The notes beneath the pieces were generated by a model. That model had not been told where the DNA came from and made no database searches. It saw nothing but the letters and a program-made list of their open reading frames with translations. From positions 2,053 to 66,052 of the forward strand of contig JAQYFP010000181.1 of the NCBI GenBank assembly GCA_028723085.1: a DNA stretch of 64,000 nt. Reading direction: 5' to 3'. The translations under genes and the position numbers were made by a program. How positions within the stretch are numbered: the first letter of the stretch is position 1; each line of letters starts with the position of its first letter. Source of the stretch: Erysipelotrichaceae bacterium. Lineage in GTDB: Bacteria > Bacillota_I > Bacilli_A > Erysipelotrichales > Erysipelotrichaceae. This document shows positions 1 through 64,000 of this stretch, piece by piece.

Positions 1-370
1 AGTTTTCACCTTCAGCAGCTGACAATAAGTTATCGGCAGTTGATCCAATTCCATTTAATTCTTTGAACCACATTTTAGCGTGTTCTTTTTCATTATCAGC
101 TGTTTTTTGGAATAAAGCACTAATTTGTTCGAAACCTTCTTTTTTCGCAACTGAAGCAAAGAAAGTATATTTATTGCGTGCTTGTGATTCACCTGCAAAA
201 GCAGTTTCTAAGTTCTTTTCTGTTTGTGTTCCTGCATAAGGATTAGATTTAGCTTCTTCTACTTTTTCAAAAACTGAAGCTGGTTTCTTACATAAAGGAC
301 ATACATAATCTTCTGGTAAAACATCTCCTTCATATACATATCCACATACTTTACATACCCATTTTGACAT
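1..370 (-). CDS. rbr: Rubrerythrin with N-terminal rubredoxin-like domain (3' end outside window)
   Basis: Not in the ORF track; translated by hand from ATG at 370: [21 protein letters not shown] (two CxxC), then [22 protein letters not shown] diiron motifs. SD GGAGG upstream. Confidence 0.9.
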
Positions 371-386
371 ATTTATTTCCTCCGTT

Positions 387-752
387 TTAATTTCTTTCAT
401 GGCGACAATCTTCACATACATAGCTTATATTTAAATCATATGACTCAACTGGTACATCCAATTGATTTTGAAGTGATGACGTTAAATCCGTTAAAAACAA
501 ATCCGTAATTTTTCCACATTTCTTACAAATCAAATGATCGTGGCGAATGATTTTGTCATAACGATCTGGTTGTCCATCGACCTTCACTTTATGAATGAGT
601 CCTTGATCATATAAACTCGAAAGATTGTTGTAAACAGTAGCTAAGACAATCTTACTGTTCTGTTCTTTCATCTTGAAATAAATCTCTTCAGCGGTTAAAT
701 GACAATTAGATAAATTGATTAAATCGAGTATCATTTTAGCGTATTTAGTCAT
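387..752 (-). CDS. perR: Fur-family regulator, PerR-like
   Basis: [15 protein letters not shown] (PerR-type helix rather than Fur-type TVYRTL), [15 protein letters not shown]-terminal CxxC; directly upstream of rubrerythrin. Confidence 0.8.
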
Positions 753-763
753 ATTAGCCTCCT

Positions 764-778
764 TTAGAATTATTCCAA
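764..778. promoter_or_regulatory. Per box (7-1-7 inverted repeat)
   Basis: TTAGAAT-T-ATTCCAA, one mismatch from a perfect palindrome; matches TTANAATNATTNTAA at all but one position; next to the perR SD. Confidence 0.7.
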
Positions 779-785
779 TTCTATT

Positions 786-1217
786 TTATTTATTTTGTTC
801 CTCTTTGTCAACCCTATGACTTAAAATATATTTTTCAATTGTTTTAAATTGTTTCAAAGCCGCTTGTTTAAAACGAAAAGACGAAATTCTTCCCTTCTTA
901 TTTTCTTCATTCTTAATATCAAAATAATCTTCTGTATATGTTACATTACACGTACCATCATTAAGGTCTTCTACAACATATGCCATTTTCACAATTTCTT
1001 TAGAATTTGAAATATTCGCTTTATATTCTTTACCTGGAACAAATGATTCAACTTTTACATGAATAGTATCGTGTTTCCCTTTTTTACTATATTGCGTACC
1101 CGTTTGAATTTTATGAACCTTTTTATTTGTAGCTTGATGAATATCTTCAATAATTGATAATTCAAAGGCATCAAATAATTCTTTTGGTGTTACTTTCATT
1201 ATTTTACTGTATTCCAT
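786..1217 (-). CDS. Hypothetical protein, DUF3284-like
   Basis: 143-aa ORF with SD; pattern (ELFDAFELSIIEDI..TGTQYSK..VTYTE) resembles DUF3284 by eye only. Confidence 0.5.
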   Translation of the reverse strand: MEYSKIMKVTPKELFDAFELSIIEDIHQATNKKVHKIQTGTQYSKKGKHDTIHVKVESFVPGKEYKANISNSKEIVKMAYVVEDLNDGTCNVTYTEDYFDIKNEENKKGRISSFRFKQAALKQFKTIEKYILSHRVDKEEQNK

Positions 1218-1220
1218 AGT

Positions 1221-1949
1221 TTATCCCTCAAATTGATCTAAGTACTTTTGTACAGATCTTGTCATTTCTTTTGAAAACTCTGAGTTATATTTTCTTGTAC
1301 AGAAAGCTTGAATCCAAGAATCATATAAAGTTGGATCACATTTATTCGATAACATATCCTTTAATTCTTCTTCCTTTAATTCATGGTATGTGTTTTCTTG
1401 TACAATGTATTTTTTATTTTGGCGAAGTGGTTTTACTCTATCTTTTTGTTGTTGGGTTGGATATCCAAATACTAATAAAGCGGCTGGGAAAACATATTCC
1501 GGTAAATTCAATAATTCTCTTTGTCGTTCATAGTTTTCCATTACGTCTCCAATGTAACAAGAACCAATGCCATAGCTTTCTGCTGCCACTACTGCGTTTT
1601 GAGCTGCAATTAGAGCATCATCAACAGCTAAAAGTAAATCTCCTACTCCTGGTTTTCTAGGATTACAGTTTCCGTAATTGTACGCATCGTACCATTTTTT
1701 ACAATCCGCTAAAAATACTAAAACCAATTGTCCTTGGGCAATAAATGATTGATGATCACAAGTTTCACATAGTTCTTTTTTAATGTTTTCATCACTGATT
1801 TTTAGAATGGTATACAATTGTTGGTTACCTGCTGTAGGTGCTTGAAAAGCAGCTTCTAAAATTTCTTCTTCAATTTCTTTACTTATTTTTTGATCTGTAA
1901 AAACTCGTACGCTTTTACGATTATATAGTTGTTCAATTGTTTGATTCAT
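1221..1949 (-). CDS. Nitroreductase family protein (NfrA-like)
   Basis: RKSVRVF, APTAGNQQ, GIGSCYIG, LLVFGYP motifs; start moved to MNQT after SD AGGAGG. Confidence 0.85.
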   Translation of the reverse strand: MNQTIEQLYNRKSVRVFTDQKISKEIEEEILEAAFQAPTAGNQQLYTILKISDENIKKELCETCDHQSFIAQGQLVLVFLADCKKWYDAYNYGNCNPRKPGVGDLLLAVDDALIAAQNAVVAAESYGIGSCYIGDVMENYERQRELLNLPEYVFPAALLVFGYPTQQQKDRVKPLRQNKKYIVQENTYHELKEEELKDMLSNKCDPTLYDSWIQAFCTRKYNSEFSKEMTRSVQKYLDQFEG

Positions 1950-2006
1950 ATTAATTCCTCCTAGATTTATTTTAATTCTTATTGAATACAGAATCAATTA
2001 TGATAT

Positions 2007-2037
2007 AATTGGTATAACCAAAATGGTTATACCAATT
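2007..2037. promoter_or_regulatory. Double FadR-family operator overlapping an extended -10 (TGATATAAT 2001-2009)
   Basis: Perfect 14-bp inverted repeat AATTGGTATAACCA-aaa-TGGTTATACCAATT; each half is a TGGT-N3-ACCA palindrome. Confidence 0.75.
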
Positions 2038-2046
2038 GGAGGAAGT

Positions 2047-2766
2047 ATGGAACAAAGTGCTAGAGATATTGCCTTAAATTATTTTCTAGAAGAAATAAAA
2101 GAAAATAATTTAAAACCAGGAGATAAAATTCTTAATGAACGACAGTTATCTGAAAACCTTGGAATTTCACGGGTTCCTTTACGTGAGGCCATTACGATTT
2201 TATCAACTCTGGGTATTTTAGAAGTTCGTCAAGGATCTGGAACCTACGTAAGCAATAAAGATTCGCATATTTTATCGACTATCATTACTAAATATGGTTT
2301 CTGTGATCGATTTATGGTAGATGAAGTTTTTGAAGCGCGTTCTTTATTAGAAGCCGATGGAGCTAAATTAGCCGCTCGTAATCGAACTAAAAGTGATTTA
2401 GAAAACTTACATGATGTTTTAAATCAACATGAACAAGCAACAAAACAATACTATGCGCATCAAATTAGTGAAGAAGAAATGATGGATTACGATGGAAAAG
2501 TTCATTTAAGCATTGCCGCAAGTAGTCACAATAACTTTTTGGTACAAATCATTGAAGCCATTCGTAGTGTCACTATGGAACAACATTATTTTTCTAAAGA
2601 GAATACCCGTGATTCTCAACATTTTTTAAAGTCTTGTGAATTTCATAAAAACATTGTCTTAGCTATCGAGCAACAAGACGAACAAAAAGCTTATGAAATG
2701 ATGCAAGCTCATATTTATCAAGTTGAAAACGCATTAGACATTGAGTCAATAAGGAGGAAAAAATGA
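2047..2766 (+). CDS. GntR/FadR-family transcriptional regulator
   Basis: wHTH LKPGDKILNERQLSENLGISRVPLREA..GSGTYV plus FCD domain (EVFEARSLLE, FHKNIV..AI); SD GGAGG before ATG 2047. Confidence 0.9.
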   Translation: MEQSARDIALNYFLEEIKENNLKPGDKILNERQLSENLGISRVPLREAITILSTLGILEVRQGSGTYVSNKDSHILSTIITKYGFCDRFMVDEVFEARSLLEADGAKLAARNRTKSDLENLHDVLNQHEQATKQYYAHQISEEEMMDYDGKVHLSIAASSHNNFLVQIIEAIRSVTMEQHYFSKENTRDSQHFLKSCEFHKNIVLAIEQQDEQKAYEMMQAHIYQVENALDIESIRRKK

Positions 2767-3722
2767 AAACATTAAATTGGGCAACTTTAGGTTGTGGTGT
2801 AATTGCGAATCAATTAGCACAGGCTCTACAAAAACAAGGAAGAAATTTATATAGTGTTGCGAATCGTACGCATGATAAAGCAATCGCATTTGCGAATAAG
2901 TATAATATAGAAAAAGTATATGATTGTATTGATGATGTGTTTGAAGATGAAAATGTTGATATCATTTATATTTCTACTCCCCACAATACGCATATTCAAT
3001 ATTTAAGAAAAGCTTTAGCTAATGGTAAGCATGTTCTATGTGAAAAAGCTATTACTTTAAATTCAGATGAATTAGAAGAAGCTATTCGCTTAGCGAATGA
3101 ACATAATGTGATTCTTGCGGAGGCTATGACCATTTTCCACATGCCAATTTATAAAAAACTAAAAGAGGTTCAGTTAGGTGAATTAAAAATGATTCAAATG
3201 AACTTTGGTAGCTATAAAGAATATGATATGAATAATCGTTTCTTTAATCCTAACTTAGCAGGTGGAGCTTTATTGGACATTGGTGTATATGCCCTATCTT
3301 TATGTCGTTACTTTATGTCAAGTTGTCCAGATCAAGTACTTTCTCAAGTTAAAATGGCTCCTAGTGGTGTCGATGAACAAGCTGGTATTTTATTAATGAA
3401 TCCAGATGGACAAATGGCTACCATTGCCTTAACACTTCATGCCAAACAACCAAAACGTGCTACATTAGCTTATGATCAAGGTTATATTGAAATCTATGAA
3501 TATCCACGTGGACAAGAAGCTACGATTACTTATACTAGTGATGGTCATAAGGAAGTTATTCAATGTGGAGATACTAGTGATGCATTAGTATATGAAGTGA
3601 ACGACATGGAACAAGCTATTTTAAATGGTTCTTCAATGTGCTTGGATTATACTCGTGATGTTATGAAATTAATGACAGAAATCAGAAAGTCTTGGGATTT
3701 CTATTATCCAGAGGAGAAATAA
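2763..3722 (+). CDS. Gfo/Idh/MocA family oxidoreductase
   Basis: LGCGVIA Rossmann motif, STPHNTH, KHVLCEKA, GGALLDIGVY; start overlaps the upstream stop. Confidence 0.9.
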   Translation: MKTLNWATLGCGVIANQLAQALQKQGRNLYSVANRTHDKAIAFANKYNIEKVYDCIDDVFEDENVDIIYISTPHNTHIQYLRKALANGKHVLCEKAITLNSDELEEAIRLANEHNVILAEAMTIFHMPIYKKLKEVQLGELKMIQMNFGSYKEYDMNNRFFNPNLAGGALLDIGVYALSLCRYFMSSCPDQVLSQVKMAPSGVDEQAGILLMNPDGQMATIALTLHAKQPKRATLAYDQGYIEIYEYPRGQEATITYTSDGHKEVIQCGDTSDALVYEVNDMEQAILNGSSMCLDYTRDVMKLMTEIRKSWDFYYPEEK

Positions 3723-3724
3723 TT

Positions 3725-4144
3725 ATGGAATATAAAAGATTTGAAAATACTATTGTTGTTCGTATAGACAAAAACGAAGAAATACTAGAACAAGTAAAGG
3801 AAATCGCATTAAAAGAAAATATAAAACTTGCTTCTATTCAAGCTTTAGGAGCTATCAATGATTTTACTGTTGGTGTATTTAAATGTGATGAAAAACAATA
3901 CTATGCGAATCATTTTGAAGGAAGCTATGAAATTGTATCTCTAACAGGAACAATTAATACAATGAATAATGAATTTTATTGTCATCTTCATCTAAGTGCT
4001 GGAAACGATAAAGGAGAAGTATTTGGTGGACATCTAAATAAAGCCATTGTATCTGCTACTTGTGAAATGATTATTACAGTGATTGATGGAACCGTTGATC
4101 GTGTATTTAATGAAGAAGTGGGATTAAATTTATTTAAATTTTAA
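3725..4144 (+). CDS. PPC/PCC (DUF296) domain protein
   Basis: IQALGA, EIVSLTGTI, HLHLSAG..VFGGHL, TCEMII motifs. Confidence 0.85.
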   Translation: MEYKRFENTIVVRIDKNEEILEQVKEIALKENIKLASIQALGAINDFTVGVFKCDEKQYYANHFEGSYEIVSLTGTINTMNNEFYCHLHLSAGNDKGEVFGGHLNKAIVSATCEMIITVIDGTVDRVFNEEVGLNLFKF

Positions 4145-4146
4145 AA

Positions 4147-4172
4147 ATAAGCCAGATTTTATTCTGGCTTAT
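4147..4172. terminator. Intrinsic terminator between convergent genes
   Basis: ATAAGCCAGA-ttttat-TCTGGCTTAT perfect 10-bp stem. Confidence 0.75.
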
Positions 4173-5325
4173 ATATTTTATTGGCATATTCAGTAGGACT
4201 AATGCCGTATTCTTGTTTAAAACGACGAGAAAAGTAATGAATGCTTGAAAATCCTAATAAGTTAGATATTTCTGATATTGTATACTTACTTTCTCTTATT
4301 AATTCTTTACTCTTATTCAATTTCATATTTAAGATATAGCGTTTAGGAGCTATATGTAAGTTATTATTAAAAAGATTTTGAAGAGAGCTTCTAGACAATC
4401 CAAAGTGTTGACACAATTCTTCTACGTTATTAAAATCACTAAAAATATTTTCATTAATATAAAGTAGTATTTCATTTATTAGTTCATTTTCAAAGTTCTG
4501 TTGCATTGGTGTACTTGCGACTTTTTTATCGGTTTCTGATAATAAAAGCGAAGAAATGATGCGATTTAATGAAGAAAATAATAATACATTACTTTTAGTT
4601 GAACTTCCTTCTACAAAATGATCAAGAGATGCTTTCATAGAACGACTAACTGGGAAAACTTTATTAATTAATTTTAAGTGGTCTTCTTCTTTTTTTAAGT
4701 CCATATCAACAATAATTGATAAATAAGAACATGAATTATCATGGGTATTTTGATCATGGAATTGATTTGGTCCATAAATCATTAACTCATTGGCATGTAA
4801 TACGTATTCAATTCCATCTACAAACGTATGAAGAACACCTGAATCTACATAAGTAATTTCCCAATAGCGCAAAGATTCCCCTGCAAATTGATAGTGACTA
4901 TTTCTCACGTTGTAATAATACGCAATTAATTCTTTAATATTAATTTCTGGCAAAATACGATGATAAGAATATTCTTTTTCTAAGAATATATTTTCAATTC
5001 GACATCCCTTTAGAAATGCCAATTCGACTTTAGAACATTCTCCTAATGGAATTACATTAAAATAATTTCCCTTATTGATTTTAATAATACGATGCACCAC
5101 AAATTCATCATAAGATTCATTATTGATATCATCGGTAATAATCAATAACGAAATGCCCTCAATTGATTTTAAATACACATCATCTGTTGCCCTTAAAAAA
5201 TAAGTAATAGAATCACTTGTTGCGTTTAATATGTAATTGTTTTTATGGGATTCTTTACTATGCGTGTGATCCGTATACACTTCTCCATATTTCAAGAAAT
5301 CCACACTTGATGTCTTCTTAAACAC
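4159..5325 (-). CDS. Long AraC-family regulator (paralog 1)
   Basis: C-terminal double HTH (ELCQHFGLSRSSLQNLF..GFSSIHYFSRRFKQEYGISP), central cupin (WEITYVDSG..GPNQFH). Start reassigned to GTG 5325 (SD AAAGAGG), giving MFKKTSSVDFLKYG like paralog 2. Confidence 0.88.
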   Translation of the reverse strand: MFKKTSSVDFLKYGEVYTDHTHSKESHKNNYILNATSDSITYFLRATDDVYLKSIEGISLLIITDDINNESYDEFVVHRIIKINKGNYFNVIPLGECSKVELAFLKGCRIENIFLEKEYSYHRILPEINIKELIAYYYNVRNSHYQFAGESLRYWEITYVDSGVLHTFVDGIEYVLHANELMIYGPNQFHDQNTHDNSCSYLSIIVDMDLKKEEDHLKLINKVFPVSRSMKASLDHFVEGSSTKSNVLLFSSLNRIISSLLLSETDKKVASTPMQQNFENELINEILLYINENIFSDFNNVEELCQHFGLSRSSLQNLFNNNLHIAPKRYILNMKLNKSKELIRESKYTISEISNLLGFSSIHYFSRRFKQEYGISPTEYANKIYKPE

Positions 5326-5356
5326 GTTGTCCTCTTTCATTCTTATAATAACAAAA

Positions 5357-5378
5357 GAGGCTCGAATAATCGAGCCTC
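5357..5378 (-). terminator. Terminator of the aga PTS IIBCD transcript
   Basis: GAGGCTCGA-ttat-TCGAGCCTC followed by TTTTG on the minus strand. Confidence 0.75.
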
Positions 5379-5407
5379 AAATAAGAGAGTATTTTATGCA
5401 ATTGATC

Positions 5408-6280
5408 TTAGGCTACAGTCCAAGGAACTGGTACTAATGGTGTATATCCACCAGCCCAGATACCGAAGATTGCTCCAACAATACCAATTACTAAGATTAG
5501 ACCGATACATTTAACAGGTGTCCAACCTTTTTTCTTAATTAAGAAATACATTAATAAAGTTAATAATAATGGTAATAAGCAAGGTAAGATCATATTCAAG
5601 TAGTTTTGAATAACGATTGGGCTTTCACCGTTTTCGATAACGATACCTAATTGAGTACCACCACCATAGTTAGCAATTAATGCACCAACAACGAATACTC
5701 CTAAGATAGAAGCAGCGTGAGTAAATTCTTGAGCATATTCAGTCATCATGCTGACAGCTTTCATACCCAAGTTGTAAGACCAATATAATAATCCATAACG
5801 TAATGCCATTTCGCATCCGAATAATACGATGAAGTATAGGATTGGTCCCATCATAGAACCATCAATAGCCATATTAGCTGTTAAACCAGCAGTAATAGGA
5901 ACTAATGTATACCAGAATAATGCATCTCCGATTCCTCCTAATGGAGCAGCAACAGAAATACGTACTGAACGAATAGTTTGTGGATCAGTTTTTAATTGTT
6001 CCATTGATAATACGATACCCATAACGAATGTTACAGCGAATGGGTGAGTATTAATGAAGTCCATGTTATGAGTCATAGAAGTAGCTAAGTCTTCTTTGTT
6101 AGTGTGGATTTCTTGAAGTCCAGGTAACATTGCCCATAACCATCCAGCTGATTGCATACGTTCGTAGTTGAACGCAGCTTGTAATTGGCAAGAACGCCAA
6201 ACCATTTTGTTAATAGTTTTTTTGCTAACACGAGGAGCTGGGGTAGTATCTACGTATCTTAAGTTTTGATTAGATTCCAT
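5408..6280 (-). CDS. agaE: Mannose-class PTS IID, GalNAc type
   Basis: QAAFNYERMQSAGW, FINTHP, APLGGIGDALFW IID motifs; agaS and agaZ neighbours. Confidence 0.85.
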   Translation of the reverse strand: MESNQNLRYVDTTPAPRVSKKTINKMVWRSCQLQAAFNYERMQSAGWLWAMLPGLQEIHTNKEDLATSMTHNMDFINTHPFAVTFVMGIVLSMEQLKTDPQTIRSVRISVAAPLGGIGDALFWYTLVPITAGLTANMAIDGSMMGPILYFIVLFGCEMALRYGLLYWSYNLGMKAVSMMTEYAQEFTHAASILGVFVVGALIANYGGGTQLGIVIENGESPIVIQNYLNMILPCLLPLLLTLLMYFLIKKKGWTPVKCIGLILVIGIVGAIFGIWAGGYTPLVPVPWTVA

Positions 6281-7061
6281 CGCTCATTCCTCCTTCTTCA
6301 ATTTTCTTGTTCATTCCACTCATTCTGAAGTCATTCAATGCTAAGAATACTCCTAGGAATGCAACTAATAATAATGTAGCTGATGCTAATGCATCGATGT
6401 TTCCAATTACTAATGCAACTACGAAACCAGCTAATAAGTAACCCCACATATCGTTTGCTAACATGATCTTTAATAAGATAGCGAATCCGACGAAACGCAT
6501 CATACCACCGGCAGCACTTAAACCACCCATGAACCAAGAAGCATTTTCAGATAATGATTGTAAAGCACCTGACATTGCAACACCACCAACATAAGCGATG
6601 ATAGCGATTACTGCGAATAATGAACCTAAAATTAACATTGAAGTATTTAATACAGCAGTGATTCCTTTAGGGTTAGCTTCAGCAGCAGCTTTATCAGCTT
6701 TAGCCATTAATCCTGACATTACAGTAAATGTTAATGTTACAACATATTGACCGAAAGTAGCGAAAATCATACAAGCACCTAAAGCAGCGTTGATATCCAT
6801 ATCAGCTTTAACAGCGAAAATCATAGCTACGATAGATCCTAATACAGCGTTAGGAGGCTGAGCCCCACCAACTGGCATGTTACCAATCATCATTAATTCA
6901 TAAGTACCACCAATTACTAATCCTGTTTGAACATCTCCAAGGATTAATCCAATAATAGGACAAGCAACGATTGGACGATACATAATTTCAGTTAATGAGA
7001 ATTGGTCGATAGCGAAAATAAAAGTGACGATTGCTAATAAAACAATTTCAATAACATTCAT
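6270..7061 (-). CDS. agaW: Mannose-class PTS IIC, GalNAc type
   Basis: RPIVACPIIGLILGD..GGTYELMMIG..GGAQPP; hydrophobic; lies between IIB and IID. Confidence 0.85.
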   Translation of the reverse strand: MNVIEIVLLAIVTFIFAIDQFSLTEIMYRPIVACPIIGLILGDVQTGLVIGGTYELMMIGNMPVGGAQPPNAVLGSIVAMIFAVKADMDINAALGACMIFATFGQYVVTLTFTVMSGLMAKADKAAAEANPKGITAVLNTSMLILGSLFAVIAIIAYVGGVAMSGALQSLSENASWFMGGLSAAGGMMRFVGFAILLKIMLANDMWGYLLAGFVVALVIGNIDALASATLLLVAFLGVFLALNDFRMSGMNKKIEEGGMSDGI

Positions 7062-7112
7062 ATTTTTTTCTTCTCCAATTCTTGTTCTCTAGTTTGATTT
7101 TTTTGATTTAGA

Positions 7113-7589
7113 TTATTTAAATAATTTATCTAAATCTTCTGCAGCATATTGAGGAACTCGACGAATTTCAAGTTCAACACCCAATTCTTGCAATTTTTTG
7201 AAAGTAGCAACATCATCGTCATCTACAGCAACACTTGTAGCAACTTGACGTTTACCTTCTGACATGTGCATGTTCCCGATGTTTACTTTTTTAATAGGAA
7301 CTCCACCTTCCACAAGTCTTAATACGTCTTGTGGTGTTTCACAAATAATGGCGATCATTTGTTTAGGACTTGCTTTACCAATAATTTGGATTGTTTTGTC
7401 AATTGAGAAATATCTCGTTTGAGCATAACCTGGAGCAGCCATATTCATTAACCCTTGACGCAATTTATCAGTAGATACTGCATCATTGGCAACTAATAAT
7501 AAGTTAGCTCCAACAGATCCACACCATTGAGTAGCAACTTGTCCATGAATTAAACGATTGTCAATTCTTGTTAAAACGATGTTTGGCAT
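7113..7589 (-). CDS. agaV: Mannose-class PTS IIB, AgaV-like
   Basis: MPNIVLTRIDNRLIHGQVATQW (phospho-His motif), VNIGNMH. Confidence 0.9.
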   Translation of the reverse strand: MPNIVLTRIDNRLIHGQVATQWCGSVGANLLLVANDAVSTDKLRQGLMNMAAPGYAQTRYFSIDKTIQIIGKASPKQMIAIICETPQDVLRLVEGGVPIKKVNIGNMHMSEGKRQVATSVAVDDDDVATFKKLQELGVELEIRRVPQYAAEDLDKLFK

Positions 7590-7712
7590 AAAAAACTCTC
7601 CCTTCTTAGGACGCACTCTTTTGTCCTCTATGCTTGTATTATAGTTTTTTTTACTTAAAAAATATTTACAGTTTTTGAGCTCCGTTTTGTTTTTTTTAAT
7701 AAAAAATCGAAA

Positions 7713-7726
7713 TGTAAACGCTTTAA
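7713..7726. promoter_or_regulatory. cre-like (CcpA) site in the agaV/AraC divergent region
   Basis: TGTAAACGCTTTAA resembles the TGWAANCGNTNWCA consensus, with a weak right end. Confidence 0.5.
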
Positions 7727-7950
7727 TTCAGCAAAAAAATTAAAAAATTACGGTTTCAAAAGCTAACAAATACACTATAAACAAACACATTTGAAGATTT
7801 TATCACAAAAATAAAGAAAAATGAACAATTATTTACCCTTGCATTTTAAATAATCTAAAAAAAATTTGATTTTTTACATCGTTTTTATATTAAAAATGCA
7901 AAAATTGGATTATAATTAACAAAAAATACAACAAAGAAAGGGAAAATACT

Positions 7951-9111
7951 ATGTTTAATAAGACTTCAAGCGTTGAATTTTTAAAATATGGAGATGTTTA
8001 CGGAGATTCTTCTGATCAATCATACGATGAAAATCACATTTTAACGATTCAAAATGATTCTTTTACCTATATGTTTGTCGCAGATGATGATGTATACGTT
8101 AAAACATGTGAAGGAATTTGTATGTTAGTTGTATCAAATGTACTGGATCCAGATCAATTTGAAGAATTTGTCATTCATCGTACGATTAAAATTAATAAAG
8201 GTACCTTTTTTAATTTTATACCATTAGGAAACCAAGCAAAAATTGAAATGGCATTTTCTCAATCCACTTCAATTATTAATAAATTCTTTAAAAATATTTA
8301 TTGCCATAAAAAAATAAAACCAACTCTTCGTATTAATGAACTCGTAGCCTATTACTACAACATACGTAGTTCAAACTATACTTTTATTGGTGAAAAAGAT
8401 CAGCACTGGGAAATCACTTATGTTGATTCGGGTACATTATATACAAATATTGAAGGAAATGACTTTGAAGTTCATTCCAATGAATTAATTGTATACGCTC
8501 CTGAACAATTTCACACACAAAGCACTAAAGAAGGCGTTTGTTCGTATTTAACTTTTATTGTTTCGATGGATATTTCAGAAGACGACAAAGCAAAGATTAC
8601 AGAAAGAGTATTTAAGATTTCAAGAGAAGCACGTAGTGCTCTAGAAAAGTTTGTACAGGCTGATGATTCAAAATCACCATATGATGAAAATGATATGATT
8701 TTTTCATTAGAAAAAGTTATTAATTCCATTTTAATTTCTGCAACTCAAAAAGAAAATAAAGTTGCCAGCACACCAATGCAACAAAGATTTGAAAACGAAT
8801 TAATGAATGAAATATTACTTCATATCAATCAAAATATTTATACTTCTTTAAACGTTGAAGAAATATGTGATTACTTTGCCCTAAGTCGTAGTACACTACA
8901 AACTTTATTTCGTAATAACTTAAATGTTGCACCTAAGGAATATATAAGCAATTTAAAACTTGAAAAAAGTAAATTATTAATCAAAGAAAGTAAATACACG
9001 ATTTCTGAGATTGCATCTATTTTAGGTTTTTCAAGCATTCATTATTTTTCACGTCGATTTAAACAAAAATTTGGCATTAATCCAAGTGAATATGCCAATA
9101 AAATATTATAA
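7951..9111 (+). CDS. Long AraC-family regulator (paralog 2)
   Basis: Same architecture as 4159-5325; HWEITYVDSG, GFSSIHYFSRRFKQKFGINP. Confidence 0.9.
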   Translation: MFNKTSSVEFLKYGDVYGDSSDQSYDENHILTIQNDSFTYMFVADDDVYVKTCEGICMLVVSNVLDPDQFEEFVIHRTIKINKGTFFNFIPLGNQAKIEMAFSQSTSIINKFFKNIYCHKKIKPTLRINELVAYYYNIRSSNYTFIGEKDQHWEITYVDSGTLYTNIEGNDFEVHSNELIVYAPEQFHTQSTKEGVCSYLTFIVSMDISEDDKAKITERVFKISREARSALEKFVQADDSKSPYDENDMIFSLEKVINSILISATQKENKVASTPMQQRFENELMNEILLHINQNIYTSLNVEEICDYFALSRSTLQTLFRNNLNVAPKEYISNLKLEKSKLLIKESKYTISEIASILGFSSIHYFSRRFKQKFGINPSEYANKIL

Positions 9112-9134
9112 AAAGACAGCTTGCGCTGTCTTTT
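9111..9134. terminator. Bidirectional terminator
   Basis: AAAAGACAGC-ttgc-GCTGTCTTTT between convergent AraC and nagB. Confidence 0.8.
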
Positions 9135-9135
9135 C

Positions 9136-9867
9136 TTATTTAACTAAACTTAAAGCTTCTTCATCTGCAATTAAAATTACATCATCATGGAATTTTAAAA
9201 TAGATGCAGGAACTTGTGGAGTCACAGATCCTTCAATTAATTCTTTTACAATTGGAGCCTTAGCTTTACCTGAAGCTACGATTAAAATTCTCTTAGCACT
9301 CATGATTTCACCAATTCCCATTGTATAAGCGTATCTAGGAACATCATCAATTGAATCAAATAAACGTGAGTTTGCTTGAATTGTACTTTCTGTTAATTCT
9401 ACTTTATGTACTTTTTCTTCAAATACATCACTTGGTTCATTGAATCCAATGTGTCCATTGTTTCCGATTCCTAATAATTGAAGATCAATTCCACCCATTG
9501 ATTCAATCACATTATGATATCTTTCACATTCTTCTTCAGCATTTTCAGCTTTACCATTTGGTACATTTGTGTTGTTGATATCAATATTTACACGATTGAA
9601 TAAATTTTTATTCATGAAATAACGATAACTTTGATCATGTGTTCCATCAAGACCAACATATTCATCCAAGTTTACTGTTTTAACTTGTGAAAAATCTAAG
9701 TCTCCTTTGTCACACCAATGAGCTAAAGTATCATAAATTCCAATAGGAGTTGATCCTGTTGCCAATCCTAATACACAATCATTTTTTAAAATGATTTGAG
9801 CTGAAATAATATTGGCAGCCTTTCTTGACATATCTTTATAGTCGCGTGCACGTACTACTTTTAACAT
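9136..9867 (-). CDS. nagB: Glucosamine-6-phosphate deaminase
   Basis: GLATGSTP, NLDEYVGL, QSYRYFMNKNLF, LLGIGNNGHIGFNEP motifs. Confidence 0.95.
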   Translation of the reverse strand: MLKVVRARDYKDMSRKAANIISAQIILKNDCVLGLATGSTPIGIYDTLAHWCDKGDLDFSQVKTVNLDEYVGLDGTHDQSYRYFMNKNLFNRVNIDINNTNVPNGKAENAEEECERYHNVIESMGGIDLQLLGIGNNGHIGFNEPSDVFEEKVHKVELTESTIQANSRLFDSIDDVPRYAYTMGIGEIMSAKRILIVASGKAKAPIVKELIEGSVTPQVPASILKFHDDVILIADEEALSLVK

Positions 9868-9876
9868 ATATTCCAC

Positions 9877-10308
9877 CTAGATTCCATCTGAAAAATCATC
9901 GTTTTCTTCAACTTCGATTTGAGACATTTCAAAACGAGTGATTTGATCTTTTCCTGTATTTAAAGCAGTGTTTACTAATGTTTCAGTATCCATACCAAAT
10001 TGTCTAGCCATTACAACTTCTGCTAACATTGGAAGATTTGTACCTGCAATTACTTCTACATTTTGATATGATTGTGCAATTAATACAGCTGTTTTAAATG
10101 GTGAACCACCAGCTAAATCAGAGAAAACAATAATTCCTTCGCAATCTTTTAATGATTCAATAGCAGCTGTTAAATCAGCTTGTAATTGATCTACTTCTTG
10201 TTCAAAATCCACAGCAACATAGTTTTCTTGTGGACCAGCAATTAAGTTAATTGAGCTCGTTAAACCAGTGGCAAAACGACCATGTCCTGTAACGATAATT
10301 CCTACCAT
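9877..10308 (-). CDS. agaF: Mannose-class PTS IIA
   Basis: IIVTGHGRFA, SDLAGGSPF, GTNLPML motifs. Confidence 0.9.
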   Translation of the reverse strand: MVGIIVTGHGRFATGLTSSINLIAGPQENYVAVDFEQEVDQLQADLTAAIESLKDCEGIIVFSDLAGGSPFKTAVLIAQSYQNVEVIAGTNLPMLAEVVMARQFGMDTETLVNTALNTGKDQITRFEMSQIEVEENDDFSDGI

Positions 10309-10316
10309 AGTTCCTC

Positions 10317-11492
10317 CTATTTTTTAGTATATGGGTAAATAATTACACCCTTAACAACACGGTTTACTTCTCCAGATGGACAAGGATTATCAGGAGTGTA
10401 TCCAGATTTTAATGATTTAAATAATGAAATTGTTTGAGCAACAGTGATGTATTCAAGACCTAATAATACATTTTCTAAATCTTCACCATTGTCAAATGAA
10501 ATAAAGTAATCCGCATATTCTTTGATGTCATCATCTTTAGATGAAACAACTAAGATTTTATTTCCTTTACGTTCTGGGCTCATTTCTTTGATGATGTCAT
10601 ATTCATATTGACGAGTATATGGATCATCTGACATATAAACAACACATAAAGTTTCTGGGTTGATTACTGATTTAGGTCCATGTCTGAATCCCATTGGAGT
10701 ATCAAATACAGTATCGATTGTACCACCATTTAATTCACACATTTTTAATGCAGATTCTTGAGCAACCCCTTTATTGTTGTTGCTTCCTAAATAAACGATA
10801 CGTTTGAAATCAAATTCATCAACGATATCACTTGCTTTAGTCCAAGTTGAATCTAAGAAAGCTTGTGTTTTTTCAATAATAACTTCTACTTGTTTGCTGA
10901 ATTCATCTAAGTTATCAATATTGAAAGCTAATAAAGTAGCTAAATACATATTTGAATAAGATGAAGTCATGGCAAAACTTTGGTCATGTGTTTCTGGTGT
11001 TAAATTAATTGCATAGCAGTTATCTTTACCTACAGCATATTTAGATAAAGCACCATTTGCATTACAAGTTACAAATAAGTGGTTGATGTTTTCTCCACAT
11101 ACAGTATTCGCAACTTCAACAGCAGCAACAGATTCAGGAGAGTTACCAGAACGTCCGTAGCTAATCAATAAAGTTGGTTTTGTTGATGATAAATAGCTTT
11201 CAGGATCGGCAACGATGTCTGTTGTAGCATATGATTTAACTTTATAGTTATTTTTCTTTGATAAATAAGCATAGATTGAATTTCCTACGAATTCACTTGT
11301 ACCTGCTCCAGTTAAAATGATGTCGTAGTCTTCATTTTTAGTAGTTCTTTCGATAAATGCTTTGATCGCATCTTTTTCATTTTTTACTTGTGCAATTGTT
11401 TTTGTCCAAGTAGCTGGTTGTTGTAAAATTTCTTTTGCTGTCCAATACCCGTTTAACTCTTTCCAAGTTTCTTCTGTTTTATTAAATAACAT
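10317..11492 (-). CDS. agaS: SIS-domain galactosamine-6-phosphate deaminase/isomerase
   Basis: TAKEILQQPATW, ILTGAGTSEFVG, SYGRSGNSPES, FAMTSS, GFRHGPKS, PDNPCPSGEVNRVVKGV. Confidence 0.9.
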   Translation of the reverse strand: MLFNKTEETWKELNGYWTAKEILQQPATWTKTIAQVKNEKDAIKAFIERTTKNEDYDIILTGAGTSEFVGNSIYAYLSKKNNYKVKSYATTDIVADPESYLSSTKPTLLISYGRSGNSPESVAAVEVANTVCGENINHLFVTCNANGALSKYAVGKDNCYAINLTPETHDQSFAMTSSYSNMYLATLLAFNIDNLDEFSKQVEVIIEKTQAFLDSTWTKASDIVDEFDFKRIVYLGSNNNKGVAQESALKMCELNGGTIDTVFDTPMGFRHGPKSVINPETLCVVYMSDDPYTRQYEYDIIKEMSPERKGNKILVVSSKDDDIKEYADYFISFDNGEDLENVLLGLEYITVAQTISLFKSLKSGYTPDNPCPSGEVNRVVKGVIIYPYTKK

Positions 11493-11653
11493 AATATCCT
11501 CCTCTACAGGTCTTTTCAATTTGTATTATATTTTTTAAAAAGCGAAAAACAATAACCATACTAAATTGTGCAAAACGATGATTAATTAATGAACAAAAAA
11601 TTCGCTATAATAAAGTTACTTGTGTTATCATTTATAAGAAAGTGAGAGATTAT

Positions 11654-12205
11654 ATGAAACAAAATAATAAAGCCAGTTTTTCAAATACAATTTTATCTGG
11701 TCCGAATATGTATACGGATAAATTTGGAAATACCATTTATTATGACAAAAGAAATAAATTAGCCTATAAAATCCGTCAAGATCAATTAAATACATTTAAA
11801 ACATATCAATCACGATTTGTTCTATGTATTATCGCCTTTGTATTGTTGTACATTTTATTCGAATTAAATATCTTTTTATCATTAGGAATCACCGTTGTAA
11901 TCGGAATCTTTTTAGAATATAAATTCCGTTCTTTCCTAAAACAATTACCTAAATCCACAAACTTCGATAAAAAAGATCGTGTTAAACCAGTGGATCAAAT
12001 GATTGAAGCTTCTAACCAAGATTTATTGATTCGCTTTGGTTTATATGCTGCACTAGGAATTCTATTGATTGTGAATACATTTATTTCTGATAACGTAAAA
12101 GGAAAAACAGCTATTATCGTATTTAGTTATTTAGCTGCTGCCTTCGCAATCTTTATGGCATATAAGTACATTTCCTTAATTATTCGTAAGAAAAAACAAA
12201 AATAA
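11654..12205 (+). CDS. Hypothetical membrane protein (about 4 TM)
   Basis: Two hydrophobic helix pairs; own -10-like element and terminator; no family recognised. Confidence 0.6.
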   Translation: MKQNNKASFSNTILSGPNMYTDKFGNTIYYDKRNKLAYKIRQDQLNTFKTYQSRFVLCIIAFVLLYILFELNIFLSLGITVVIGIFLEYKFRSFLKQLPKSTNFDKKDRVKPVDQMIEASNQDLLIRFGLYAALGILLIVNTFISDNVKGKTAIIVFSYLAAAFAIFMAYKYISLIIRKKKQK

Positions 12206-12261
12206 GCTCAATTGAGCTTATTTTTTTGCACAAAAAAAGAATGGAATTAACTCCATTCTTT
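12201..12261. terminator. Back-to-back terminators for convergent genes
   Basis: AATAAGCTCA-at-TGAGCTTATT plus T-run (plus strand) and AAAGAATGGA-attaac-TCCATTCTTT with preceding A-run (nagA, minus strand). Confidence 0.7.
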
Positions 12262-12267
12262 ATTTTT

Positions 12268-13407
12268 TTATTTACAAGCCTTTCCTCTAGCATATGTTTG
12301 AACAACATCATAATCATTGTTCAATACAACTAAGTCAGCATCATATCCTGTACAAATTTTTCCTTTACGATCATCTACATGTAAAGCACGAGCTGGGTTA
12401 ATTGTACAAGAATTTAAGGCATAATCAAATGGTACTCCTGCTTGTTCAACAACAATTTGTAATCCACGATTAATTTGTAAAGTTGAACCCGCTAAACCTT
12501 TTGTACTAGTTAAGTGAGCTGATCCATCAGGATAAACTTCAATTTCATTTCCACCAAAAATGTGTTTACTTCCAATTGGACATCCTTTAGCCATTAAAGA
12601 ATCCGAAATCATAATGACATAATCTCTTCCTTTAGCCATATAGTAGTTATTTAATGAATTGACATTTGAGTGGTTTCCATCACAAATAACCTCTCCATAT
12701 ACATCTCTAAAACGCATAGCCGCTCCAACTAAACCAGGATTACGATGATGGAAAGGAGTCATTCCATTAAATACGTGTGTCATACTCATAGCACCATGGG
12801 CAACAGCTAAACGAGCTTGTTCATAAGTTGCTCCTGAGTGTCCTTGACTTACTAAAATACCGTTTTTAGCACAGTATTCAGTTAACGCGAAATCTTTATC
12901 ATGTTCACAAGCCATTGTGATAACTTTAATTAATCCATGTGCATCTTCTTGATATTGTTTAAATTCTTCAACATCTGGTGCAATACAATAAGGTTCAGGT
13001 TGAGCCCCTTTATAAACACGATCTAGATAAGGCCCTTCAAAGTGAATTCCTAAGATTTCAGCTCCTTCATATCCTTCTTCTACAACACGAGCCACATTCT
13101 TAACAGCAGCTGATAACACTTCATGACTTTGAGTAATTGTTGTAGGGCAAATTCCTGTAACCCCTTCTGATGTAATGCATTTCATCCAGTGACGTAATCC
13201 TTCTGGTTGTGCATCATTTGTATCAAATGTATCATATCCATGAGTGTGAATATCAATGAAACCAGGAACGATACGATCATTTCCATAATCCACATCCACT
13301 TCTTTTGAACCATATTCATAAATATTCACGATTTTATCTTGGTCCATTTCGATTTGTGCAGGCATAAATTGCCCAGCAATCCATACTCTTTTACTTTGAA
13401 TAATCAT
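12268..13407 (-). CDS. nagA: N-acetylglucosamine/N-acetylgalactosamine-6-phosphate deacetylase
   Basis: PGFIDIHTHG, GIHFEGPYL, GHSGAT, THVFNGM, ICDGNHS, LAGSTL. Confidence 0.92.
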   Translation of the reverse strand: MIIQSKRVWIAGQFMPAQIEMDQDKIVNIYEYGSKEVDVDYGNDRIVPGFIDIHTHGYDTFDTNDAQPEGLRHWMKCITSEGVTGICPTTITQSHEVLSAAVKNVARVVEEGYEGAEILGIHFEGPYLDRVYKGAQPEPYCIAPDVEEFKQYQEDAHGLIKVITMACEHDKDFALTEYCAKNGILVSQGHSGATYEQARLAVAHGAMSMTHVFNGMTPFHHRNPGLVGAAMRFRDVYGEVICDGNHSNVNSLNNYYMAKGRDYVIMISDSLMAKGCPIGSKHIFGGNEIEVYPDGSAHLTSTKGLAGSTLQINRGLQIVVEQAGVPFDYALNSCTINPARALHVDDRKGKICTGYDADLVVLNNDYDVVQTYARGKACK

Positions 13408-13553
13408 ATTTCATTTCCTCCATTACTTTCATTCTAAACCTAAAATCAAAGTTCGTTGTTATCTTATTATACAATGTTTTTACACTTTTTAGTAAAAGCA
13501 CAATTCGCAATTTGAATTTGATATAATAGACTAGAAAGAAAAAGAGGTTAATT

Positions 13554-14204
13554 ATGAAAAAAACAATTGCTATTATTATTGTAGTCGCTATTGTGATGAT
13601 GTTTTTAATTTCGACACTAAAAAAATCAACTTATAAAAGATTAGTCAATTATTTAGAAAACGGAGACTTTACTTCTTTTTATAAAGAAATTGATTCTAAA
13701 AAAGTAAAAATGCTATTAAATAATTTAAACATCATCGACATGAAATTAAATGCTGCTATCGTACAACAAAACAAACAAGAAACAAATCGTTTATTTGATG
13801 AAGTGATTAAACTCCCTTTAACTCCTTCCCAAAAAGAACACTACTACATGAAAGCTTTTAATTATTATGTAGGATTAATGGAAAAGAAAAAAGCGAAGAA
13901 ATATATTGATTTAATCAATACTACATCTAATGAACGAATGAAACTCGAAGCCAATCGTGTTTATAATATCTATATTCTTAAAAACGACAAAGACCTTCGT
14001 TCTTTATTACTTGAATTAAAAGACTTAGAAGACAGTCAAAAAGGTGTAAACGAATACTTAATTTCTTTAATTTATAAAAATAAAGGCGACTTAGAAAATG
14101 CCGCAAAATATGAAGAATTAAGTAAAGAACATTTTGCCTTAGTTGATGAACAAACCGCAAAAAAATACGAAAAAGAACTAAAAGAGGATAACCCTGAGGA
14201 TTAA
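13554..14204 (+). CDS. Hypothetical N-terminally membrane-anchored helical (TPR-like) protein
   Basis: MKK plus hydrophobic stretch, then amphipathic helical repeats; SD present. Confidence 0.55.
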   Translation: MKKTIAIIIVVAIVMMFLISTLKKSTYKRLVNYLENGDFTSFYKEIDSKKVKMLLNNLNIIDMKLNAAIVQQNKQETNRLFDEVIKLPLTPSQKEHYYMKAFNYYVGLMEKKKAKKYIDLINTTSNERMKLEANRVYNIYILKNDKDLRSLLLELKDLEDSQKGVNEYLISLIYKNKGDLENAAKYEELSKEHFALVDEQTAKKYEKELKEDNPED

Positions 14205-14243
14205 TCCTCTTTTTTTGATACAATAATAAAAAAAGGAGAATTT

Positions 14244-15164
14244 ATGGAATACTATCAAATCCCCCAAACCAATTTATCGGTATCAAAAATTTCTTTAGGA
14301 TGCATGCGCATAGCCAACAAAACAATAGACGAAGTCGATGCTCTAGTTACAGCTTGTCTAGAATATGGCATTAATTTCTTTGATCATGCCGATATCTATG
14401 GAAAAGGACAATCCGAACAATTATTTGGTGAAGTTTTAAAGCGTCATCCCGAATATCGAAATAAAATGATTATTCAAACTAAATGTGGCATTGTATCCGG
14501 TTGTCGCTATGACTTTTCTAAAGAACACATCATTCAAAGTGTAAATGAATCATTGAATCGTCTTCATGTTGATTCCATTGACATTTTACTTCTTCATCGT
14601 CCTGATGCTTTATGTGATCCAATGGAAGTAGGACAAGCATTTAAAGAATTATATGAAGCTGGAAAAGTACGTTATTTTGGTGTATCAAATCATACTCCAT
14701 ATCAAATAAAACTACTTCAAAAATATTGTCCTTATCCTATTATTATCAATCAATTACAATTATCCATCGTTCATTCGAATATCATTGATGCGGGTATCCA
14801 TATGAATATGAAAGAACCACTTGCTTTCGATACCGATATGGGAATACTAGACTATTGTCGCTATAATGACATTATGATTCAAGCCTGGTCCCCTTTACAA
14901 GCTTCATGGACAGAAGGATCTTTTATTGATCATCCAAATTATGAACCATTAAATCAATTACTAAATCAATTAGCTTGTGAATACAAAGTATCAAAAACAG
15001 CCATTGCCATAGCCTGGATATTAAGACACCCCGCTCATATTCAGCCTATTGTAGGAACCACTTCCATCGCACATTTAAAAGAATGCATAGATGCGATTAA
15101 GGTCCATTTAACTTCTCAACAATGGTATGATTTATATAAAGCAAGCGGTAAGACTTTACCTTAA
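14244..15164 (+). CDS. Aldo/keto reductase
   Basis: ISLGCMR, FFDHADIYGKG, IQTKCG, LLLHRPD, FGVSN, QAWSPL. Confidence 0.93.
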   Translation: MEYYQIPQTNLSVSKISLGCMRIANKTIDEVDALVTACLEYGINFFDHADIYGKGQSEQLFGEVLKRHPEYRNKMIIQTKCGIVSGCRYDFSKEHIIQSVNESLNRLHVDSIDILLLHRPDALCDPMEVGQAFKELYEAGKVRYFGVSNHTPYQIKLLQKYCPYPIIINQLQLSIVHSNIIDAGIHMNMKEPLAFDTDMGILDYCRYNDIMIQAWSPLQASWTEGSFIDHPNYEPLNQLLNQLACEYKVSKTAIAIAWILRHPAHIQPIVGTTSIAHLKECIDAIKVHLTSQQWYDLYKASGKTLP

Positions 15165-15185
15165 AAAACTTCATCTGAAGTTTTT
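15164..15185. terminator. Bidirectional terminator
   Basis: AAAAACTTCA-tc-TGAAGTTTTT between convergent genes. Confidence 0.7.
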
Positions 15186-15186
15186 T

Positions 15187-15993
15187 TTAGTTTTCTAGCA
15201 ACATATCAAGCCATTCAATGCATCCATCTTCAAAGCAACTCTTCACAATTAAATCCGCTACTTGTTTTACTTCCTCTTTAGCATTTTCTAAGCTAACACC
15301 TAAGCCAGCTTCTTTTACACATTCTAAATCCGATATACCATCACCAATATAAGAAACTTCTGACCATTTTATATTTAATTGTTGTAATAATTTATCACAT
15401 GTTTTAAATTTGTCTACACCTTTACAAACGACATCGGCCATAAAAGGAGTACTACGAATTGCTAAGACATCATATTGTTGTTCCATCTTTTGTTTTAAAA
15501 GTGGAAAATAGGTATCCATTCGTTCTTGTGATTCAGAAGCACTGAATTTACACGCATTTGATACAAAATCACATTCATCTTGTACTTTATAATCAACATT
15601 GCAATTAAACGCATCGAGTTCATATCCATGAGTATATTCATGGCAAACCACATAATTTGATTGAGTATAAGATGGTTCCAAATGATATTGAAGTGTTAAA
15701 TCCCATAGTTGTTCAATTGTTTTTGAAGCAATAGGATATTCAAATAAAACCTCTTTCTTTTTCACATCATAGACACTTGCTCCATTACAAGAAATCACAT
15801 AGCCTCCAAATTCATTCATTTTAATTTGATGCGCTAAAGGAAGCACACCTTGAAAAATACGAGCTGAATTTAAAATCACTAAATATCCTTTTTCTTGTAG
15901 TTGAATCAAACGATTTTGTACTTCTTCTTTCACGTACAAACCACTACTGGGATTCATTAAAGATCCATCTAAATCACAAATAATACATTTCAT
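15187..15993 (-). CDS. Cof-type HAD hydrolase
   Basis: CDLDGSL, NSAR, K..GVDK, IGDGISD motifs. Confidence 0.88.
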   Translation of the reverse strand: MKCIICDLDGSLMNPSSGLYVKEEVQNRLIQLQEKGYLVILNSARIFQGVLPLAHQIKMNEFGGYVISCNGASVYDVKKKEVLFEYPIASKTIEQLWDLTLQYHLEPSYTQSNYVVCHEYTHGYELDAFNCNVDYKVQDECDFVSNACKFSASESQERMDTYFPLLKQKMEQQYDVLAIRSTPFMADVVCKGVDKFKTCDKLLQQLNIKWSEVSYIGDGISDLECVKEAGLGVSLENAKEEVKQVADLIVKSCFEDGCIEWLDMLLEN

Positions 15994-16007
15994 CTTATTT
16001 TCCTTTC

Positions 16008-16033
16008 AAAAAAAAGGCTGATTGTTCAGCCTT
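16008..16033 (-). terminator. Terminator downstream of agaZ-like gene
   Basis: AAGGCTGA-acaa-TCAGCCTT plus T-run on the minus strand. Confidence 0.7.
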
Positions 16034-16034
16034 A

Positions 16035-17345
16035 TTAGAATAATTCACTTTGATGTGTTGCGTATAAATATTCATCAATTGAATCACAAATACGATCCAC
16101 AATTAAAGCCTCTGGATCATTTTCTAATAATCCTTCTCTGACTCTAGTATATTGAATTGGCATATATTGCGTCAATAAATTTAGTGGAATTCCGTGTGTA
16201 CGTAAATTATTGATCATTGTATGCATTGCTTCTTGTACAGAAGGAACTGGCATATAGTAACGACAACGATCTGAGAAAGAATATTTACGCTTCATCGCAA
16301 CTTCTTCTTCTGTTCCAATATAGTGTTTTGACCAATACTTAGGATCTGCTAACATAGCTTGGTCTAATACTTCTTTGAAATGACTTGCCTTATCACCAAA
16401 TAATTCATTTTCAATATCAGCTAATGCGAATAAAGCTTGACGCATCATGAATGTGAAACCAGGACCTACTTTTAAAATTGCAATTCCATCTTCTACCATT
16501 TCACGTAATTTAATTTTTGTTTGGTAATCTGTTGAATGTCCTTCAAATACAATATTATCGTAATCACGAATGGCTGCACATAAATCAACAGCTTTTTCAC
16601 GATCGTATTCTGTACATCCACTGTCTTTTTCTTCTACACCTGGTTGAACAACGATACCAATTACATTGCTCCAAGCATGGTCTAAACCATTGTCTTTAAA
16701 CGCTTTTTCAAAAGTTGCCAATGTAGCTTTGAAGTCTTCTGGTTTTGTGACTTGTACACCTTCATCAACCGCACCTTGTGCTCCTCCTGGAATAGGAACT
16801 TCACTACCTACGATATAAACAGGTTCAATCGCATCAGGATTTTCTTCTTTTAATTTTGCGTATGTTTCTTCCGCAACTTTAGCTAAACGAGCTCCACGAC
16901 GAGCAATTGTTTCATCGCTTAAACGTTCATTCACATCATCGTCAGCTACACGCATACTTGTATCAATATGGATTTTTGTGAATCCAGCTGCCACGTAACA
17001 ACGAATTAATTCTTCTGCTTCTTTCATAGCTTCTTCTTCATTTAAAGAAGTGAAAGTAAGAGGACCTAAGTGATCTCCTCCTAAAAATAATTTATTTGTA
17101 TCAAAACCAATTTCATTTGCGATTCCTTCTACAAATGCTTTGAAATCAGCTGGTTTCATACCAGTGTATCCACCATATTGATCACATTGGTTAGCTGTAC
17201 TTTCGATTAGTACACATGATTGATCTTTTTTACCTTTTAATAAAGCCGCACGAATAACATATTCATTTGCTGAGCAACAAGAATAGATTCCAACTGCTCT
17301 TCCTTCTTTTTGTGCTTTAACAATTTGTTTTAATGGATTTTGCAT
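16035..17345 (-). CDS. agaZ: GatZ/KbaZ/AgaZ family protein (probable tagatose-6-phosphate 4-epimerase)
   Basis: LIESTANQCDQYGGYTGMKP, LGGDHLGP, KIHIDTS, GSEVPIPGG, VVQPGVE, FEGHSTDYQ, LKVGPG, KYSFSDRCRYY. Confidence 0.9.
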   Translation of the reverse strand: MQNPLKQIVKAQKEGRAVGIYSCCSANEYVIRAALLKGKKDQSCVLIESTANQCDQYGGYTGMKPADFKAFVEGIANEIGFDTNKLFLGGDHLGPLTFTSLNEEEAMKEAEELIRCYVAAGFTKIHIDTSMRVADDDVNERLSDETIARRGARLAKVAEETYAKLKEENPDAIEPVYIVGSEVPIPGGAQGAVDEGVQVTKPEDFKATLATFEKAFKDNGLDHAWSNVIGIVVQPGVEEKDSGCTEYDREKAVDLCAAIRDYDNIVFEGHSTDYQTKIKLREMVEDGIAILKVGPGFTFMMRQALFALADIENELFGDKASHFKEVLDQAMLADPKYWSKHYIGTEEEVAMKRKYSFSDRCRYYMPVPSVQEAMHTMINNLRTHGIPLNLLTQYMPIQYTRVREGLLENDPEALIVDRICDSIDEYLYATHQSELF

Positions 17346-17440
17346 ATATAATATCCTCCTCATTGTTGATTATATTCGAATCATAAATAAATAAAATATC
17401 TGTACCATTTAGTATAAATTTCACATTAAAAAAGTAAAAT

Positions 17441-18211
17441 TTAATCAATGAAATTCAAAAAAGACAAACCATTGTAAATTCCATCTTCATCAATATCACT
17501 TGTCACATAATTTGCTTTTGATTTCAACAAAGGAACGGCATTTCCCATGGCAATACTAAAACCGACCTTATCAAACATATCCATATCGTTTTCTCCATCT
17601 CCAAAGGCAAATGATTGATCAACAGGAATTTGATAAATATCTAAGAATTGTTGAATAGCTTTTCCTTTTCCACCATTATTAGAAACAATATCCACTGCAT
17701 AGGGATTCCATCTTGTGATTAAACAATCACTTAGTTTTTCTTTCAATTCTTTTTCTTCTTGTTCATTCACAAAAGCAATGCCTTGATAAATCACATTTTG
17801 TGTATACTCACTGATTCTAGGAACACTAGTATGAATACTTTCCTGGGCAAAGCGTACATAATCGTTTACATAATTAATATAGAATGTATTTTTTTCGAGT
17901 AATTGAATAGGAATTATATTATTTTCATATAAATGAATTAAATTTTTTAAATTATTTCCTTCAATGGGATTAGACCATACTTCTTTAAAATTATTATCTA
18001 AAATTAATTGTCCATTTAATAAAATATACGCATCAAATAAAGATAAAGGAAACTCTAGCTCTTTTAATTCTTCTATATGTCTTCCCGAACAAACAACACA
18101 GAAAATCCCTTTATTTCGAATTTGTTTAATCGCATTTATAGTACTATCTGGAATTTTGCCTATTTTATGGGAAATCAATGTCCCATCCACATCAAAAAAT
18201 ACTACTTTCAT
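17441..18211 (-). CDS. Cof-type HAD hydrolase
   Basis: FFDVDGTL, CSGR, FGDGENDMDM, AMGNA motifs. Confidence 0.9.
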   Translation of the reverse strand: MKVVFFDVDGTLISHKIGKIPDSTINAIKQIRNKGIFCVVCSGRHIEELKELEFPLSLFDAYILLNGQLILDNNFKEVWSNPIEGNNLKNLIHLYENNIIPIQLLEKNTFYINYVNDYVRFAQESIHTSVPRISEYTQNVIYQGIAFVNEQEEKELKEKLSDCLITRWNPYAVDIVSNNGGKGKAIQQFLDIYQIPVDQSFAFGDGENDMDMFDKVGFSIAMGNAVPLLKSKANYVTSDIDEDGIYNGLSFLNFID

Positions 18212-18217
18212 AGCTTT

Positions 18218-18226
18218 ATATTACCA
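18218..18226 (-). promoter_or_regulatory. Extended -10 placed for leaderless transcription of the Cof gene
   Basis: TGGTAATAT-aaagct-ATG (6 nt), no SD. Confidence 0.6.
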
Positions 18227-18231
18227 CAAAA

Positions 18232-18255
18232 AAAGAATGATTTGACTCATTCTTT
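18232..18255 (-). terminator. Terminator of metY-metA
   Basis: AAAGAATGA-gtcaaa-TCATTCTTT plus T-run. Confidence 0.7.
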
Positions 18256-19227
18256 AATAAAGGCTTGTGAATATCCATGTTCATTTCGTTTACTTGTTCC
18301 AATTGGATCCATAAACTGAATATTTTCAATATGATATGGTGTGACTTGATATACATAATTTAACCAATTTCGATACAATAAATTCGCATGGCTACGCCAA
18401 GTTAAAATTGGTTTATTATTAGGATCATCATTTATAAAATAATTTTCTGGTATATGAATCGGCTTATGCTCCTTAATATCTCTAAAATATTCTTGTGCTA
18501 GTGTTTCCACGCCATATTCAAAATGACCCGTTACAAATATTTGACGATAATCCTTTGTGACAATAATATTACTTCCTGTCTTTTCTCCCTTTGATAAAAC
18601 CACAAGACGCTTTTCCTTGGCAAGTGCTTCTTCATCTATTTTAGTGTGACGAGAATGTGGTGTATTGTGGTATTCATCAAATCCATTGGTTAAAAAATCA
18701 TATTCATCTTCTAAGTGATGAGGAAAAATCCCAAACATTTTTTCATCAAGTAATTGTTTTTGAATGCCATAGTGATAATACAAACCAGCTTGGGCTCCCC
18801 AACAAATATGCATTGTACTAAACACATGTATTTTTGACCATTCCATAATCTCACATAGACTATCCCAATAATCAACTTGTTCAAAATCCAAGTGTTCAAC
18901 GGGAGCTCCTGTGATAATCATGCAATCATAATAATTATCTAAGAACGCATGATAATCTTTATAAAATTTTACTAAATGGTCTTCACTTGTATTTTTTGAT
19001 TTATGTGCATCAATTTTCATAAAATCAATCGATACTTGTAAAGGAGATTTACTAATTAAACGAAGAATTTGGGTTTCCGTTTCTATTTTTTTAGGCATTA
19101 AATTTAAAATCACAAGTTGAATTGGACGAACTCTTTGTTTACGGGCACTATCATCTTCAATCGCAAAGATTTTTTCGTTTTCTAAAATGGTTTTGGCTGG
19201 TAAACCATTTTGTATATTAATTGGCAT
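18247..19227 (-). CDS. metA: Homoserine O-acyltransferase (MetA/HTS family, probably acetyl-specific)
   Basis: ILNLMPKKIETE, IITGAPVE, ICWGAQAGLY, PHSRH, VTGHFEY, WRSHANLL. Confidence 0.93.
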   Translation of the reverse strand: MPINIQNGLPAKTILENEKIFAIEDDSARKQRVRPIQLVILNLMPKKIETETQILRLISKSPLQVSIDFMKIDAHKSKNTSEDHLVKFYKDYHAFLDNYYDCMIITGAPVEHLDFEQVDYWDSLCEIMEWSKIHVFSTMHICWGAQAGLYYHYGIQKQLLDEKMFGIFPHHLEDEYDFLTNGFDEYHNTPHSRHTKIDEEALAKEKRLVVLSKGEKTGSNIIVTKDYRQIFVTGHFEYGVETLAQEYFRDIKEHKPIHIPENYFINDDPNNKPILTWRSHANLLYRNWLNYVYQVTPYHIENIQFMDPIGTSKRNEHGYSQAFIKE

Positions 19228-19232
19228 AGTGT

Positions 19233-20522
19233 CTAAATTTGATCAAAAGCTTGTTGAAGATCCGCTAAAATATCTTCAATGTCTTCGATTCCTACAGATA
19301 AACGAATTAAATCCGGTCCTACTCCACCAGCAATTAGTTCTTCATCATTCATTTGACGATGAGTACTACTAGCTGGGTGCAATACACATGTATGAGCATC
19401 CGCAACATGTGTGGCAATCATTGCGACTTTTAAGTGTCTCATGAATTCTTCAGCCTTTTTACGTCCACCTTTAATTCCAAATGAAACAACCCCACAAGTT
19501 CCATTTGGCATATATTTTTGTGCTCTTTCATAGTATTTATTCGAAGGAAGAGACGGATAATTTACCCAAGTTACTTTGTCATTAGCTTCTAAATACTCAG
19601 CTACTTTTAAAGCATTTTCACAATGTCTTGGCATACGAACATGCAAAGACTCTAATCCTAGATTCAACATATACGCATTCATAGGTGCTTGAATAGAACC
19701 AAAATCACGCATTAATTGCGAAGTACATTTGGTAATGAAGGCACCTTCTTTTCCAAATTTTTCGGCATACGTAACACCATGATAAGATTCATCTGGTGTA
19801 GTTAATCCTGGGAATTTATCGGCATGGGCCATCCAGTCAAAATGTCCACCGTCTACAATGCATCCACCTACGGTAGCATCGTGTCCGTCCATGTATTTTG
19901 TTGTAGAATGCGTAACGATGTCACATCCCCATTCAATAGGACGACAATTAATTGGTGTTGCGAAGGTATTATCCACAATTAAAGGAACACCATGTTCATG
20001 TGCTTTTTCAGCCCATGATTCAATATCAAAAACAATTAAAGCTGGATTGGCAATGGTTTCCCCAAAAACACATTTTGTATTTGGTCTAAAAGCCGCTTCC
20101 AATTCTTCCATTGAACAATCAGGTGAAAGGAATGTGAAGTCAATTCCCATTTTACGCATTGTCACATTAAATAAATTATAAGTTCCTCCATAAATAGAAG
20201 ACGAACAAATTACATGGTCTCCACAATTTGCGATATTAAATACTGCATAGAAATTAGCGGCTTGTCCACTACTTGTCAACATGGCAGCACTTCCACCTTC
20301 TAATTCACAAATTTTCTTAGCAACATAATCATTTGTTGGATTTTGAAGTCGGGTATAGAAATACCCATCTGCTTCTAAATCAAATAATTTACCCATATCT
20401 TCACTTGTATCGTATTTAAATGTTGTACTTTGTACAATTGGAATCATTCTTGATTCTCCATTTTTAGGTGAATACCCAGCTTGAATACATTTAGTACTCT
20501 GCTTCAATTCAATCATCTCCAT
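19233..20522 (-). CDS. metY: O-acetylhomoserine sulfhydrylase
   Basis: YTRLQNPT, VDNTFATP, HSTTKYMDGH (PLP lysine), HPASSTHRQ, IRLSVGIE; upstream of metA. Confidence 0.9.
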   Translation of the reverse strand: MEMIELKQSTKCIQAGYSPKNGESRMIPIVQSTTFKYDTSEDMGKLFDLEADGYFYTRLQNPTNDYVAKKICELEGGSAAMLTSSGQAANFYAVFNIANCGDHVICSSSIYGGTYNLFNVTMRKMGIDFTFLSPDCSMEELEAAFRPNTKCVFGETIANPALIVFDIESWAEKAHEHGVPLIVDNTFATPINCRPIEWGCDIVTHSTTKYMDGHDATVGGCIVDGGHFDWMAHADKFPGLTTPDESYHGVTYAEKFGKEGAFITKCTSQLMRDFGSIQAPMNAYMLNLGLESLHVRMPRHCENALKVAEYLEANDKVTWVNYPSLPSNKYYERAQKYMPNGTCGVVSFGIKGGRKKAEEFMRHLKVAMIATHVADAHTCVLHPASSTHRQMNDEELIAGGVGPDLIRLSVGIEDIEDILADLQQAFDQI

Positions 20523-20590
20523 TCTTTGTATTCTATTCTACAATAAACATCAAATTTTTTAAATTTATTATTTTATGATACTCTTTAACT

Positions 20591-23086
20591 ATGAGAAAAA
20601 AAGTATGTATTGGCATTTTAGCCCATGTTGATGCCGGTAAAACGACATGCATTGAAAGTATGTTGTATTTATCTGGTCAAATTCGTAAATTAGGACGAGT
20701 CGATCACCAAGATGCGTTTTTAGACTATGACAATCAAGAACGAAATCGTGGTATTACGATTTATTCAAAAGAAGCTCATTTTACTTGGAAATATACAGAT
20801 ATCTATGTCATTGATACTCCAGGTCACATTGATTTTTCAAGTGAAATGGAACGAAGCCTTCAAGTATTGGATTTAGCTATTTTATTAATTAATGGGCAAG
20901 ACGGTGTACAAAGTCATACCCAGACAATATGGAAATGCTTAGAACACTATCATGTTCCTACGCTTTGTTTCGTAAATAAAATGGATATTTCCTATCATTC
21001 AAAAGAAGATCTTTTATTAGACTTAACGAAGAAATGTCATTCCAATTGTATTGATTTTAACAATGATGATAAATTTGAAAAACTTGCTTTAGTAAATGAA
21101 GACTTATTAAATGAATACATTCAAAATGATTCCATTTGTACTGATTCCATCCAACAAGCCATCTATAAAAGAGAATGTTTCCCGGTATTCTTTGGAAGTG
21201 CTTTAAAATTAGAAGGCATAGAGCCATTAATGGATGCCATTAAACAATATTCCCTTGATTGTGAATATGGACAAGAATTTGGAGCGAAAGTTTATAAAAT
21301 ATCAAAAGACGAACAAGGAAATCGTCTAACGCATATTAAAGTCACAAGTGGTTGTGTAAAACCCAAACAAATCATTAATGAAGAAAAAATTGATCAAATT
21401 CGTTTATATAACGGTAAAAATTACACCATGCTCAATCAAGCCGATGCCGGTATGATTTGTGTATTAAAAGGATTGGAACACTTTGAGGTAGGACAAGGAA
21501 TGGGAATTGAAAAAGATAGTGAAAAACCTCTTTTAAATGCGTATTTAAACTATCAGCTTGTCCTTCCAAGTGGCATTGATCCTTTACAGATGATGAAAAC
21601 ATGTGACTTGTTGTGTAGCCAAGATCCACAATTAAATATTGAATACGAATCTCAATCTAAAAAAATTAATGTTCAATTAATGGGAGACATTCAAATGGAA
21701 GTTCTCCAAAATCGCATTGAAAAAGAAACAGGAATTAAAGTTGGTTTTACTACAGGAAATGTCATTTATAAAGAAACAATTACTGAACCCGTTTATGGAG
21801 TAGGACACTTTGAGCCTTTACGTCATTATGCCGAAGTTCATTTAAAATTAGAACCTCTTCCACGAAATAGTGGACTTCAATTTGAAAGCGATGTTTCCAT
21901 GGATTCTTTAGCTTTAAACTGGCAAAGATTGATTCTAACACATCTTCAAGAAAAACATCATAAAGGTGTTTTAACTGGTTCCTATATTACGGATATGAAA
22001 ATCACATTGGTAGCTGGTAAAAGTCATCTAAAACATACAGAAGGTGGTGACTTTAGACAAGCTACGTATCGTGCCGTTCGTCAAGGTTTAAAGAAAGCAC
22101 ATTCTATTTTATTAGAGCCCTATTATTCATTTAATCTTACTTTGGATTCCAATTCTTTATCAAAGGCTCTATATGATTTAGAATGTCGTCATGCCACAGT
22201 TACTATTGAAGACCACTTAGATGGAACTTTCACTGTATCAGGTAGAGGTCCTGTGCGTCTATTGATGAATTATCAAAATGATGTAGTTGCGATGACAAAA
22301 GGAAAAGGTGTCTTTACTTGTCAGTTAGATGGCTATGATGAATGTGTTGATGCCGATAAAATCATTGAAGAAATTGGTTATGATAGTGAACAAGACTTTA
22401 AAAATCCTACGGGATCCGTTTTCTGTACCCATGGTTCTGGTTTCTATGTTCCTTATGATGAAGTTGAAGAATACATGCACATAAAACCAAAAAGTGAAAG
22501 TACAAGTCAATCGTATTCAAGTCGTAAATATACAATTGATGAACAAGAAGTACAGCGTGTTTTTAATATGATTTCGGGTCAGAATAAGAAAAAGGAAGAA
22601 AAGAAACCAAAAAAGAAAACCGATATTTCATATCAATCTGTTACGGTTAAGGAAAAACTACCTGAGTGTTTAATTGTAGATGGCTATAATCAAATATATG
22701 GATGGGATTCTTTAAAAGAATATGCTCATAGTGAAATTGACTATGCCCGTTCGGTTTTAATTAGTGCTCTACAAAATTATCAAGGATATAAAAATATAAA
22801 AGTAATCTTAGTATTTGATGCGTATCGTGTTAAAGATTCTACAAGTCGTAATTCTAAATATGGAGATATGGAAGTCATTTATACAAAATATGGACAAAGT
22901 GCTGATAGTTATATTGAAAAGCTAGTTCATGACTACAAAGGAAAATATAAAATGGTTGTTGCCAGTTCCGAGGGTTTAATTCAAAATTCTATTCTTGCCA
23001 GTGGTGCCATTCGCATGAGTGCAAGAGAATTAGAGTGTCGAGTCAATAGTGTCAACCAACAAGCATTTAACTCATTAAAAAAATAA
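20591..23086 (+). CDS. EF-G/TetM-like translational GTPase fused to a C-terminal NYN (YacP/Rae1-like) nuclease domain
   Basis: G1 AHVDAGKT, RGITI, DTPGH, NKMD; EF-G-like domains IV and V (HYAEVHLKLEP, LLEPYY); C-terminal LIVDGYN..VFDAY..SADSYIEK..GAIRMSAREL. Confidence 0.85.
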   Translation: MRKKVCIGILAHVDAGKTTCIESMLYLSGQIRKLGRVDHQDAFLDYDNQERNRGITIYSKEAHFTWKYTDIYVIDTPGHIDFSSEMERSLQVLDLAILLINGQDGVQSHTQTIWKCLEHYHVPTLCFVNKMDISYHSKEDLLLDLTKKCHSNCIDFNNDDKFEKLALVNEDLLNEYIQNDSICTDSIQQAIYKRECFPVFFGSALKLEGIEPLMDAIKQYSLDCEYGQEFGAKVYKISKDEQGNRLTHIKVTSGCVKPKQIINEEKIDQIRLYNGKNYTMLNQADAGMICVLKGLEHFEVGQGMGIEKDSEKPLLNAYLNYQLVLPSGIDPLQMMKTCDLLCSQDPQLNIEYESQSKKINVQLMGDIQMEVLQNRIEKETGIKVGFTTGNVIYKETITEPVYGVGHFEPLRHYAEVHLKLEPLPRNSGLQFESDVSMDSLALNWQRLILTHLQEKHHKGVLTGSYITDMKITLVAGKSHLKHTEGGDFRQATYRAVRQGLKKAHSILLEPYYSFNLTLDSNSLSKALYDLECRHATVTIEDHLDGTFTVSGRGPVRLLMNYQNDVVAMTKGKGVFTCQLDGYDECVDADKIIEEIGYDSEQDFKNPTGSVFCTHGSGFYVPYDEVEEYMHIKPKSESTSQSYSSRKYTIDEQEVQRVFNMISGQNKKKEEKKPKKKTDISYQSVTVKEKLPECLIVDGYNQIYGWDSLKEYAHSEIDYARSVLISALQNYQGYKNIKVILVFDAYRVKDSTSRNSKYGDMEVIYTKYGQSADSYIEKLVHDYKGKYKMVVASSEGLIQNSILASGAIRMSARELECRVNSVNQQAFNSLKK

Positions 23087-23103
23087 GGCCTGCGCCTTAT
23101 TTT
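23080..23103. terminator. Bidirectional terminator
   Basis: AAAATAAGGC-ctgc-GCCTTATTTT. Confidence 0.8.
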
Positions 23104-23106
23104 TTT

Positions 23107-23928
23107 TTATAGATCTTCAAAACCAATAATTAATCCACCTGCTTCAGCATAGAAACTACATAATCCTTTACATGTTCCTATTTCAATTTGTGCTGATGGG
23201 AATTCATTTAAAATTGCTTCCTTTAATTGATTTGCCAATTCTTCATTATATACATGATCAATTCGAAGTTTCTTTCCTTTATATCCTAATTCACTAATTG
23301 TTGATACTAAAGTTTTAATTGTTTTCTTTTGTCCTCTTGCCTTAGAAATAACTTCGATTGTTCCTTGATCGCTTGCTTTTCCGATAAGACGAATTCCAAT
23401 TAAAACAAGTCCTTTAGCTAATATAGGATTAATACGACCATTGTTTGCTAAGTTTGTCACAGATTCAAGAGCAAATAATAAATGAGTATGTTTTTGATAT
23501 TCATGAACACTATCCACAACTTGTTCAAAAGTTATTCCTGATTCAGCGCATTCAATGATTTTTTGAATAATCAACATCATTTCTGCTCCTGTACTTAAAG
23601 AATCAAAGATTTCAATTTTTTTATCTGGGAAATCTTGCTTGGCAATACAAGCTGCATTATAGCTTCCTGATAAATTGGAACTAATTGTTACACCAAAACC
23701 ATAGTCAGCTCCTTCAAAAGCTTCCATCCATTCTCCTGCATTTGGACATGATGTTGAACTTTTACTTGTTAAGGATTTTAAGTCATCCACCATTTCTTTT
23801 ACATTTAAATCAGGATTATCAATATACTCTTTATTTTCTGTACGAATGCGTAAAGGAACACTTTGATAAGGAACATCTTTTAGAAAATACTCATTTGATG
23901 ATGAATCCGATACAATTTTATAATTCAT
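23107..23928 (-). CDS. DegV family fatty-acid-binding protein
   Basis: KIVSDSS, STSCP, TISSNLSGSYNAA, FDSLS, LANNGRI. Confidence 0.9.
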   Translation of the reverse strand: MNYKIVSDSSSNEYFLKDVPYQSVPLRIRTENKEYIDNPDLNVKEMVDDLKSLTSKSSTSCPNAGEWMEAFEGADYGFGVTISSNLSGSYNAACIAKQDFPDKKIEIFDSLSTGAEMMLIIQKIIECAESGITFEQVVDSVHEYQKHTHLLFALESVTNLANNGRINPILAKGLVLIGIRLIGKASDQGTIEVISKARGQKKTIKTLVSTISELGYKGKKLRIDHVYNEELANQLKEAILNEFPSAQIEIGTCKGLCSFYAEAGGLIIGFEDL

Positions 23929-24037
23929 ATTTAATACCTCTCACCATCATATTAAAAGTTATTGATTATGTTGTCAAGAGTTTTTGAAAAACCTTTAAAA
24001 AGATATTCAATAGTGTTATAATTGATATGGTGATAAC

Positions 24038-24559
24038 ATGAATCAAAAAATTCAAGATGAAATAAGAAACTTTTATTTTCCTTCTTATCAGGAAATACCT
24101 GATGTTGGTTTATATTTAGAACAAACAACAGATTACATTAATGCGATTTTATTTCCCTTAACAAATGAAAAAATCACAAAATCAATGATTAGTAATTACG
24201 TAAAAAAAGGACTAATTTCTAGTCCTATAAAGAAAAAATATAATCGCGATCAAATCGCTATTTTAATTTATTTAGCATTAGCCAAGACCATTGTTTCATT
24301 AGAAGACATTCAATTATTACTTGAATTAAAAGATTTATCTTATGACAATCAAACGGCTTTTGATTATTTTAAAGTTGAATTTGAAAATGTTTTACATTAT
24401 GTATTTGGAATTAAAGACTCGCTTGATAGTGTTGGAAAAGATGATACGTATCCTAAGTCTTTACTTCGTAGTACCATTATTGCCTTTGCGCATAAAATAT
24501 ATCTTAATAAGAGTTTTAAACTTCTTCATGAACAAATGGAATCATCCTCTAAATTGTAA
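24038..24559 (+). CDS. DUF1836 (MerR-like HTH) protein
   Basis: EIPDVGLYLEQ..ITKSMISNYVKKGLI..P.KKKYNRDQIA pattern. Confidence 0.8.
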   Translation: MNQKIQDEIRNFYFPSYQEIPDVGLYLEQTTDYINAILFPLTNEKITKSMISNYVKKGLISSPIKKKYNRDQIAILIYLALAKTIVSLEDIQLLLELKDLSYDNQTAFDYFKVEFENVLHYVFGIKDSLDSVGKDDTYPKSLLRSTIIAFAHKIYLNKSFKLLHEQMESSSKL

Positions 24560-25000
24560 GGCTTTTCGCTTAGCTTGTGAGTAAATACGAAATATCGTTG
24601 AAACAATTAAGATACCCACTGCCAAGCTTGCAGCTACTCCAATTAAATGACAAAAATGTTCCATTGATTTTAATAATGATCCTCTTATCGCATATAACAT
24701 CATTCGATAAATAGAAGCTCCCGGTACTAGCGGAATTAAAGCCGCTACTAAATATGTTGTAACGGGGCTTTTATATTGTCTTGCCAGAATTTCAGCACAA
24801 ATTGATATTCCTACCGCTCCTAAAAAATTACAAATATAATCGTTTACTTCAAAGAAGCATCCTGTCTTATATACAAGTCCTCCAATAGCTCCGGTAATAC
24901 TTGCCAAAATTAAGTTTTTACCTTTTATATTAAATAAAATTCCAAATCCAAGTGTCGCAAAAAAACTGGACACAAATCCTTTTATCATTGCTTCTATCAT
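24542..25000 (-). CDS. Threonine/serine exporter, ThrE_2 subunit
   Basis: FGILFN, KSPVT.YLVAALIPLVPG; start reassigned to MIEAM just after the thrE stop. Confidence 0.82.
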   Translation of the reverse strand: MIEAMIKGFVSSFFATLGFGILFNIKGKNLILASITGAIGGLVYKTGCFFEVNDYICNFLGAVGISICAEILARQYKSPVTTYLVAALIPLVPGASIYRMMLYAIRGSLLKSMEHFCHLIGVAASLAVGILIVSTIFRIYSQAKRKALQFRG

Positions 25001-25001
25001 A

Positions 25002-25748
25002 TTACACCACACTAAATACCACAAACACACCCAAGGCAATCGCTCCAGCACACACAAATGTTTCCATAATTCTTGATACTCCTGATAAATAGTCTCCAGC
25101 AATGGTATCTCGAATCGCGTTGGTAAAAGCTAATCCTGGCACCAACAACATAATTCCGGAAACAATTAAAATATTCACATCCATTGATGGTACTAGATCC
25201 ACCGCAACGATGGAAAGAAATGCCAATACGATTGATGCCAATACGTTATTAATAAAGTCATTCATTTTCATCATACTTAAAAAACTAATTAATAAACGAA
25301 CCACAACTCCAATTAAAAAAGAAGTAATAATTTCTAAAAGTCCACCTTCAAAGAATAAAGCAAAGCCTGCGGCTCCAATTCCTCCAAATAATGTTGTCAT
25401 CCAAATTGAATATTTAGGTTCTTTTTCAATTCGGTCTAAGTAAGAAGAAATTTCATCTAATGTATAATCATGTTTTTGAACATCTCGACTCAGCGCATTA
25501 ATACGAACCACACAGTTTAAATTCACATTACGACTACGAACACGACAAATCTTAGAGAAAACTTGTCCTTCATATCCAATCGATAACATAATTCCTGTTG
25601 AAGTCACATAGCTATCTACTTCTTGGGTATTGGCTAAAGCTGTACAAATACGAATCATCGTATCTTCTACACGATAAACTTCAGCTCCACTTTCTAATAA
25701 TAAACGCCCTGCTCTCGTTCCAATATCTAATAATTTTTCTATTTCCAT
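25002..25748 (-). CDS. Threonine/serine exporter ThrE family
   Basis: GRLLLESGAEVYRVEDTMIRI, IMLLVPGLAFTNAIRD. Confidence 0.88.
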   Translation of the reverse strand: MEIEKLLDIGTRAGRLLLESGAEVYRVEDTMIRICTALANTQEVDSYVTSTGIMLSIGYEGQVFSKICRVRSRNVNLNCVVRINALSRDVQKHDYTLDEISSYLDRIEKEPKYSIWMTTLFGGIGAAGFALFFEGGLLEIITSFLIGVVVRLLISFLSMMKMNDFINNVLASIVLAFLSIVAVDLVPSMDVNILIVSGIMLLVPGLAFTNAIRDTIAGDYLSGVSRIMETFVCAGAIALGVFVVFSVV

Positions 25749-25754
25749 GCGACT

Positions 25755-25763
25755 AGTATAACA
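25755..25763 (-). promoter_or_regulatory. Extended -10 placed for leaderless transcription of thrE
   Basis: TGTTATACT-agtcgc-ATG (6 nt), no SD. Confidence 0.65.
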
Positions 25764-25788
25764 TAAAAAACACATAAAAAAAGAAGTT

Positions 25789-26286
25789 CTATTTTCCAGA
25801 ACTTCCTAATCTTCCATCCATTCGTTTAGATTCAATTTGTTGTAGCTGATCATATGAAAGTGTTTCACATTCTAATTGTGGCATTTGTACTAAAACACCT
25901 TGGCATACAGCTTTTTCATATGGATAAATGATAAATTGTGCTTTTTGTGTTTCATCCCATTGTGCTAATATTTCTTTTTTCACAATACGAATGGGTTTGT
26001 CATTTACATTTGTGATAGGAGCCATATATTCCCCACGATAACCAGAATCAATAACACCCGCTCTTTGTGCCATTCCTTTGGTTCCCGTTGAACCTCTTTC
26101 CTTCAACAACATTACATAGTGTTCATCAAAAGCACTAGCAACCCCCAAAGGTACTAAGACAGTGTGTAGTGGTTGAATTTCTAAGTAGTCTTGTTCAAAA
26201 CATGGATATAAATCATATCCCGCATCTTCGTTTCGTTTACTTGGGATAATGGCTTGTTCTTTTACTTTTGCCCAATATAATTTCAT
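25789..26286 (-). CDS. dut: Trimeric dUTPase
   Basis: AGYDL, ERGSTG, GVIDSGYRGE, R..GRLGSSG motifs. Confidence 0.88.
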   Translation of the reverse strand: MKLYWAKVKEQAIIPSKRNEDAGYDLYPCFEQDYLEIQPLHTVLVPLGVASAFDEHYVMLLKERGSTGTKGMAQRAGVIDSGYRGEYMAPITNVNDKPIRIVKKEILAQWDETQKAQFIIYPYEKAVCQGVLVQMPQLECETLSYDQLQQIESKRMDGRLGSSGK

Positions 26287-26750
26287 TTCAATACCTCTTT
26301 ATATATTTTCACTAAATCATCTAAGCGCATACTTGCGTTTGCACTTGAAGTAGATGGACAACTAATCGCATCTAAATCAAAATGCTTTTTTAATAATTTA
26401 TAGCTTGTTTTCCCATTACATATAATACGTTCAATCGATGGATTTTCTTTTAATAGCGATACAATATCATTGGGAACAATTTCTTTAATATGACTATCCA
26501 AGCTACCTGGTCGAATACATGAATGACATATATCCCATAGGGCAATATGATTTTTTTCTAGTATTTGTTTCTTTTGTTCATTGGTTTCTATGGGCATATG
26601 ATAAATTGCTTGCAACATAGGCCAAAACCGATTATTAGGATTGGCATAATACATTTGTTCTTGTAGACTTTTTACACTTGGCATTGATCCCAATATCAAT
26701 ACTTTATCGTTTTTATGTACAATGGCATCAAAGCCTATAATGCGACACAT
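26283..26750 (-). CDS. UDG-superfamily DNA glycosylase (deoxyinosine glycosylase type)
   Basis: LILGSMPS..S..YYANPNNRFW, IALWD, SLDS.I, ICNGK, PSTSSANA. Confidence 0.85.
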   Translation of the reverse strand: MCRIIGFDAIVHKNDKVLILGSMPSVKSLQEQMYYANPNNRFWPMLQAIYHMPIETNEQKKQILEKNHIALWDICHSCIRPGSLDSHIKEIVPNDIVSLLKENPSIERIICNGKTSYKLLKKHFDLDAISCPSTSSANASMRLDDLVKIYKEVLK

Positions 26751-28033
26751 GTTCCCATCAAATCATACGCATTGGCATCTTCAATCAACACTTGTACAAA
26801 CGATCCTAATTCAATGTCTTCATCGCATTTAAAAATGACTTTTCCATCGATTTCATCGGGTGCATCTGCTTTTGATCTTCCACGATATACATTGCGTAAG
26901 CCTTCTTTTTCTTCCACAAGAACTTCCATTGTTTTACCAATTTTATTTTGATTTAATTCAAGAGAAATTTGATTTTGAAGCTGCATTAAACGAGCTAAAC
27001 GATCATCCATGACTTCTTGATCAATTTCTGGTTTCATATCATAGGCTTTTGTATCTTCTTCTTTTGAATACGTGAAAGCTCCCATACGATCCCATTTCAC
27101 ATTTTTAATAAATTCTTCTAATTCTAAGTATTCTTCTTCTGTTTCGGATGGGAATCCTACAATCATTGTTGTACGTAATGTTACATCATCAAACATTGAA
27201 CGAATTTTATCAATGATTTCATATGCATGTTCTTTTGTTCCTCTTCGATTCATCGCTTTTAATAAACGATTATTCGCATGTTGCATAGGAATATCAAAAT
27301 AAGGAACAACTTTTTTACTTTGTTGCATCGCAACTAATACATCATCCACAATTTCATCTGGATACATATATAAAATACGAATCCAATGAATTCCTTCGAT
27401 TTTATCGATTTCACGAATTAAGTCCCCTAATCTTAGTTCTCCATATAAATCCAATCCATATTTTGTTGTATCTTGAGCAATCAAAGTAAGTTCTTTTACG
27501 CCATAACTTGCCAATTGTTTAGCCTCAGCAACAAGATCTACAATTGGACGCGATACTTGATCTCCTCGAATTAGAGGAATGGCACAGTATGTACAATGAT
27601 TTGAACATCCATCACTAATTTTAAGATATGCACGCCATGGTTGTGTTGAAAGTACACGATCGAATTTTTGATAAGACATCGGTGTATTTAATACTTGCTC
27701 TAAGTGCTGAGCAAAATGGTCATAATCTTTAATAGGAATAATCGCATCAATTTCCGGAATTTCTTCTTCTAATTCTTTTTGATAGCGTTGAGCTAGACAT
27801 CCGCATACAATTAATTTTTCCAAGTTTCTTTCTTTGTATTGTGCCATTTCAAAAATGGTATTAATGGATTCTTCTTTGGCACTGGTAATAAATCCACATG
27901 TGTTAATAATAATGGCTTGAGCTTGACGAGGATCAGATACAATTTCATGGTTATTTCTTTTAAGCATCCCCATAATTTGTTCTGAATCCACTAAGTTTTT
28001 ACAACACCCAAGTGATACAAATCCTATTTTCAT
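26735..28033 (-). CDS. rimO: Ribosomal protein S12 methylthiotransferase
   Basis: SLGCCKNLVDSE, NTCGFI, CGCLAQRY, radical SAM GCSNHCTYC, APDEIDG TRAM domain. Confidence 0.95.
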   Translation of the reverse strand: MKIGFVSLGCCKNLVDSEQIMGMLKRNNHEIVSDPRQAQAIIINTCGFITSAKEESINTIFEMAQYKERNLEKLIVCGCLAQRYQKELEEEIPEIDAIIPIKDYDHFAQHLEQVLNTPMSYQKFDRVLSTQPWRAYLKISDGCSNHCTYCAIPLIRGDQVSRPIVDLVAEAKQLASYGVKELTLIAQDTTKYGLDLYGELRLGDLIREIDKIEGIHWIRILYMYPDEIVDDVLVAMQQSKKVVPYFDIPMQHANNRLLKAMNRRGTKEHAYEIIDKIRSMFDDVTLRTTMIVGFPSETEEEYLELEEFIKNVKWDRMGAFTYSKEEDTKAYDMKPEIDQEVMDDRLARLMQLQNQISLELNQNKIGKTMEVLVEEKEGLRNVYRGRSKADAPDEIDGKVIFKCDEDIELGSFVQVLIEDANAYDLMGTCVAL

Positions 28034-28959
28034 TGTTCGTCCTTTCTGTGATATATCATTCGATTTTCTAAGGCAAAGATACGTGGTCCAAATTCTCCTG
28101 GTTGTGTGGCATCAATGCTTTGTTTCATCATAAATAAACGCGAATCTAAATTATCAACCATTGATAATACTTCAGCTTCTGGAATCATTGGTAATACCGG
28201 TGAACCGTATTCATTTTTACCATGATGTGATAGAATCATGTGTTTTAATAATAAAATAGATTCTTTATCTTGTAAGCCCAATTCATAGCTTATACGATCT
28301 AAGTATGAAGCAAATATACTAATGTGTCCAATTAAATTTCCTTTAGCCGTGTATTCAGGTAAAACCGGTGAAGAGAATTCTTCAATTTTACCAATGTCAT
28401 GTAATAAACAAGCACTTATTAATAAATCAGCATCTAAATATGGATACAATTCACATATTCTTAATGATAAACGTACCATTGAAAGCGAATGAAAAGCCAA
28501 TCCTCCTACATAATTATGATGATTTTTCTTAGCTGCCGAATATGAATAATATTCATCTTCCACGTTTTCTAGAATTGTTTGTGTGATAAGAAATAGGTCT
28601 TCATTTTTAATTTGAGATACATAGCCATCAATTTCTTCTTTCATTTGTTCAACACTCATAGGTGCTTGACGTACATAATCCGTAATTTTTTCGTTTTCTA
28701 ATTCTTTTAGCGTACGAACTTTTAATTGAATCGCATTTTTATGAATGATAATATCTCCTACAGCTTGTACGATCATTCCTACTTTATAGGATTCGACTTG
28801 TTCATCTGTTAAATTCCAAAACTTCGCATCTAATACTCCACTTGCATCTTCTAATGTCAATGATAAGTAAGGCGTTCCTTTTACCGTTTTCGCTTTATCA
28901 CATCGACTAATCAAACAAGGAAGAGATACTTTTCCTTCTGCTACTATATCTTTAATCAT
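28030..28959 (-). CDS. yhaM: 3'-5' exoribonuclease YhaM/Cbf1 (OB fold plus HD)
   Basis: LTLEDASGVLDAKFW OB fold; AAKKNHH..GGLAFH, LLHDIGK, ILSHHG..EYGSP. Confidence 0.9.
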   Translation of the reverse strand: MIKDIVAEGKVSLPCLISRCDKAKTVKGTPYLSLTLEDASGVLDAKFWNLTDEQVESYKVGMIVQAVGDIIIHKNAIQLKVRTLKELENEKITDYVRQAPMSVEQMKEEIDGYVSQIKNEDLFLITQTILENVEDEYYSYSAAKKNHHNYVGGLAFHSLSMVRLSLRICELYPYLDADLLISACLLHDIGKIEEFSSPVLPEYTAKGNLIGHISIFASYLDRISYELGLQDKESILLLKHMILSHHGKNEYGSPVLPMIPEAEVLSMVDNLDSRLFMMKQSIDATQPGEFGPRIFALENRMIYHRKDEQ

Positions 28960-30916
28960 TTTCTAACTCCTTTAATTTTCGATCAATATTGTCACTTGAA
29001 AAGCCTTTACGAATACAGTACATTCGTATTTTATATAATCGCGTACTATCTTCAAAACGAGCATACATGCGATTGGCTTTTTGAATTGATTGTTCTAAAG
29101 AAGCTTCATCAAAGTCTTCTTTAAATTCAATTTGGTCAAGGGCATACTGTGCATCTTCATAACTGAACCCAGCATACATACATTTACGAATTGCGGTTTT
29201 TTGAAATAAACTAAGTGATTGAGAATTTTTTGATTGTTGGCAAATCTTATTCATAAACACAACCGCATTTTCTCTATCCTTATCTTTATCTAATTTAGAA
29301 ATAGCTTCTTGTATAAAGTCCTCCGAAATATGAAATGAACGTAATTTAGAAGCTATATCATTAATACTTTTCCCAGTGTGCTGCCAATAATTAGCTTTTT
29401 CAATGGCATATAGACGATCATCCAACAACAAGTTATGTTGAAGCATATGAACAATCACATCACTGTCTTCGTCATTTAAATTCAGGTTTCGTTTACAATA
29501 TTGTTGTACAGTATATGTACAACAATCTATTTTTAATATATGTTTTTTAGCTTTCAAATAAGCTGTATAAATAGATTGAAGTTCTAAATAATTGTTGTAT
29601 AAATCAATATCAATAATCGAATCAATACTCATTTGAAGGTCAATGTAATCTTCAAATGGAACAAGTAAAGTACTTTCTTGTCCTTCGCGTTCGAAGGTAA
29701 TATTCACAAAATCATCAGAATTCACAACTCGGATAATTTTATATTGTTTTTGATATTGATTTAAAGCGTATTCATACACATTTAATATACTTTTTCCAAA
29801 TGTTTCCGTATCATAGGATAATGTCTTTTCAATGCATTGTTGACTAGTTGCTTCTCTGATTTCTTTTGGTTTAGTAAAGAATTCATCAAATTTTTTAGCT
29901 AGTTCTTGTTCATCATCAAAATAATAACCCGTTGTTCCTTCTTCAATTAATTCCTCTAATACTTCATCACGACGTCCAAAAATACATAAACCACTAGCGA
30001 GTGCTTCAATATAAGTCATTCCTTGGGTTTCGGATGTTGAGGCGGATACAAAGCAATCAAATGCGGAATAGTAATATGGTACCATAGGTTTATCAATCAT
30101 GCCGGTAAAATGAACACGATCGTCTACTTTTAATTCTTTTGCTAAGTTTTGATAGAATTCTAAATCTGTTCCTTTTCCAACTATTACCAAATGAATGGAT
30201 TGATCTTTACATAAACTTAACGCTTTGATTGGAATATCAATTGCTTTTTCTTTGGCAATACGACCTACAAATGTCACAACATGATCGTCTTTTGTTAGAT
30301 TTAAAGAAGATCGAATAGATGCCAATATCGATGGGTCTAATTTACTTCGATCGAAGTGACTTAAATCTAATCCTGTTGGAACTACAAAAATAGGTGAAGT
30401 AGCACCGTATTCCAATAATCTATTTTTAGTTTTTTGACTTGGAGCAATAACCGCTTCACTGTGATTTACCCAATATTTGGAAAACTTACGAATAATAAGT
30501 TTCTCTCCTTCGTCTACTAGTTCAATGTCTAATGGATTTAAATAATGTGTATAGTCTTCATACATTGTATGATATGTATAAACAATAGGAATTTGGCATT
30601 GTTTAGCCATAAGACGAGCAAACATTCCAATTCCTGCTTCTGTATTTATATGAATGATATCTAAATTCATTTCATGAATATATTCGGCTCCTTTAAATTG
30701 AATAGGACTCGATAATTTATATCCATAAAACTTCTTTAATTCAATTCCTGGTAACCGTAAAATATGATCGGAATAATCAATATTTGTACCTTTATGATTA
30801 CTAATCACAAATACGGTATGTCCTAATTTCTCAAGTGCATCTTTTAGTGTTGCCACACTAGATACAACCCCATTAATATCGGGATAATAAGCATCTGAAA
30901 ATAATCCTATGCGCAT
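28952..30916 (-). CDS. GT4 glycosyltransferase (monoglucosyl-diacylglycerol synthase-like) fused to a C-terminal RecX domain
   Basis: N-terminus MRIGLFSDAYYPDINGVVSSV, HTMYEDYTHY, VGRIAKEK, SETQGMTYIEALASG; last ~260 aa have RecX-style repeats (LLDDRLYA, GKS..IASKL, AGFSY, YCIRKGFSSDNI). Confidence 0.82.
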   Translation of the reverse strand: MRIGLFSDAYYPDINGVVSSVATLKDALEKLGHTVFVISNHKGTNIDYSDHILRLPGIELKKFYGYKLSSPIQFKGAEYIHEMNLDIIHINTEAGIGMFARLMAKQCQIPIVYTYHTMYEDYTHYLNPLDIELVDEGEKLIIRKFSKYWVNHSEAVIAPSQKTKNRLLEYGATSPIFVVPTGLDLSHFDRSKLDPSILASIRSSLNLTKDDHVVTFVGRIAKEKAIDIPIKALSLCKDQSIHLVIVGKGTDLEFYQNLAKELKVDDRVHFTGMIDKPMVPYYYSAFDCFVSASTSETQGMTYIEALASGLCIFGRRDEVLEELIEEGTTGYYFDDEQELAKKFDEFFTKPKEIREATSQQCIEKTLSYDTETFGKSILNVYEYALNQYQKQYKIIRVVNSDDFVNITFEREGQESTLLVPFEDYIDLQMSIDSIIDIDLYNNYLELQSIYTAYLKAKKHILKIDCCTYTVQQYCKRNLNLNDEDSDVIVHMLQHNLLLDDRLYAIEKANYWQHTGKSINDIASKLRSFHISEDFIQEAISKLDKDKDRENAVVFMNKICQQSKNSQSLSLFQKTAIRKCMYAGFSYEDAQYALDQIEFKEDFDEASLEQSIQKANRMYARFEDSTRLYKIRMYCIRKGFSSDNIDRKLKELEND

Positions 30917-30981
30917 AGTAACACCTCTTTCAAGTATAAATAATATAACAAAATACTCTTAACTTTCAATGAACAAAATCT

Positions 30982-31095
30982 TAAAAAAGAACAAAACCGG
31001 CATAGCCGGCTTTGTTCTTTAAGAAAGGGAATTTGATTATGAAGGGTTATATTAACCCCGTCTCAATTATTGCATACAAAAGTGCGATTGTAAAT
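30982..31095 (-). ncRNA. Candidate small RNA (about 110 nt)
   Basis: No credible ORF; lies between two same-strand terminators; possible promoter TTGTAT-N17-TAATAT (31129-31101); internal hairpin GGGTT-N5-AACCC and C-rich motifs. Confidence 0.4.
30986..31020 (-). terminator. Strong intrinsic terminator
   Basis: AAAGAACAAAGCCGGC-tat-GCCGGTTTTGTTCTTT plus T-run; 16-bp stem, fully paired (one G-U) only on the minus strand. Confidence 0.8.
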
Positions 31096-31137
31096 GCGAA
31101 ATATTACATTTTCGACAAATTTCATACAAAAAAGTAC

Positions 31138-31160
31138 AAAAAAAAAGACCTATTGGCCTT
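31138..31160 (-). terminator. Terminator of the second PTS operon
   Basis: AAGGCC-aata-GGTCTT followed by a long T-run, directly after the stop at 31159. Confidence 0.6.
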
Positions 31161-31497
31161 ATTTTGTCGTTTTTCTTTTCTTACTATCATCGAACATTTT
31201 TATTTTTCTTTGTACGCTTTTTTTACCATTACGATGAGATAGAAAAACTAGTAAAGTAAATACACCACACAAAATAGATCCAATTAATCCAGCCCATTTT
31301 GCGAATGTTCGAAAAGCTTCTGGTGCATTAGGAATTAGTGGATCAACCATTCCAGTCCAACCATAAATTGCCAAGGCAATGAATACGACTGTAAAAATAC
31401 AACCATTACGAATCCAGTTTCCTAATTGTTTTAGTAATTCATATTCTCTTTGAATATCCGATGAAAGCATTTCTCTTTCTTTTCTTGATAATTGCAT
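31159..31497 (-). CDS. Hypothetical 2-TM protein, last gene of the PTS operon
   Basis: Two hydrophobic segments with charged ends; start reassigned to MQLSRK. Confidence 0.6.
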   Translation of the reverse strand: MQLSRKEREMLSSDIQREYELLKQLGNWIRNGCIFTVVFIALAIYGWTGMVDPLIPNAPEAFRTFAKWAGLIGSILCGVFTLLVFLSHRNGKKSVQRKIKMFDDSKKRKTTK

Positions 31498-31570
31498 ACA
31501 ATACCTCATTTCTAAAAAAGAGAAGGGGTGAGTCCTTCTCTTCAAGTTAAAATTATCTTTGTTTAGTCTA

Positions 31571-32386
31571 TTATCCTAAAATTCCGATTACAGATCCAAC
31601 GAATCCTACGACTACCATCAATAATAAACATTTAACAGGTGACATACCTTTCTTAGCCATTAAGTACCAGCATAATAATACGAATACGCATGTCAATAAT
31701 TTTGGATAAGCTTCATCCAATTTTTGTCCTAATGTAATGTCTACACCTTCTGAGTTTTGAGCGATAACAATATTAGTTGAAATGTTAACCCAAGCAGCAG
31801 CCATAGCACCAACGATAACTTGACCCATTGTGATTACAGCGTTACGGAATGCAGTAGCACGATCCCCAACTAATAATTCAACAGCAGATCCACCTAAGTT
31901 GTAACCTAAGAAATAAATGTAGTGTTGGAACCAAATAGAAGTAGCGTTCCATACAACGATATAGAAGATAGGACCGATAGCAGATCCACCTTCAGCGAAT
32001 CCTAAAGCAATACCTAATAAAATTGGAATATATGTACCAACGATTAATGAGTCACCGATACCAGCTAAAGGCCCCATAAGACCAGCACGGATACCATTGA
32101 TCATTTCATCATCGATTCCTTCAGCACCATTAGCACGAGCTTCTTCCAAACCAGCAGTAATACCAACTACGATACAACCAATTTGTGGTTCAGTGTTGAA
32201 GAATGGATAGTAAGTTTGCATTTTTTCACATTGTTCTTCATGTGATGGATACAATTCTTTAATGATAGGTAACATTGACCACATGTATCCAAATGTTTGC
32301 ATGTGTTCGTGAGAGAAACATGTTAAGTTTCCATACCACCAACGCCAGAAGGAACTATTTAAAGTTTTCTTAGAGATTTTTTTCAT
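31571..32386 (-). CDS. Mannose-class PTS IID (substrate unknown)
   Basis: HEHMQTFGY, FFNTEP, GLMGPLAGIGDSL. Confidence 0.9.
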   Translation of the reverse strand: MKKISKKTLNSSFWRWWYGNLTCFSHEHMQTFGYMWSMLPIIKELYPSHEEQCEKMQTYYPFFNTEPQIGCIVVGITAGLEEARANGAEGIDDEMINGIRAGLMGPLAGIGDSLIVGTYIPILLGIALGFAEGGSAIGPIFYIVVWNATSIWFQHYIYFLGYNLGGSAVELLVGDRATAFRNAVITMGQVIVGAMAAAWVNISTNIVIAQNSEGVDITLGQKLDEAYPKLLTCVFVLLCWYLMAKKGMSPVKCLLLMVVVGFVGSVIGILG

Positions 32387-32388
32387 GA

Positions 32389-33219
32389 TTAAATGTCCTC
32401 CTCTTCATCTTCAACAACAGCTGTAGCTGCTCCTAATTTAGCCATTGACATTTCGTATTTAATTAATGCGAATACAGCACCGATACAAGTAGCACCGATT
32501 AATGTTAATCCCATTGAAGCTGCCAATGTGAATCCAAATAAGAAGTATAATAAGTCAGTTGTTTTGTCGATAACTGATTTTAATAAGATAGCGATACCAA
32601 CAGCAGGTAATACTGAACCAACTGTTAAGATAGCTTTAACGTACCAAACATCAGTTGATAAGTTTTCGAATAATGTAGCAACGGCACCAGATCCATAGTA
32701 GCATAATAATGTACATGGTAAGAAAGATAATACGAAGTGTGAAATTAATGGGAATAAAGCATCAACTTTACCAACAACTTCTAAGTTACCTTTATCTAAT
32801 TGAGCCCATCCATAGTGTTGCCAGATTAAGTTCATCATAGCAGTACCATAGAATAATGTAATACCGATAACACCTGTCATAGCTGAAATAGATGATGATA
32901 ATGCGAATGCTTCATCTCCACCTAAATCAAGACCAGCAGCTTTAGCTCCAACGTAAGCTAAAGGAATACCGATGTAAGAAACAGCACGTAAGTCAGATGC
33001 AACAGTTCCACCAGGTGTAACTAATGCGATCCACATAACTTGCATTGGGATACCAATTTGAATAACACCAGAAACATCGCCCATGATTAATCCAACGAAT
33101 AATGAAGCAACCAATGGTCTGTTTAATGTGTAGTTACCAACAGTAGTTCCTAAGCAAGCAATTGTAGAAGCAGCTGTACAAGACATAATACCAATTAAAA
33201 TTGCTTGAAGTAAACTCAT
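32389..33219 (-). CDS. Mannose-class PTS IIC
   Basis: RPLVASLFVGLIMGD, VTPGG, GSVLPAVGIAILL. Confidence 0.9.
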   Translation of the reverse strand: MSLLQAILIGIMSCTAASTIACLGTTVGNYTLNRPLVASLFVGLIMGDVSGVIQIGIPMQVMWIALVTPGGTVASDLRAVSYIGIPLAYVGAKAAGLDLGGDEAFALSSSISAMTGVIGITLFYGTAMMNLIWQHYGWAQLDKGNLEVVGKVDALFPLISHFVLSFLPCTLLCYYGSGAVATLFENLSTDVWYVKAILTVGSVLPAVGIAILLKSVIDKTTDLLYFLFGFTLAASMGLTLIGATCIGAVFALIKYEMSMAKLGAATAVVEDEEEDI

Positions 33220-33313
33220 AAATCTTCTCTCCTTTTTCTATAAGTTTTATATCAAACCCACTATTCCACTCACCTTCATAGCGGTATCTGACCAATTAAA
33301 TTATTTTTTGGGA

Positions 33314-33805
33314 CTAGTAACCAAATTTACCTTTGAATTTATCCCAAGTTCCAATTGAACTTTCTTTAATTAAAGCGAATTCAATTTCATATCCTTTTTG
33401 AGAAATAGCTTCTAATGCATCCGCTTCTTCTTGAGTAATTGATTGGTTTTGACCTAATTTTGTAGCACCTGGACGATCATTACATGGTCCAATGATTAAA
33501 CGTTTAACATCATTTGGTACAAATCCAAAATCAACTAATAATTCTTTCATATCAATTGGGTTTTTAGTGATTAAGAAATATTTTTTTGGAGAATCAAATA
33601 CTTTTTGTGCACTTTCTTTGAAGTGTTCTTTTGTCCAAACAAATACTTTTTTATCTGTACTAGCTTTAAATGATTGTGCTAATACTGGAGTAGTAGCAGC
33701 TTTATCGTTTACTGCTAAGATTCCGTCACAAGGATATTCTTTTGACCATCTTGTAACGATTTGACCGTGGATAATACGATCATCAACACGCATAAATGTA
33801 ATCAT
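33314..33805 (-). CDS. Mannose-class PTS IIB
   Basis: RVDDRIIHGQIVTRW phospho-His motif. Confidence 0.92.
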   Translation of the reverse strand: MITFMRVDDRIIHGQIVTRWSKEYPCDGILAVNDKAATTPVLAQSFKASTDKKVFVWTKEHFKESAQKVFDSPKKYFLITKNPIDMKELLVDFGFVPNDVKRLIIGPCNDRPGATKLGQNQSITQEEADALEAISQKGYEIEFALIKESSIGTWDKFKGKFGY

Positions 33806-33854
33806 TATTTTTCCTCCTATAGATGATTATGTTAACGACTTGCGTTAATGCCTA

Positions 33855-34283
33855 TTATAGATCTTCATCTTCGTCGTTCGCTTCAACAACGAAATCAGTT
33901 AATCCCATTCGACCTTCGCTTAATAATACTTCTTTTAAAGCAGCTAAGTCATCAAAATTATCTTTCATTAATACAGCTGTAATAGCTAATGGCATGTTCA
34001 TTCCAGCGATGATTAAAGTATTATCTAACATACCTTTGTCACTTAATACATTTAATGCATTTGTAAATGGAGAACCACTTAAGATATCTGCTAATAAAAT
34101 AATTTGATCATCAGCATTAATATCTTTTACTAATTCTTTGAAGTTTTCGGCAAATTGATCTGCACTCATATCTTCTTTTAAACTAGTAGATAATACATCT
34201 TCACGGTTTCCAGTCATCATGCGAACTGCTGAATGTAAACCTGGTGCAAATTCACCATGAGATACCATAATTACATACTTCAT
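33855..34283 (-). CDS. Mannose-class PTS IIA
   Basis: IMVSHGEFA, ADILSGSPF, GMNMPL. Confidence 0.92.
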   Translation of the reverse strand: MKYVIMVSHGEFAPGLHSAVRMMTGNREDVLSTSLKEDMSADQFAENFKELVKDINADDQIILLADILSGSPFTNALNVLSDKGMLDNTLIIAGMNMPLAITAVLMKDNFDDLAALKEVLLSEGRMGLTDFVVEANDEDEDL

Positions 34284-34337
34284 ATTATTTTCCTCCGAAA
34301 TCTCTTTATCCTAAGTATAGTGCACTTGAGATGATTA

Positions 34338-34351
34338 ATCAAGCGCTTTCA
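34338..34351. promoter_or_regulatory. cre-like site overlapping the -35 of the second PTS promoter
   Basis: Minus strand TGAAAGCGCTTGAT; overlaps TTGATT (34337-34342), which lies 17 nt from TATACT (34314-34319). Confidence 0.55.
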
Positions 34352-34431
34352 TTTATTTTTCACATAATTCACACAATTTGTGATTTTCTTAGCGTTTGCT
34401 ATTTGTTACATAAACTTGTAAAATTTTTGCA

Positions 34432-34761
34432 TTACGCCATCATTTTTTGAATTATGAAAACAATAATAATAGCTACAATCGGAATCACAAAGATAACCGC
34501 ATATCCTCTAAACACTCGCTTTGAAAGTTTTTGATATCCTGCATCATCATAGTAATACAAATCATTATCAGTATGCCCTACAACACCTTGTTCCACCAAG
34601 TTGGAAATAGTATAACTGATTGTAGCTGTAGTAAGTTTTAAATCTTTAAATTTAGAAACTGGAATGGCTGTTTGTTCACTAACAGCTCCATTTTTCTTAA
34701 ACACATCTAAAACCATTGTTGCAGCCGTAGCCTTAGCACTGGTCCCTCTTTTTTTAGACAT
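34432..34761 (-). CDS. Hypothetical protein: winged-helix-like domain plus C-terminal TM anchor
   Basis: VLDVFKKNGAVS..TISYTISNLVEQGVV..LYYYD followed by one hydrophobic helix. Confidence 0.55.
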   Translation of the reverse strand: MSKKRGTSAKATAATMVLDVFKKNGAVSEQTAIPVSKFKDLKLTTATISYTISNLVEQGVVGHTDNDLYYYDDAGYQKLSKRVFRGYAVIFVIPIVAIIIVFIIQKMMA

Positions 34762-35305
34762 TATGTTTCTCCTTTTGTTTACTCTTTTTCTTTTCTCTAC
34801 GAGTATGAGTACATTCCTCAAGTTTTAATCCTAATTTCTTAGAAACCTCGAATTTTTCTCCATCGGCCATTAAAATACGAATGTTCTTAAACAAACTTCT
34901 CTTTCTAGCTTCAAAGCGAACCATAGAACGGAAACGATAAATCTTATCAACATAGAAGATACCTTCTTCAATAAAGAAACAACGTTTACGTACATACGTT
35001 TCAAAAGCCAATCCCACAAAGATAATACCAATACAAAAATAAGCCAATACCACATAAAATCTTTGATCTACTGTTGTATTTGCATAACAATAGAACGCCA
35101 TCACAAAAGAAAAACCAGCTAATACTCCTGAAGCAATCCATAAAAAGCCATTATCAACGTATAATGTATATTTTTTATGAACTTCTTTAAAGTTCGCAAA
35201 TTTCTTTTGGAAGGTCACAAATAAGCGAATGCTTTTATAGGTAGTATATCCTGTATATCCAACAAAGATCAGACCCACTACTAACTTCACCCATAAAGCG
35301 TCCAT
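34754..35305 (-). CDS. Hypothetical membrane protein (3 TM plus basic soluble domain)
   Basis: Hydrophobic helices followed by a beta-rich basic C-terminus; stop overlaps the next start. Confidence 0.55.
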   Translation of the reverse strand: MDALWVKLVVGLIFVGYTGYTTYKSIRLFVTFQKKFANFKEVHKKYTLYVDNGFLWIASGVLAGFSFVMAFYCYANTTVDQRFYVVLAYFCIGIIFVGLAFETYVRKRCFFIEEGIFYVDKIYRFRSMVRFEARKRSLFKNIRILMADGEKFEVSKKLGLKLEECTHTRREKKKSKQKEKHNV

Positions 35306-35421
35306 ACTCTCTCTCACTCCATTCATTTTTTACGTTTCAATTGTGAATATTATAACATTTATAACGAACACTGTAAAACGATATTACTTTTTGAAAATAC
35401 AAAAAAAATAGGGATGACTCC

Positions 35422-36531
35422 CTATTTAAAAGCACGTTTAAAACGATCAAAAACAGATTCTGATTGTCCATCACGAAGTTCTTCATATAATTCACGTTCT
35501 TTACGAGTAAGTTTCTTAGGAATTTCAATTGAGACTTCTACAAATTGATCTCCTGTACCACGTGCTGTTTTAACACCTTTTCCAGCTAATTTAAAACGTG
35601 TATTAGGTTGTGTTCCTTCTGGAATATTTAATTCACATTCTCCATATACAGTTGGAACATCAATTTTACATCCTAAAATCGCATCTAATGCACTAATAGG
35701 AACCGAAATATTGATATTATTTCCATCACGTTTAAATGTAGGATGAGAACGAACTAAGATTTCTACATATAAATCTCCGTTTGGGCCACCATTTTGTCCA
35801 CGTTCCCCTTTTCCACGAATACGAAGTTGTTGTCCTGATTGAATTCCAGCTGGAATTTTGATATCCACTTTAACTTTCTTGTGTTCATATCCCATTCCAT
35901 TACAAGTATGACACTTACGTGTAACACGTTTTCCTGTTCCTTTACATTCTGGACAAACACTTTGTTGTTGAACAACACCAAATAAACTTTGTTGTTGCGT
36001 TACAACATATCCAGAACCATTACAACGACTACAAGTTACAATGTCACTTGGACTTTGTGCTCCTGTTCCTTTACAATTTGGACATTGTTCATCTACATCC
36101 AAAGAAATTGTTTCTGTCTTTCCTTTAATCGCATCCATGAAATCAATGTGCAATTGCATATAGCGATCTTGACCAGCTCGAGGTGAATTCGAAGCTCTTC
36201 TTGAACCACCAAAACCAGATCCACCAAAGAAGGATGAGAAAATATCATCAAATCCACTGAAATCAGAAAACCCTTGATTGAATCCTTGTTGTCCAAAAGA
36301 TCCATCGACTCCCGCAAATCCATATTGATCATATGCCTTACGTTTTTGTTCATCACTTAAAACTTCATATGCTTCATTGATTTCTTTAAATTTATCCTCG
36401 GCACCTGGTTCTTTATTTCGATCTGGATGATATTTCATGGCCAATTTACGATAAGCCTTTTTAATTTCATCTTGTGAAGCTCCCTTAGATACCCCAAGAA
36501 CCTCATAGTAATCTCTTTTATTATCTGCCAT
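35422..36531 (-). CDS. dnaJ: Chaperone DnaJ
   Basis: J domain with HPD, G/F-rich linker, four CxxCxGxG repeats. Confidence 0.97.
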
Positions 36532-36555
36532 GTTTAATCCTCCTTTAAGCACCAC

Positions 36556-36580
36556 AAAGTTCTAGCAAAGCTAGAACTTT
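36556..36580. terminator. Stem-loop between dnaK and dnaJ
   Basis: AAAGTTCTAGC-aaa-GCTAGAACTTT perfect 11-bp stem; only a short U-tract in the sense direction. Confidence 0.65.
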
Positions 36581-36591
36581 TTTAATTTTTA

Positions 36592-38931
<2,340 letters not shown>

Positions 38932-38939
<8 letters not shown>

Positions 38940-39972
38940 TCTTTCCACCTCCCTTTTTTTGATCATCGTCAAATATATCTTCAATCACATTTGTCATATA
39001 ATCCATCAAACCAACAACCTTTGAATACTGCATACGATTTGGTCCAACTACCATCAATTCACCTTCTTCACCTTGTGAATACTTGAATTTAGCACGAATA
39101 ACTGAACAATCACCAATTTGTAAAAGCTCTTTTTTGTTTCCAATGCTGATGGCATTTTGTTCCTCCGAATGCGTCCACTCACGAATTAATTGACCATTTT
39201 CCAATGTGTTCAAGAATTCTTTAAGTCGATTCATATCACTAAATTCTGGTTGATACAACATATTTGAACGACCTGAGACTTTTACTTTTTCTTGCGCAAA
39301 TCTCATAAACGCTGTCACAAACGCTTGAAATAAAACTTCATGTCTTACCAAATTAGCCGCCATCAAAGGATGAATTTCATTCATTTTTTCTTCAAGTTGA
39401 CTAATTGGCGTTCCAATTAATTGATCATTCAATAAATCCGTACACTTACGAATATCTTCTAGTGAAACATCTTCTTTGAACTGGAATACTTTGTTTTCCG
39501 TATGTCCTTGATCTGTCACAAATATCGCAACAGCACTTTTTGAATTAATAGGAATTAATTGAATGTTTTGAAGTTTTTGTTCTTCACATTCAGGACCCAG
39601 TACAATACTCGTTAAATGCGTCATCTGCGATAAAATATCACAACTCTTATCAATGACATCATCTATTGAGTAATGACGATTTGAAAAATAAGTCTGCAAT
39701 GTCTGTTTCGTTGGAACATCCAAATCCGTTTCCATTAAGTTTTCGACATAATACCGATACCCTTTAGAACTCGGAATACGACCACTTGAAGTATGTGTTT
39801 TTTCTAGTAAACCACATTTCTCCAAAGTTGCCATTTCATTTCGAATTGTCGCCGACGAAACCGGGAAATCCAATAAATTCATCAAAGTTTTCGAGCCAAT
39901 CGGTTCTGCTGTACGAGTAAATTCTTCAACAATTGTTTTAAAAATAACATTTTGTCTATTTGTTAGTCCCAT
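38932..39972 (-). CDS. hrcA: Heat-inducible repressor HrcA
   Basis: EPIGSKTL, SSATIRNEMATLE..HTSSGRIPS.KGYRYYV. Confidence 0.95.
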
Positions 39973-39985
39973 ACGCTCCTCCAAT

Positions 39986-40012
39986 CTAGCACTCATTACC
40001 TTTGTCTGCTAA
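39986..40012. promoter_or_regulatory. CIRCE element 1
   Basis: CTAGCACTC-N9-GTCTGCTAA versus consensus TTAGCACTC-N9-GAGTGCTAA. Confidence 0.8.
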
Positions 40013-40028
40013 CAGTATAGCATATTTT

Positions 40029-40055
40029 TTAGCACCGTCAATATTTTAGTGCTAA
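40029..40055. promoter_or_regulatory. CIRCE element 2, overlapping the -35
   Basis: TTAGCACCG-N9-TAGTGCTAA; contains TTGACG (minus strand, 40036-40041); -10 TATACT at 40014-40019. Confidence 0.8.
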
Positions 40056-40111
40056 AAATTATTTTTTTCTTTTCCCATCTGATACAATAATAAAAAAAGG
40101 AGGAATTTATT

Positions 40112-40612
40112 ATGTTTAAAGAAACAAACATATCATCTTTATCATTTAATCCATTTGATAAAATCGGAAAAGAATGGTGCTTGATTAGTGCTACCAGCCA
40201 AGGAAAAACCAATACCATGACTGCTTCATGGGATGCTTTAGGTCATTTATGGAACAAAGACATTGCCATTATCTTTATTCGTCCACAACGATACACCAAA
40301 GAATTCATTGACGCTTCCGATACTTTTTCTATTTCATTCTTTGAAGGTCATCATACAGAATTATCATACCTAGGAACAAAATCAGGAAGAGATGAAAATA
40401 AAATTGAAAACGTACACTTTGATGTCATTGATTTAAAAGGAACACCTACGTTCAAACAAGCAAAAGAAGTTTTCGTTTGTCGTAAACTATATGTTGATTC
40501 CTTAAAAAAAGATAGTTTCTTATTTAAAGAAATATATGATAAAAACTATCCAAATGATGATTTACATATTGTATATATAGGAGAAATAGAAAAGGTATAT
40601 ATCAATGAATAA
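40112..40612 (+). CDS. Flavin reductase family protein
   Basis: NTMTASW, IFIRPQRYTKEFID, GTKSGRDENK, HIVYIGEI. Confidence 0.88.
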   Translation: MFKETNISSLSFNPFDKIGKEWCLISATSQGKTNTMTASWDALGHLWNKDIAIIFIRPQRYTKEFIDASDTFSISFFEGHHTELSYLGTKSGRDENKIENVHFDVIDLKGTPTFKQAKEVFVCRKLYVDSLKKDSFLFKEIYDKNYPNDDLHIVYIGEIEKVYINE

Positions 40613-41357
40613 AATCATTCACCTTAACACGAATATATATGGAGCCACAACACTAAAAGATATAAAAGCCCCTGAACAAAATAATATGGCCCTTCATGTT
40701 TGTTTAAACAGTGAAGACGTTATGAAAAATCGAAAAGAACTCGAAAAAGAAACACTTCCTTTAGAAAATTGGGTTTTACCATGGCAAAAACACACAGCCA
40801 ATGTACAACGTGTTTCTATTTGTGATCATGGTAAAGGTGCTTATACAAAAGAAGATAGTATTCTAAACGTAGATGCTCTATATACCACAGAACCTAATAC
40901 TTTAATTGGTGTCTTCACAGCGGATTGTGTTGGTGTATTAGTTGTCGATGAAACCACTCCTTGTGTTTGCGTAATTCATTCTGGTTGGAAAGGCACTGCA
41001 CAAGGAATTGTGGACAAAGTTGTTAAGGAGTTAATATCAAAAGATTTACTTCATCCCCAATTCACCAAAGCTTATTTTTCTCCTAGTATTTTATTTGATT
41101 CTTTGGAAGTTGGTATGGAAGTCATTGATTTGATTCATAATTTAGACTTTGATGTCGAACCATTTATTCGTTATATGCCCCATCAAAAAGCTTATTTAGA
41201 CAATCAAGGTCTTTGTATACAAATGTTAAAAAACAATGGAATTACCCAAATTGTACCTAGTACAATGGATACTAAAAAAGAAATTGAAACTTGTTTTAGT
41301 TATCGAAATAATAAACAAACCGGTGAGCATTTTACTTTTGGTTTTATAAAGGAATAA
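40605..41357 (+). CDS. pgeF: YfiH/PgeF family (purine nucleoside phosphorylase/laccase-like) protein
   Basis: QKHT, DALYT, FTADCVGV, IHSGWKGT, CFSYR. Confidence 0.85.
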   Translation: MNKIIHLNTNIYGATTLKDIKAPEQNNMALHVCLNSEDVMKNRKELEKETLPLENWVLPWQKHTANVQRVSICDHGKGAYTKEDSILNVDALYTTEPNTLIGVFTADCVGVLVVDETTPCVCVIHSGWKGTAQGIVDKVVKELISKDLLHPQFTKAYFSPSILFDSLEVGMEVIDLIHNLDFDVEPFIRYMPHQKAYLDNQGLCIQMLKNNGITQIVPSTMDTKKEIETCFSYRNNKQTGEHFTFGFIKE

Positions 41358-41359
41358 AT

Positions 41360-42124
41360 ATGTCAAAAAGAAAAGATGAACGTCAAGTTAAGATTCGTAA
41401 TATATTATTAAAAGAAAATCGTATCAAAATATCTGAACTTGCCAAGCTTTTAGATATTACACCAGAAACACTACGAAATGATTTAAATGAATTAGAAGAT
41501 CAAAACATTGTCATTCGCGAACACGGATATGCTCGTTTAGACAACTCATTAAGTGAATTACCTGTTTATCTTCGTTGGCAAGAAAATCAAAAAGATAAAA
41601 AGATGATAGTTTATCGTGCTTTTCAAGAATTAGAAGACGGTCAAGTTGTTTATTTAGATTCTGGAAGTACCATTCTTTTAGGAATTCCATATATTTCTAT
41701 GAAAAAAGATTTAACCATCATTTCCAATTCCCTTCCCTTAGCTTTAGAATGCGCTAAGATGAATTTAAATATTATTTTTGCAGGTGGAAGTGTATTAAAT
41801 GAAGGGCTTCGTTGTTATGGTCACTTTGCCGAAGAAATCATAAATCACATGCACATTGATGTTGCGATTCTTGGAACCGATGGCATTTTAGGAAGTAATG
41901 GTTTTACTACAAATACAATTCATGAAATTGGTTTTAAAAGACATATTATTAATCAATCTAAGAAAATCATAACGGTATGTGATCAATCTAAATTTGAAAA
42001 AGAAGCTCCTTTTAAATATTGTAGCTTCAATGAAACCGATTTATTGATTACCAATCAAATCACAAACGAACAATATCAACGAATCAAAGATATTAAAAAT
42101 ATTATACAAGTAAAGGAGGCTTAA
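41360..42124 (+). CDS. DeoR/GlpR family regulator
   Basis: TPETLRNDLNELE..REHGYA, YLDSGST, SNSL, DVAILGTDG. Confidence 0.9.
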   Translation: MSKRKDERQVKIRNILLKENRIKISELAKLLDITPETLRNDLNELEDQNIVIREHGYARLDNSLSELPVYLRWQENQKDKKMIVYRAFQELEDGQVVYLDSGSTILLGIPYISMKKDLTIISNSLPLALECAKMNLNIIFAGGSVLNEGLRCYGHFAEEIINHMHIDVAILGTDGILGSNGFTTNTIHEIGFKRHIINQSKKIITVCDQSKFEKEAPFKYCSFNETDLLITNQITNEQYQRIKDIKNIIQVKEA

Positions 42125-42136
42125 TTAGCCTCCTTT
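42112..42136. terminator. Bidirectional terminator
   Basis: AAAGGAGGCT-taatt-AGCCTCCTTT. Confidence 0.8.
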
Positions 42137-42945
42137 GCACTCCATATCGTATTTAACACAACTGCTAAAATAATAACAGCTGAACCACATAACGCATAAG
42201 CTCCTACGGTTTCTCCATAAAATAAGAATACCCAAATTGGATTCATTACCGCTTCTAATAAACCAATTAAAGAAGTAGTAACAGGATTGGTAAGCTTAGA
42301 TCCTTTAGAGAAGAAAATATAAGCCAATCCAACTTGGAAAACACCCAAACAAAGTAAAGAAATTATCGATGTTGTATTGCCATAATCAATTTGATTTAAG
42401 AATGGAATCGAAATCAAAAACGACAACAAGAAACCTAACATACTAGCGTCTTCACTACTTGCCTTTGGTAAAGAGTTAATAAAGAACACTCCTGAGAAAC
42501 TAAGTCCTGCACAAATCGCAAGACAATTTCCAATAAGTTTTCCACCATCAATTTGATCAAAAAAGAATAATACCATTCCTGAAAAAGCCATGACAACTAA
42601 TAAGAATTCTCTTGTTGATGGTAACTTCTTTTTATATAGACAATCCCATATCAATACAAAAATGGGAGCTAAATATTGTAATACAATGGCATTGGCTGCA
42701 GTCGTCATTTTATTTGCCATAACATACAACGTATTGGTCAACATTAAACAAATTCCTGCGGATACAACATAGCGATTGATCTTGATTTTAAGTCCTTTCT
42801 TATAAATAAAAAATAAAATTAAAGCTATTAAAGATCGTGCTCCATTAATCGCAATGGGATTTCCTGTGATATATTTGATTAATATACCACCTGTAGACCA
42901 CAAAAAAACCGTAATTAAAATATATACATACCCTCTATTTTTCAT
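42121..42945 (-). CDS. EamA/DMT family transporter
   Basis: About 10 TM segments, LWSTGG, AANAIVLQYLAPIF, LLEAVMNPIW. Upstream TGATAAAAT, 7 nt, ATG with no SD. Confidence 0.88.
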   Translation of the reverse strand: MKNRGYVYILITVFLWSTGGILIKYITGNPIAINGARSLIALILFFIYKKGLKIKINRYVVSAGICLMLTNTLYVMANKMTTAANAIVLQYLAPIFVLIWDCLYKKKLPSTREFLLVVMAFSGMVLFFFDQIDGGKLIGNCLAICAGLSFSGVFFINSLPKASSEDASMLGFLLSFLISIPFLNQIDYGNTTSIISLLCLGVFQVGLAYIFFSKGSKLTNPVTTSLIGLLEAVMNPIWVFLFYGETVGAYALCGSAVIILAVVLNTIWSAKEAN

Positions 42946-42971
42946 AGAAAAAATTTTATCAAAAACATTTT

Positions 42972-43559
42972 CTATTTACAATAACACTTTAAAACCCAAT
43001 ATCCTTTATCTCTTACAATTCTTTCCACAACACATCCCTTTTCTTCTAAATAATTCATAGCACTTTGAGCACCGTGTTGTTTACGAATCACAATATATAA
43101 ATTTCCTTTTAAGTGTTCAATGCATTGATCAAATAAAGAATAAATTACTTTTTTTCCTGTTCGAATAGGAGGATTTAATACAATGCAATCAAACATTCCA
43201 TCTTCTGTACAAATTCCATCTTGGCATTTAATTGTAGCTTTACAATGATTGTTTTTAATATTTTGCGAAGCTAAAGAAACCGCTCTTTCATTAATATCAA
43301 TCATCATGATTTCACTGTTCCAATTCGAAGCTAAAACAACTCCCACTGGACCAATTCCACATCCTAAATCTAGACAACGAGATGGATTTTTTTCTTCTTT
43401 TAATACACTTTCTAATAATATTTTTGTTCCCGTATCTAATTTATCTTTTGAAAATACGCCTGTATTTGATTGAAGTTGATATTCTTTGTTTTGAATTGTG
43501 AAATGAATTTGTATTGGTTCATCTTTTAAATTTTTATCATTTTCAAAATATTGACTCAT
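42972..43559 (-). CDS. Class I SAM-dependent methyltransferase, RsmC/YbxB-like
   Basis: MSQYF, GVFSKDKLDTGT, LDLGCGIG, DINERA, NPPIRTGK. Confidence 0.88.
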   Translation of the reverse strand: MSQYFENDKNLKDEPIQIHFTIQNKEYQLQSNTGVFSKDKLDTGTKILLESVLKEEKNPSRCLDLGCGIGPVGVVLASNWNSEIMMIDINERAVSLASQNIKNNHCKATIKCQDGICTEDGMFDCIVLNPPIRTGKKVIYSLFDQCIEHLKGNLYIVIRKQHGAQSAMNYLEEKGCVVERIVRDKGYWVLKCYCK

Positions 43560-43565
43560 GGCTTG

Positions 43566-43574
43566 ATTATACCA
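43566..43574 (-). promoter_or_regulatory. Consensus extended -10 placed for leaderless transcription
   Basis: TGGTATAAT-caagcc-ATG (6 nt), no SD. Confidence 0.7.
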
Positions 43575-43576
43575 AA

Positions 43577-43602
43577 TAAAAAAGAGGATATACAATCCTC
43601 TT
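43577..43602 (-). terminator. Terminator of glgB
   Basis: AAGAGGAT-tgtat-ATCCTCTT plus T-run. Confidence 0.65.
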
Positions 43603-45598
43603 ATTCAGCTTTTGATTTTTTAGAAGTTGTCTTTTTCGTTGCTGCCTTTTTAACCGTTGTTTTTGTGGCAGTTGACTTTTTAGTTGTTGCCTTTTTCACT
43701 GTTGTTTTCTTTGCAGTTTTTTTAGTTTCAACTTCTTCTACTTTTGGTTTTGGTCTTTGATGACGAACTTCATAAACACAAGCTCCTAAAGATGGTACAT
43801 CCACTTCAATTGTATATGGAAGATTATGCATCTTCATTTTCATTGATTGATATACTTGTGGTTCACTATTTGGGATGTTTCCATTGTATTTAGCCCATTG
43901 TGTATTGATAATTTCTTTATATTTTCCTTTGCGTTCAACACCAAATTGTTGATTTTTATACGCATTTGTAGAGAAATTCAAAATCACAACATAGTCACGA
44001 GTTGATCCTTTACGAATATAAGAATACATATTTTGTTTATTATTATCCGCATCAATCCATCTAAATGATTCCCAACTATAATCATTTTCAAAGAACGCAT
44101 CATTTTTAGTATATAAAGCACCTAATTCCATAAATAATTTTTCAAAACTATCATGCATAGGCATTTCACGTAAGAACCAGTCACAAGTCTTGTTTTCATC
44201 CCATTCACGCATTTGACCAATTTCATTTCCCATGAAATTTAATTTTTTACCAGGATGCGTAAACATGTAAACATATAAAGCACGAGCTTGGGCAAACTTA
44301 TCATTGTAATTTCCCCACATTTTATTCACAATAGTTGCCTTGCCATGAACATTTTCATCATGACTAAATGGTAAAATGAATCGTTCTGAATAGAAATAAG
44401 CCATTGAGAAATTGATTTTATTATGATGCCATTGACGATAAATAGGATCCATTGCCAAATACTTCAAAGTATCATTCATCCATCCCATATCCCATTTATA
44501 ATCAAATCCAAGTCCACCTTCTGAACTAGGACGCGTAACATTTGGGAAATCCGATGAGTCTTCGGCAATCAACATAATTTGACCGTTATGTGCTTCATTT
44601 AATAAATAATTCATACGTTTCAAGAAGAAAATAGCTCCTTCATTTGCGCCACGGTCTTTATTTCCTTTCCAATAAATGGCATTACTAATGGCATCCATTC
44701 TTAATCCATCAAAATGGAATTCTTCTAACCAATAGTTTGCGGCACTCATTAAGAAAGAACGAACTTCTTCACGCCAAAGATTGAAGTTTAATGTACCCCA
44801 TTCTGAATATGCATCTTCCGGTTTATCGTATTCATACAAAGGAGTTCCATCATAATAACGAAGCGCAAAGTTATCAGTAACAAAATGAACAGGCACAAAG
44901 TCCATAATGACACCAATTCCCGCTTCATGTAACGCATTAACAAAATGTCTTAATTCACTAATTGTTCCATATCGTGCAGTAGGTGCAAAGTAACAAGTAC
45001 ATTGATATCCCCATGAACCATCAAATGGGAATTCACATAATGGCATAAATTCAACATGTGTAAATCCATGTGTTTTACAGTGTTCAATTAAATTTTGTTC
45101 AATTTCATGGTAGTGAAGGAAATGATCAATTGGTTCCCCTTCTCTTGTTCCATCGCCTTTCATCCATGAACCTAGATTAAGTTCATAAATATTAATTGGT
45201 TGATCAAATCCCTTTGAACGTGTTTTCATCCATTTTTGATCTGTCCAATTGTGTGTTTCTAAAGAAGCAACGATACATGCATTATTAGGTCTTAATTCTG
45301 AGCGGAATGCATATGGATCGATTTTATCAACGATTTCACCACTTGCTTGTTTTACTCGAAATTTATATTTATCTCCTTCTTTTGCTTCTTTAACAGTACA
45401 ATGCCATACCCCATTTTTTTCTTTATACATGTAGTCTTTTGTGCCATCCCAATTATTAAAATCACCGACTACTGCAATTTCTTGAGCATGAGGGGCATAT
45501 ACACGAAATGTAACGCCTTCTGATTCAAGGTGTGCTCCAAAATATTTGTAGGCTTGAATATCTCTTCCTTGAAAAAAAGCCTCTAAGCTATACTCCAT
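43601..45598 (-). CDS. glgB: 1,4-alpha-glucan branching enzyme (GH13)
   Basis: FRVYAPHA, IYELNLGSW, SWGYQ, DFVPVHF, GLRMDAIS, IAEDSS, PFSHDE catalytic motifs. Confidence 0.95.
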   Translation of the reverse strand: MEYSLEAFFQGRDIQAYKYFGAHLESEGVTFRVYAPHAQEIAVVGDFNNWDGTKDYMYKEKNGVWHCTVKEAKEGDKYKFRVKQASGEIVDKIDPYAFRSELRPNNACIVASLETHNWTDQKWMKTRSKGFDQPINIYELNLGSWMKGDGTREGEPIDHFLHYHEIEQNLIEHCKTHGFTHVEFMPLCEFPFDGSWGYQCTCYFAPTARYGTISELRHFVNALHEAGIGVIMDFVPVHFVTDNFALRYYDGTPLYEYDKPEDAYSEWGTLNFNLWREEVRSFLMSAANYWLEEFHFDGLRMDAISNAIYWKGNKDRGANEGAIFFLKRMNYLLNEAHNGQIMLIAEDSSDFPNVTRPSSEGGLGFDYKWDMGWMNDTLKYLAMDPIYRQWHHNKINFSMAYFYSERFILPFSHDENVHGKATIVNKMWGNYNDKFAQARALYVYMFTHPGKKLNFMGNEIGQMREWDENKTCDWFLREMPMHDSFEKLFMELGALYTKNDAFFENDYSWESFRWIDADNNKQNMYSYIRKGSTRDYVVILNFSTNAYKNQQFGVERKGKYKEIINTQWAKYNGNIPNSEPQVYQSMKMKMHNLPYTIEVDVPSLGACVYEVRHQRPKPKVEEVETKKTAKKTTVKKATTKKSTATKTTVKKAATKKTTSKKSKAE
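43604..43740 (-). repeat. Lys/Thr/Ala-rich low-complexity tail of GlgB
   Basis: KKTAKKTTVKKATTKKSTATKTTVKKAATKKTTSKKSKAE, with the near-duplicate KTTVKKA(T/A)TKK. Confidence 0.85.
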
Positions 45599-45663
45599 AT
45601 TTTTTCTCCTTCTTTTATTAAATTATATAACAATTTGTATCTATCGCAAAATAAAAAGACAAT

Positions 45664-46626
45664 TTAAATTGTCTCTTTGAATTGTTTTAAAATATTTTCT
45701 AAATCTTGTAGTGACTCCATATTCGAACACAAATTTTTGAAATAATGTGAATTAGGAAGTCCTTTTAAATACCAAGAAGCTAAGCCTCTCATTTGATGAA
45801 TCGCAACTTTTTCACCTTTACTTGCACATAAATCCTGCGCATGTTGCATACAAATCGCAATGCGATCATCAATGGTAAAAGTATGATGTTGTCCAGTAAG
45901 ACGATCATTGATTTCTTGAATTAAGAAAGGATTTCCAATGATTCCTCTTCCAATCATTACACCATCACATCCAGTTTGTTCCATCATCAAAAAGAAATCA
46001 TCCACCGTTTTAACATCACCATTTCCAATCACTGGAATGGAAACCGCTTCTTTTACTTGTTTAATATAATCCCAGTTAGCTTTTCCTTCATACATTTGAC
46101 TGCGTGTACGACCATGAATCGTAATGGCACTAACACCTGCTTCTTCCATAGCCTTGGCCATTTCAACACAGTTAATATGCGCTTCATCAAATCCTAGTCG
46201 CATTTTTACTGTCACTGGTTTAGATACAGATTGTACTACTTGACTCATTAATTCTTTTGCATAGTCCACATCTTTCATTAAATAAGAACCTGCTTTTGCT
46301 TTAATGACCTTATTAACAGGACATCCCATATTAAAATCGATAATATCACAATCCGTTTGGGTATCTAAATACTTAGCACCATATAATACCGTTTCAATGT
46401 CATGTCCAAATAATTGAAAACTTAAAGGATGTTCATATTCATCACTTACACACATTTCAATTGTTTTTTTAGATTGATAAAACAAAGCTTTATCACTGAC
46501 CATTTCATTGCATACTAAACCCGCACCAAATTGTTTGGCAATTTTACGAAAGGCAATGTTGGATACCCCGGCTAAAGGAGCAATCACAATGGGATTATCG
46601 ATGTGTACATTCCCAATATCAAACAT
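45664..46626 (-). CDS. dusB: tRNA-dihydrouridine synthase
   Basis: APLAGVS, FQLFG, DFNMGCP, TVKMRLG, IHGRT, IGNGDV. Confidence 0.92.
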
Positions 46627-47503
46627 GTTTCGACTCCAATATTTTCATTAAATCTTCTTTCGTGAATGTATATCTTTCGTTACAAAAATTACAAGTGACC
46701 TCGCATCCATTGTCTTTATCAATCATATCTTGTATGTCTTCATCTTTTAATACCGCAAGTCCACTTGCCATTCTTTCTTTTGAACATGGACAAGAATAAT
46801 GGATTTCTTGATTTGATAGAATATTAACTTCTCCAAAAATATCAATTAATAATTGTTCCAATGTTGAATCATCGTATTCAAGCATTAAAGTAGACATTGG
46901 TTTTAAACCACCAATAATATTTTCACAAATTAAAATATCTTCTTCCGTTGCATCTGGTAACATTTGGATAATTAATCCCCCTGCGCTTGCAACTCTTCCA
47001 TCGGTTCCCATTAATACACCTACACTTACAGCGGTTGGTGTTTGTTCCGAAAGGGCAAAATAATACGCAAAGTCTTCGCCAATTTCTCCACTTTGAAGTT
47101 GTACTGTACCTGTGAAGTTATCTTGCATATGAAGATTTTTAGTAACTGTTAAATATCCATCACATCCTACAACCGCTCCGACATTTAATTTTTGTTCATT
47201 GTATAAAACATCTTCCACATGTGGGTTTGATACAAATCCACATACATTTCCATTATAGTAAGCATCCACCATAATTGTTCCAATTGGACCATGTCCATTA
47301 ATGGTGATATTCAACATTTCTTGTTCATCCTTTAACATGACACCCATCATGCTTCCTACACTTAACGTACGACCTAAGGCAGCACAAGCACATGGATGTA
47401 AGTCAAAACGATCTTGTGCTTCTTGGACTAAATCCGTAGTATGACATATAAATACACGTACACGATTTTCTAATACTAATGCACGTACTAATTGATCTTT
47501 CAT
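46619..47503 (-). CDS. hslO: Hsp33 redox-regulated chaperone
   Basis: [31 protein letters not shown] zinc site. Confidence 0.95.
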
Positions 47504-47528
47504 TTCTTTTCCTCCAAAAGAAAAGACG

Positions 47529-49481
47529 CTATGCGTCTTTTTTCTTTGTTAATTCATTCATGGCATCATCTAGATCTTTTTGATCTACGCTTGTTGGAAT
47601 AGGAGGAAGTTCTTCTTCCGGTTCTTGTTCTACTGCTTGAGCAACCACTTCATTTGGATTAGTGATTTGACCATATTCCATCAAGTTCATGATTTCTTCA
47701 TTTGTTAATGTTTCATATTCATATAATGATTTCGCAATTAAATCCAATAAATCGCGGTTTTCTTCAAGAATTTGACGACATTGTTTTTTACATCCATCTA
47801 CAATATTACGAACTTCTTTATCAATTTCTTCAGCTACCCCAGCTGAGTAATTGCTTCCTTGTGTATAATCACGACCAAGGAATACATTTCCTTGTGGATC
47901 TGCATATTGAATAGGTCCTAACGAAGACATTCCATATACACGAACCATATTTTTCGCAATTTTCGTTAATTTTTCGATATCATTGCTTGCTCCGGCACTA
48001 ACAGCATCTTGTCCAAATACGATTTCTTCGGCAACACGTCCTCCAAGTAAACCAGTGATTTCTGCTAAGAAAGCAGATTTAGTCGGGAACATTCTTTCTT
48101 CACGTGGCATCATCAAGTTATATCCACCTGCTTCTCCACGAGGAATAATTGTTACTTTTTGTACTGTATCGGCATCTTCAACTTTCAATCCAATAACAGC
48201 GTGTCCAGCTTCATGGTAAGCCACAAGCATTTTGTCTTTTTCAGTGTATTTACGACTTTTCTTAGCAGGTCCCATCATTACACGGTCAATGGCTTCATCT
48301 AAGTCATTCATTGTAATTACTTTTTCTTTATTACGAACCGCTAAAATAGCACCTTCATTTAATACATTGGCTAAATCAGCTCCTGAGAATCCAGGTGTAC
48401 GTTTTGCTAAGTTTTCTAAATTGACATCCGCAGCTAGTTTTTTATTGCGTGCATGTACATTTAAAATTTCTTTTCTTCCTTTTACGTCTGGTAAATTAAC
48501 AGTAATTTGACGATCGAATCGACCAGAACGAAGAAGAGCTGGGTCCAATACATCAGGACGGTTTGTTGCCGCAATAACGACGATTCCTGTATTATCAGAC
48601 ATACCATCCATTTCAACTAATAATTGGTTTAATGTCTGTTCACGTTCATCGTTTCCACCACCCATACCGGCTCCACGTTGACGTCCTACGGCATCGATTT
48701 CATCAATGAAAATGATACATGGGGCATTCTTTTGAGCGTTCTTGAACATATCACGAACACGGCTTGCTCCTGTACCAACAAACATTTCTACGAAATCAGA
48801 TCCTGAAATAGAGAAGAAAGGCACATTTGCTTCTCCGGCAACGGCTTTTGCCAATAATGTTTTACCTGTTCCAGGAGGTCCTACCATTAAGATTCCCTTA
48901 GGAATATGGGCTCCCATATCCGTAAATTTCTTAGGTGTTTTTAAGTAATCAATAACTTCTTTTACTTCTTCTTTTTCTTCTTCACAACCCGCAACATCTT
49001 TAAAACGAACTTTTACATCGTTTTCCATACGAGCTCTTGACTTGGCAAATTCAAAGGCTTTGGCATTGGATCCTCCACCCATTTTTGACATCATCATGAA
49101 GAAGACAACACAAATAATAATAAATGGTACCATTTGTGCTAATAAAGTAATCCACACTGAATTGGCATCCGGATTAATAACTGAGATTTCTCCTCCATCT
49201 TTTGTCAATGTTTCATCTAACCATTCAATATTCGCATCTGTATTTGGAATAATCACGCTATAAGCTGTTGTTTTACCTTTTGATTTATATGTTCCTTCTA
49301 CTTGAATGATAGTTCCATCAATTGTCACAGATGAATCTTCAAAATCAACTTTTTGAGCTGTTTTCTTGAATTCTGTGAAATTTAAATGTTCGCTTGATGC
49401 TGATGTGTTATACATCATCAAAGAAAGAACAATGCAAATAATGAAAATAGTTGGTAAATAATTCAACCATTTTTTCTTCAT
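47529..49481 (-). CDS. ftsH: ATP-dependent zinc metalloprotease FtsH
   Basis: Two TM helices, [18 protein letters not shown] motif, HEAGH. Confidence 0.97.
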
Positions 49482-49497
49482 TCTACATCCCCCTTAT

Positions 49498-50040
49498 TTA
49501 TTCATATACACTTGGGCTTAATACCCCAACAAAAGGAAGGTTTCTATATTTTTGATTGTAGTCTAAACCATATCCAACTACGAATTCATTAGGAATTGTA
49601 AATCCTACATAATCTGCTTCAATGTCTACTTTTCTTCCTTCTGGTTTATCTAATAAAGAAACAATCTTAACATCCGTTGCTCCTTTATTATAAAATACTC
49701 GTTTTACAGCCTTAATTGTTTTACCTGTATCAATGATATCTTCAACAATTAATACACATTTTCCATCACATGTGTCATCTAAGTCTTTATTGATTTTTAC
49801 ATCACCAACTGACTTAGTTCCTACATATGAACTCACTTTCATAAAATCAATTTCACAAGGAATTGTGAAACGTTTCATTAATTCCGACATAAAAGGAACA
49901 CTTCCTTTTAATAATCCTACAATTAATAAAGGTTCTTTAAATTGACTATAATAACTTTCTAATTCAGCTGCTAATTCTTTACAACGATTAGCGATTTGTT
50001 CTTCTGAAATTAAAACTCTTTCAATATCTTTGTTTTCCAT
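49498..50040 (-). CDS. hpt: Hypoxanthine phosphoribosyltransferase
   Basis: GLLKGS, IVEDIIDTG, FVVGYGLDY. Confidence 0.95.
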   Translation of the reverse strand: MENKDIERVLISEEQIANRCKELAAELESYYSQFKEPLLIVGLLKGSVPFMSELMKRFTIPCEIDFMKVSSYVGTKSVGDVKINKDLDDTCDGKCVLIVEDIIDTGKTIKAVKRVFYNKGATDVKIVSLLDKPEGRKVDIEADYVGFTIPNEFVVGYGLDYNQKYRNLPFVGVLSPSVYE

Positions 50041-50054
50041 AAATTACTCCTAAG

Positions 50055-51236
50055 TTACAAGTTGTATTGTATCATAAACAAATTCGAATTCACACTAAAA
50101 TGTTCTACATCACAACCGATTTCCGGTACAAAAATAATGTGCTTTTCTTTATTTTCAACAACCAGCCAATTTTGTCTAATATGTCTAGGAATTTTACGAT
50201 CAATAAAAAAGCGATGGATGTTTTTGGTTCCAAATCGTAATTGAATACAATCTTTTTCTTGTACATTTCGAATTACCAATGGAAAATCATTTTCACTTAC
50301 TTTCATTCCTTCAATTGTTTTTCCAGAATCCAATAATTTAAATCGATCAAATTCTTGGTAGATTAACGAATCCAATTGAACATAAACGTTCTCTTTTCTT
50401 TTGCCACAATACAATTGATTTTGATATCGTTCTAAATAATATTCATTTAATTCAAGATAAATATCTTTTTTTAATTTTTCACATAAATCCAATAAATGCT
50501 TTCTAGATAAATGTATATTCATATATTGATATAAATATACATCTAAATAAAACCAGTTATCAGACAAGGAAATCAAATCATCTACTTTAAAAGATTGAAG
50601 AAAATACAATGCTTCTTTTCTTTTTTGATTTAAAGCTTCATTTTCAACTTTAATTTGATCACAAATCTTTAATTTATCTTCTTTTGTCATAAAGTCAATT
50701 TGACTGTGACGAATTTTATTACGTGTATAATCATTTGTTAAGTTGGATTCATCGATTCCATAACAAACATGGTGTTGAATACAATATTGTTCTAATTCCT
50801 TTTTCGTATAAGACAATAAAGGACGCACAATTTCATATTCATTTCGGTTCATTTTTTCTTGAAGTCCATATGCATCGCACAACATATGACGATTCTTTTG
50901 AAAGAAATAAGTTTCAATGTGATCATCCATATGATGAGCTACATAGATTTCTTTACAATGGTATTGTTGACATAACGATTCAAAAAAATGATAACGAACA
51001 TTTCTAGCCCAAGCTTGAAAGTTATCACTGTGATCATATATTGGTTTAAGCACATGAAGTAACAATTGATTTTGTTCACAATATTCTTTTACGTATTCTT
51101 CATCTCGAAGGGCACTTTCTCTTTTTTGATAATTCACATGGGCTACTACAATATTATATATATGTTTTTGATTCATCATGTCTAACAGAGCCATACTATC
51201 GGGTCCACCAGAACAAGCTATAATAATTGTTTTCAT
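50055..51236 (-). CDS. tilS: tRNA(Ile)-lysidine synthetase
   Basis: SGGPDSMAL PP-loop, AHVNY..R, ARNVRY, AHHMDD, RPLL, DESN..YTRNKIR; tilS-hpt-ftsH order. Confidence 0.93.
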   Translation of the reverse strand: MKTIIIACSGGPDSMALLDMMNQKHIYNIVVAHVNYQKRESALRDEEYVKEYCEQNQLLLHVLKPIYDHSDNFQAWARNVRYHFFESLCQQYHCKEIYVAHHMDDHIETYFFQKNRHMLCDAYGLQEKMNRNEYEIVRPLLSYTKKELEQYCIQHHVCYGIDESNLTNDYTRNKIRHSQIDFMTKEDKLKICDQIKVENEALNQKRKEALYFLQSFKVDDLISLSDNWFYLDVYLYQYMNIHLSRKHLLDLCEKLKKDIYLELNEYYLERYQNQLYCGKRKENVYVQLDSLIYQEFDRFKLLDSGKTIEGMKVSENDFPLVIRNVQEKDCIQLRFGTKNIHRFFIDRKIPRHIRQNWLVVENKEKHIIFVPEIGCDVEHFSVNSNLFMIQYNL

Positions 51237-51242
51237 GGAAGA

Positions 51243-51251
51243 ATGATAACA
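51243..51251 (-). promoter_or_regulatory. Extended -10 placed for leaderless transcription of tilS
   Basis: TGTTATCAT-tcttcc-ATG (6 nt), no SD. Confidence 0.65.
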
Positions 51252-51278
51252 AAAAAAAGGGTATTTATCCAATACCCT
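51251..51278 (-). terminator. Terminator after the PemK/MazF-like gene
   Basis: AGGGTATT-ggata-AATACCCT plus T-run. Confidence 0.7.
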
Positions 51279-51792
51279 CGTGAATTCTTTGTTTGATAGC
51301 TAAAAATAAAGGACTATCAACGGGAATATGTGCTTTTACATCAATAATTCTTGATGAATTGATCCATTTTGAATCATTTAAATAACACGCACTGACTTTA
51401 CTCATTCCTTCTATTTTACCTAGCTGCATAATATGGTCTTTTCCATAAATCACTTTTGAATTTGCTCCCGTAATGGGTACTACAAATACTTTTCCTCTTT
51501 GAATTGATAAAATCAAACCAAAGTGTAAATACCCAATTTCAAATAAATAAGAATGTCCAAAATCAATGTAACAAATATCCCCGCAACGAATATTCACATT
51601 TAAATCCTGACAAGAAAAAACTTCTTTTCTTCGACAGTAATTTAGTTTAGAAACCATATAATCAAATACTTCATTTTCTGATAACGAATTACATAATTCA
51701 TTTTCTTCTTTTTCTGCCTGCTTTTTTAGAAGTTCTAATTTCTGGTTTTTTAAAACAGTTTGTTTATTCATCATCCATTCTTTTGGTTCCAT
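51265..51792 (-). CDS. PemK/MazF-like fold protein with N-terminal extension
   Basis: RCGDICYIDFG..EIG..HFGLILS..VFVVPITG..SACYLNDSKWINSSRI follows the PemK pattern (G-D-I..DF, VVPIT, I..SRI). Confidence 0.6.
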   Translation of the reverse strand: MEPKEWMMNKQTVLKNQKLELLKKQAEKEENELCNSLSENEVFDYMVSKLNYCRRKEVFSCQDLNVNIRCGDICYIDFGHSYLFEIGYLHFGLILSIQRGKVFVVPITGANSKVIYGKDHIMQLGKIEGMSKVSACYLNDSKWINSSRIIDVKAHIPVDSPLFLAIKQRIHEGIG

Positions 51793-51798
51793 GCATCT

Positions 51799-51807
51799 AT
51801 GATATCA
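51799..51807 (-). promoter_or_regulatory. Extended -10 placed for leaderless transcription of the PemK-like gene
   Basis: TGATATCAT-agatgc-ATG (6 nt), no SD. Confidence 0.6.
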
Positions 51808-51835
51808 ATATAAAATTATAAATATCTTATAATTG

Positions 51836-52906
51836 TTAATGAAAATAAAATTTTGCTTTAAATTTAGTTACTTTTTCTTTGATACGACGATGTAAACTCA
51901 ATAACGGATGAAATTTCTCATTAATCATTCCCGATTTTTCAATAAATAATTCTATTCCCAACAATAAAATTAAAATAACAACTAAACCAATGGCACGATT
52001 CAACATATAAATAAAAGCACTTAAACCAAATAAAGCAGTAATGGCACACATAATGATAACGGTATTGCCATGCCCAAATTGTTTCATCAATAAATGATGA
52101 AGATGACTTTTATCTGCTTGCATGAACTTCATTCCTTTTAAGGTTCGTCTTAATATAGCCGATAAAGTATCAATAATAGGAAGCATCAACAATAAAATAG
52201 GAAGTCCTAAGGTCACAATGGTTGAACTTTTAAATCCTAATAAAGAAATAGCAGAAATCATAAATCCCAAAAATAAAGATCCACAATCTCCCATGAAAAT
52301 ACTTGCTGGATGGGCATTATATACTAGAAAACCAAAAGTTGCACTGGCTAAGATGAACGTAATTGTCACTACATCAATGCGTCGTTCGACTAGGGCAAGA
52401 CATCCTATGACAATTAAAATCACAACGCTCATTCCACCTGCTAATCCATCTAATCCATCAATTAAATTAACGGCATTGGTAATACCGGCAATCCAAATAA
52501 TTGTGAATAAAACAGTGATAATAGGAATATTAATGGCAAATCCAAATACACGAATCACATCAACGGATACACCATAATAAATCAATACAATGGCTGCTAT
52601 GATTTCAAGGACAAGTTTAACGCTTGCTTTTAAGTCCACTAAATCATCAATTAATCCCGCAAAGAACATGATACTTCCACCTATGATAATTCCATCCAAG
52701 GCTCGATCACATGACACAAACAAAGCCATGGTAATCATAAACGCCAAGTAAATCGCAACTCCACCAATACGACTGATTTTACCATGGTGAACGGTTCTTT
52801 CGTTTTCCTGGGCATAGGATTTCGCAATTATTGAGTATCGTTTTATCACTGGGGTAAGGCATATGCTTAAAACCAGTGGCACTATAATAATTTTATAATC
52901 AATCAT
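51836..52906 (-). CDS. tagO: Undecaprenyl-phosphate GlcNAc-1-phosphate transferase (TagO/WecA)
   Basis: RIGGVAIY, GLIDD, NAVNLIDGLDGLA, IFMGDCGS, ADKSHLHHLL. Confidence 0.9.
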   Translation of the reverse strand: MIDYKIIIVPLVLSICLTPVIKRYSIIAKSYAQENERTVHHGKISRIGGVAIYLAFMITMALFVSCDRALDGIIIGGSIMFFAGLIDDLVDLKASVKLVLEIIAAIVLIYYGVSVDVIRVFGFAINIPIITVLFTIIWIAGITNAVNLIDGLDGLAGGMSVVILIVIGCLALVERRIDVVTITFILASATFGFLVYNAHPASIFMGDCGSLFLGFMISAISLLGFKSSTIVTLGLPILLLMLPIIDTLSAILRRTLKGMKFMQADKSHLHHLLMKQFGHGNTVIIMCAITALFGLSAFIYMLNRAIGLVVILILLLGIELFIEKSGMINEKFHPLLSLHRRIKEKVTKFKAKFYFH

Positions 52907-53819
52907 TTCGTCTTTCCTTCATTTTATTCATAATATCGTATTGTGGTGTATTTGTGCAAATGATTGGACATTTGAGTTCATATTTCAAATAAGGTTGTAA
53001 TCCAAAACAATTTGCCAAGCCCCCACTTAAATAAATACCATTTTCTAATATTTTTTCTTGTAGTTCTAATGAACAAGTTGAAATCATTTGTTTGGTCCAT
53101 AAAATAATTTGTTTTTCTACTGCTTCAATACAAGGCCATAAATCCATCGAAGATACTTGCACTTTTTCATATTGATTGTATTTATTCATTCCAAAACAAG
53201 ACAATTTCGCATTTTTATTTTTTAGTAAACTCTTAGAACATGCTTCTTTCAACATACGAGCATCTTCCATAGAAATAAAACACTTTGTTTTCTTTAAAAC
53301 AGTTTGCACAATAGCTTCATCAATTTGATATCCCGCAAAAGGAATCACCTTTTGAAACGATTGTTTGCCATCAATGTTTAATCCAATCAAAGTATAAGAA
53401 TGACCCAAATGAATATAAAAATGAATGTGTTCTTTCATTAAATCCGCAATTGTAATAAATTCAACACGATAAATTCCTAATTCCTTGGCATAAGAAATCC
53501 ATTTTTGTTCTTCTTGTTGACTTCGATTCAATAAACAAATCAATACACATGGACGCTTCCATATATGTTTTTCAATATTTAATCCATATTTTAATAATGG
53601 CATAATATCTGATAGGATTTTACCTTCACAAAATGGATACTTTACTTTAATTGAATTATTTCGATGGTATACGTATTCTGTAGCTTGCGAGGCAACGGAT
53701 ACAACTTCATTATTTTTATACGCAATAATGCTTTGAAATTGTATTAATTCATCTTTTGATTCATCAAAAATCCGAATTTGATATGCACCGGCATCGATTA
53801 TATACCATCTATTGAACAT
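52899..53819 (-). CDS. Divergent MreB/Mbl-like actin-fold protein
   Basis: IIDAG (phosphate 1), PFAGYQIDEAI..A..LKE, GIYLSGGLANCFGL (adenosine motif); other ATPase motifs degenerate. Confidence 0.7.
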   Translation of the reverse strand: MFNRWYIIDAGAYQIRIFDESKDELIQFQSIIAYKNNEVVSVASQATEYVYHRNNSIKVKYPFCEGKILSDIMPLLKYGLNIEKHIWKRPCVLICLLNRSQQEEQKWISYAKELGIYRVEFITIADLMKEHIHFYIHLGHSYTLIGLNIDGKQSFQKVIPFAGYQIDEAIVQTVLKKTKCFISMEDARMLKEACSKSLLKNKNAKLSCFGMNKYNQYEKVQVSSMDLWPCIEAVEKQIILWTKQMISTCSLELQEKILENGIYLSGGLANCFGLQPYLKYELKCPIICTNTPQYDIMNKMKERRND

Positions 53820-53821
53820 AC

Positions 53822-54031
53822 TTATCCTCCAAATCCATTAAATATCGTCAAATCAAGAATGGCTTGTGTTGATAAATACGCAAGCACAAAAGAAAGTAAA
53901 AACATTAAAGTAATGACTTTTCCACTCTTTTGAACTTTACAAATTTTTTCAAATTGAATGGAAGAACAAGCATATACACTAACAATAAAACATAGAACAA
54001 AGACAATGTACTTCACAAGTGAGTAAATCAT
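53822..54031 (-). CDS. Small membrane protein, DUF1146/YwzB-like
   Basis: 69 aa, two TM segments, SIQFEK..K..LMFLLSFVLAYL pattern. Confidence 0.6.
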   Translation of the reverse strand: MIYSLVKYIVFVLCFIVSVYACSSIQFEKICKVQKSGKVITLMFLLSFVLAYLSTQAILDLTIFNGFGG

Positions 54032-54867
54032 TTTCTTCCTCCAATCGATACTAATTTCACAAAATTATATTTCTTTTCTAATTCTTTTTGCGCTTTTTCT
54101 AAAATAGAAATATCTTTAGAAAATCCCATCATTGTTGAACCAGAACCAGACATCATAACTCGTTCGATGCCACATTGTTCCATATCATTTTGAATGGCAT
54201 TTAAAATCGGTTCCATTTCTTTGGCTACTGGTTCTAAGGTATTATTCATAACTTTAAATAACGAAGAAATATCTTTTTGTTCGATTGTTTCTTGAATTAA
54301 ATTCACATCCACTGACAATGGCTTTTGTTCATGCCATTTTTTAAAAGCTACAGGAGTTGAAATCCCTACTTCTGGTTTAACAAGTAGACAAGGTAAAACT
54401 AAATCCGTATCAATGGGTTTAATGATTTCTCCAATTCCTTGTACTCTTGCCCATTGGCTATAGACACAAAAAGGTACATCGGCTCCAATTTGTTTGGCAA
54501 GAGATAATTGTTGTTCAAAAGAAATCGATAATTGTTCCATTTCCATAATGGCTTTTAAAACAGCTGCCGCATCGGTAGATCCCCCAGCCATTCCTGACAT
54601 CATAGGAATATTTTTATGAATTTTCACATGAAAACAAGAAGAAATAGAATATTCTTTTTTTAATAATTGAATCATTTTTGATACGGTATTATTTTCTGGA
54701 ATCGCATATGTATCACATTCTACTTTATCTTGTGAACTATATACAATTTCAATTTCATCGTATAAAGAAGTCGGTGCCATAATCATATCTAAATCATGGT
54801 ATCCATTTTCCATAACACCTACTATATCAAGTGCTAAATTAACCTTAGCATATGCTCTAACAATCAT
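54028..54867 (-). CDS. ispE: 4-diphosphocytidyl-2C-methyl-D-erythritol kinase
   Basis: AYAKVNLALD, GYHDL, KNIPMMSGMAGGSTDAAA, IGADVPF, MSGSGST. Confidence 0.93.
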   Translation of the reverse strand: MIVRAYAKVNLALDIVGVMENGYHDLDMIMAPTSLYDEIEIVYSSQDKVECDTYAIPENNTVSKMIQLLKKEYSISSCFHVKIHKNIPMMSGMAGGSTDAAAVLKAIMEMEQLSISFEQQLSLAKQIGADVPFCVYSQWARVQGIGEIIKPIDTDLVLPCLLVKPEVGISTPVAFKKWHEQKPLSVDVNLIQETIEQKDISSLFKVMNNTLEPVAKEMEPILNAIQNDMEQCGIERVMMSGSGSTMMGFSKDISILEKAQKELEKKYNFVKLVSIGGRK

Positions 54868-55717
54868 AATATCCCTTTCCCACTTCATATAAACGAATAA
54901 AGTCTTCTAATGTACATTGTTGTGCACGCGTAGATGGTTCAATATTCGCTTGAATTAAAAGATTTTTAGCTAATTCTTTGTCTTTAACAAAATCTTGGAA
55001 GTTATTATAGATTGTTTTTCGTCTTTGTGTAAAACATGATTTGACCATCTTAAAGAACACATCTTCATTTTCTAAGCGATATTTATGATGAAAAGAAAAT
55101 TGGACAACCATTGAATCTACATTTGGTTTAGGCCAGAATACGTGACGTGAAACATCCATCACTTTTTTCACATCACAACGATATTGAGTAATAACACTTA
55201 GAGCATTGTATTCTTTTTCGTTTTCTTTAGCCAAGAAGCGTTCTCCCACTTCCTTTTGCATCATGACCGTAATTCTTTCAATTTTTTCTTTTGCTTCAAA
55301 CAACTTAAACAAAATTGGTGTTGTGATATAGTAAGGCAAATTTGACGCGAATACGACTTTTTGGTTTTCTTTTCGATATTTTTGAATTTGTTGATCAACA
55401 TCCACTTTCATAAAATCTTGTAAAATAACTTCTAAATGATCAAAACCAATTTCATTTTCTAAAACCATTGGCAAGCGATCATCAATTTCAAACGCAACCA
55501 CGTGATTGCTTCTTTCACATAAACACTGTGTTAAAGCACCAATTCCTGGACCAATCTCAAAGACAAGTTCATCTGGGCTTTCAATAGCTGCTTGAGCTAT
55601 TTTTTCAACGACTTTAGGTTCGATAATAAAATTTTGTCCATATGTTTTCTTTGTGAATACATTATATTTTTCTTGAATTTCTTTTGTTTTTTTAATTGTT
55701 GCGATTCGCTGATTCAT
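54857..55717 (-). CDS. rsmA: 16S rRNA adenine dimethyltransferase
   Basis: GQNF, EIGPGIGALT, FEID, SNLPYYITTP, VMMQKEV, F.P.PNVDS. Confidence 0.96.
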   Translation of the reverse strand: MNQRIATIKKTKEIQEKYNVFTKKTYGQNFIIEPKVVEKIAQAAIESPDELVFEIGPGIGALTQCLCERSNHVVAFEIDDRLPMVLENEIGFDHLEVILQDFMKVDVDQQIQKYRKENQKVVFASNLPYYITTPILFKLFEAKEKIERITVMMQKEVGERFLAKENEKEYNALSVITQYRCDVKKVMDVSRHVFWPKPNVDSMVVQFSFHHKYRLENEDVFFKMVKSCFTQRRKTIYNNFQDFVKDKELAKNLLIQANIEPSTRAQQCTLEDFIRLYEVGKGYYDC

Positions 55718-56240
55718 TTAACTTTTCCTCGATTTCTTGTTTGGAAACATTCATTCCATTTAATCTTTTAAAACATGTTTTACCGTTGCATGGTCCAATA
55801 TGGAAAAGCTCACAAACTTTAAAACGCTTTTGTGAATTTCCCATTAATCCTAAATCTATAAATTCATCAAATGATAAACTTTCTTGTTGGTTAATAAAAG
55901 TAACACAGTTCATTAAAGAATCCCATAAATCTTCTTTACTTGCGTGTTCCACTCCTACTTTTTTTTCTGTGCGTGCTTTTTTCTTATCAATAAACGCATT
56001 TTTACATCCTGGTACATATTCATTTATTTGACGGCGAATGTGTTCTCCTGGTGTATCGGGATCGGTAAAGATAATAACGCCTCTTTTTTCTTGTGCATAT
56101 TTTACTCTTTGAAGCGTAGTTTCATTTACTTGATCGCCTCCTGTTTCAATGGTGTCACATTGAAAATAGGTTTGTAATGTATTGGTATCGTTTTTTCCTT
56201 CGACAACGATGATTTCTTTAATTTTATTATTCAAGTCCAT
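55692..56240 (-). CDS. rnmV: Ribonuclease M5
   Basis: Toprim EIIVVEGKND, IIFTDPDTPGEHIR, GVEHAS; upstream of rsmA. Confidence 0.93.
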   Translation of the reverse strand: MDLNNKIKEIIVVEGKNDTNTLQTYFQCDTIETGGDQVNETTLQRVKYAQEKRGVIIFTDPDTPGEHIRRQINEYVPGCKNAFIDKKKARTEKKVGVEHASKEDLWDSLMNCVTFINQQESLSFDEFIDLGLMGNSQKRFKVCELFHIGPCNGKTCFKRLNGMNVSKQEIEEKLNESANRNN

Positions 56241-57090
56241 ATGTAAATCCCTCACCATGTACTTCGTTCACATTATTTACGATAATAAATGCCGACGAAT
56301 CAATTTCCATAATTTTTGATTTTAATAACGATAATTGTTTTTGTTTAATTACACACATCACAACAGGATGATATTGTTCTGTATATCCGCCAATTCCATC
56401 TAAAATGGTAACGCCTCTTTCCATTTCATTAACTAAGTAATTACGAATATCAATCCATTTATCGGATATAATCATACAATTCAAAGCATTTTCTGTTCCT
56501 AATAATACAGCACGATTAATTGCTACACTTGATGTGAAAACCGATAAAATTCCAATTAAAGCTGGCTCTAAGCCATGGATGACTAGACCCAACAAAATTG
56601 TCAAAACATCAATAATAGCTACACTATTTCCACTAGAAATATGAGTATATTTATGTAAAATCAAAGCTGGAATATCCATTCCTCCTGTGCTCGCATTTAC
56701 TCTAAAACAAATTCCTAATCCCAATCCACAAATTAAACCCGCATAAATAGATGCCAAGTATGGTTCCATGATAAAGGTTCCTTTTGGAAATAAGTCATAG
56801 ACAATTGAAAATATAGAAATGCCCACTGGATAAACAATCGTTGATAATAGCGTTCTTGCCGCAAATTGTTTTCCCAAAAACAAAAATCCGAGCAAAAATA
56901 AACTAACCGTTAAAATATCAATTAATATTACAGAGTCAATCGGAACCAATGGCTGTATGGCAACAACAACTCCGGCAACTCCACCTGTTAAAATATTATT
57001 AGGTAATATAAAAAAGGATACTGCTATTGCTACCAGTAAATTTCCAAATACAATCATTAAATATTCAAATATTTTATTTTTATTCTCCAT
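56227..57090 (-). CDS. YitT family membrane protein
   Basis: ILTGGVAG, ASTGGMDI, RGVT..G.GGYT, DSSAFIIV..VNEVHGEGF. Confidence 0.9.
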   Translation of the reverse strand: MENKNKIFEYLMIVFGNLLVAIAVSFFILPNNILTGGVAGVVVAIQPLVPIDSVILIDILTVSLFLLGFLFLGKQFAARTLLSTIVYPVGISIFSIVYDLFPKGTFIMEPYLASIYAGLICGLGLGICFRVNASTGGMDIPALILHKYTHISSGNSVAIIDVLTILLGLVIHGLEPALIGILSVFTSSVAINRAVLLGTENALNCMIISDKWIDIRNYLVNEMERGVTILDGIGGYTEQYHPVVMCVIKQKQLSLLKSKIMEIDSSAFIIVNNVNEVHGEGFTYGLE

Positions 57091-57162
57091 ATCAAAAAGA
57101 TTATATCATTATTTTTAATTTGATGGTATTCTTTAAATAAGAGTGAAGAAAGGAGAAAAATT

Positions 57163-57867
57163 ATGTCTACACCACATAATCAAGCCAATAAAGGTGAAAT
57201 TGCTTCGGTGGTATTAATGCCAGGAGATCCTTTACGTGCCAAATTCATTGCGGAAAACTATTTAGAAGATGTTGTTTGTTTCAACACCGTAAGAAATATG
57301 CTTGGCTATACAGGAACTTATAAAGGAAAGAAAGTATCGGTCATGGGTTCAGGTATGGGAATGCCTAGTATTGGTATTTATTCATATGAATTATATTCTC
57401 AATACGATGTGGATACGATTATTCGTATTGGATCAGCAGGAGGATATACACCAGATTTAAAATTATTCGATGTAACTTTAGCACATAGTTCTTATTCAAA
57501 ATCAAGTTATGCGCAAGTTCAATCCCATGATTTCAATGAAATCCAATATCCTGATGAACAATTAAATCAAAAAATCATGGATTGTGCTAAAAAATTAAAC
57601 ATGGAAATTAAATCGATTCGTATTCATTCTTCTGATGCGTTTTATTGTGAAGATGATTCTTTAATGAAAGAAGCTATTCAAAATGGATGCCAAGCCGTAG
57701 AAATGGAAAGTTTTGCTTTATTCCATAATGCCAAAGTATTACATAAAAAAGCAGCTGCCATTTGTACCATTTCAGATTCCTTTGCGTTTGAAGAAATCAC
57801 GACTCCTCAACAAAGAGAACAGTGTTTTAATGACATGATGAAAATCGCATTAGAAGCTTGTTTATAA
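57163..57867 (+). CDS. deoD: Purine nucleoside phosphorylase (DeoD type)
   Basis: MSTPHN, MPGDPLRAKFIA, GSGMGMPSIGIY, IRIGSAG, VEMESFALF. Confidence 0.95.
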   Translation: MSTPHNQANKGEIASVVLMPGDPLRAKFIAENYLEDVVCFNTVRNMLGYTGTYKGKKVSVMGSGMGMPSIGIYSYELYSQYDVDTIIRIGSAGGYTPDLKLFDVTLAHSSYSKSSYAQVQSHDFNEIQYPDEQLNQKIMDCAKKLNMEIKSIRIHSSDAFYCEDDSLMKEAIQNGCQAVEMESFALFHNAKVLHKKAAAICTISDSFAFEEITTPQQREQCFNDMMKIALEACL

Positions 57868-57872
57868 TGAAA

Positions 57873-57903
57873 AAAACCAGGTGAAATAGAATCATCTGGT
57901 TTT
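57873..57903. terminator. Bidirectional terminator between deoD and deoC
   Basis: AAAACCAGGTGA-N7-TCATCTGGTTTT. Confidence 0.7.
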
Positions 57904-57909
57904 CGTTAT

Positions 57910-58545
57910 TTACATTAAGCTAATTCCTTTTGAAGTTCCAATACGATTGGCACCTGCTGCAATCATATCATCCATATCTTGTGGTGTACGAACCCCACCA
58001 GCTGCTTTAATTAATGCTTGATCACCAACAGCTTTTTTCATAACTTCAACAACATGAACATTGGCTCCAGCACTATTAAATCCAGTTGAAGTCTTCACAA
58101 AATCCGCTTTGGCTTCTACACATAATTTAGAAACACGTGTAATTTCTTCGTCTGTTAATAAACAAGTTTCAATGATTACTTTTACTGTTTTATCACCTGA
58201 TGCTTCTACAACGGCTTTAATATCATTTAAAACAACCTCATCATTTCCAGCTTTTAATTCACCGATATTAATAACCATATCAACTTCATCAGCTCCATTG
58301 GCAATCGCATCTTTTGTTTCAAATGCTTTGACAGCACTTGTATTGGCTCCTAGTGGGAATCCAATTACAGTACAAACCATAACATCACTGTCTTTCAACA
58401 ATTCAGCACAATAAGATACCCAATATGGATTTACACAAACCGATGCGAAATCATATTCAATTGCTTCTTCACACAATTTTTTAATTTGTTCACGAGTAGA
58501 TTCTGGTTTTAATAAAGTATGATCAATATATTTACTTCTTTTCAT
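57910..58545 (-). CDS. deoC: Deoxyribose-phosphate aldolase
   Basis: [50 protein letters not shown]. Confidence 0.96.
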
Positions 58546-58679
58546 AAGTACCTCCATCTGTTGTTATTATACTTTATATAAGAAAGGGATTCCAATACAT
58601 TCAATTGCATTTATTCATACAATTTTTTAAATGACATTCATATTGTCAAAATAAAAGATATAATAAATATGGTGATAAA

Positions 58680-61175
58680 ATGAAAACAATACTCGTACCC
58701 GCAAATCTACATTTGCCTATGTATCAAAAACTATTAAAAGAAAATCAAAATCAAATTGATGTTCAAATTATTTCTTTGAATTCTTTTATTTATGATTTAA
58801 AAGAAAAACAATACCAAATTTTATATCAATATCAATTAAGAAAAGACATCATATCAAAATCCAACACATACTATGAAAGTATGAATGATTTAACTTTCCT
58901 TAAGTCTTGTTTATCTTTTATTCGTTGGTGTAAATTATATGACATTCATAAATTCCCAAAAGATACCAAAAAAGAACAAGACCTAAATGAAATCATTCAA
59001 GTGCTATATCCAATTGATACAAAAGAAAATCATATTAAAAAAATAGAAGATATTTCATCGATTCAAATTCTTCGTAAACCTTATTCTGATATGGAAATGA
59101 TATGGATTCAATATTTATTAGAACACGGTGCATCGTATTATGATACAAGTATAAATCAACACTTTGAATATCATACTTGTGCGAATTCTCGAAAAGAAGC
59201 GGAATTGATTTGTCTTGAAATTCTTGAACATGATTTATATGCCAATGATTGTTTTGTATGTACAAACAATGAATCACAAAACCAAGTATTAGCACAAATG
59301 ATGGACCAATATCATATTCCTTATACTTTTTTGAATACATCTATTTATTCATCCATTGTTCAAGATTTTTATATGATTTTTGATTGGATTTTAAATCCCT
59401 CATTAACTACTTTTTTAAGTATGATTCAACTTGTTTTTCCTGCCATTTATAATGATATGAATTTATACTATACAAACTTTCCAGAAAACTTTAAAAATGA
59501 ATTTCATATGAAAGATTTAGACTATGAATTCAATAATATCATTGATGAATATGATTTTAATCGTTTAAAAAAGGCAGAACAAAGAATTATTGAATGGAAT
59601 GAAGAACATCAAGAGGTCTATGATTGGACAATTTATGACTTTACTTCAATTTGTCAATGCATTCAAGATCGTCATCCTTTTTACCAACAAGAAGATGTCA
59701 ATATTTATAAAGCAATCCAAGAAGTATATCGTCAATCTTTGCCTTATTTAAATCAACCTTCTTTATTTCTACAATTCATTGAAACAATGGAAGTCCAACA
59801 AACTTCAAGTGAAATTAAAGGGGTATTGATTGGTTCTTTAAAAGATTGTAACGCCATTCGTTCGCATGTATTTATTATGGGAGCGCATACTAAAAACTTT
59901 CCTGGCATTCAAATTCATACGAATTTATTTGATGAAGATTATATTCGTCATACCGCCTTGCCTTCTTTACAAGAGCGTTTAGCTTTTCAATTAGATGAAA
60001 TGAAAAATACTTTATTATCCATTGAAAACCTATACATTTCCTATGCGCAATCTGATTATGAAGGAAAAAATTATGAACCAAGTCCAGAAATTGAAGATTG
60101 GTTTCATAAAAAAGCAGAATTTGTGAATTTAAAAGAAAGTTCCGTGAATGAAAAAATGAAAATGGAAATTCATCCTCAACAAGCAAATCAATTATTCTTT
60201 AAAAACACTCGTTTTAGTGTTTCAAGATTAGAAAGTTTTGCGCGTTGTCCTTTTTCTCATTATCTAAAATATGGTTTAAATTTACGTGTTCCTACTTTAG
60301 ATATTGCCATGAAAGGAACGATTCTTCATTCCATTTTAGAGACATTAACTAAGAAATACCAAAAAGAATATGTTCATGTAGATGAAAAAGAAATTGAAAT
60401 GGTCATTTCACATGAATTTGATTTTTATCGTAAAGTATATCCAAATCAAAGTAGATGGATTCATGAACAAATTCTTGAATATAAAGAAAAAGTTATCTTA
60501 ATCTTAAAACAACTTTCTTATTTTGAAGAAAAATGGCATATGAATATTAAAGACGAAGAATATCATATTCAAAAAGAAATTGAATTCGAAGATATGAAGT
60601 TAACTTTTACAGGATACATAGATCGCATCGATAGTTCAAATACTAGTTTTTGTATCTTCGACTATAAATCAAGTAAAAAAGAATTAAAACAAGATAATTT
60701 TCAGGCTGGTTTATCTTTACAATTATTAACTTATACCATTTATATCGAAGAACAAGAACACCTTCATCCAACCGGATGTTTCTATGTTTCTTTATCGAGT
60801 CCATGTATAACGGATTCTGCTTTAAAAGTAAGTTATCCTAGAAGTAAACCAGGTATTGTCGAAGAATCTAAACTCAATTGTTTTACTGAATTCACAAATC
60901 AGAAATTCATCAATGGATGGGCATTTGATGGATTCGATAATTATATGGACGATAATTCTTTAGTGGGTATACGAAAGAATACACCGTCTTTTTCAGAGTG
61001 TAAAGAACAATGGAATACTGTTATTAATGGTTTATTAACAGATATGAAAAAAGGAAACATTCAATCCCAAATATCTGATCAAAGTGCATGTTCCCTTTGT
61101 TCGTTTAGAAGAGTTTGTCGAAACAATCGTCAAATTGTCGCCCAAGTATCTTATATTGATCAGGAGGAAGAATAA
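58680..61175 (+). CDS. addB: AddB/RexB-like subunit with PD-(D/E)XK nuclease and Fe-S staple
   Basis: FSVSRLESFARCPF, KGTILHSILE, GYIDRID, FDYKS, C-terminal CSLCSFRRVC; upstream of addA. Confidence 0.85.
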   Translation: MKTILVPANLHLPMYQKLLKENQNQIDVQIISLNSFIYDLKEKQYQILYQYQLRKDIISKSNTYYESMNDLTFLKSCLSFIRWCKLYDIHKFPKDTKKEQDLNEIIQVLYPIDTKENHIKKIEDISSIQILRKPYSDMEMIWIQYLLEHGASYYDTSINQHFEYHTCANSRKEAELICLEILEHDLYANDCFVCTNNESQNQVLAQMMDQYHIPYTFLNTSIYSSIVQDFYMIFDWILNPSLTTFLSMIQLVFPAIYNDMNLYYTNFPENFKNEFHMKDLDYEFNNIIDEYDFNRLKKAEQRIIEWNEEHQEVYDWTIYDFTSICQCIQDRHPFYQQEDVNIYKAIQEVYRQSLPYLNQPSLFLQFIETMEVQQTSSEIKGVLIGSLKDCNAIRSHVFIMGAHTKNFPGIQIHTNLFDEDYIRHTALPSLQERLAFQLDEMKNTLLSIENLYISYAQSDYEGKNYEPSPEIEDWFHKKAEFVNLKESSVNEKMKMEIHPQQANQLFFKNTRFSVSRLESFARCPFSHYLKYGLNLRVPTLDIAMKGTILHSILETLTKKYQKEYVHVDEKEIEMVISHEFDFYRKVYPNQSRWIHEQILEYKEKVILILKQLSYFEEKWHMNIKDEEYHIQKEIEFEDMKLTFTGYIDRIDSSNTSFCIFDYKSSKKELKQDNFQAGLSLQLLTYTIYIEEQEHLHPTGCFYVSLSSPCITDSALKVSYPRSKPGIVEESKLNCFTEFTNQKFINGWAFDGFDNYMDDNSLVGIRKNTPSFSECKEQWNTVINGLLTDMKKGNIQSQISDQSACSLCSFRRVCRNNRQIVAQVSYIDQEEE

Positions 61176-64000
61176 TGCCTTTTTCACAAGCACAATTAAA
61201 TGCCATCAACATACGAAATAAAAACGTTATCGTTTCTGCGAGTGCCGGTAGTGGAAAAACAAGTGTATTAGTAGAACGATTAAGTACATTGGTAATTAAA
61301 GACCGTATTCCAATTAATACGATTTTAGCTATGACTTTTACGAACGATGCAGCCAGTGAAATGAAAGCTCGTCTAAAAAAGGATCTTCAAAAAAAGAAAG
61401 AAGAAAATCCAAGTGATGATTATATTGCCAATCAATTAACACTATTAGAAACTTCTTCTATTTGTACGATTGATAGCTTTTGTCAAAGTTTAGTTAAAAA
61501 CTATTACTACAAAATTCCTATTTCATTGACAATGGCCACCAATGTTGGTTCCGAATCGGATTTAATGCATGCCTTTAGTATGGCCTATAATCAAGCCGTA
61601 CAACAATTAGATAGTAAAAGCTATACGCAATTAAAGTTATATTTTAAAGCTCTTGGAAAACAAGAAGAAGACATTAAAAAAGTAATTGAAACTTTAATCA
61701 ATGTTGGTAAATCTAAACCAAATATGAATGAGTGGTTTAATGAAATCTTAAGTCATTATGATTCTTTAGACATTCAAAGTGAAACTTGGTTTTTCCAATT
61801 CTTTAAAGAGAGAATCCAAGCTATGTTGGATATTCTTGATAAATCGATTTCAGAAGTTGAAGCAATGGAAGTTAAAAGCGAGACAACACGAAATAAGAAA
61901 TTAGATTCTTTTCATATAAAAAAAGAAGACTTATCGATTTGTTTAGAGGAACTCGTTAAGAAAGATTATGTATCTTTTAAAAAAGCTTTTATCCGTTATA
62001 TAGAACACAGTGATAAATTCCCTGGTACATATAATGGCTATACATTTGATAAAAATTATCTTTCGTTTCAAGAAGAAATTCAAAAGAATTTATTTGATTT
62101 AGATACATTTGAAATGGATATTAAAGATAATAAAACAATTACGAATTCATTGATTCAATTGTGTATTCATACTGATTCTTATTTTGCCCAAATCAAAAAA
62201 GAAAAAGAAATCATTGACTTCTCTGATATGGAACACTTTGCCTTACAATTACTTGAAGATAAAGTCATTCAAGAAGAATTAAGAAATAAATACAATGAAA
62301 TCTTAATTGATGAATTCCAAGATACCAATGAACTACAAGAAACCATTGTTTCGAAATTTTGTCGTGACAACAATGTTTTCCGTGTAGGTGATATTAAACA
62401 ATCGATTTATGGTTTTAGACAAGCGAATCCTTCTATTATGAAAAATCATATGAATTCAACTTCATTCTATGATTGTTCCTTAGTTCTAGAAGAAAATTAT
62501 CGTTCGAATAAAAGTATCATTGACTTTAATAATGATTTTTATCAAAAGATTATGAATACAGATTTATTGGGTTCTCAATTTGATGATATTGATATTGCCA
62601 AAGTGGGTACTGACCAACAAGTGGATTCTTTAGAACATCCAATTCGTTTTATTTATTGTAGTTCGGAACAAATCAAAAATGATTATCAAGTTAATGGTAC
62701 CCAAGCTAATAAAATCTGTGAAAATAATCGTTATCATTTTATTGCGCAATCAATTTTAGAAGACATTAAAAAAGGAAAACAATTCAAAGATATTTGTATT
62801 TTATTAAGAAGTCGTACACATTTAGAAGATATTAAAAACTGTTTGGAATCGTATAATATTCCTGTTTTTGGACAAGTGACAAATGGTTTCTATACCAACA
62901 ATGCGATTCAAATTGTTTGTGCCACTTTAAATGCTTTAATTAATCCATACGATGATATTCAATTAATGGCTTGTTTGTGTTCCCCATTGTTTAATGTTTC
63001 TTATCAAGAAATCAGTGAAGCTTGTGTACATAAAGAAAAGAATCAATCTTTATTTGAAACCATTCGTTCTTATCCTTTTATGAATGATTTCTTAGATTTT
63101 AAGAAAAATAAAGAACACACAGTTGCGTCTTTAATTCGTTCAATTTATGAATTTAATGATTTCTATGTAAGTCATACTACAAGTCAAGATAAAACAAATT
63201 TAGATTATTTATTAGAAAAAGCTTCTAATTATTTGTATCCATATGATGTTGAAGGCTTTATTGAAATGATTGAAAATGAATCAAAATTAGATCGCACTGG
63301 ACAAGCCAATGCCTTTGGAAAAGAAGAAAACGTTGTTCGTATTATGACGATGCATGCTTCCAAGGGATTACAATTTCCTATTTGTTACATATTAAGTGAT
63401 CATAAAATGAAATCACAAAAAGATGCAGTTATGATTGATGCGAACTTAGGATTGGCTTTATCGCATGTGGATTATAAAAACCAAACAAGGCGTCCTTCTT
63501 ATTATAATATTGCGTTTCAATCAAAAGCGATTCACGATAGTTTAATGGAAGAAATGCGTATTTTATATGTGGCAACGACAAGGGCAAAAGAAGAAATTGT
63601 GTTTGTTGATTATATTTCAAATGAAGAAGAATATAATTTTCCATTAAATACTAATGCACTATTAAATATGAAATCCTATACAAGCTGGTTATTTCATACG
63701 TATCGAAACGATGACCGCATTCAATTTATTAATCGCAATATTATTATTGAAGACAAAGAAAATGACATTTGTAATCAAGTTGTGAATCGTAAATATTATC
63801 AAAAAGAAGATGAAGTGCTTCGTTCTTTTTCCGCAAGTCAGGCAAAAGCTAAATTGGTTTGGCCTTCGTTTGATGTGAATGAAGGTGCTATGGATCGTGG
63901 TACTTTATTTCATGAAATGGCTGGAAATTGTTCATATCCATATCAATTAGAGGATGTTCTAGAGTATGGTAAAGCCCATAATTATGTTTTCTCACAAAAA
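61175..64000 (+). CDS. addA: AddA UvrD-type helicase/nuclease (3' end outside window)
   Basis: Not in the ORF track. From ATG 61175 these motifs are all in one frame: SASAGSGKT, MTFTNDAASEMK, DEFQDTN, GDIKQSIY, NYRS, MTMHASKGLQF, EEMRILYVATTRA. Confidence 0.93.
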   Translation, partial: MPFSQAQLNAINIRNKNVIVSASAGSGKTSVLVERLSTLVIKDRIPINTILAMTFTNDAASEMKARLKKDLQKKKEENPSDDYIANQLTLLETSSICTIDSFCQSLVKNYYYKIPISLTMATNVGSESDLMHAFSMAYNQAVQQLDSKSYTQLKLYFKALGKQEEDIKKVIETLINVGKSKPNMNEWFNEILSHYDSLDIQSETWFFQFFKERIQAMLDILDKSISEVEAMEVKSETTRNKKLDSFHIKKEDLSICLEELVKKDYVSFKKAFIRYIEHSDKFPGTYNGYTFDKNYLSFQEEIQKNLFDLDTFEMDIKDNKTITNSLIQLCIHTDSYFAQIKKEKEIIDFSDMEHFALQLLEDKVIQEELRNKYNEILIDEFQDTNELQETIVSKFCRDNNVFRVGDIKQSIYGFRQANPSIMKNHMNSTSFYDCSLVLEENYRSNKSIIDFNNDFYQKIMNTDLLGSQFDDIDIAKVGTDQQVDSLEHPIRFIYCSSEQIKNDYQVNGTQANKICENNRYHFIAQSILEDIKKGKQFKDICILLRSRTHLEDIKNCLESYNIPVFGQVTNGFYTNNAIQIVCATLNALINPYDDIQLMACLCSPLFNVSYQEISEACVHKEKNQSLFETIRSYPFMNDFLDFKKNKEHTVASLIRSIYEFNDFYVSHTTSQDKTNLDYLLEKASNYLYPYDVEGFIEMIENESKLDRTGQANAFGKEENVVRIMTMHASKGLQFPICYILSDHKMKSQKDAVMIDANLGLALSHVDYKNQTRRPSYYNIAFQSKAIHDSLMEEMRILYVATTRAKEEIVFVDYISNEEEYNFPLNTNALLNMKSYTSWLFHTYRNDDRIQFINRNIIIEDKENDICNQVVNRKYYQKEDEVLRSFSASQAKAKLVWPSFDVNEGAMDRGTLFHEMAGNCSYPYQLEDVLEYGKAHNYVFSQK

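Follow-up and report, generated by a model that had tools for sequence, protein, structure and literature searches.

Candidate leaderless genes with a -10 box six nucleotides before the ATG in an Erysipelotrichaceae genome

Roughly 80-110 genes in the genome of a gut Firmicute of the family Erysipelotrichaceae (1.89 Mb, 32% GC, nearest named relative Floccifex porci) are very probably transcribed into leaderless mRNAs, because a -10 box stands exactly 6 nt before their ATG and no ribosome-binding site accompanies it. The class would account for roughly 4-6% of genes and roughly 9% of those that are first in their unit, 67 of 769 (8.7%) as counted with a home-made gene and start caller that is error-prone, having mis-set the metY start and reported a false internal site at 54813. 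In the reading strongly favored by these data, the promoters would be of the sigma-A (sigma-70-type) kind, mostly with an extended -10 element (TRTGnTAnnnT) that makes a -35 box little needed or dispensable. With the -10 hexamer at -12 to -7 relative to the A of ATG, RNA polymerase should start at that A or within one nucleotide of it, and the resulting mRNA would have neither a 5' leader nor a Shine-Dalgarno (SD) site. By analogy with leaderless mRNAs that have been studied by experiment, the ribosome and initiator tRNA would then bind the 5'-terminal AUG directly. A preliminary description of a 64-kb window of this genome, the window being the whole stretch of DNA that was analysed, had proposed from eight sites that the lineage uses leaderless initiation for a sizeable gene class. 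The genome-wide peak, the promoter features, and the conservation of the architecture all lend support to that proposal.

The positional evidence is strong. TGnTAnnnT-6-ATG is found at 53 gene starts, no two of the sites being more than 60% identical, against 4.4 expected from phase-matched spacings (Poisson P ~4e-38), and the plain TAnnnT-6-ATG at 171 predicted gene starts genome-wide against 101, again phase-matched. When ATGs opening an ORF of 100 codons or more are counted by their distance (d) from TGnTAnnnT, there are 62 at d = 6 and 6-7 at d = 0, 3, 9, and 12; where the box is TGnTATAAT at d = 6, a long ORF is opened by 14 of 15 ATGs. The peak is limited to ATG (53, with GTG at 1 and TTG at 0), and a 5'-terminal AUG is required for leaderless starts in most bacteria. 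At d = 7 the extended box is weakly enriched (26 versus 17, P = 0.03) and the plain hexamer shows no excess in the genome-wide count. Run genome-wide, the histogram of TAnnnT-to-start distances that had been suggested as a check peaks sharply at 6 nt, for ATG alone, with a minor peak at 7 nt. An unbiased set was formed by the 521 genes whose start is unambiguous. An SD is missing from 116 of them; TAnnnT lies at exactly d = 6 in 34 of these 116 (background ~4) and TGnTAnnnT in 17. As controls, 400-kb samples from two other AT-rich genomes of the same class (GC content 30-34%) yielded 2 sites each at d = 6, compared with 14 per 422 kb in the Erysipelotrichaceae genome, so that the peak is no artefact of composition. 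A broader but crude survey of TGNTATAAT-N6-ATG versus the N9 spacing, with few counts per genome, returned 546 versus 253 in 61 genomes of the family and 1162 versus 893 in 185 other genomes from the rest of the class (P = 7e-9).

The window illustrates the architecture in individual genes. An SD match of at least 4 nt is found for 84% of genes genome-wide and for 54 of the 66 predicted genes in the window, in keeping with the earlier statement that most other genes there have one. On re-reading, all eight sites were present on the minus strand at the expected ATGs, and none had a match of at least 4 nt to AAGGAGGTGAT between -20 and -4. Five have a 6-nt spacer: those of a Cof-type HAD hydrolase gene without SD (18209..18226, TGGTAATAT-aaagct-ATG, A at 18211), thrE (25746..25763, TGTTATACT-agtcgc-ATG, A at 25748), an rsmC-like gene for an MTS-domain methyltransferase (43557..43574, TGGTATAAT-caagcc-ATG, A at 43559), tilS, the first gene of tilS-hpt-ftsH (51234..51251, TGTTATCAT-tcttcc-ATG, A at 51236), and a gene of 175 aa (51790..51807, TGATATCAT-agatgc-ATG, A at 51792). 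Two have 7 nt: an EamA transporter gene, whose module lies 26 nt after the rsmC-like stop codon (42943..42961, TGATAAAAT-tttttct-ATG, A at 42945), and metY (20520..20538, TAGAAT, ATG with A at 20522), which has another overlapping TAGAAT 5 nt further upstream. As the d = 7 class is weakly enriched, both are individually less certain. In yitT (57088..57108, TGATATAAT, A of ATG at 57090) the spacer is 9 nt, and its mRNA would probably carry a leader of about 2-3 nt; metY and yitT had been regarded as the weaker cases from the outset, and they remain so. One further site, absent from the earlier list, lies on the plus strand (20576..20593, TGATACTCT, 6 nt, A of ATG at 20591) before a gene whose 831-aa product joins a Tet/EF-G-like GTPase to a YacP-type NYN domain; a second 831-aa ORF in the window is AddB-like and unrelated to it. 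The gene labels proposed earlier agree with Pfam with the exception of "PemK-like" for the 175-aa gene, which matches no Pfam family (E <= 0.001), no NCBIfam family, and no PemK/MazF profile.

Features outside the search pattern agree with those of a sigma-A promoter that has its +1 at the A of ATG. In the TG-less class, positions -35 to -30 give T65 T74 G56 A56. A53, that is, TTGAnA at 17-bp spacing, while in the extended (TG) class T occupies -17 in 79% of sites and the -35 is weak; TRTG is thus found with a weak -35, and a -35 box is present where TG is absent. A pyrimidine stands at -1 in 42 of 43 and 32 of 34 sites (94-98%) compared with 63% in SD genes (P = 1e-7), and C in 58% versus 12%; Y-1/R+1 is a general signature of transcription start sites (TSSs) (PMC4782308). 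A hairpin followed by a T-run lies upstream in 37% versus 14% (P = 3e-4), many class genes standing right after the previous gene's terminator in very compact terminator-promoter-ATG junctions. In several places leaders have no room: a divergent pair on contig C114 has 43 bp between its two ATGs, each with TGGTAAAAT-6-ATG, the metY ATG is 68 bp from that of the divergent GTPase gene, and the tilS ATG follows the end of the 175-aa gene by 28 nt in total, with a terminator inside.

These features bear on the rival explanation that survives best, itself unlikely, in which promoters farther upstream give rise to leadered or polycistronic mRNAs whose translation needs no SD, the A/T-rich hexamer serving only to prevent structure around the start or as an S1-type enhancer, as in SD-poor lineages. 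A same-strand gene lies within 60 nt upstream of 23 of 55 extended-box genes, which could therefore also be read from upstream transcripts, and some SD-independent initiation must exist in the genome, as 170 more genes lack both an SD and a -10 box. An enhancer, however, needs no exact TAnnnT, no fixed 6 nt, no TG at -15/-14, no T at -17, no TTGAnA at 17 bp, and no pyrimidine at -1, nor would it be specific for ATG. Moreover, strong hairpins with T-runs, found by RNA folding or by a terminator scan that was informative here (13 versus 3.9), separate the upstream gene from four of the window sites, all on the minus strand. That of the Cof gene (18228..18255, -8.6 kcal/mol in a fold of the 45 nt upstream) is terminator-like and lies directly upstream of the -10 box. 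The others lie before the thrE promoter (25774..25807, 11 pairs, -12.0 kcal/mol; 25807..25781 in the terminator scan), the rsmC-like promoter (43576..43602, -11.5 kcal/mol in the fold), and tilS (51252..51279, -11.4 kcal/mol in the fold), and the loop of the last holds the stop codon of the 175-aa gene.

Start calls raise a second concern. If the true start codon lay farther down (or up) the gene behind an SD of its own, the -10 box would simply be that of an ordinary promoter for a short-leadered mRNA, and two genes are genuinely ambiguous in this respect: yitT, with its 9-nt spacer, and a DUF1836 gene at 24038, dropped from the candidates for having an SD-like GGTGAT besides its TGATATGGT box, with a second promoter, TGTTATAAT, 15 nt upstream. 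As a general account this is highly improbable. A gene was kept out of the leaderless class if any candidate start within the first quarter of its ORF had an SD of at least 5 nt, and at nearly all class sites the SD match has a length of 0. Pfam profiles begin at residues 1-10 of the class proteins, with profile position 1-3 falling there for most (position 1 of Hydrolase_3 aligns at residue 4 of the Cof protein and that of Cys_Met_Meta_PP at residue 9 of MetY), and the N-termini of orthologues match up with the proposed M1. The same domain and orthologue evidence supports the shorter starts of thrE, rsmC-like, and tilS, whose listed ORF starts (25775, 43595, and 51272) had been called over-extended; the extra parts run through the -10 box and terminator T-run.

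Chance, with favorable cases picked from the many TAnnnT matches expected at 32% GC, is refuted by an excess at one spacing only, by its recurrence in the unbiased set, by the lack of a peak in control genomes of the same GC, and by orthologue conservation, even though a generic scan for two-hexamer promoters tells nothing in such AT-rich DNA (52 sites versus 51.9 in shuffled sequence) and a lone plain TAnnnT match carries little weight.

Comparison with relatives indicates that the leaderless architecture is a partly conserved feature, its conservation varying by gene, and that the spacer drifts in sequence while the architecture is kept in orthologues. It is clearest in tilS, where 22 of 25 loci in the family place TAnnnT 6-7 nt before the aligned ATG and no locus has an SD; the TG and the C at -1, neither of them selected for, each carry 1.1 bit among the orthologues, against <0.5 bit for the spacer from -6 to -2. 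For rsmF, 6 of 7 genera have the architecture; for the rsmC-like gene, 6 of the 11 orthologue loci in the family do, and 2 have an SD instead. In thrE, TATACT-6-ATG is kept in 6 same-genus loci, and other genera have the same box followed by a ~20-nt leader with an SD. F. porci has TGTTAGAAT-7-ATG before its EamA gene, and its yitT has the same TGATATAAT followed by a ~25-nt leader with GGAGG. For the 175-aa gene the canonical TAnnnT appears in the two closest relatives only. The leaderless state of the Cof gene looks species-specific in a comparison limited to closest matches and confounded by ~23 paralogues per genome. These patterns suggest that the leaderless state of a single gene can stay stable across a family, and that a gene may switch between the leaderless and SD-led states when ~20 nt are gained or lost behind the same promoter.

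The gene content of the class invites a broader proposal, namely that the Erysipelotrichaceae keep a conserved leaderless regulon centred on maturation enzymes of the translation apparatus. TilS, RsmF, RsmC-like, RlmCD/TrmA-like, TGT, TtcA-like, and SpoU-type enzymes are all in the class, as the preliminary description had held for RNA-modifying enzymes. Their enrichment, however, is not established: they make up 7-8 of the 43 extended-box d = 6 genes and 2 of 40 non-leaderless window genes (MiaB/MtaB-like and Dus), a small control that is no random sample, and the difference is not significant (Fisher P = 0.09-0.16, with 0.09 for 8/43 versus 2/40). Such a regulon is unlikely. If it were real, these enzymes would be synthesized through leaderless initiation of the 70S- or IF-dependent kind, at a rate responsive to the condition of the ribosome pool and not to SD pairing, and leader gain or loss behind an unchanged promoter, as in thrE, yitT, and tgt, would be an evolutionary switch between the two regimes. 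A gene for a cI/LexA-like S24 repressor (contig C91) also belongs to the class.

Two single-promoter paradigms frame these observations. Gram-positive bacteria have extended -10 or "TRTG" sigma-A promoters, in which a TG at -15/-14 plus a T at -17 make up for a weak -35, as they appear to do here, and the cI mRNA of phage lambda is leaderless; in the Erysipelotrichaceae genome the arrangement forms a genome-wide class. A literature search found no earlier report of leaderless mRNAs in the family. A common family of gut Firmicutes would thereby join the lineages with a substantial leaderless class. One practical consequence is that gene callers that take the longest ORF or require an SD would mis-set ~5% of starts in the family, three of them in the window.

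Among computational classifications, group C of GeneMarkS-2 (Lomsadze et al. 2018, PMC6028130), assigned to Actinobacteria, Deinococcus-Thermus, and 36 of 1064 Firmicutes, likewise has its Pribnow box 6-8 nt ahead of the start in operon-first genes, mixed with SD-led genes. Group C, however, is defined by a large share, with 25-50% of operons predicted to be leaderless, compared with ~9% here by the home-made caller, and the Erysipelotrichaceae genome would probably fall in the SD-dominant group A. The signal itself is that of Zheng et al. 2011 (PMC3160421), where a TA-like signal (TAtAAT, accompanied in low-GC genomes by a pronounced TG peak and located ~10 nt ahead of the start) is reported for 56 of 209 Firmicutes, at a mean of 4.2% of genes, and concentrated in Lactococcus-Streptococcus and Mycoplasma; the text as consulted names these two clades only and does not mention Erysipelotrichaceae. 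To it the present analysis adds the unselected promoter features and conservation gene by gene.

The closest parallel is provided by the streptococci. In S. pneumoniae D39, 70 operons (9%) are leaderless, with a luciferase reporter test (PMC6212727), and in S. pyogenes and S. agalactiae the proportion is 8.6-9%, of which 81% is conserved between species (PMC6431027). With the predictions for Lactococcus/Streptococcus and Mycoplasma (PMC3160421), these figures mean that the earlier view of leaderless mRNAs as rare in Firmicutes was right only in part. Unlike the streptococcal starts, which were mapped as TSSs, those of the Erysipelotrichaceae are inferred from DNA alone. In both, a low-GC Firmicute with a majority of SD-led genes has ~9% of its units starting at ATG (here the 8.7% of first-in-unit genes), and in both the leaderless state of a subset of genes is conserved between related species. 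The mechanism is thus one already known from streptococci and mycoplasmas, the lineage being new and the kind not, and the picture of leaderless initiation would be unchanged but extended to a further lineage.

All eight -10/ATG sites named in the preliminary description, each on the minus strand, were found in the window precisely as described: those of a Cof-type HAD gene (ATG at 18211), metY (20522), thrE (25748), EamA (42945), an rsmC-like gene (43559), tilS (51236), a 175-aa gene (51792), and yitT (57090). Seven of the gene labels agree with Pfam (Cof-type HAD, MetY-type PLP enzyme, ThrE, EamA, MTS-domain methyltransferase, TilS, and YitT), with profiles that begin at residues 4-10. The earlier view that the ORF track over-extends the starts of thrE, the rsmC-like gene, and tilS was likewise borne out, as the longer versions cross the -10 box and a T-run and the N termini of orthologues match the shorter starts. 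At four sites (Cof, thrE, rsmC-like, and tilS), the TGnTAnnnT box is directly preceded by a T-run and, ahead of it, a hairpin whose predicted energy of -8.6 to -12.0 kcal/mol marks it as strong. Only 28 nt separate the end of the preceding gene from the tilS ATG, and the loop of the hairpin there contains the stop codon of that preceding gene.

A further site of the same type, TGATACTCT-6-ATG, was found on the plus strand with its ATG at 20591; just 68 bp separate this ATG from that of the divergently oriented metY. The gene (20591-23086, plus strand), also in the leaderless class, encodes a protein of 831 aa in which a translational GTPase of Tet(M)/EF-G-like type (GTP_EFTU, EFG_III/IV/C) is fused to a YacP-type NYN nuclease domain at the C terminus; in NCBIfam it falls under every cut-off. 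At 24014-24040 (plus strand), a DUF1836 gene presents an SD-like GGTGAT together with a pair of candidate promoters that overlap each other, TGTTATAAT and TGATATGGT, and from its sequence it may be either leaderless or short-leadered.

The assembly that contains the window (contig C181, positions 2053-66052) comprises 1.89 Mb in 184 contigs at 31.8% GC, and its open reading frames read well with code 11. For the FtsH encoded in the window, identity to the protein of Floccifex porci, the closest named relative (strain LKV-178-WT-2G), is 88%, and the remaining close matches are all from Erysipelotrichaceae (Holdemanella, Faecalitalea, Faecalicoccus, Absicoccus, Catenisphaera, and Allobaculum). 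When every TGnTAnnnT in this genome was scanned and downstream ATGs opening at least 100 codons were counted by distance, 62 lay at 6 nt versus 6-7 at each of 0, 3, 9, and 12 nt; with TGnTATAAT as the box, a long reading frame begins at 14 of the 15 ATGs located at 6 nt. Among candidate starts of the 1816 predicted genes, the extended box occurs at 6 nt 53 times versus 4.4 expected (P ~4e-38) and the plain hexamer 171 times versus 101. The genome-wide histogram proposed in the preliminary description has a clear peak at 6 nt, with a small excess of the extended box at 7 nt (26 versus 17). The 6-nt peak is confined to ATG (GTG, 1; TTG, 0). As the 53 sites share no pairwise similarity, the count is not inflated by a repeat family, and two genomes of the same class and similar GC yielded 2 and 2 sites at 6 nt in 400 kb each, versus 14 per 422 kb here. 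SD sequences are absent from 116 of the 521 genes with an unambiguous start, and 34 of these 116 carry TAnnnT at exactly 6 nt (background ~4). By our own classification, 107 genes (5.9%) are of the leaderless type, including 67 of the 769 genes that are first in their unit (8.7%), with a background-corrected excess of ~80-100 genes; an SD match of at least 4 nt accompanies 84% of genes.

Several features that played no part in selecting these sites fit a sigma-A promoter whose +1 would be the A of the ATG. Sites lacking TG have TTGAnA at -35 to -30, the canonical 17-bp spacing, and those with TG have a T at -17 in 79% of cases (a TRTG motif) and a weak -35. A pyrimidine occupies -1 in 42/43 and 32/34 sites versus 63% of SD genes, with C in 58% versus 12%; this pyrimidine and the +1 A agree with the Y-1/R+1 rule, which holds for mapped starts of every phylum examined (PMC4782308). 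A hairpin and T-run stand ahead of 37% of sites, compared with 14% of SD-led first genes. On contig C114 (4152-4196), two divergent genes each bear TGGTAAAAT-6-ATG, with 43 bp from ATG to ATG and 13 bp between the extended -10 boxes, a tight geometry that adds to the case for +1 at the ATG. Within the coding regions, first codons after ATG are A-rich in the leaderless class genome-wide (positions +3 to +8). AAA serves as second codon in 44% of the class, compared with 20% of SD genes (P = 5e-6); codon typicality is lower in the class (0.32 versus 0.41). Taken from these sequence patterns, it is highly probable that the genes are made as leaderless mRNAs. The main rival explanation, that longer transcripts are translated independently of SD sequences, leaves unexplained the exact spacing, the TG, and the -35 box, and gives no account of the pyrimidine at -1, the specificity for ATG, or the intervening terminators.

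Comparison across the family indicates how far leaderless architecture is retained. Of 25 tilS loci in the family, 22 have TAnnnT at a distance of 6-7 nt from the aligned ATG, and none has an SD; among the loci with the box, the information content is ~1.1 bit for the TG and likewise for the C at -1, versus <0.5 bit at spacer positions -6 to -2. The architecture is kept for rsmF in 6 of the 7 genera with true orthologues and for the rsmC-like gene in 6 of 11 loci, with an SD instead in Allobaculum; the Cof gene, judged from its closest matches, seems to be leaderless in a species-specific way. The thrE gene has TATACT-6-ATG in six same-genus loci, and in two other genera (L033 and L035) the unchanged TATACT is followed by a ~20-nt leader with GAGG. 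Similar differences, reversed or at genus level, occur in yitT (L001) and tgt (L120), such that for all three genes an identical -10 box adjoins the ATG in one genus and precedes a 20-25-nt SD-bearing leader in another. Leaders seem to have been acquired or lost downstream of a promoter that itself did not change. A crude count of TGNTATAAT-N6-ATG versus N9 gave 546 versus 253 in 61 family genomes, and 1162 versus 893 in the rest of the class. The ratio is uneven, at least 3 in 20 of the family genomes and at most 1 in 17, and reliance on leaderless starts seems to differ inside the family. From genus to genus the ratio ranges widely, with examples of 17:0, 21:0, and 17:1 versus 2:8 and 3:12.

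Throughout the family, the 175-aa gene (51265-51792, minus strand) is kept immediately ahead of tilS (also in loci L003-L025); its earlier label, PemK-like, found no backing, with zero Pfam or NCBIfam matches. In more distant genera, a conserved TTTGnTTnAAT, with T rather than A at -11, stands 6 nt ahead of its ATG, and a GTCAT-N6-GGTCAC-like block is conserved upstream. These elements may represent an operator or an unusual promoter.

In a Pfam survey of the 43 genes with an extended box at 6 nt, three functional groups can be distinguished. RNA-modifying enzymes include TilS, RsmF, RsmC-like, a tRNA_U5-methyltransferase-family enzyme, TGT, a PP-loop plus rhodanese (TtcA-like) protein, a SpoU methylase, and one small MTS-like methyltransferase. 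Other housekeeping proteins and enzymes include HolA, a FolC-like ligase, FtsW/RodA, YaaA, CorA, and several HAD hydrolases. The third group, of regulatory, cell-wall, and mobile functions, contains cell-wall hydrolases, a cI/LexA-like repressor (HTH_3 plus Peptidase_S24; contig C91, g1377), and an IS DDE transposase (contig C14, g1509). That RNA-modifying enzymes belong to the class, as previously proposed, holds for 7-8 of the 43, and their enrichment relative to 2 of 40 non-leaderless window genes is suggestive only (P = 0.09-0.16). The repressor and the transposase recall the classical leaderless lambda cI mRNA.

A full-text literature search brought up no relevant paper on leaderless genes in Erysipelotrichaceae, and the sites are well supported as a real example of a known mechanism in a lineage for which no report was found. 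The rarity of leaderless mRNAs in Firmicutes, assumed in the preliminary description, holds for some models and fails for streptococci, among which S. pneumoniae has had its pbp2a put to a reporter test (PMC6212727). GeneMarkS-2 assigned 36 of 1064 Firmicutes to a leaderless group (PMC6028130). Both mechanism and motif were already known: among Firmicutes of low GC, chiefly in Lactococcus-Streptococcus and in Mycoplasma, leaderless genes had been predicted by Zheng et al. 2011 (PMC3160421), and the box given there is likewise a TG-extended TAtAAT.

Follow-up and report, generated by a model that had tools for sequence, protein, structure and literature searches.

A tetracycline-protection-related GTPase joined to a Rae1-type nuclease domain in an Erysipelotrichaceae bacterium: a candidate single-chain factor for stalled ribosomes

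What does a translation factor that carries its own ribonuclease do, and how would the one half serve the other? The question is raised by a gene in the window (the whole 64,000-nucleotide stretch of DNA analysed here), in which a GTPase related to the tetracycline ribosomal protection proteins (RPPs) is followed in the same reading frame by a nuclease domain of the Rae1 (YacP) type. Rae1 has newly been recognised (2025-2026) as the Gram-positive collision endonuclease that feeds tmRNA rescue. Tet-NYN_YacP fusions of 'Clostridia' were noted in ten species by Atkinson 2015 (BMC Genomics, PMC4342817) and were also described by Matelska 2017 (NAR, PMC5499597), in both cases with the role left open; in the literature searched we found no functional study of the fusion, as the preliminary description of this DNA had supposed. 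Here we argue, with moderate confidence, that the gene is this lineage's Rae1 made as one chain, whose GTPase would tether the nuclease to stalled or collided ribosomes.

Domain architecture and the fourth acidic residue

ORF and translation analysis gives one ATG-started frame of 831 aa, and Pfam bears out the division into an EF-G/TetM-like GTPase and an NYN domain proposed in the preliminary description. The features of the locus are as follows.

20544..20571, + strand: possible sigma-70-type promoter, TAAACA-16-TATTAT, a consensus match only, in a 68-bp AT-rich gap
20591..23086, + strand: complete ORF of 831 aa, coding for a Tet-sister translational GTPase, a linker and an NYN nuclease of the Rae1 type; single-copy in the genome
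20603..21250, + strand: G domain, residues 5-220 (Pfam GTP_EFTU, 2e-49)
20603..21250, + strand: G-domain motifs G1 AHVDAGKT, G2 RGITI, G3 DTPGH (catalytic His79), G4 NKMD and G5 GSALK
21281..21745, + strand: domains II and III, residues 231-385 (Pfam EF-G_D2 and EFG_III, both below cut-off; AlphaFold2 (AF2) model)
21755..22099, + strand: domain IV, residues 389-503 (Pfam EFG_IV, 5.8e-22)
22109..22345, + strand: domain V, residues 507-585 (Pfam EFG_C, 2.9e-13)
22373..22480, + strand: family-specific C-terminal mini-domain, residues 595-630 (alignment; AF2)
22481..22669, + strand: flexible basic linker, residues 631-693 (AF2 pLDDT; family alignment)
22670..23083, + strand: NYN_YacP (Rae1-type) nuclease domain, residues 694-831 (Pfam NYN_YacP, PF05991, 1.2e-39)
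22970..22972, + strand: codon 794, GAG (Glu), the fourth conserved acidic NYN position (Rae1 D104); GAT (Asp) in conspecific copies

The N-terminal 630 residues are a predicted GTP-hydrolysing translation factor of the EF-G/Tet fold. The four G motifs described at the outset as intact (AHVDAGKT, RGITI, DTPGH and NKMD) are indeed present, are conserved across 126 family representatives and are invariant in alignment A1. Pfam places EF-G_D2 weakly at residues 231-302 and EFG_III at 336-385, and the AF2 model of domains II and III agrees with the EF-G/TetM fold. Domain IV carries two motifs that family conservation in the alignments marks as specific, GVGHFEPLRHYAEVHL at 403-418 and AGKSHLKHTEGGDFRQATYRAVRQGL at 475-500. 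The mini-domain beyond domain V, with the consensus IGYDxExDxxNPxGSVFCxHGxGxxVPxDEVxxYMH, gave no family match in a Pfam search; in our alignment it is common to fused and unfused members of the clade and is not present in Tet proteins or EF-G, and AF2 predicts a hairpin (609-620) and a helix (625-628) with pLDDT of 82-87.

A lysine-rich disordered tether of about 60 residues joins this GTPase body to the Rae1-type NYN endoribonuclease, in line with the basic linker first described. Residues 635-686 have AF2 pLDDT values below 50 and are predicted to be disordered, and the linker contains a short conserved helix at about 651-659 ('EQEVQRVF') and the lysine run NKKKEEKKPKKK. Across the family the linker measures 56-192 aa (median 85), with some 20% K+R. 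Taken as a whole, the AF2 model shows a body like that of EF-G/TetM and an NYN domain predicted with confidence, with the disordered tether between them. The protein thereby shows the family pattern of a GTPase with domain IV motifs and mini-domain, a basic linker and NYN_YacP, and it is nested in the fusion clade of our tree; family representatives score 484-706 bits.

The match to NYN_YacP spans residues 694-828 and model positions 1-137 of 166 (136.3 bits against a cut-off of 24.6), and comparison with B. subtilis YacP/Rae1 (PDB 5MQ8/5MQ9) gives 3.8e-20 over 132 residues. VDGYN (696-700), VFDAY and SADSY are all found here, and the preliminary description was right that the acidic residues in them are kept: D7, D53, D81 and D104 of B. 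subtilis Rae1 correspond to D697, D743, D772 and position 794, the first three being Asp in 126, 126 and 125 of the 126 representatives. The GYN motif after the first Asp marks NYN_YacP nucleases (PMC5499597); in the same representatives D, Y and N are invariant and G occurs in 123.

At the fourth position VASSE had been read in place of the usual VATSD. The Glu is genuine in the window and is not a trait of the family, position 794 being Asp in 124/126 representatives and in 58/59 close homologues. Conspecific copies on 10 contigs have GAT and read VASSD; codon 794 is the sole nucleotide difference in the gene from L110 and L111, and from L111 the sole difference over 8,496 aligned bases. To judge from these copies, Glu794 is a one-nucleotide variant private to this assembly. 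If real, an Asp-to-Glu change at one of four metal-binding positions may make for a weaker nuclease in this strain.

Distribution of the fusion and loss of the Rae1 tail

Is the fused protein the Rae1 of its host, or an addition to it? In the window's genome the fused copy is the sole NYN_YacP, and no separate yacP is present. Across Erysipelotrichales exactly one NYN_YacP copy occurs in 133/201 genomes, almost all in a frame of 810-940 aa; family-level GTPase matches coincide with it both by genome and by ORF, and genomes lacking the NYN domain lack the GTPase as well. The fusion gene is missing from about 68 of the 201 genomes and is therefore dispensable. Among diverse Clostridia and Erysipelotrichia, it is the only NYN_YacP in all 24 genomes examined that carry it. 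In a Clostridia sample (n=250) about 91 genomes have the fused form and about 71 a stand-alone Rae1 (165-213 aa), so that the fused form is the commoner of the two there, and none has both.

Both Erysipelotrichales and Clostridia have very many members of the family, and in the former essentially only the fused form occurs. Loci retrieved include the abundant human-gut genera Faecalibacterium, Blautia, Dorea and Agathobacter, and the statement in the preliminary description that similar fusions occur in gut Firmicutes is borne out by how common the family is there. In class and phylum samples of uncertain make-up around the window's genome, NYN_YacP was found beyond the order in one further family only. 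Some apparent variants were set aside. The close homologue P0117, seemingly unfused, has a frameshift in the A8 run of its linker, with an NYN ORF just downstream, and fusions to Aminotran_4 or Acyl_transf_3 are probably gene-calling chimeras. A further homologue that seems unfused, P0118, has the length and domain content of P0117.

The fused protein stops near Rae1 residue 140, before the C-terminal helix of the stand-alone protein. That helix, L..LxKLEK(I/L/W)RR, is kept in 20/20 sampled stand-alone Clostridial Rae1 proteins and corresponds to residues 153-166 of B. subtilis YacP, LSEEVLKTFEKLRR. A profile built from the stand-alone C-terminal tail scores 29-49 bits on stand-alone proteins, 16 bits on the B. 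subtilis fragment and below 7 bits on 124/126 fused proteins, and it has no match in the window protein. In the NYN tree a single branch (SH-aLRT 93) parts the fused domains from the stand-alone ones, B. subtilis Rae1 among the latter, which suggests a single origin of the fusion. We would guess that the conserved C-terminal helix is the element by which Rae1 finds ribosomes, and that the GTPase has replaced it in the fusions.

The two halves might nonetheless have separate jobs, the GTPase acting as an independent rescue or stress factor and the fusion serving only co-expression or co-localisation, with no GTP-gated delivery. Unfused GTPases of the clade do exist: they occur in 10/250 Clostridia, 7 of the 10 lacking any NYN_YacP, and one lies on a Ligilactobacillus salivarius megaplasmid. 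The GTPase must accordingly have some job of its own, as it is found in genomes without NYN_YacP; conversely, about 68/71 stand-alone Rae1 genomes of the Clostridia sample lack the clade GTPase. Against such independence stand the strict exclusivity of fused and stand-alone Rae1 in the sampled genomes, the joint gain and loss of the halves in the Erysipelotrichales sample, the loss of the stand-alone tail specifically in fused forms, and the persistence in one genus of a short form. The short forms, of 584 and 594 aa in two species, are intact and consist of G-II-III and NYN without domains IV and V. Exclusivity, joint gain and loss, tail loss and the short form are together what would be expected had a function of the nuclease passed to the GTPase, and we regard separate jobs as unlikely.

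Tetracycline protection and genomic setting

Could the protein instead confer tetracycline resistance? Some family members are automatically annotated as 'TetM/TetW/TetO/TetS family', as the preliminary description had said, and such labels imply an RPP role. The kinship is real. In a GTPase tree rooted with one EF-G only, the fusion family forms its own clade (SH-aLRT 100), with TetB(P)+TetW+TetM+TetO as its sister group (99); among solved structures the best sequence matches are to TetM (253 bits) and TetO (245 bits), with EF-G at about 220; the best NCBIfam model is tet_protect (NF012153); and the nearest named RPP is TetB(P), itself a weak protector, at 35% identity, against 24-25% for EF-G. 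The models, however, fall well short of assigning the protein to either group: tet_protect gives 393 bits against a cut-off of 775, and the specific Tet models are all far below theirs (NF033148, 280 against 1100; Tet(M), 257 against 1420). The EF-G models are also below cut-off (TIGR00484, 270 bits against 659; NF009381, 322 against 583), each split in two stretches.

Domain IV differs from the RPPs where they contact the drug site. Y506-Y507-S508-P509-V510 of TetM (3J9Y) aligns ungapped with S478-H479-L480-K481-H482, and where TetM has the loop-3 YYSPV the family has a strongly conserved HLKHTEGGDFR consensus, SHLKH in the window protein. The setting of the gene also speaks against a resistance role. 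It is chromosomal, free-standing and single-copy, with housekeeping genes as its neighbours in the window, and the 68-bp upstream gap holds no tet(M)-type leader peptide or attenuator; promoter-like sites such as the one listed above are no more frequent than in shuffled sequence. GTPase and NYN domain are gained and lost as one unit in the order-level sample, at least 11 Erysipelotrichales genomes carry a canonical RPP of about 643 aa besides the fusion, and the fusion of one genus lacks domains IV-V altogether. A tetracycline protection protein, perhaps in the nuclease-assisted variant floated by Atkinson 2015 (PMC4342817), is in our estimation very improbable; by its model scores, its domain IV loop and its separate clade the window protein is not a canonical protection protein, and it is probably not primarily a tetracycline resistance factor. 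The G-II-III and NYN short form would fit an anchor better than a drug remover.

The neighbourhood offers little further indication of function. None of the window's neighbours recurs beside the gene in 81 other loci, where no neighbour family occurs in more than 10 loci and the recurrent ones are promiscuous families; synteny is shared with conspecific contigs only. PADLOC gave no match to a defence system. Carriage on plasmids or other mobile elements was considered and rejected, one full fusion having been found among 72,556 plasmid records, on a 518-kb Monoglobus replicon. Neither ARAGORN nor Rfam RF00023 detected a tmRNA in this draft genome; as 4/5 same-genus genomes have one, its absence is probably an assembly gap.

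A possible mechanism and its place among known systems

How might a nuclease profit from a translational GTPase? TetM structures show Tet-type factors with their C-terminus close to the decoding centre, and in eukaryotes Nob1 cleavage of pre-18S rRNA is stimulated by eIF5B. By this parallel the nuclease might be placed by the GTPase at the subunit interface and act on rRNA or tRNA, in ribosome maturation, proofreading or inactivation. An rRNA/tRNA processing role was in fact the first prediction made for YacP, which shares its operon with mrnC and the gene of an rRNA methyltransferase (PMC5499597). All experiments on Rae1, however, show cleavage of mRNA that depends on translation and collision, and the fused NYN domain has the same catalytic core and groups with Rae1 homologues. 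A tether of 56-192 aa moreover suggests a reach beyond the intersubunit space, and no link to rRNA-processing genes appears across the 81 loci. We consider an rRNA or tRNA target quite unlikely.

What is known of Rae1 has itself shifted. The group that had first placed its cleavage in the A site, as the preliminary description does, now puts the cut 12 nt upstream of the A-site codon, where the stalled ribosome has its tail end, with two to three collided ribosomes needed (PMC12407103; bioRxiv 10.64898/2026.10.09.757949). Rae1 is now described as a collision-dependent mRNA endonuclease feeding tmRNA (PMC12407103; PMC13622287; bioRxiv 10.64898/2026.10.09.757949). For the single-chain Rae1 proposed here, the GTPase would dock at the factor-binding site of an immobile ribosome, whether a stalled one or the one behind in a collision, and its residence time there would be gated by GTP binding and hydrolysis. 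The tethered NYN domain would then cut exposed mRNA in the vicinity of this ribosome, in the way that stand-alone Rae1 cuts upstream of the A site, and the upstream ribosomes could be rescued by tmRNA via the cut mRNA end. The GTPase would in this way stand in for the ribosome-finding element of stand-alone Rae1, proposed to be the C-terminal helix. More tentatively, and as a possibility we rate distinctly below the tethering itself, the Tet-sister GTPase may be a GTP-gated sensor of non-translocating ribosomes that replaced the Rae1 docking helix in Clostridia and Erysipelotrichales; judging by the naturally occurring short form, the G-II-III core would suffice for this.

If this were true, a translation-factor module would take the place of a short peptide in directing the same nuclease to collided ribosomes, and the clinically important tetracycline protection proteins would have branched off from, or be the sister group of, a Firmicutes housekeeping GTPase for ribosome rescue. 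A GTPase of the factor-binding site is a well-understood ribosome ligand, and the fusion therefore gives direct access to the positioning of the nuclease, both in place and in time; it could show how a rescue nuclease finds stalled ribosomes. The helix missing from the fusions yields a concrete prediction for B. subtilis Rae1. In practical terms, automatic annotation of these proteins as TetM/W/O/S resistance can inflate resistome counts in gut metagenomes.

With the Tet RPPs (TetM, TetO, TetW and TetB(P)) the window protein has in common a five-domain EF-G-like body, a reduced G' insert and intact GTPase motifs. It differs from them in its domain IV loops, at 30-35% identity, in the added mini-domain, linker and nuclease, and in a chromosomal housekeeping setting without mobile elements. 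Eukaryotes offer a functional parallel in the Hbs1/Dom34 and Ski7-type GTPases, where the reading of a stalled ribosome by a translational GTPase is linked to mRNA decay or rescue; these belong to the EF-Tu/eEF1A branch and work with separate partners, whereas here the factor is of the EF-G/Tet branch and the nuclease is covalently joined. SmrB of E. coli, Cue2 of yeast and NONU-1 of C. elegans cleave mRNA at collided ribosomes to let rescue proceed (bioRxiv 10.64898/2026.10.09.757949), which is the task proposed here, but they are SMR endonucleases, with an unrelated nuclease fold and no tethered translational GTPase. With B. subtilis Rae1 the protein shares the NYN_YacP fold, the GYN motif and a single family copy per genome; Rae1 stands alone at about 170 aa and has the conserved C-terminal helix, whereas here the NYN domain makes up the last quarter of an 831-aa GTPase. 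Closest of all are the published Tet-NYN_YacP fusions, which have the same architecture, come from the same group of organisms and include the window protein within their family in the tree. The window protein is another member of that family, from Erysipelotrichaceae, with no difference in kind, and what is added to the 2015 and 2017 accounts is that the fusion is the sole Rae1 of its genome, that its GTPase forms a clade sister to the Tet proteins, that the stand-alone tail is missing and that one genus retains a short form.

Domain architecture and active site of the fusion

The features of the studied protein are as follows, from N- to C-terminus:

20591-23086, + strand: GTPase-NYN fusion, single ORF, 831 aa
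Residues 5-220: GTP_EFTU (Pfam)
Following segment: EF-G domain II (weak Pfam match), then domain III (Pfam)
Residues 389-503: EF-G domain IV (Pfam)
Residues 507-585: EF-G domain V (Pfam)
Residues 595-630: small folded extension, or mini-domain, after domain V (AlphaFold2)
Residues 635-686: disordered stretch ahead of the NYN domain (AlphaFold2)
Residues 694-828: NYN_YacP (Pfam, 1.2e-39)

This domain order and the intact G motifs bear out the division into GTPase, EF-G-like domains and NYN domain proposed in the preliminary description, and the C-terminal NYN assignment is confirmed by Pfam and by an alignment of residues 693-824 with residues 3-134 of B. subtilis YacP/Rae1 (3.8e-20). The G motifs are complete, including the catalytic His of DTPGH, and are conserved family-wide. 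AlphaFold2, using 59 homologues, gives a mean pLDDT of 79 with a confidently predicted NYN domain, and Foldseek matches the body to EF-G and TetM structures (E about 1e-50 to 1e-42). On one side of the gene are metY/metA/HAD genes, which run on the opposite strand, and on the other is a convergent degV; there are no mobile-element genes nearby, and no leader peptide was found in the AT-rich 68-bp upstream gap. The same neighbors recur on conspecific contigs, which come from at least four samples.

Such fusions have been recorded before, as Tet proteins with a YacP-like NYN domain in ten 'clostridiales' species, for which an RNase assay was suggested (Atkinson 2015, PMC4342817), and as TetM-NYN_YacP fusions whose role was left open (Matelska 2017, PMC5499597). 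The window protein is a further member of this known family, and the Rae1 papers of 2023-2026 that we read make no mention of the fusion. Our analysis adds the loss of a C-terminal tail, a short form, co-occurrence with canonical tetracycline ribosomal protection proteins, and a private D794E change.

In the nuclease, D697, D743, D772 and the GYN motif show no or almost no variation among 126 aligned family representatives. The fourth acidic position, equivalent to Rae1 D104, is Glu794 (GAG, window 22970-22972), which had been read as "VASSE" in place of the usual VATSD; the Glu codon is indeed present, but it is confined to the window assembly, as conspecific contigs carry GAT (Asp). The conspecific protein P0002, found on 10 contigs, differs from the window protein at residue 794 only, and the window gene is one nucleotide apart from contigs L110 and L111 (T to G at 22972), the only mismatch to L111 in 8,496 aligned bases. 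This private Glu794 stems either from faulty assembly or from a change, unique to the strain, in a metal-binding/active-site residue.

Distribution of fused and stand-alone Rae1

A check for a separate yacP found only the fused NYN_YacP in the window genome (1.89 Mb, 91% complete): the fusion is the organism's only Rae1. Exactly one NYN_YacP is present in 133 of 201 genomes of the same order, with nearly all copies within an 810-940-aa frame, and the gene is missing from about a third of the order. When the same 201 genomes were searched with the GTPase part, family-level matches were confined to NYN-bearing genomes and ORFs, and no family GTPase was found in genomes lacking NYN. In class and phylum samples around the window genome, NYN_YacP scores above cut-off beyond the order only in one further family (f6), always within frames of 880-930 aa; beyond the order these samples showed no stand-alone copy, which is odd if Bacillus-like genomes were included.

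The fusion family reaches far beyond the order, with at least 588 confirmed stretches in a scan of species genomes. The fetched loci are labelled mostly Lachnospiraceae, Oscillospiraceae/Ruminococcaceae or unclassified Clostridia, and further include Anaerovorax, Fusibacter, Eubacteriaceae, Holdemania, Holdemanella and Solobacterium; in 24 of 24 such fusion-bearing genomes the fused copy is the sole NYN_YacP. Three contigs (L009, L010, L076) are labelled Waltera intestinalis, Bifidobacteriaceae and Alloprevotella, and the two with non-Firmicutes labels, L010 (54% identity) and L076 (43%), may be mis-binned.

NYN_YacP occurs in 162 of 250 sampled Clostridia, as a single copy in all but one, whose listed match sits at a contig end. 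The NYN and GTPase searches combined give about 91 fused copies and about 71 stand-alone Rae1 (165-213 aa), and none of the 250 genomes holds both. In the NYN tree a single branch sets the fused copies apart from the stand-alone ones, among them B. subtilis Rae1 (SH-aLRT 93), which fits a single fusion event.

Tail loss, short form and unfused relatives

The 20 stand-alone Rae1 proteins sampled from Clostridia are uniform in length, and each closes with a helix L..LxKLEK(I/L/W)RR, a motif also present in B. subtilis YacP (residues 153-166, LSEEVLKTFEKLRR). Run against the stand-alone set, a profile of this tail gives 29-49 bits, values inflated because it was trained on that set; the B. subtilis fragment, which is independent, reaches 16 bits. 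Among the fused proteins one reaches 14.9 bits and another 9.1, and 124 of 126 stay below 7 bits; their tail length varies, and the window protein ends near Rae1 residue 140. We read this as suggesting that a tail element needed by stand-alone Rae1 became dispensable upon attachment of the GTPase.

Intact short forms are found in two species of one genus of the window's family:

L114:246-2027, - strand: short form, 594 aa
L115:962-2716, + strand: short form, 584 aa

Each keeps its G domain and domain II, together with a domain-III-like stretch, the family linker helix and an intact NYN domain. Domains IV and V and the mini-domain are missing from both, with neither EFG_IV nor EFG_C matched by Pfam. 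Tet proteins dislodge the drug by means of domain IV. That this domain is gone while the G-II-III-NYN unit persists speaks against a conserved role in ribosomal protection, and fits a factor-site anchor or GTP switch serving the nuclease. In a third species of the genus (L116:143-3190) the gene is decayed and broken by an insertion sequence, with a transposase-like ORF upstream, no P-loop and a frame disrupted ahead of NYN.

At least 11 genomes of the order hold a separate canonical Tet protein (about 643 aa, 31-35% identity) beside the fusion, and 10 of the 250 Clostridia carry an unfused clade GTPase, three with an unlinked stand-alone Rae1 and seven without any NYN_YacP:

Fusion plus second canonical Tet-type gene (Erysipelotrichales genomes; 31-32% identity to the query): G200, G132, G037, G147, G023, G180, G115, G019, G039, G192, G063
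Unfused GTPase (633-729 aa), no NYN_YacP in genome: G639, G673, G705, G619, G829, G749, G652
Unfused GTPase plus unlinked stand-alone Rae1: G643, G763, G790

The Ligilactobacillus salivarius megaplasmid pMP1046A likewise carries an unfused 644-aa clade member (L003:5526-7917); its divergent neighbors are an rpsN (S14) paralogue and a 'putative metal homeostasis protein', and an ISL3 transposase follows downstream. These unfused members indicate that the GTPase can work without the nuclease. Some 'unfused' database entries are spurious: in P0117 the lysine-coding linker has a one-base shift within an A8 run (L089:6000-6040), which breaks the gene into a GTPase ORF of 678 aa and an NYN ORF of 100 aa, and such linker homopolymers may lie behind many 'unfused' entries. 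In P0129 and P0233 a clade GTPase runs into Aminotran_4 or Acyl_transf_3 rather than NYN, probably because gene calling joined it to the gene that follows.

Putative mechanism and comparison with Tet proteins and EF-G

How might the fused protein act on the ribosome? At a stalled ribosome, Rae1 cuts 12 nt upstream of the A-site codon (PMC12407103; bioRxiv 10.64898/2026.10.09.757949); the cut needs 2-3 ribosomes in collision and leads into rescue by tmRNA (PMC12407103; PMC13622287; bioRxiv 10.64898/2026.10.09.757949); no structure of Rae1's binding mode is available (bioRxiv 10.64898/2026.10.09.757949). Beyond the observed architecture, exclusivity with respect to stand-alone Rae1, tail loss and short form, we infer ribosome binding, the state recognized, the substrate and the part played by GTP: the GTPase would occupy the factor site of a non-advancing ribosome, the basic tether of 56-192 residues would allow NYN to reach mRNA exposed at such ribosomes or between them, and release would be timed by GTP hydrolysis. 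Neither ARAGORN nor Rfam RF00023 found a tmRNA gene in the window genome, a 184-contig draft; as a tmRNA gene is present in four of five genomes of the same genus, its absence is probably an assembly gap.

By sequence, the closest solved structures to the GTPase are TetM (253 bits) and TetO (245), followed by EF-G (about 220), and all NCBIfam Tet and EF-G models score far under cut-off, the highest being tet_protect (393 bits against 775). With residues 1-600 searched against 1.84 billion representative proteins, the top 150 matches score 484-706 bits, and 125 of the 151 sequences from this search bear NYN. In a maximum-likelihood tree these proteins form one clade (SH-aLRT 100) with TetB(P)+TetW+TetM+TetO as sister group (SH-aLRT 99), a weak rooting because the root is a single EF-G. 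The mini-domain behind domain V is a feature of the fusion family that is absent from both Tet and EF-G, and the alignment of the 126 representatives shows a second family motif, GVGHFEPLRHYAEV. Y506-Y507-S508-P509-V510 of TetM loop 3 align ungapped with S478-H479-L480-K481-H482 of the fusion, and across the representatives this region is a strongly conserved, distinct motif, HLKHTEGGDFRQATYRAVRQGL.
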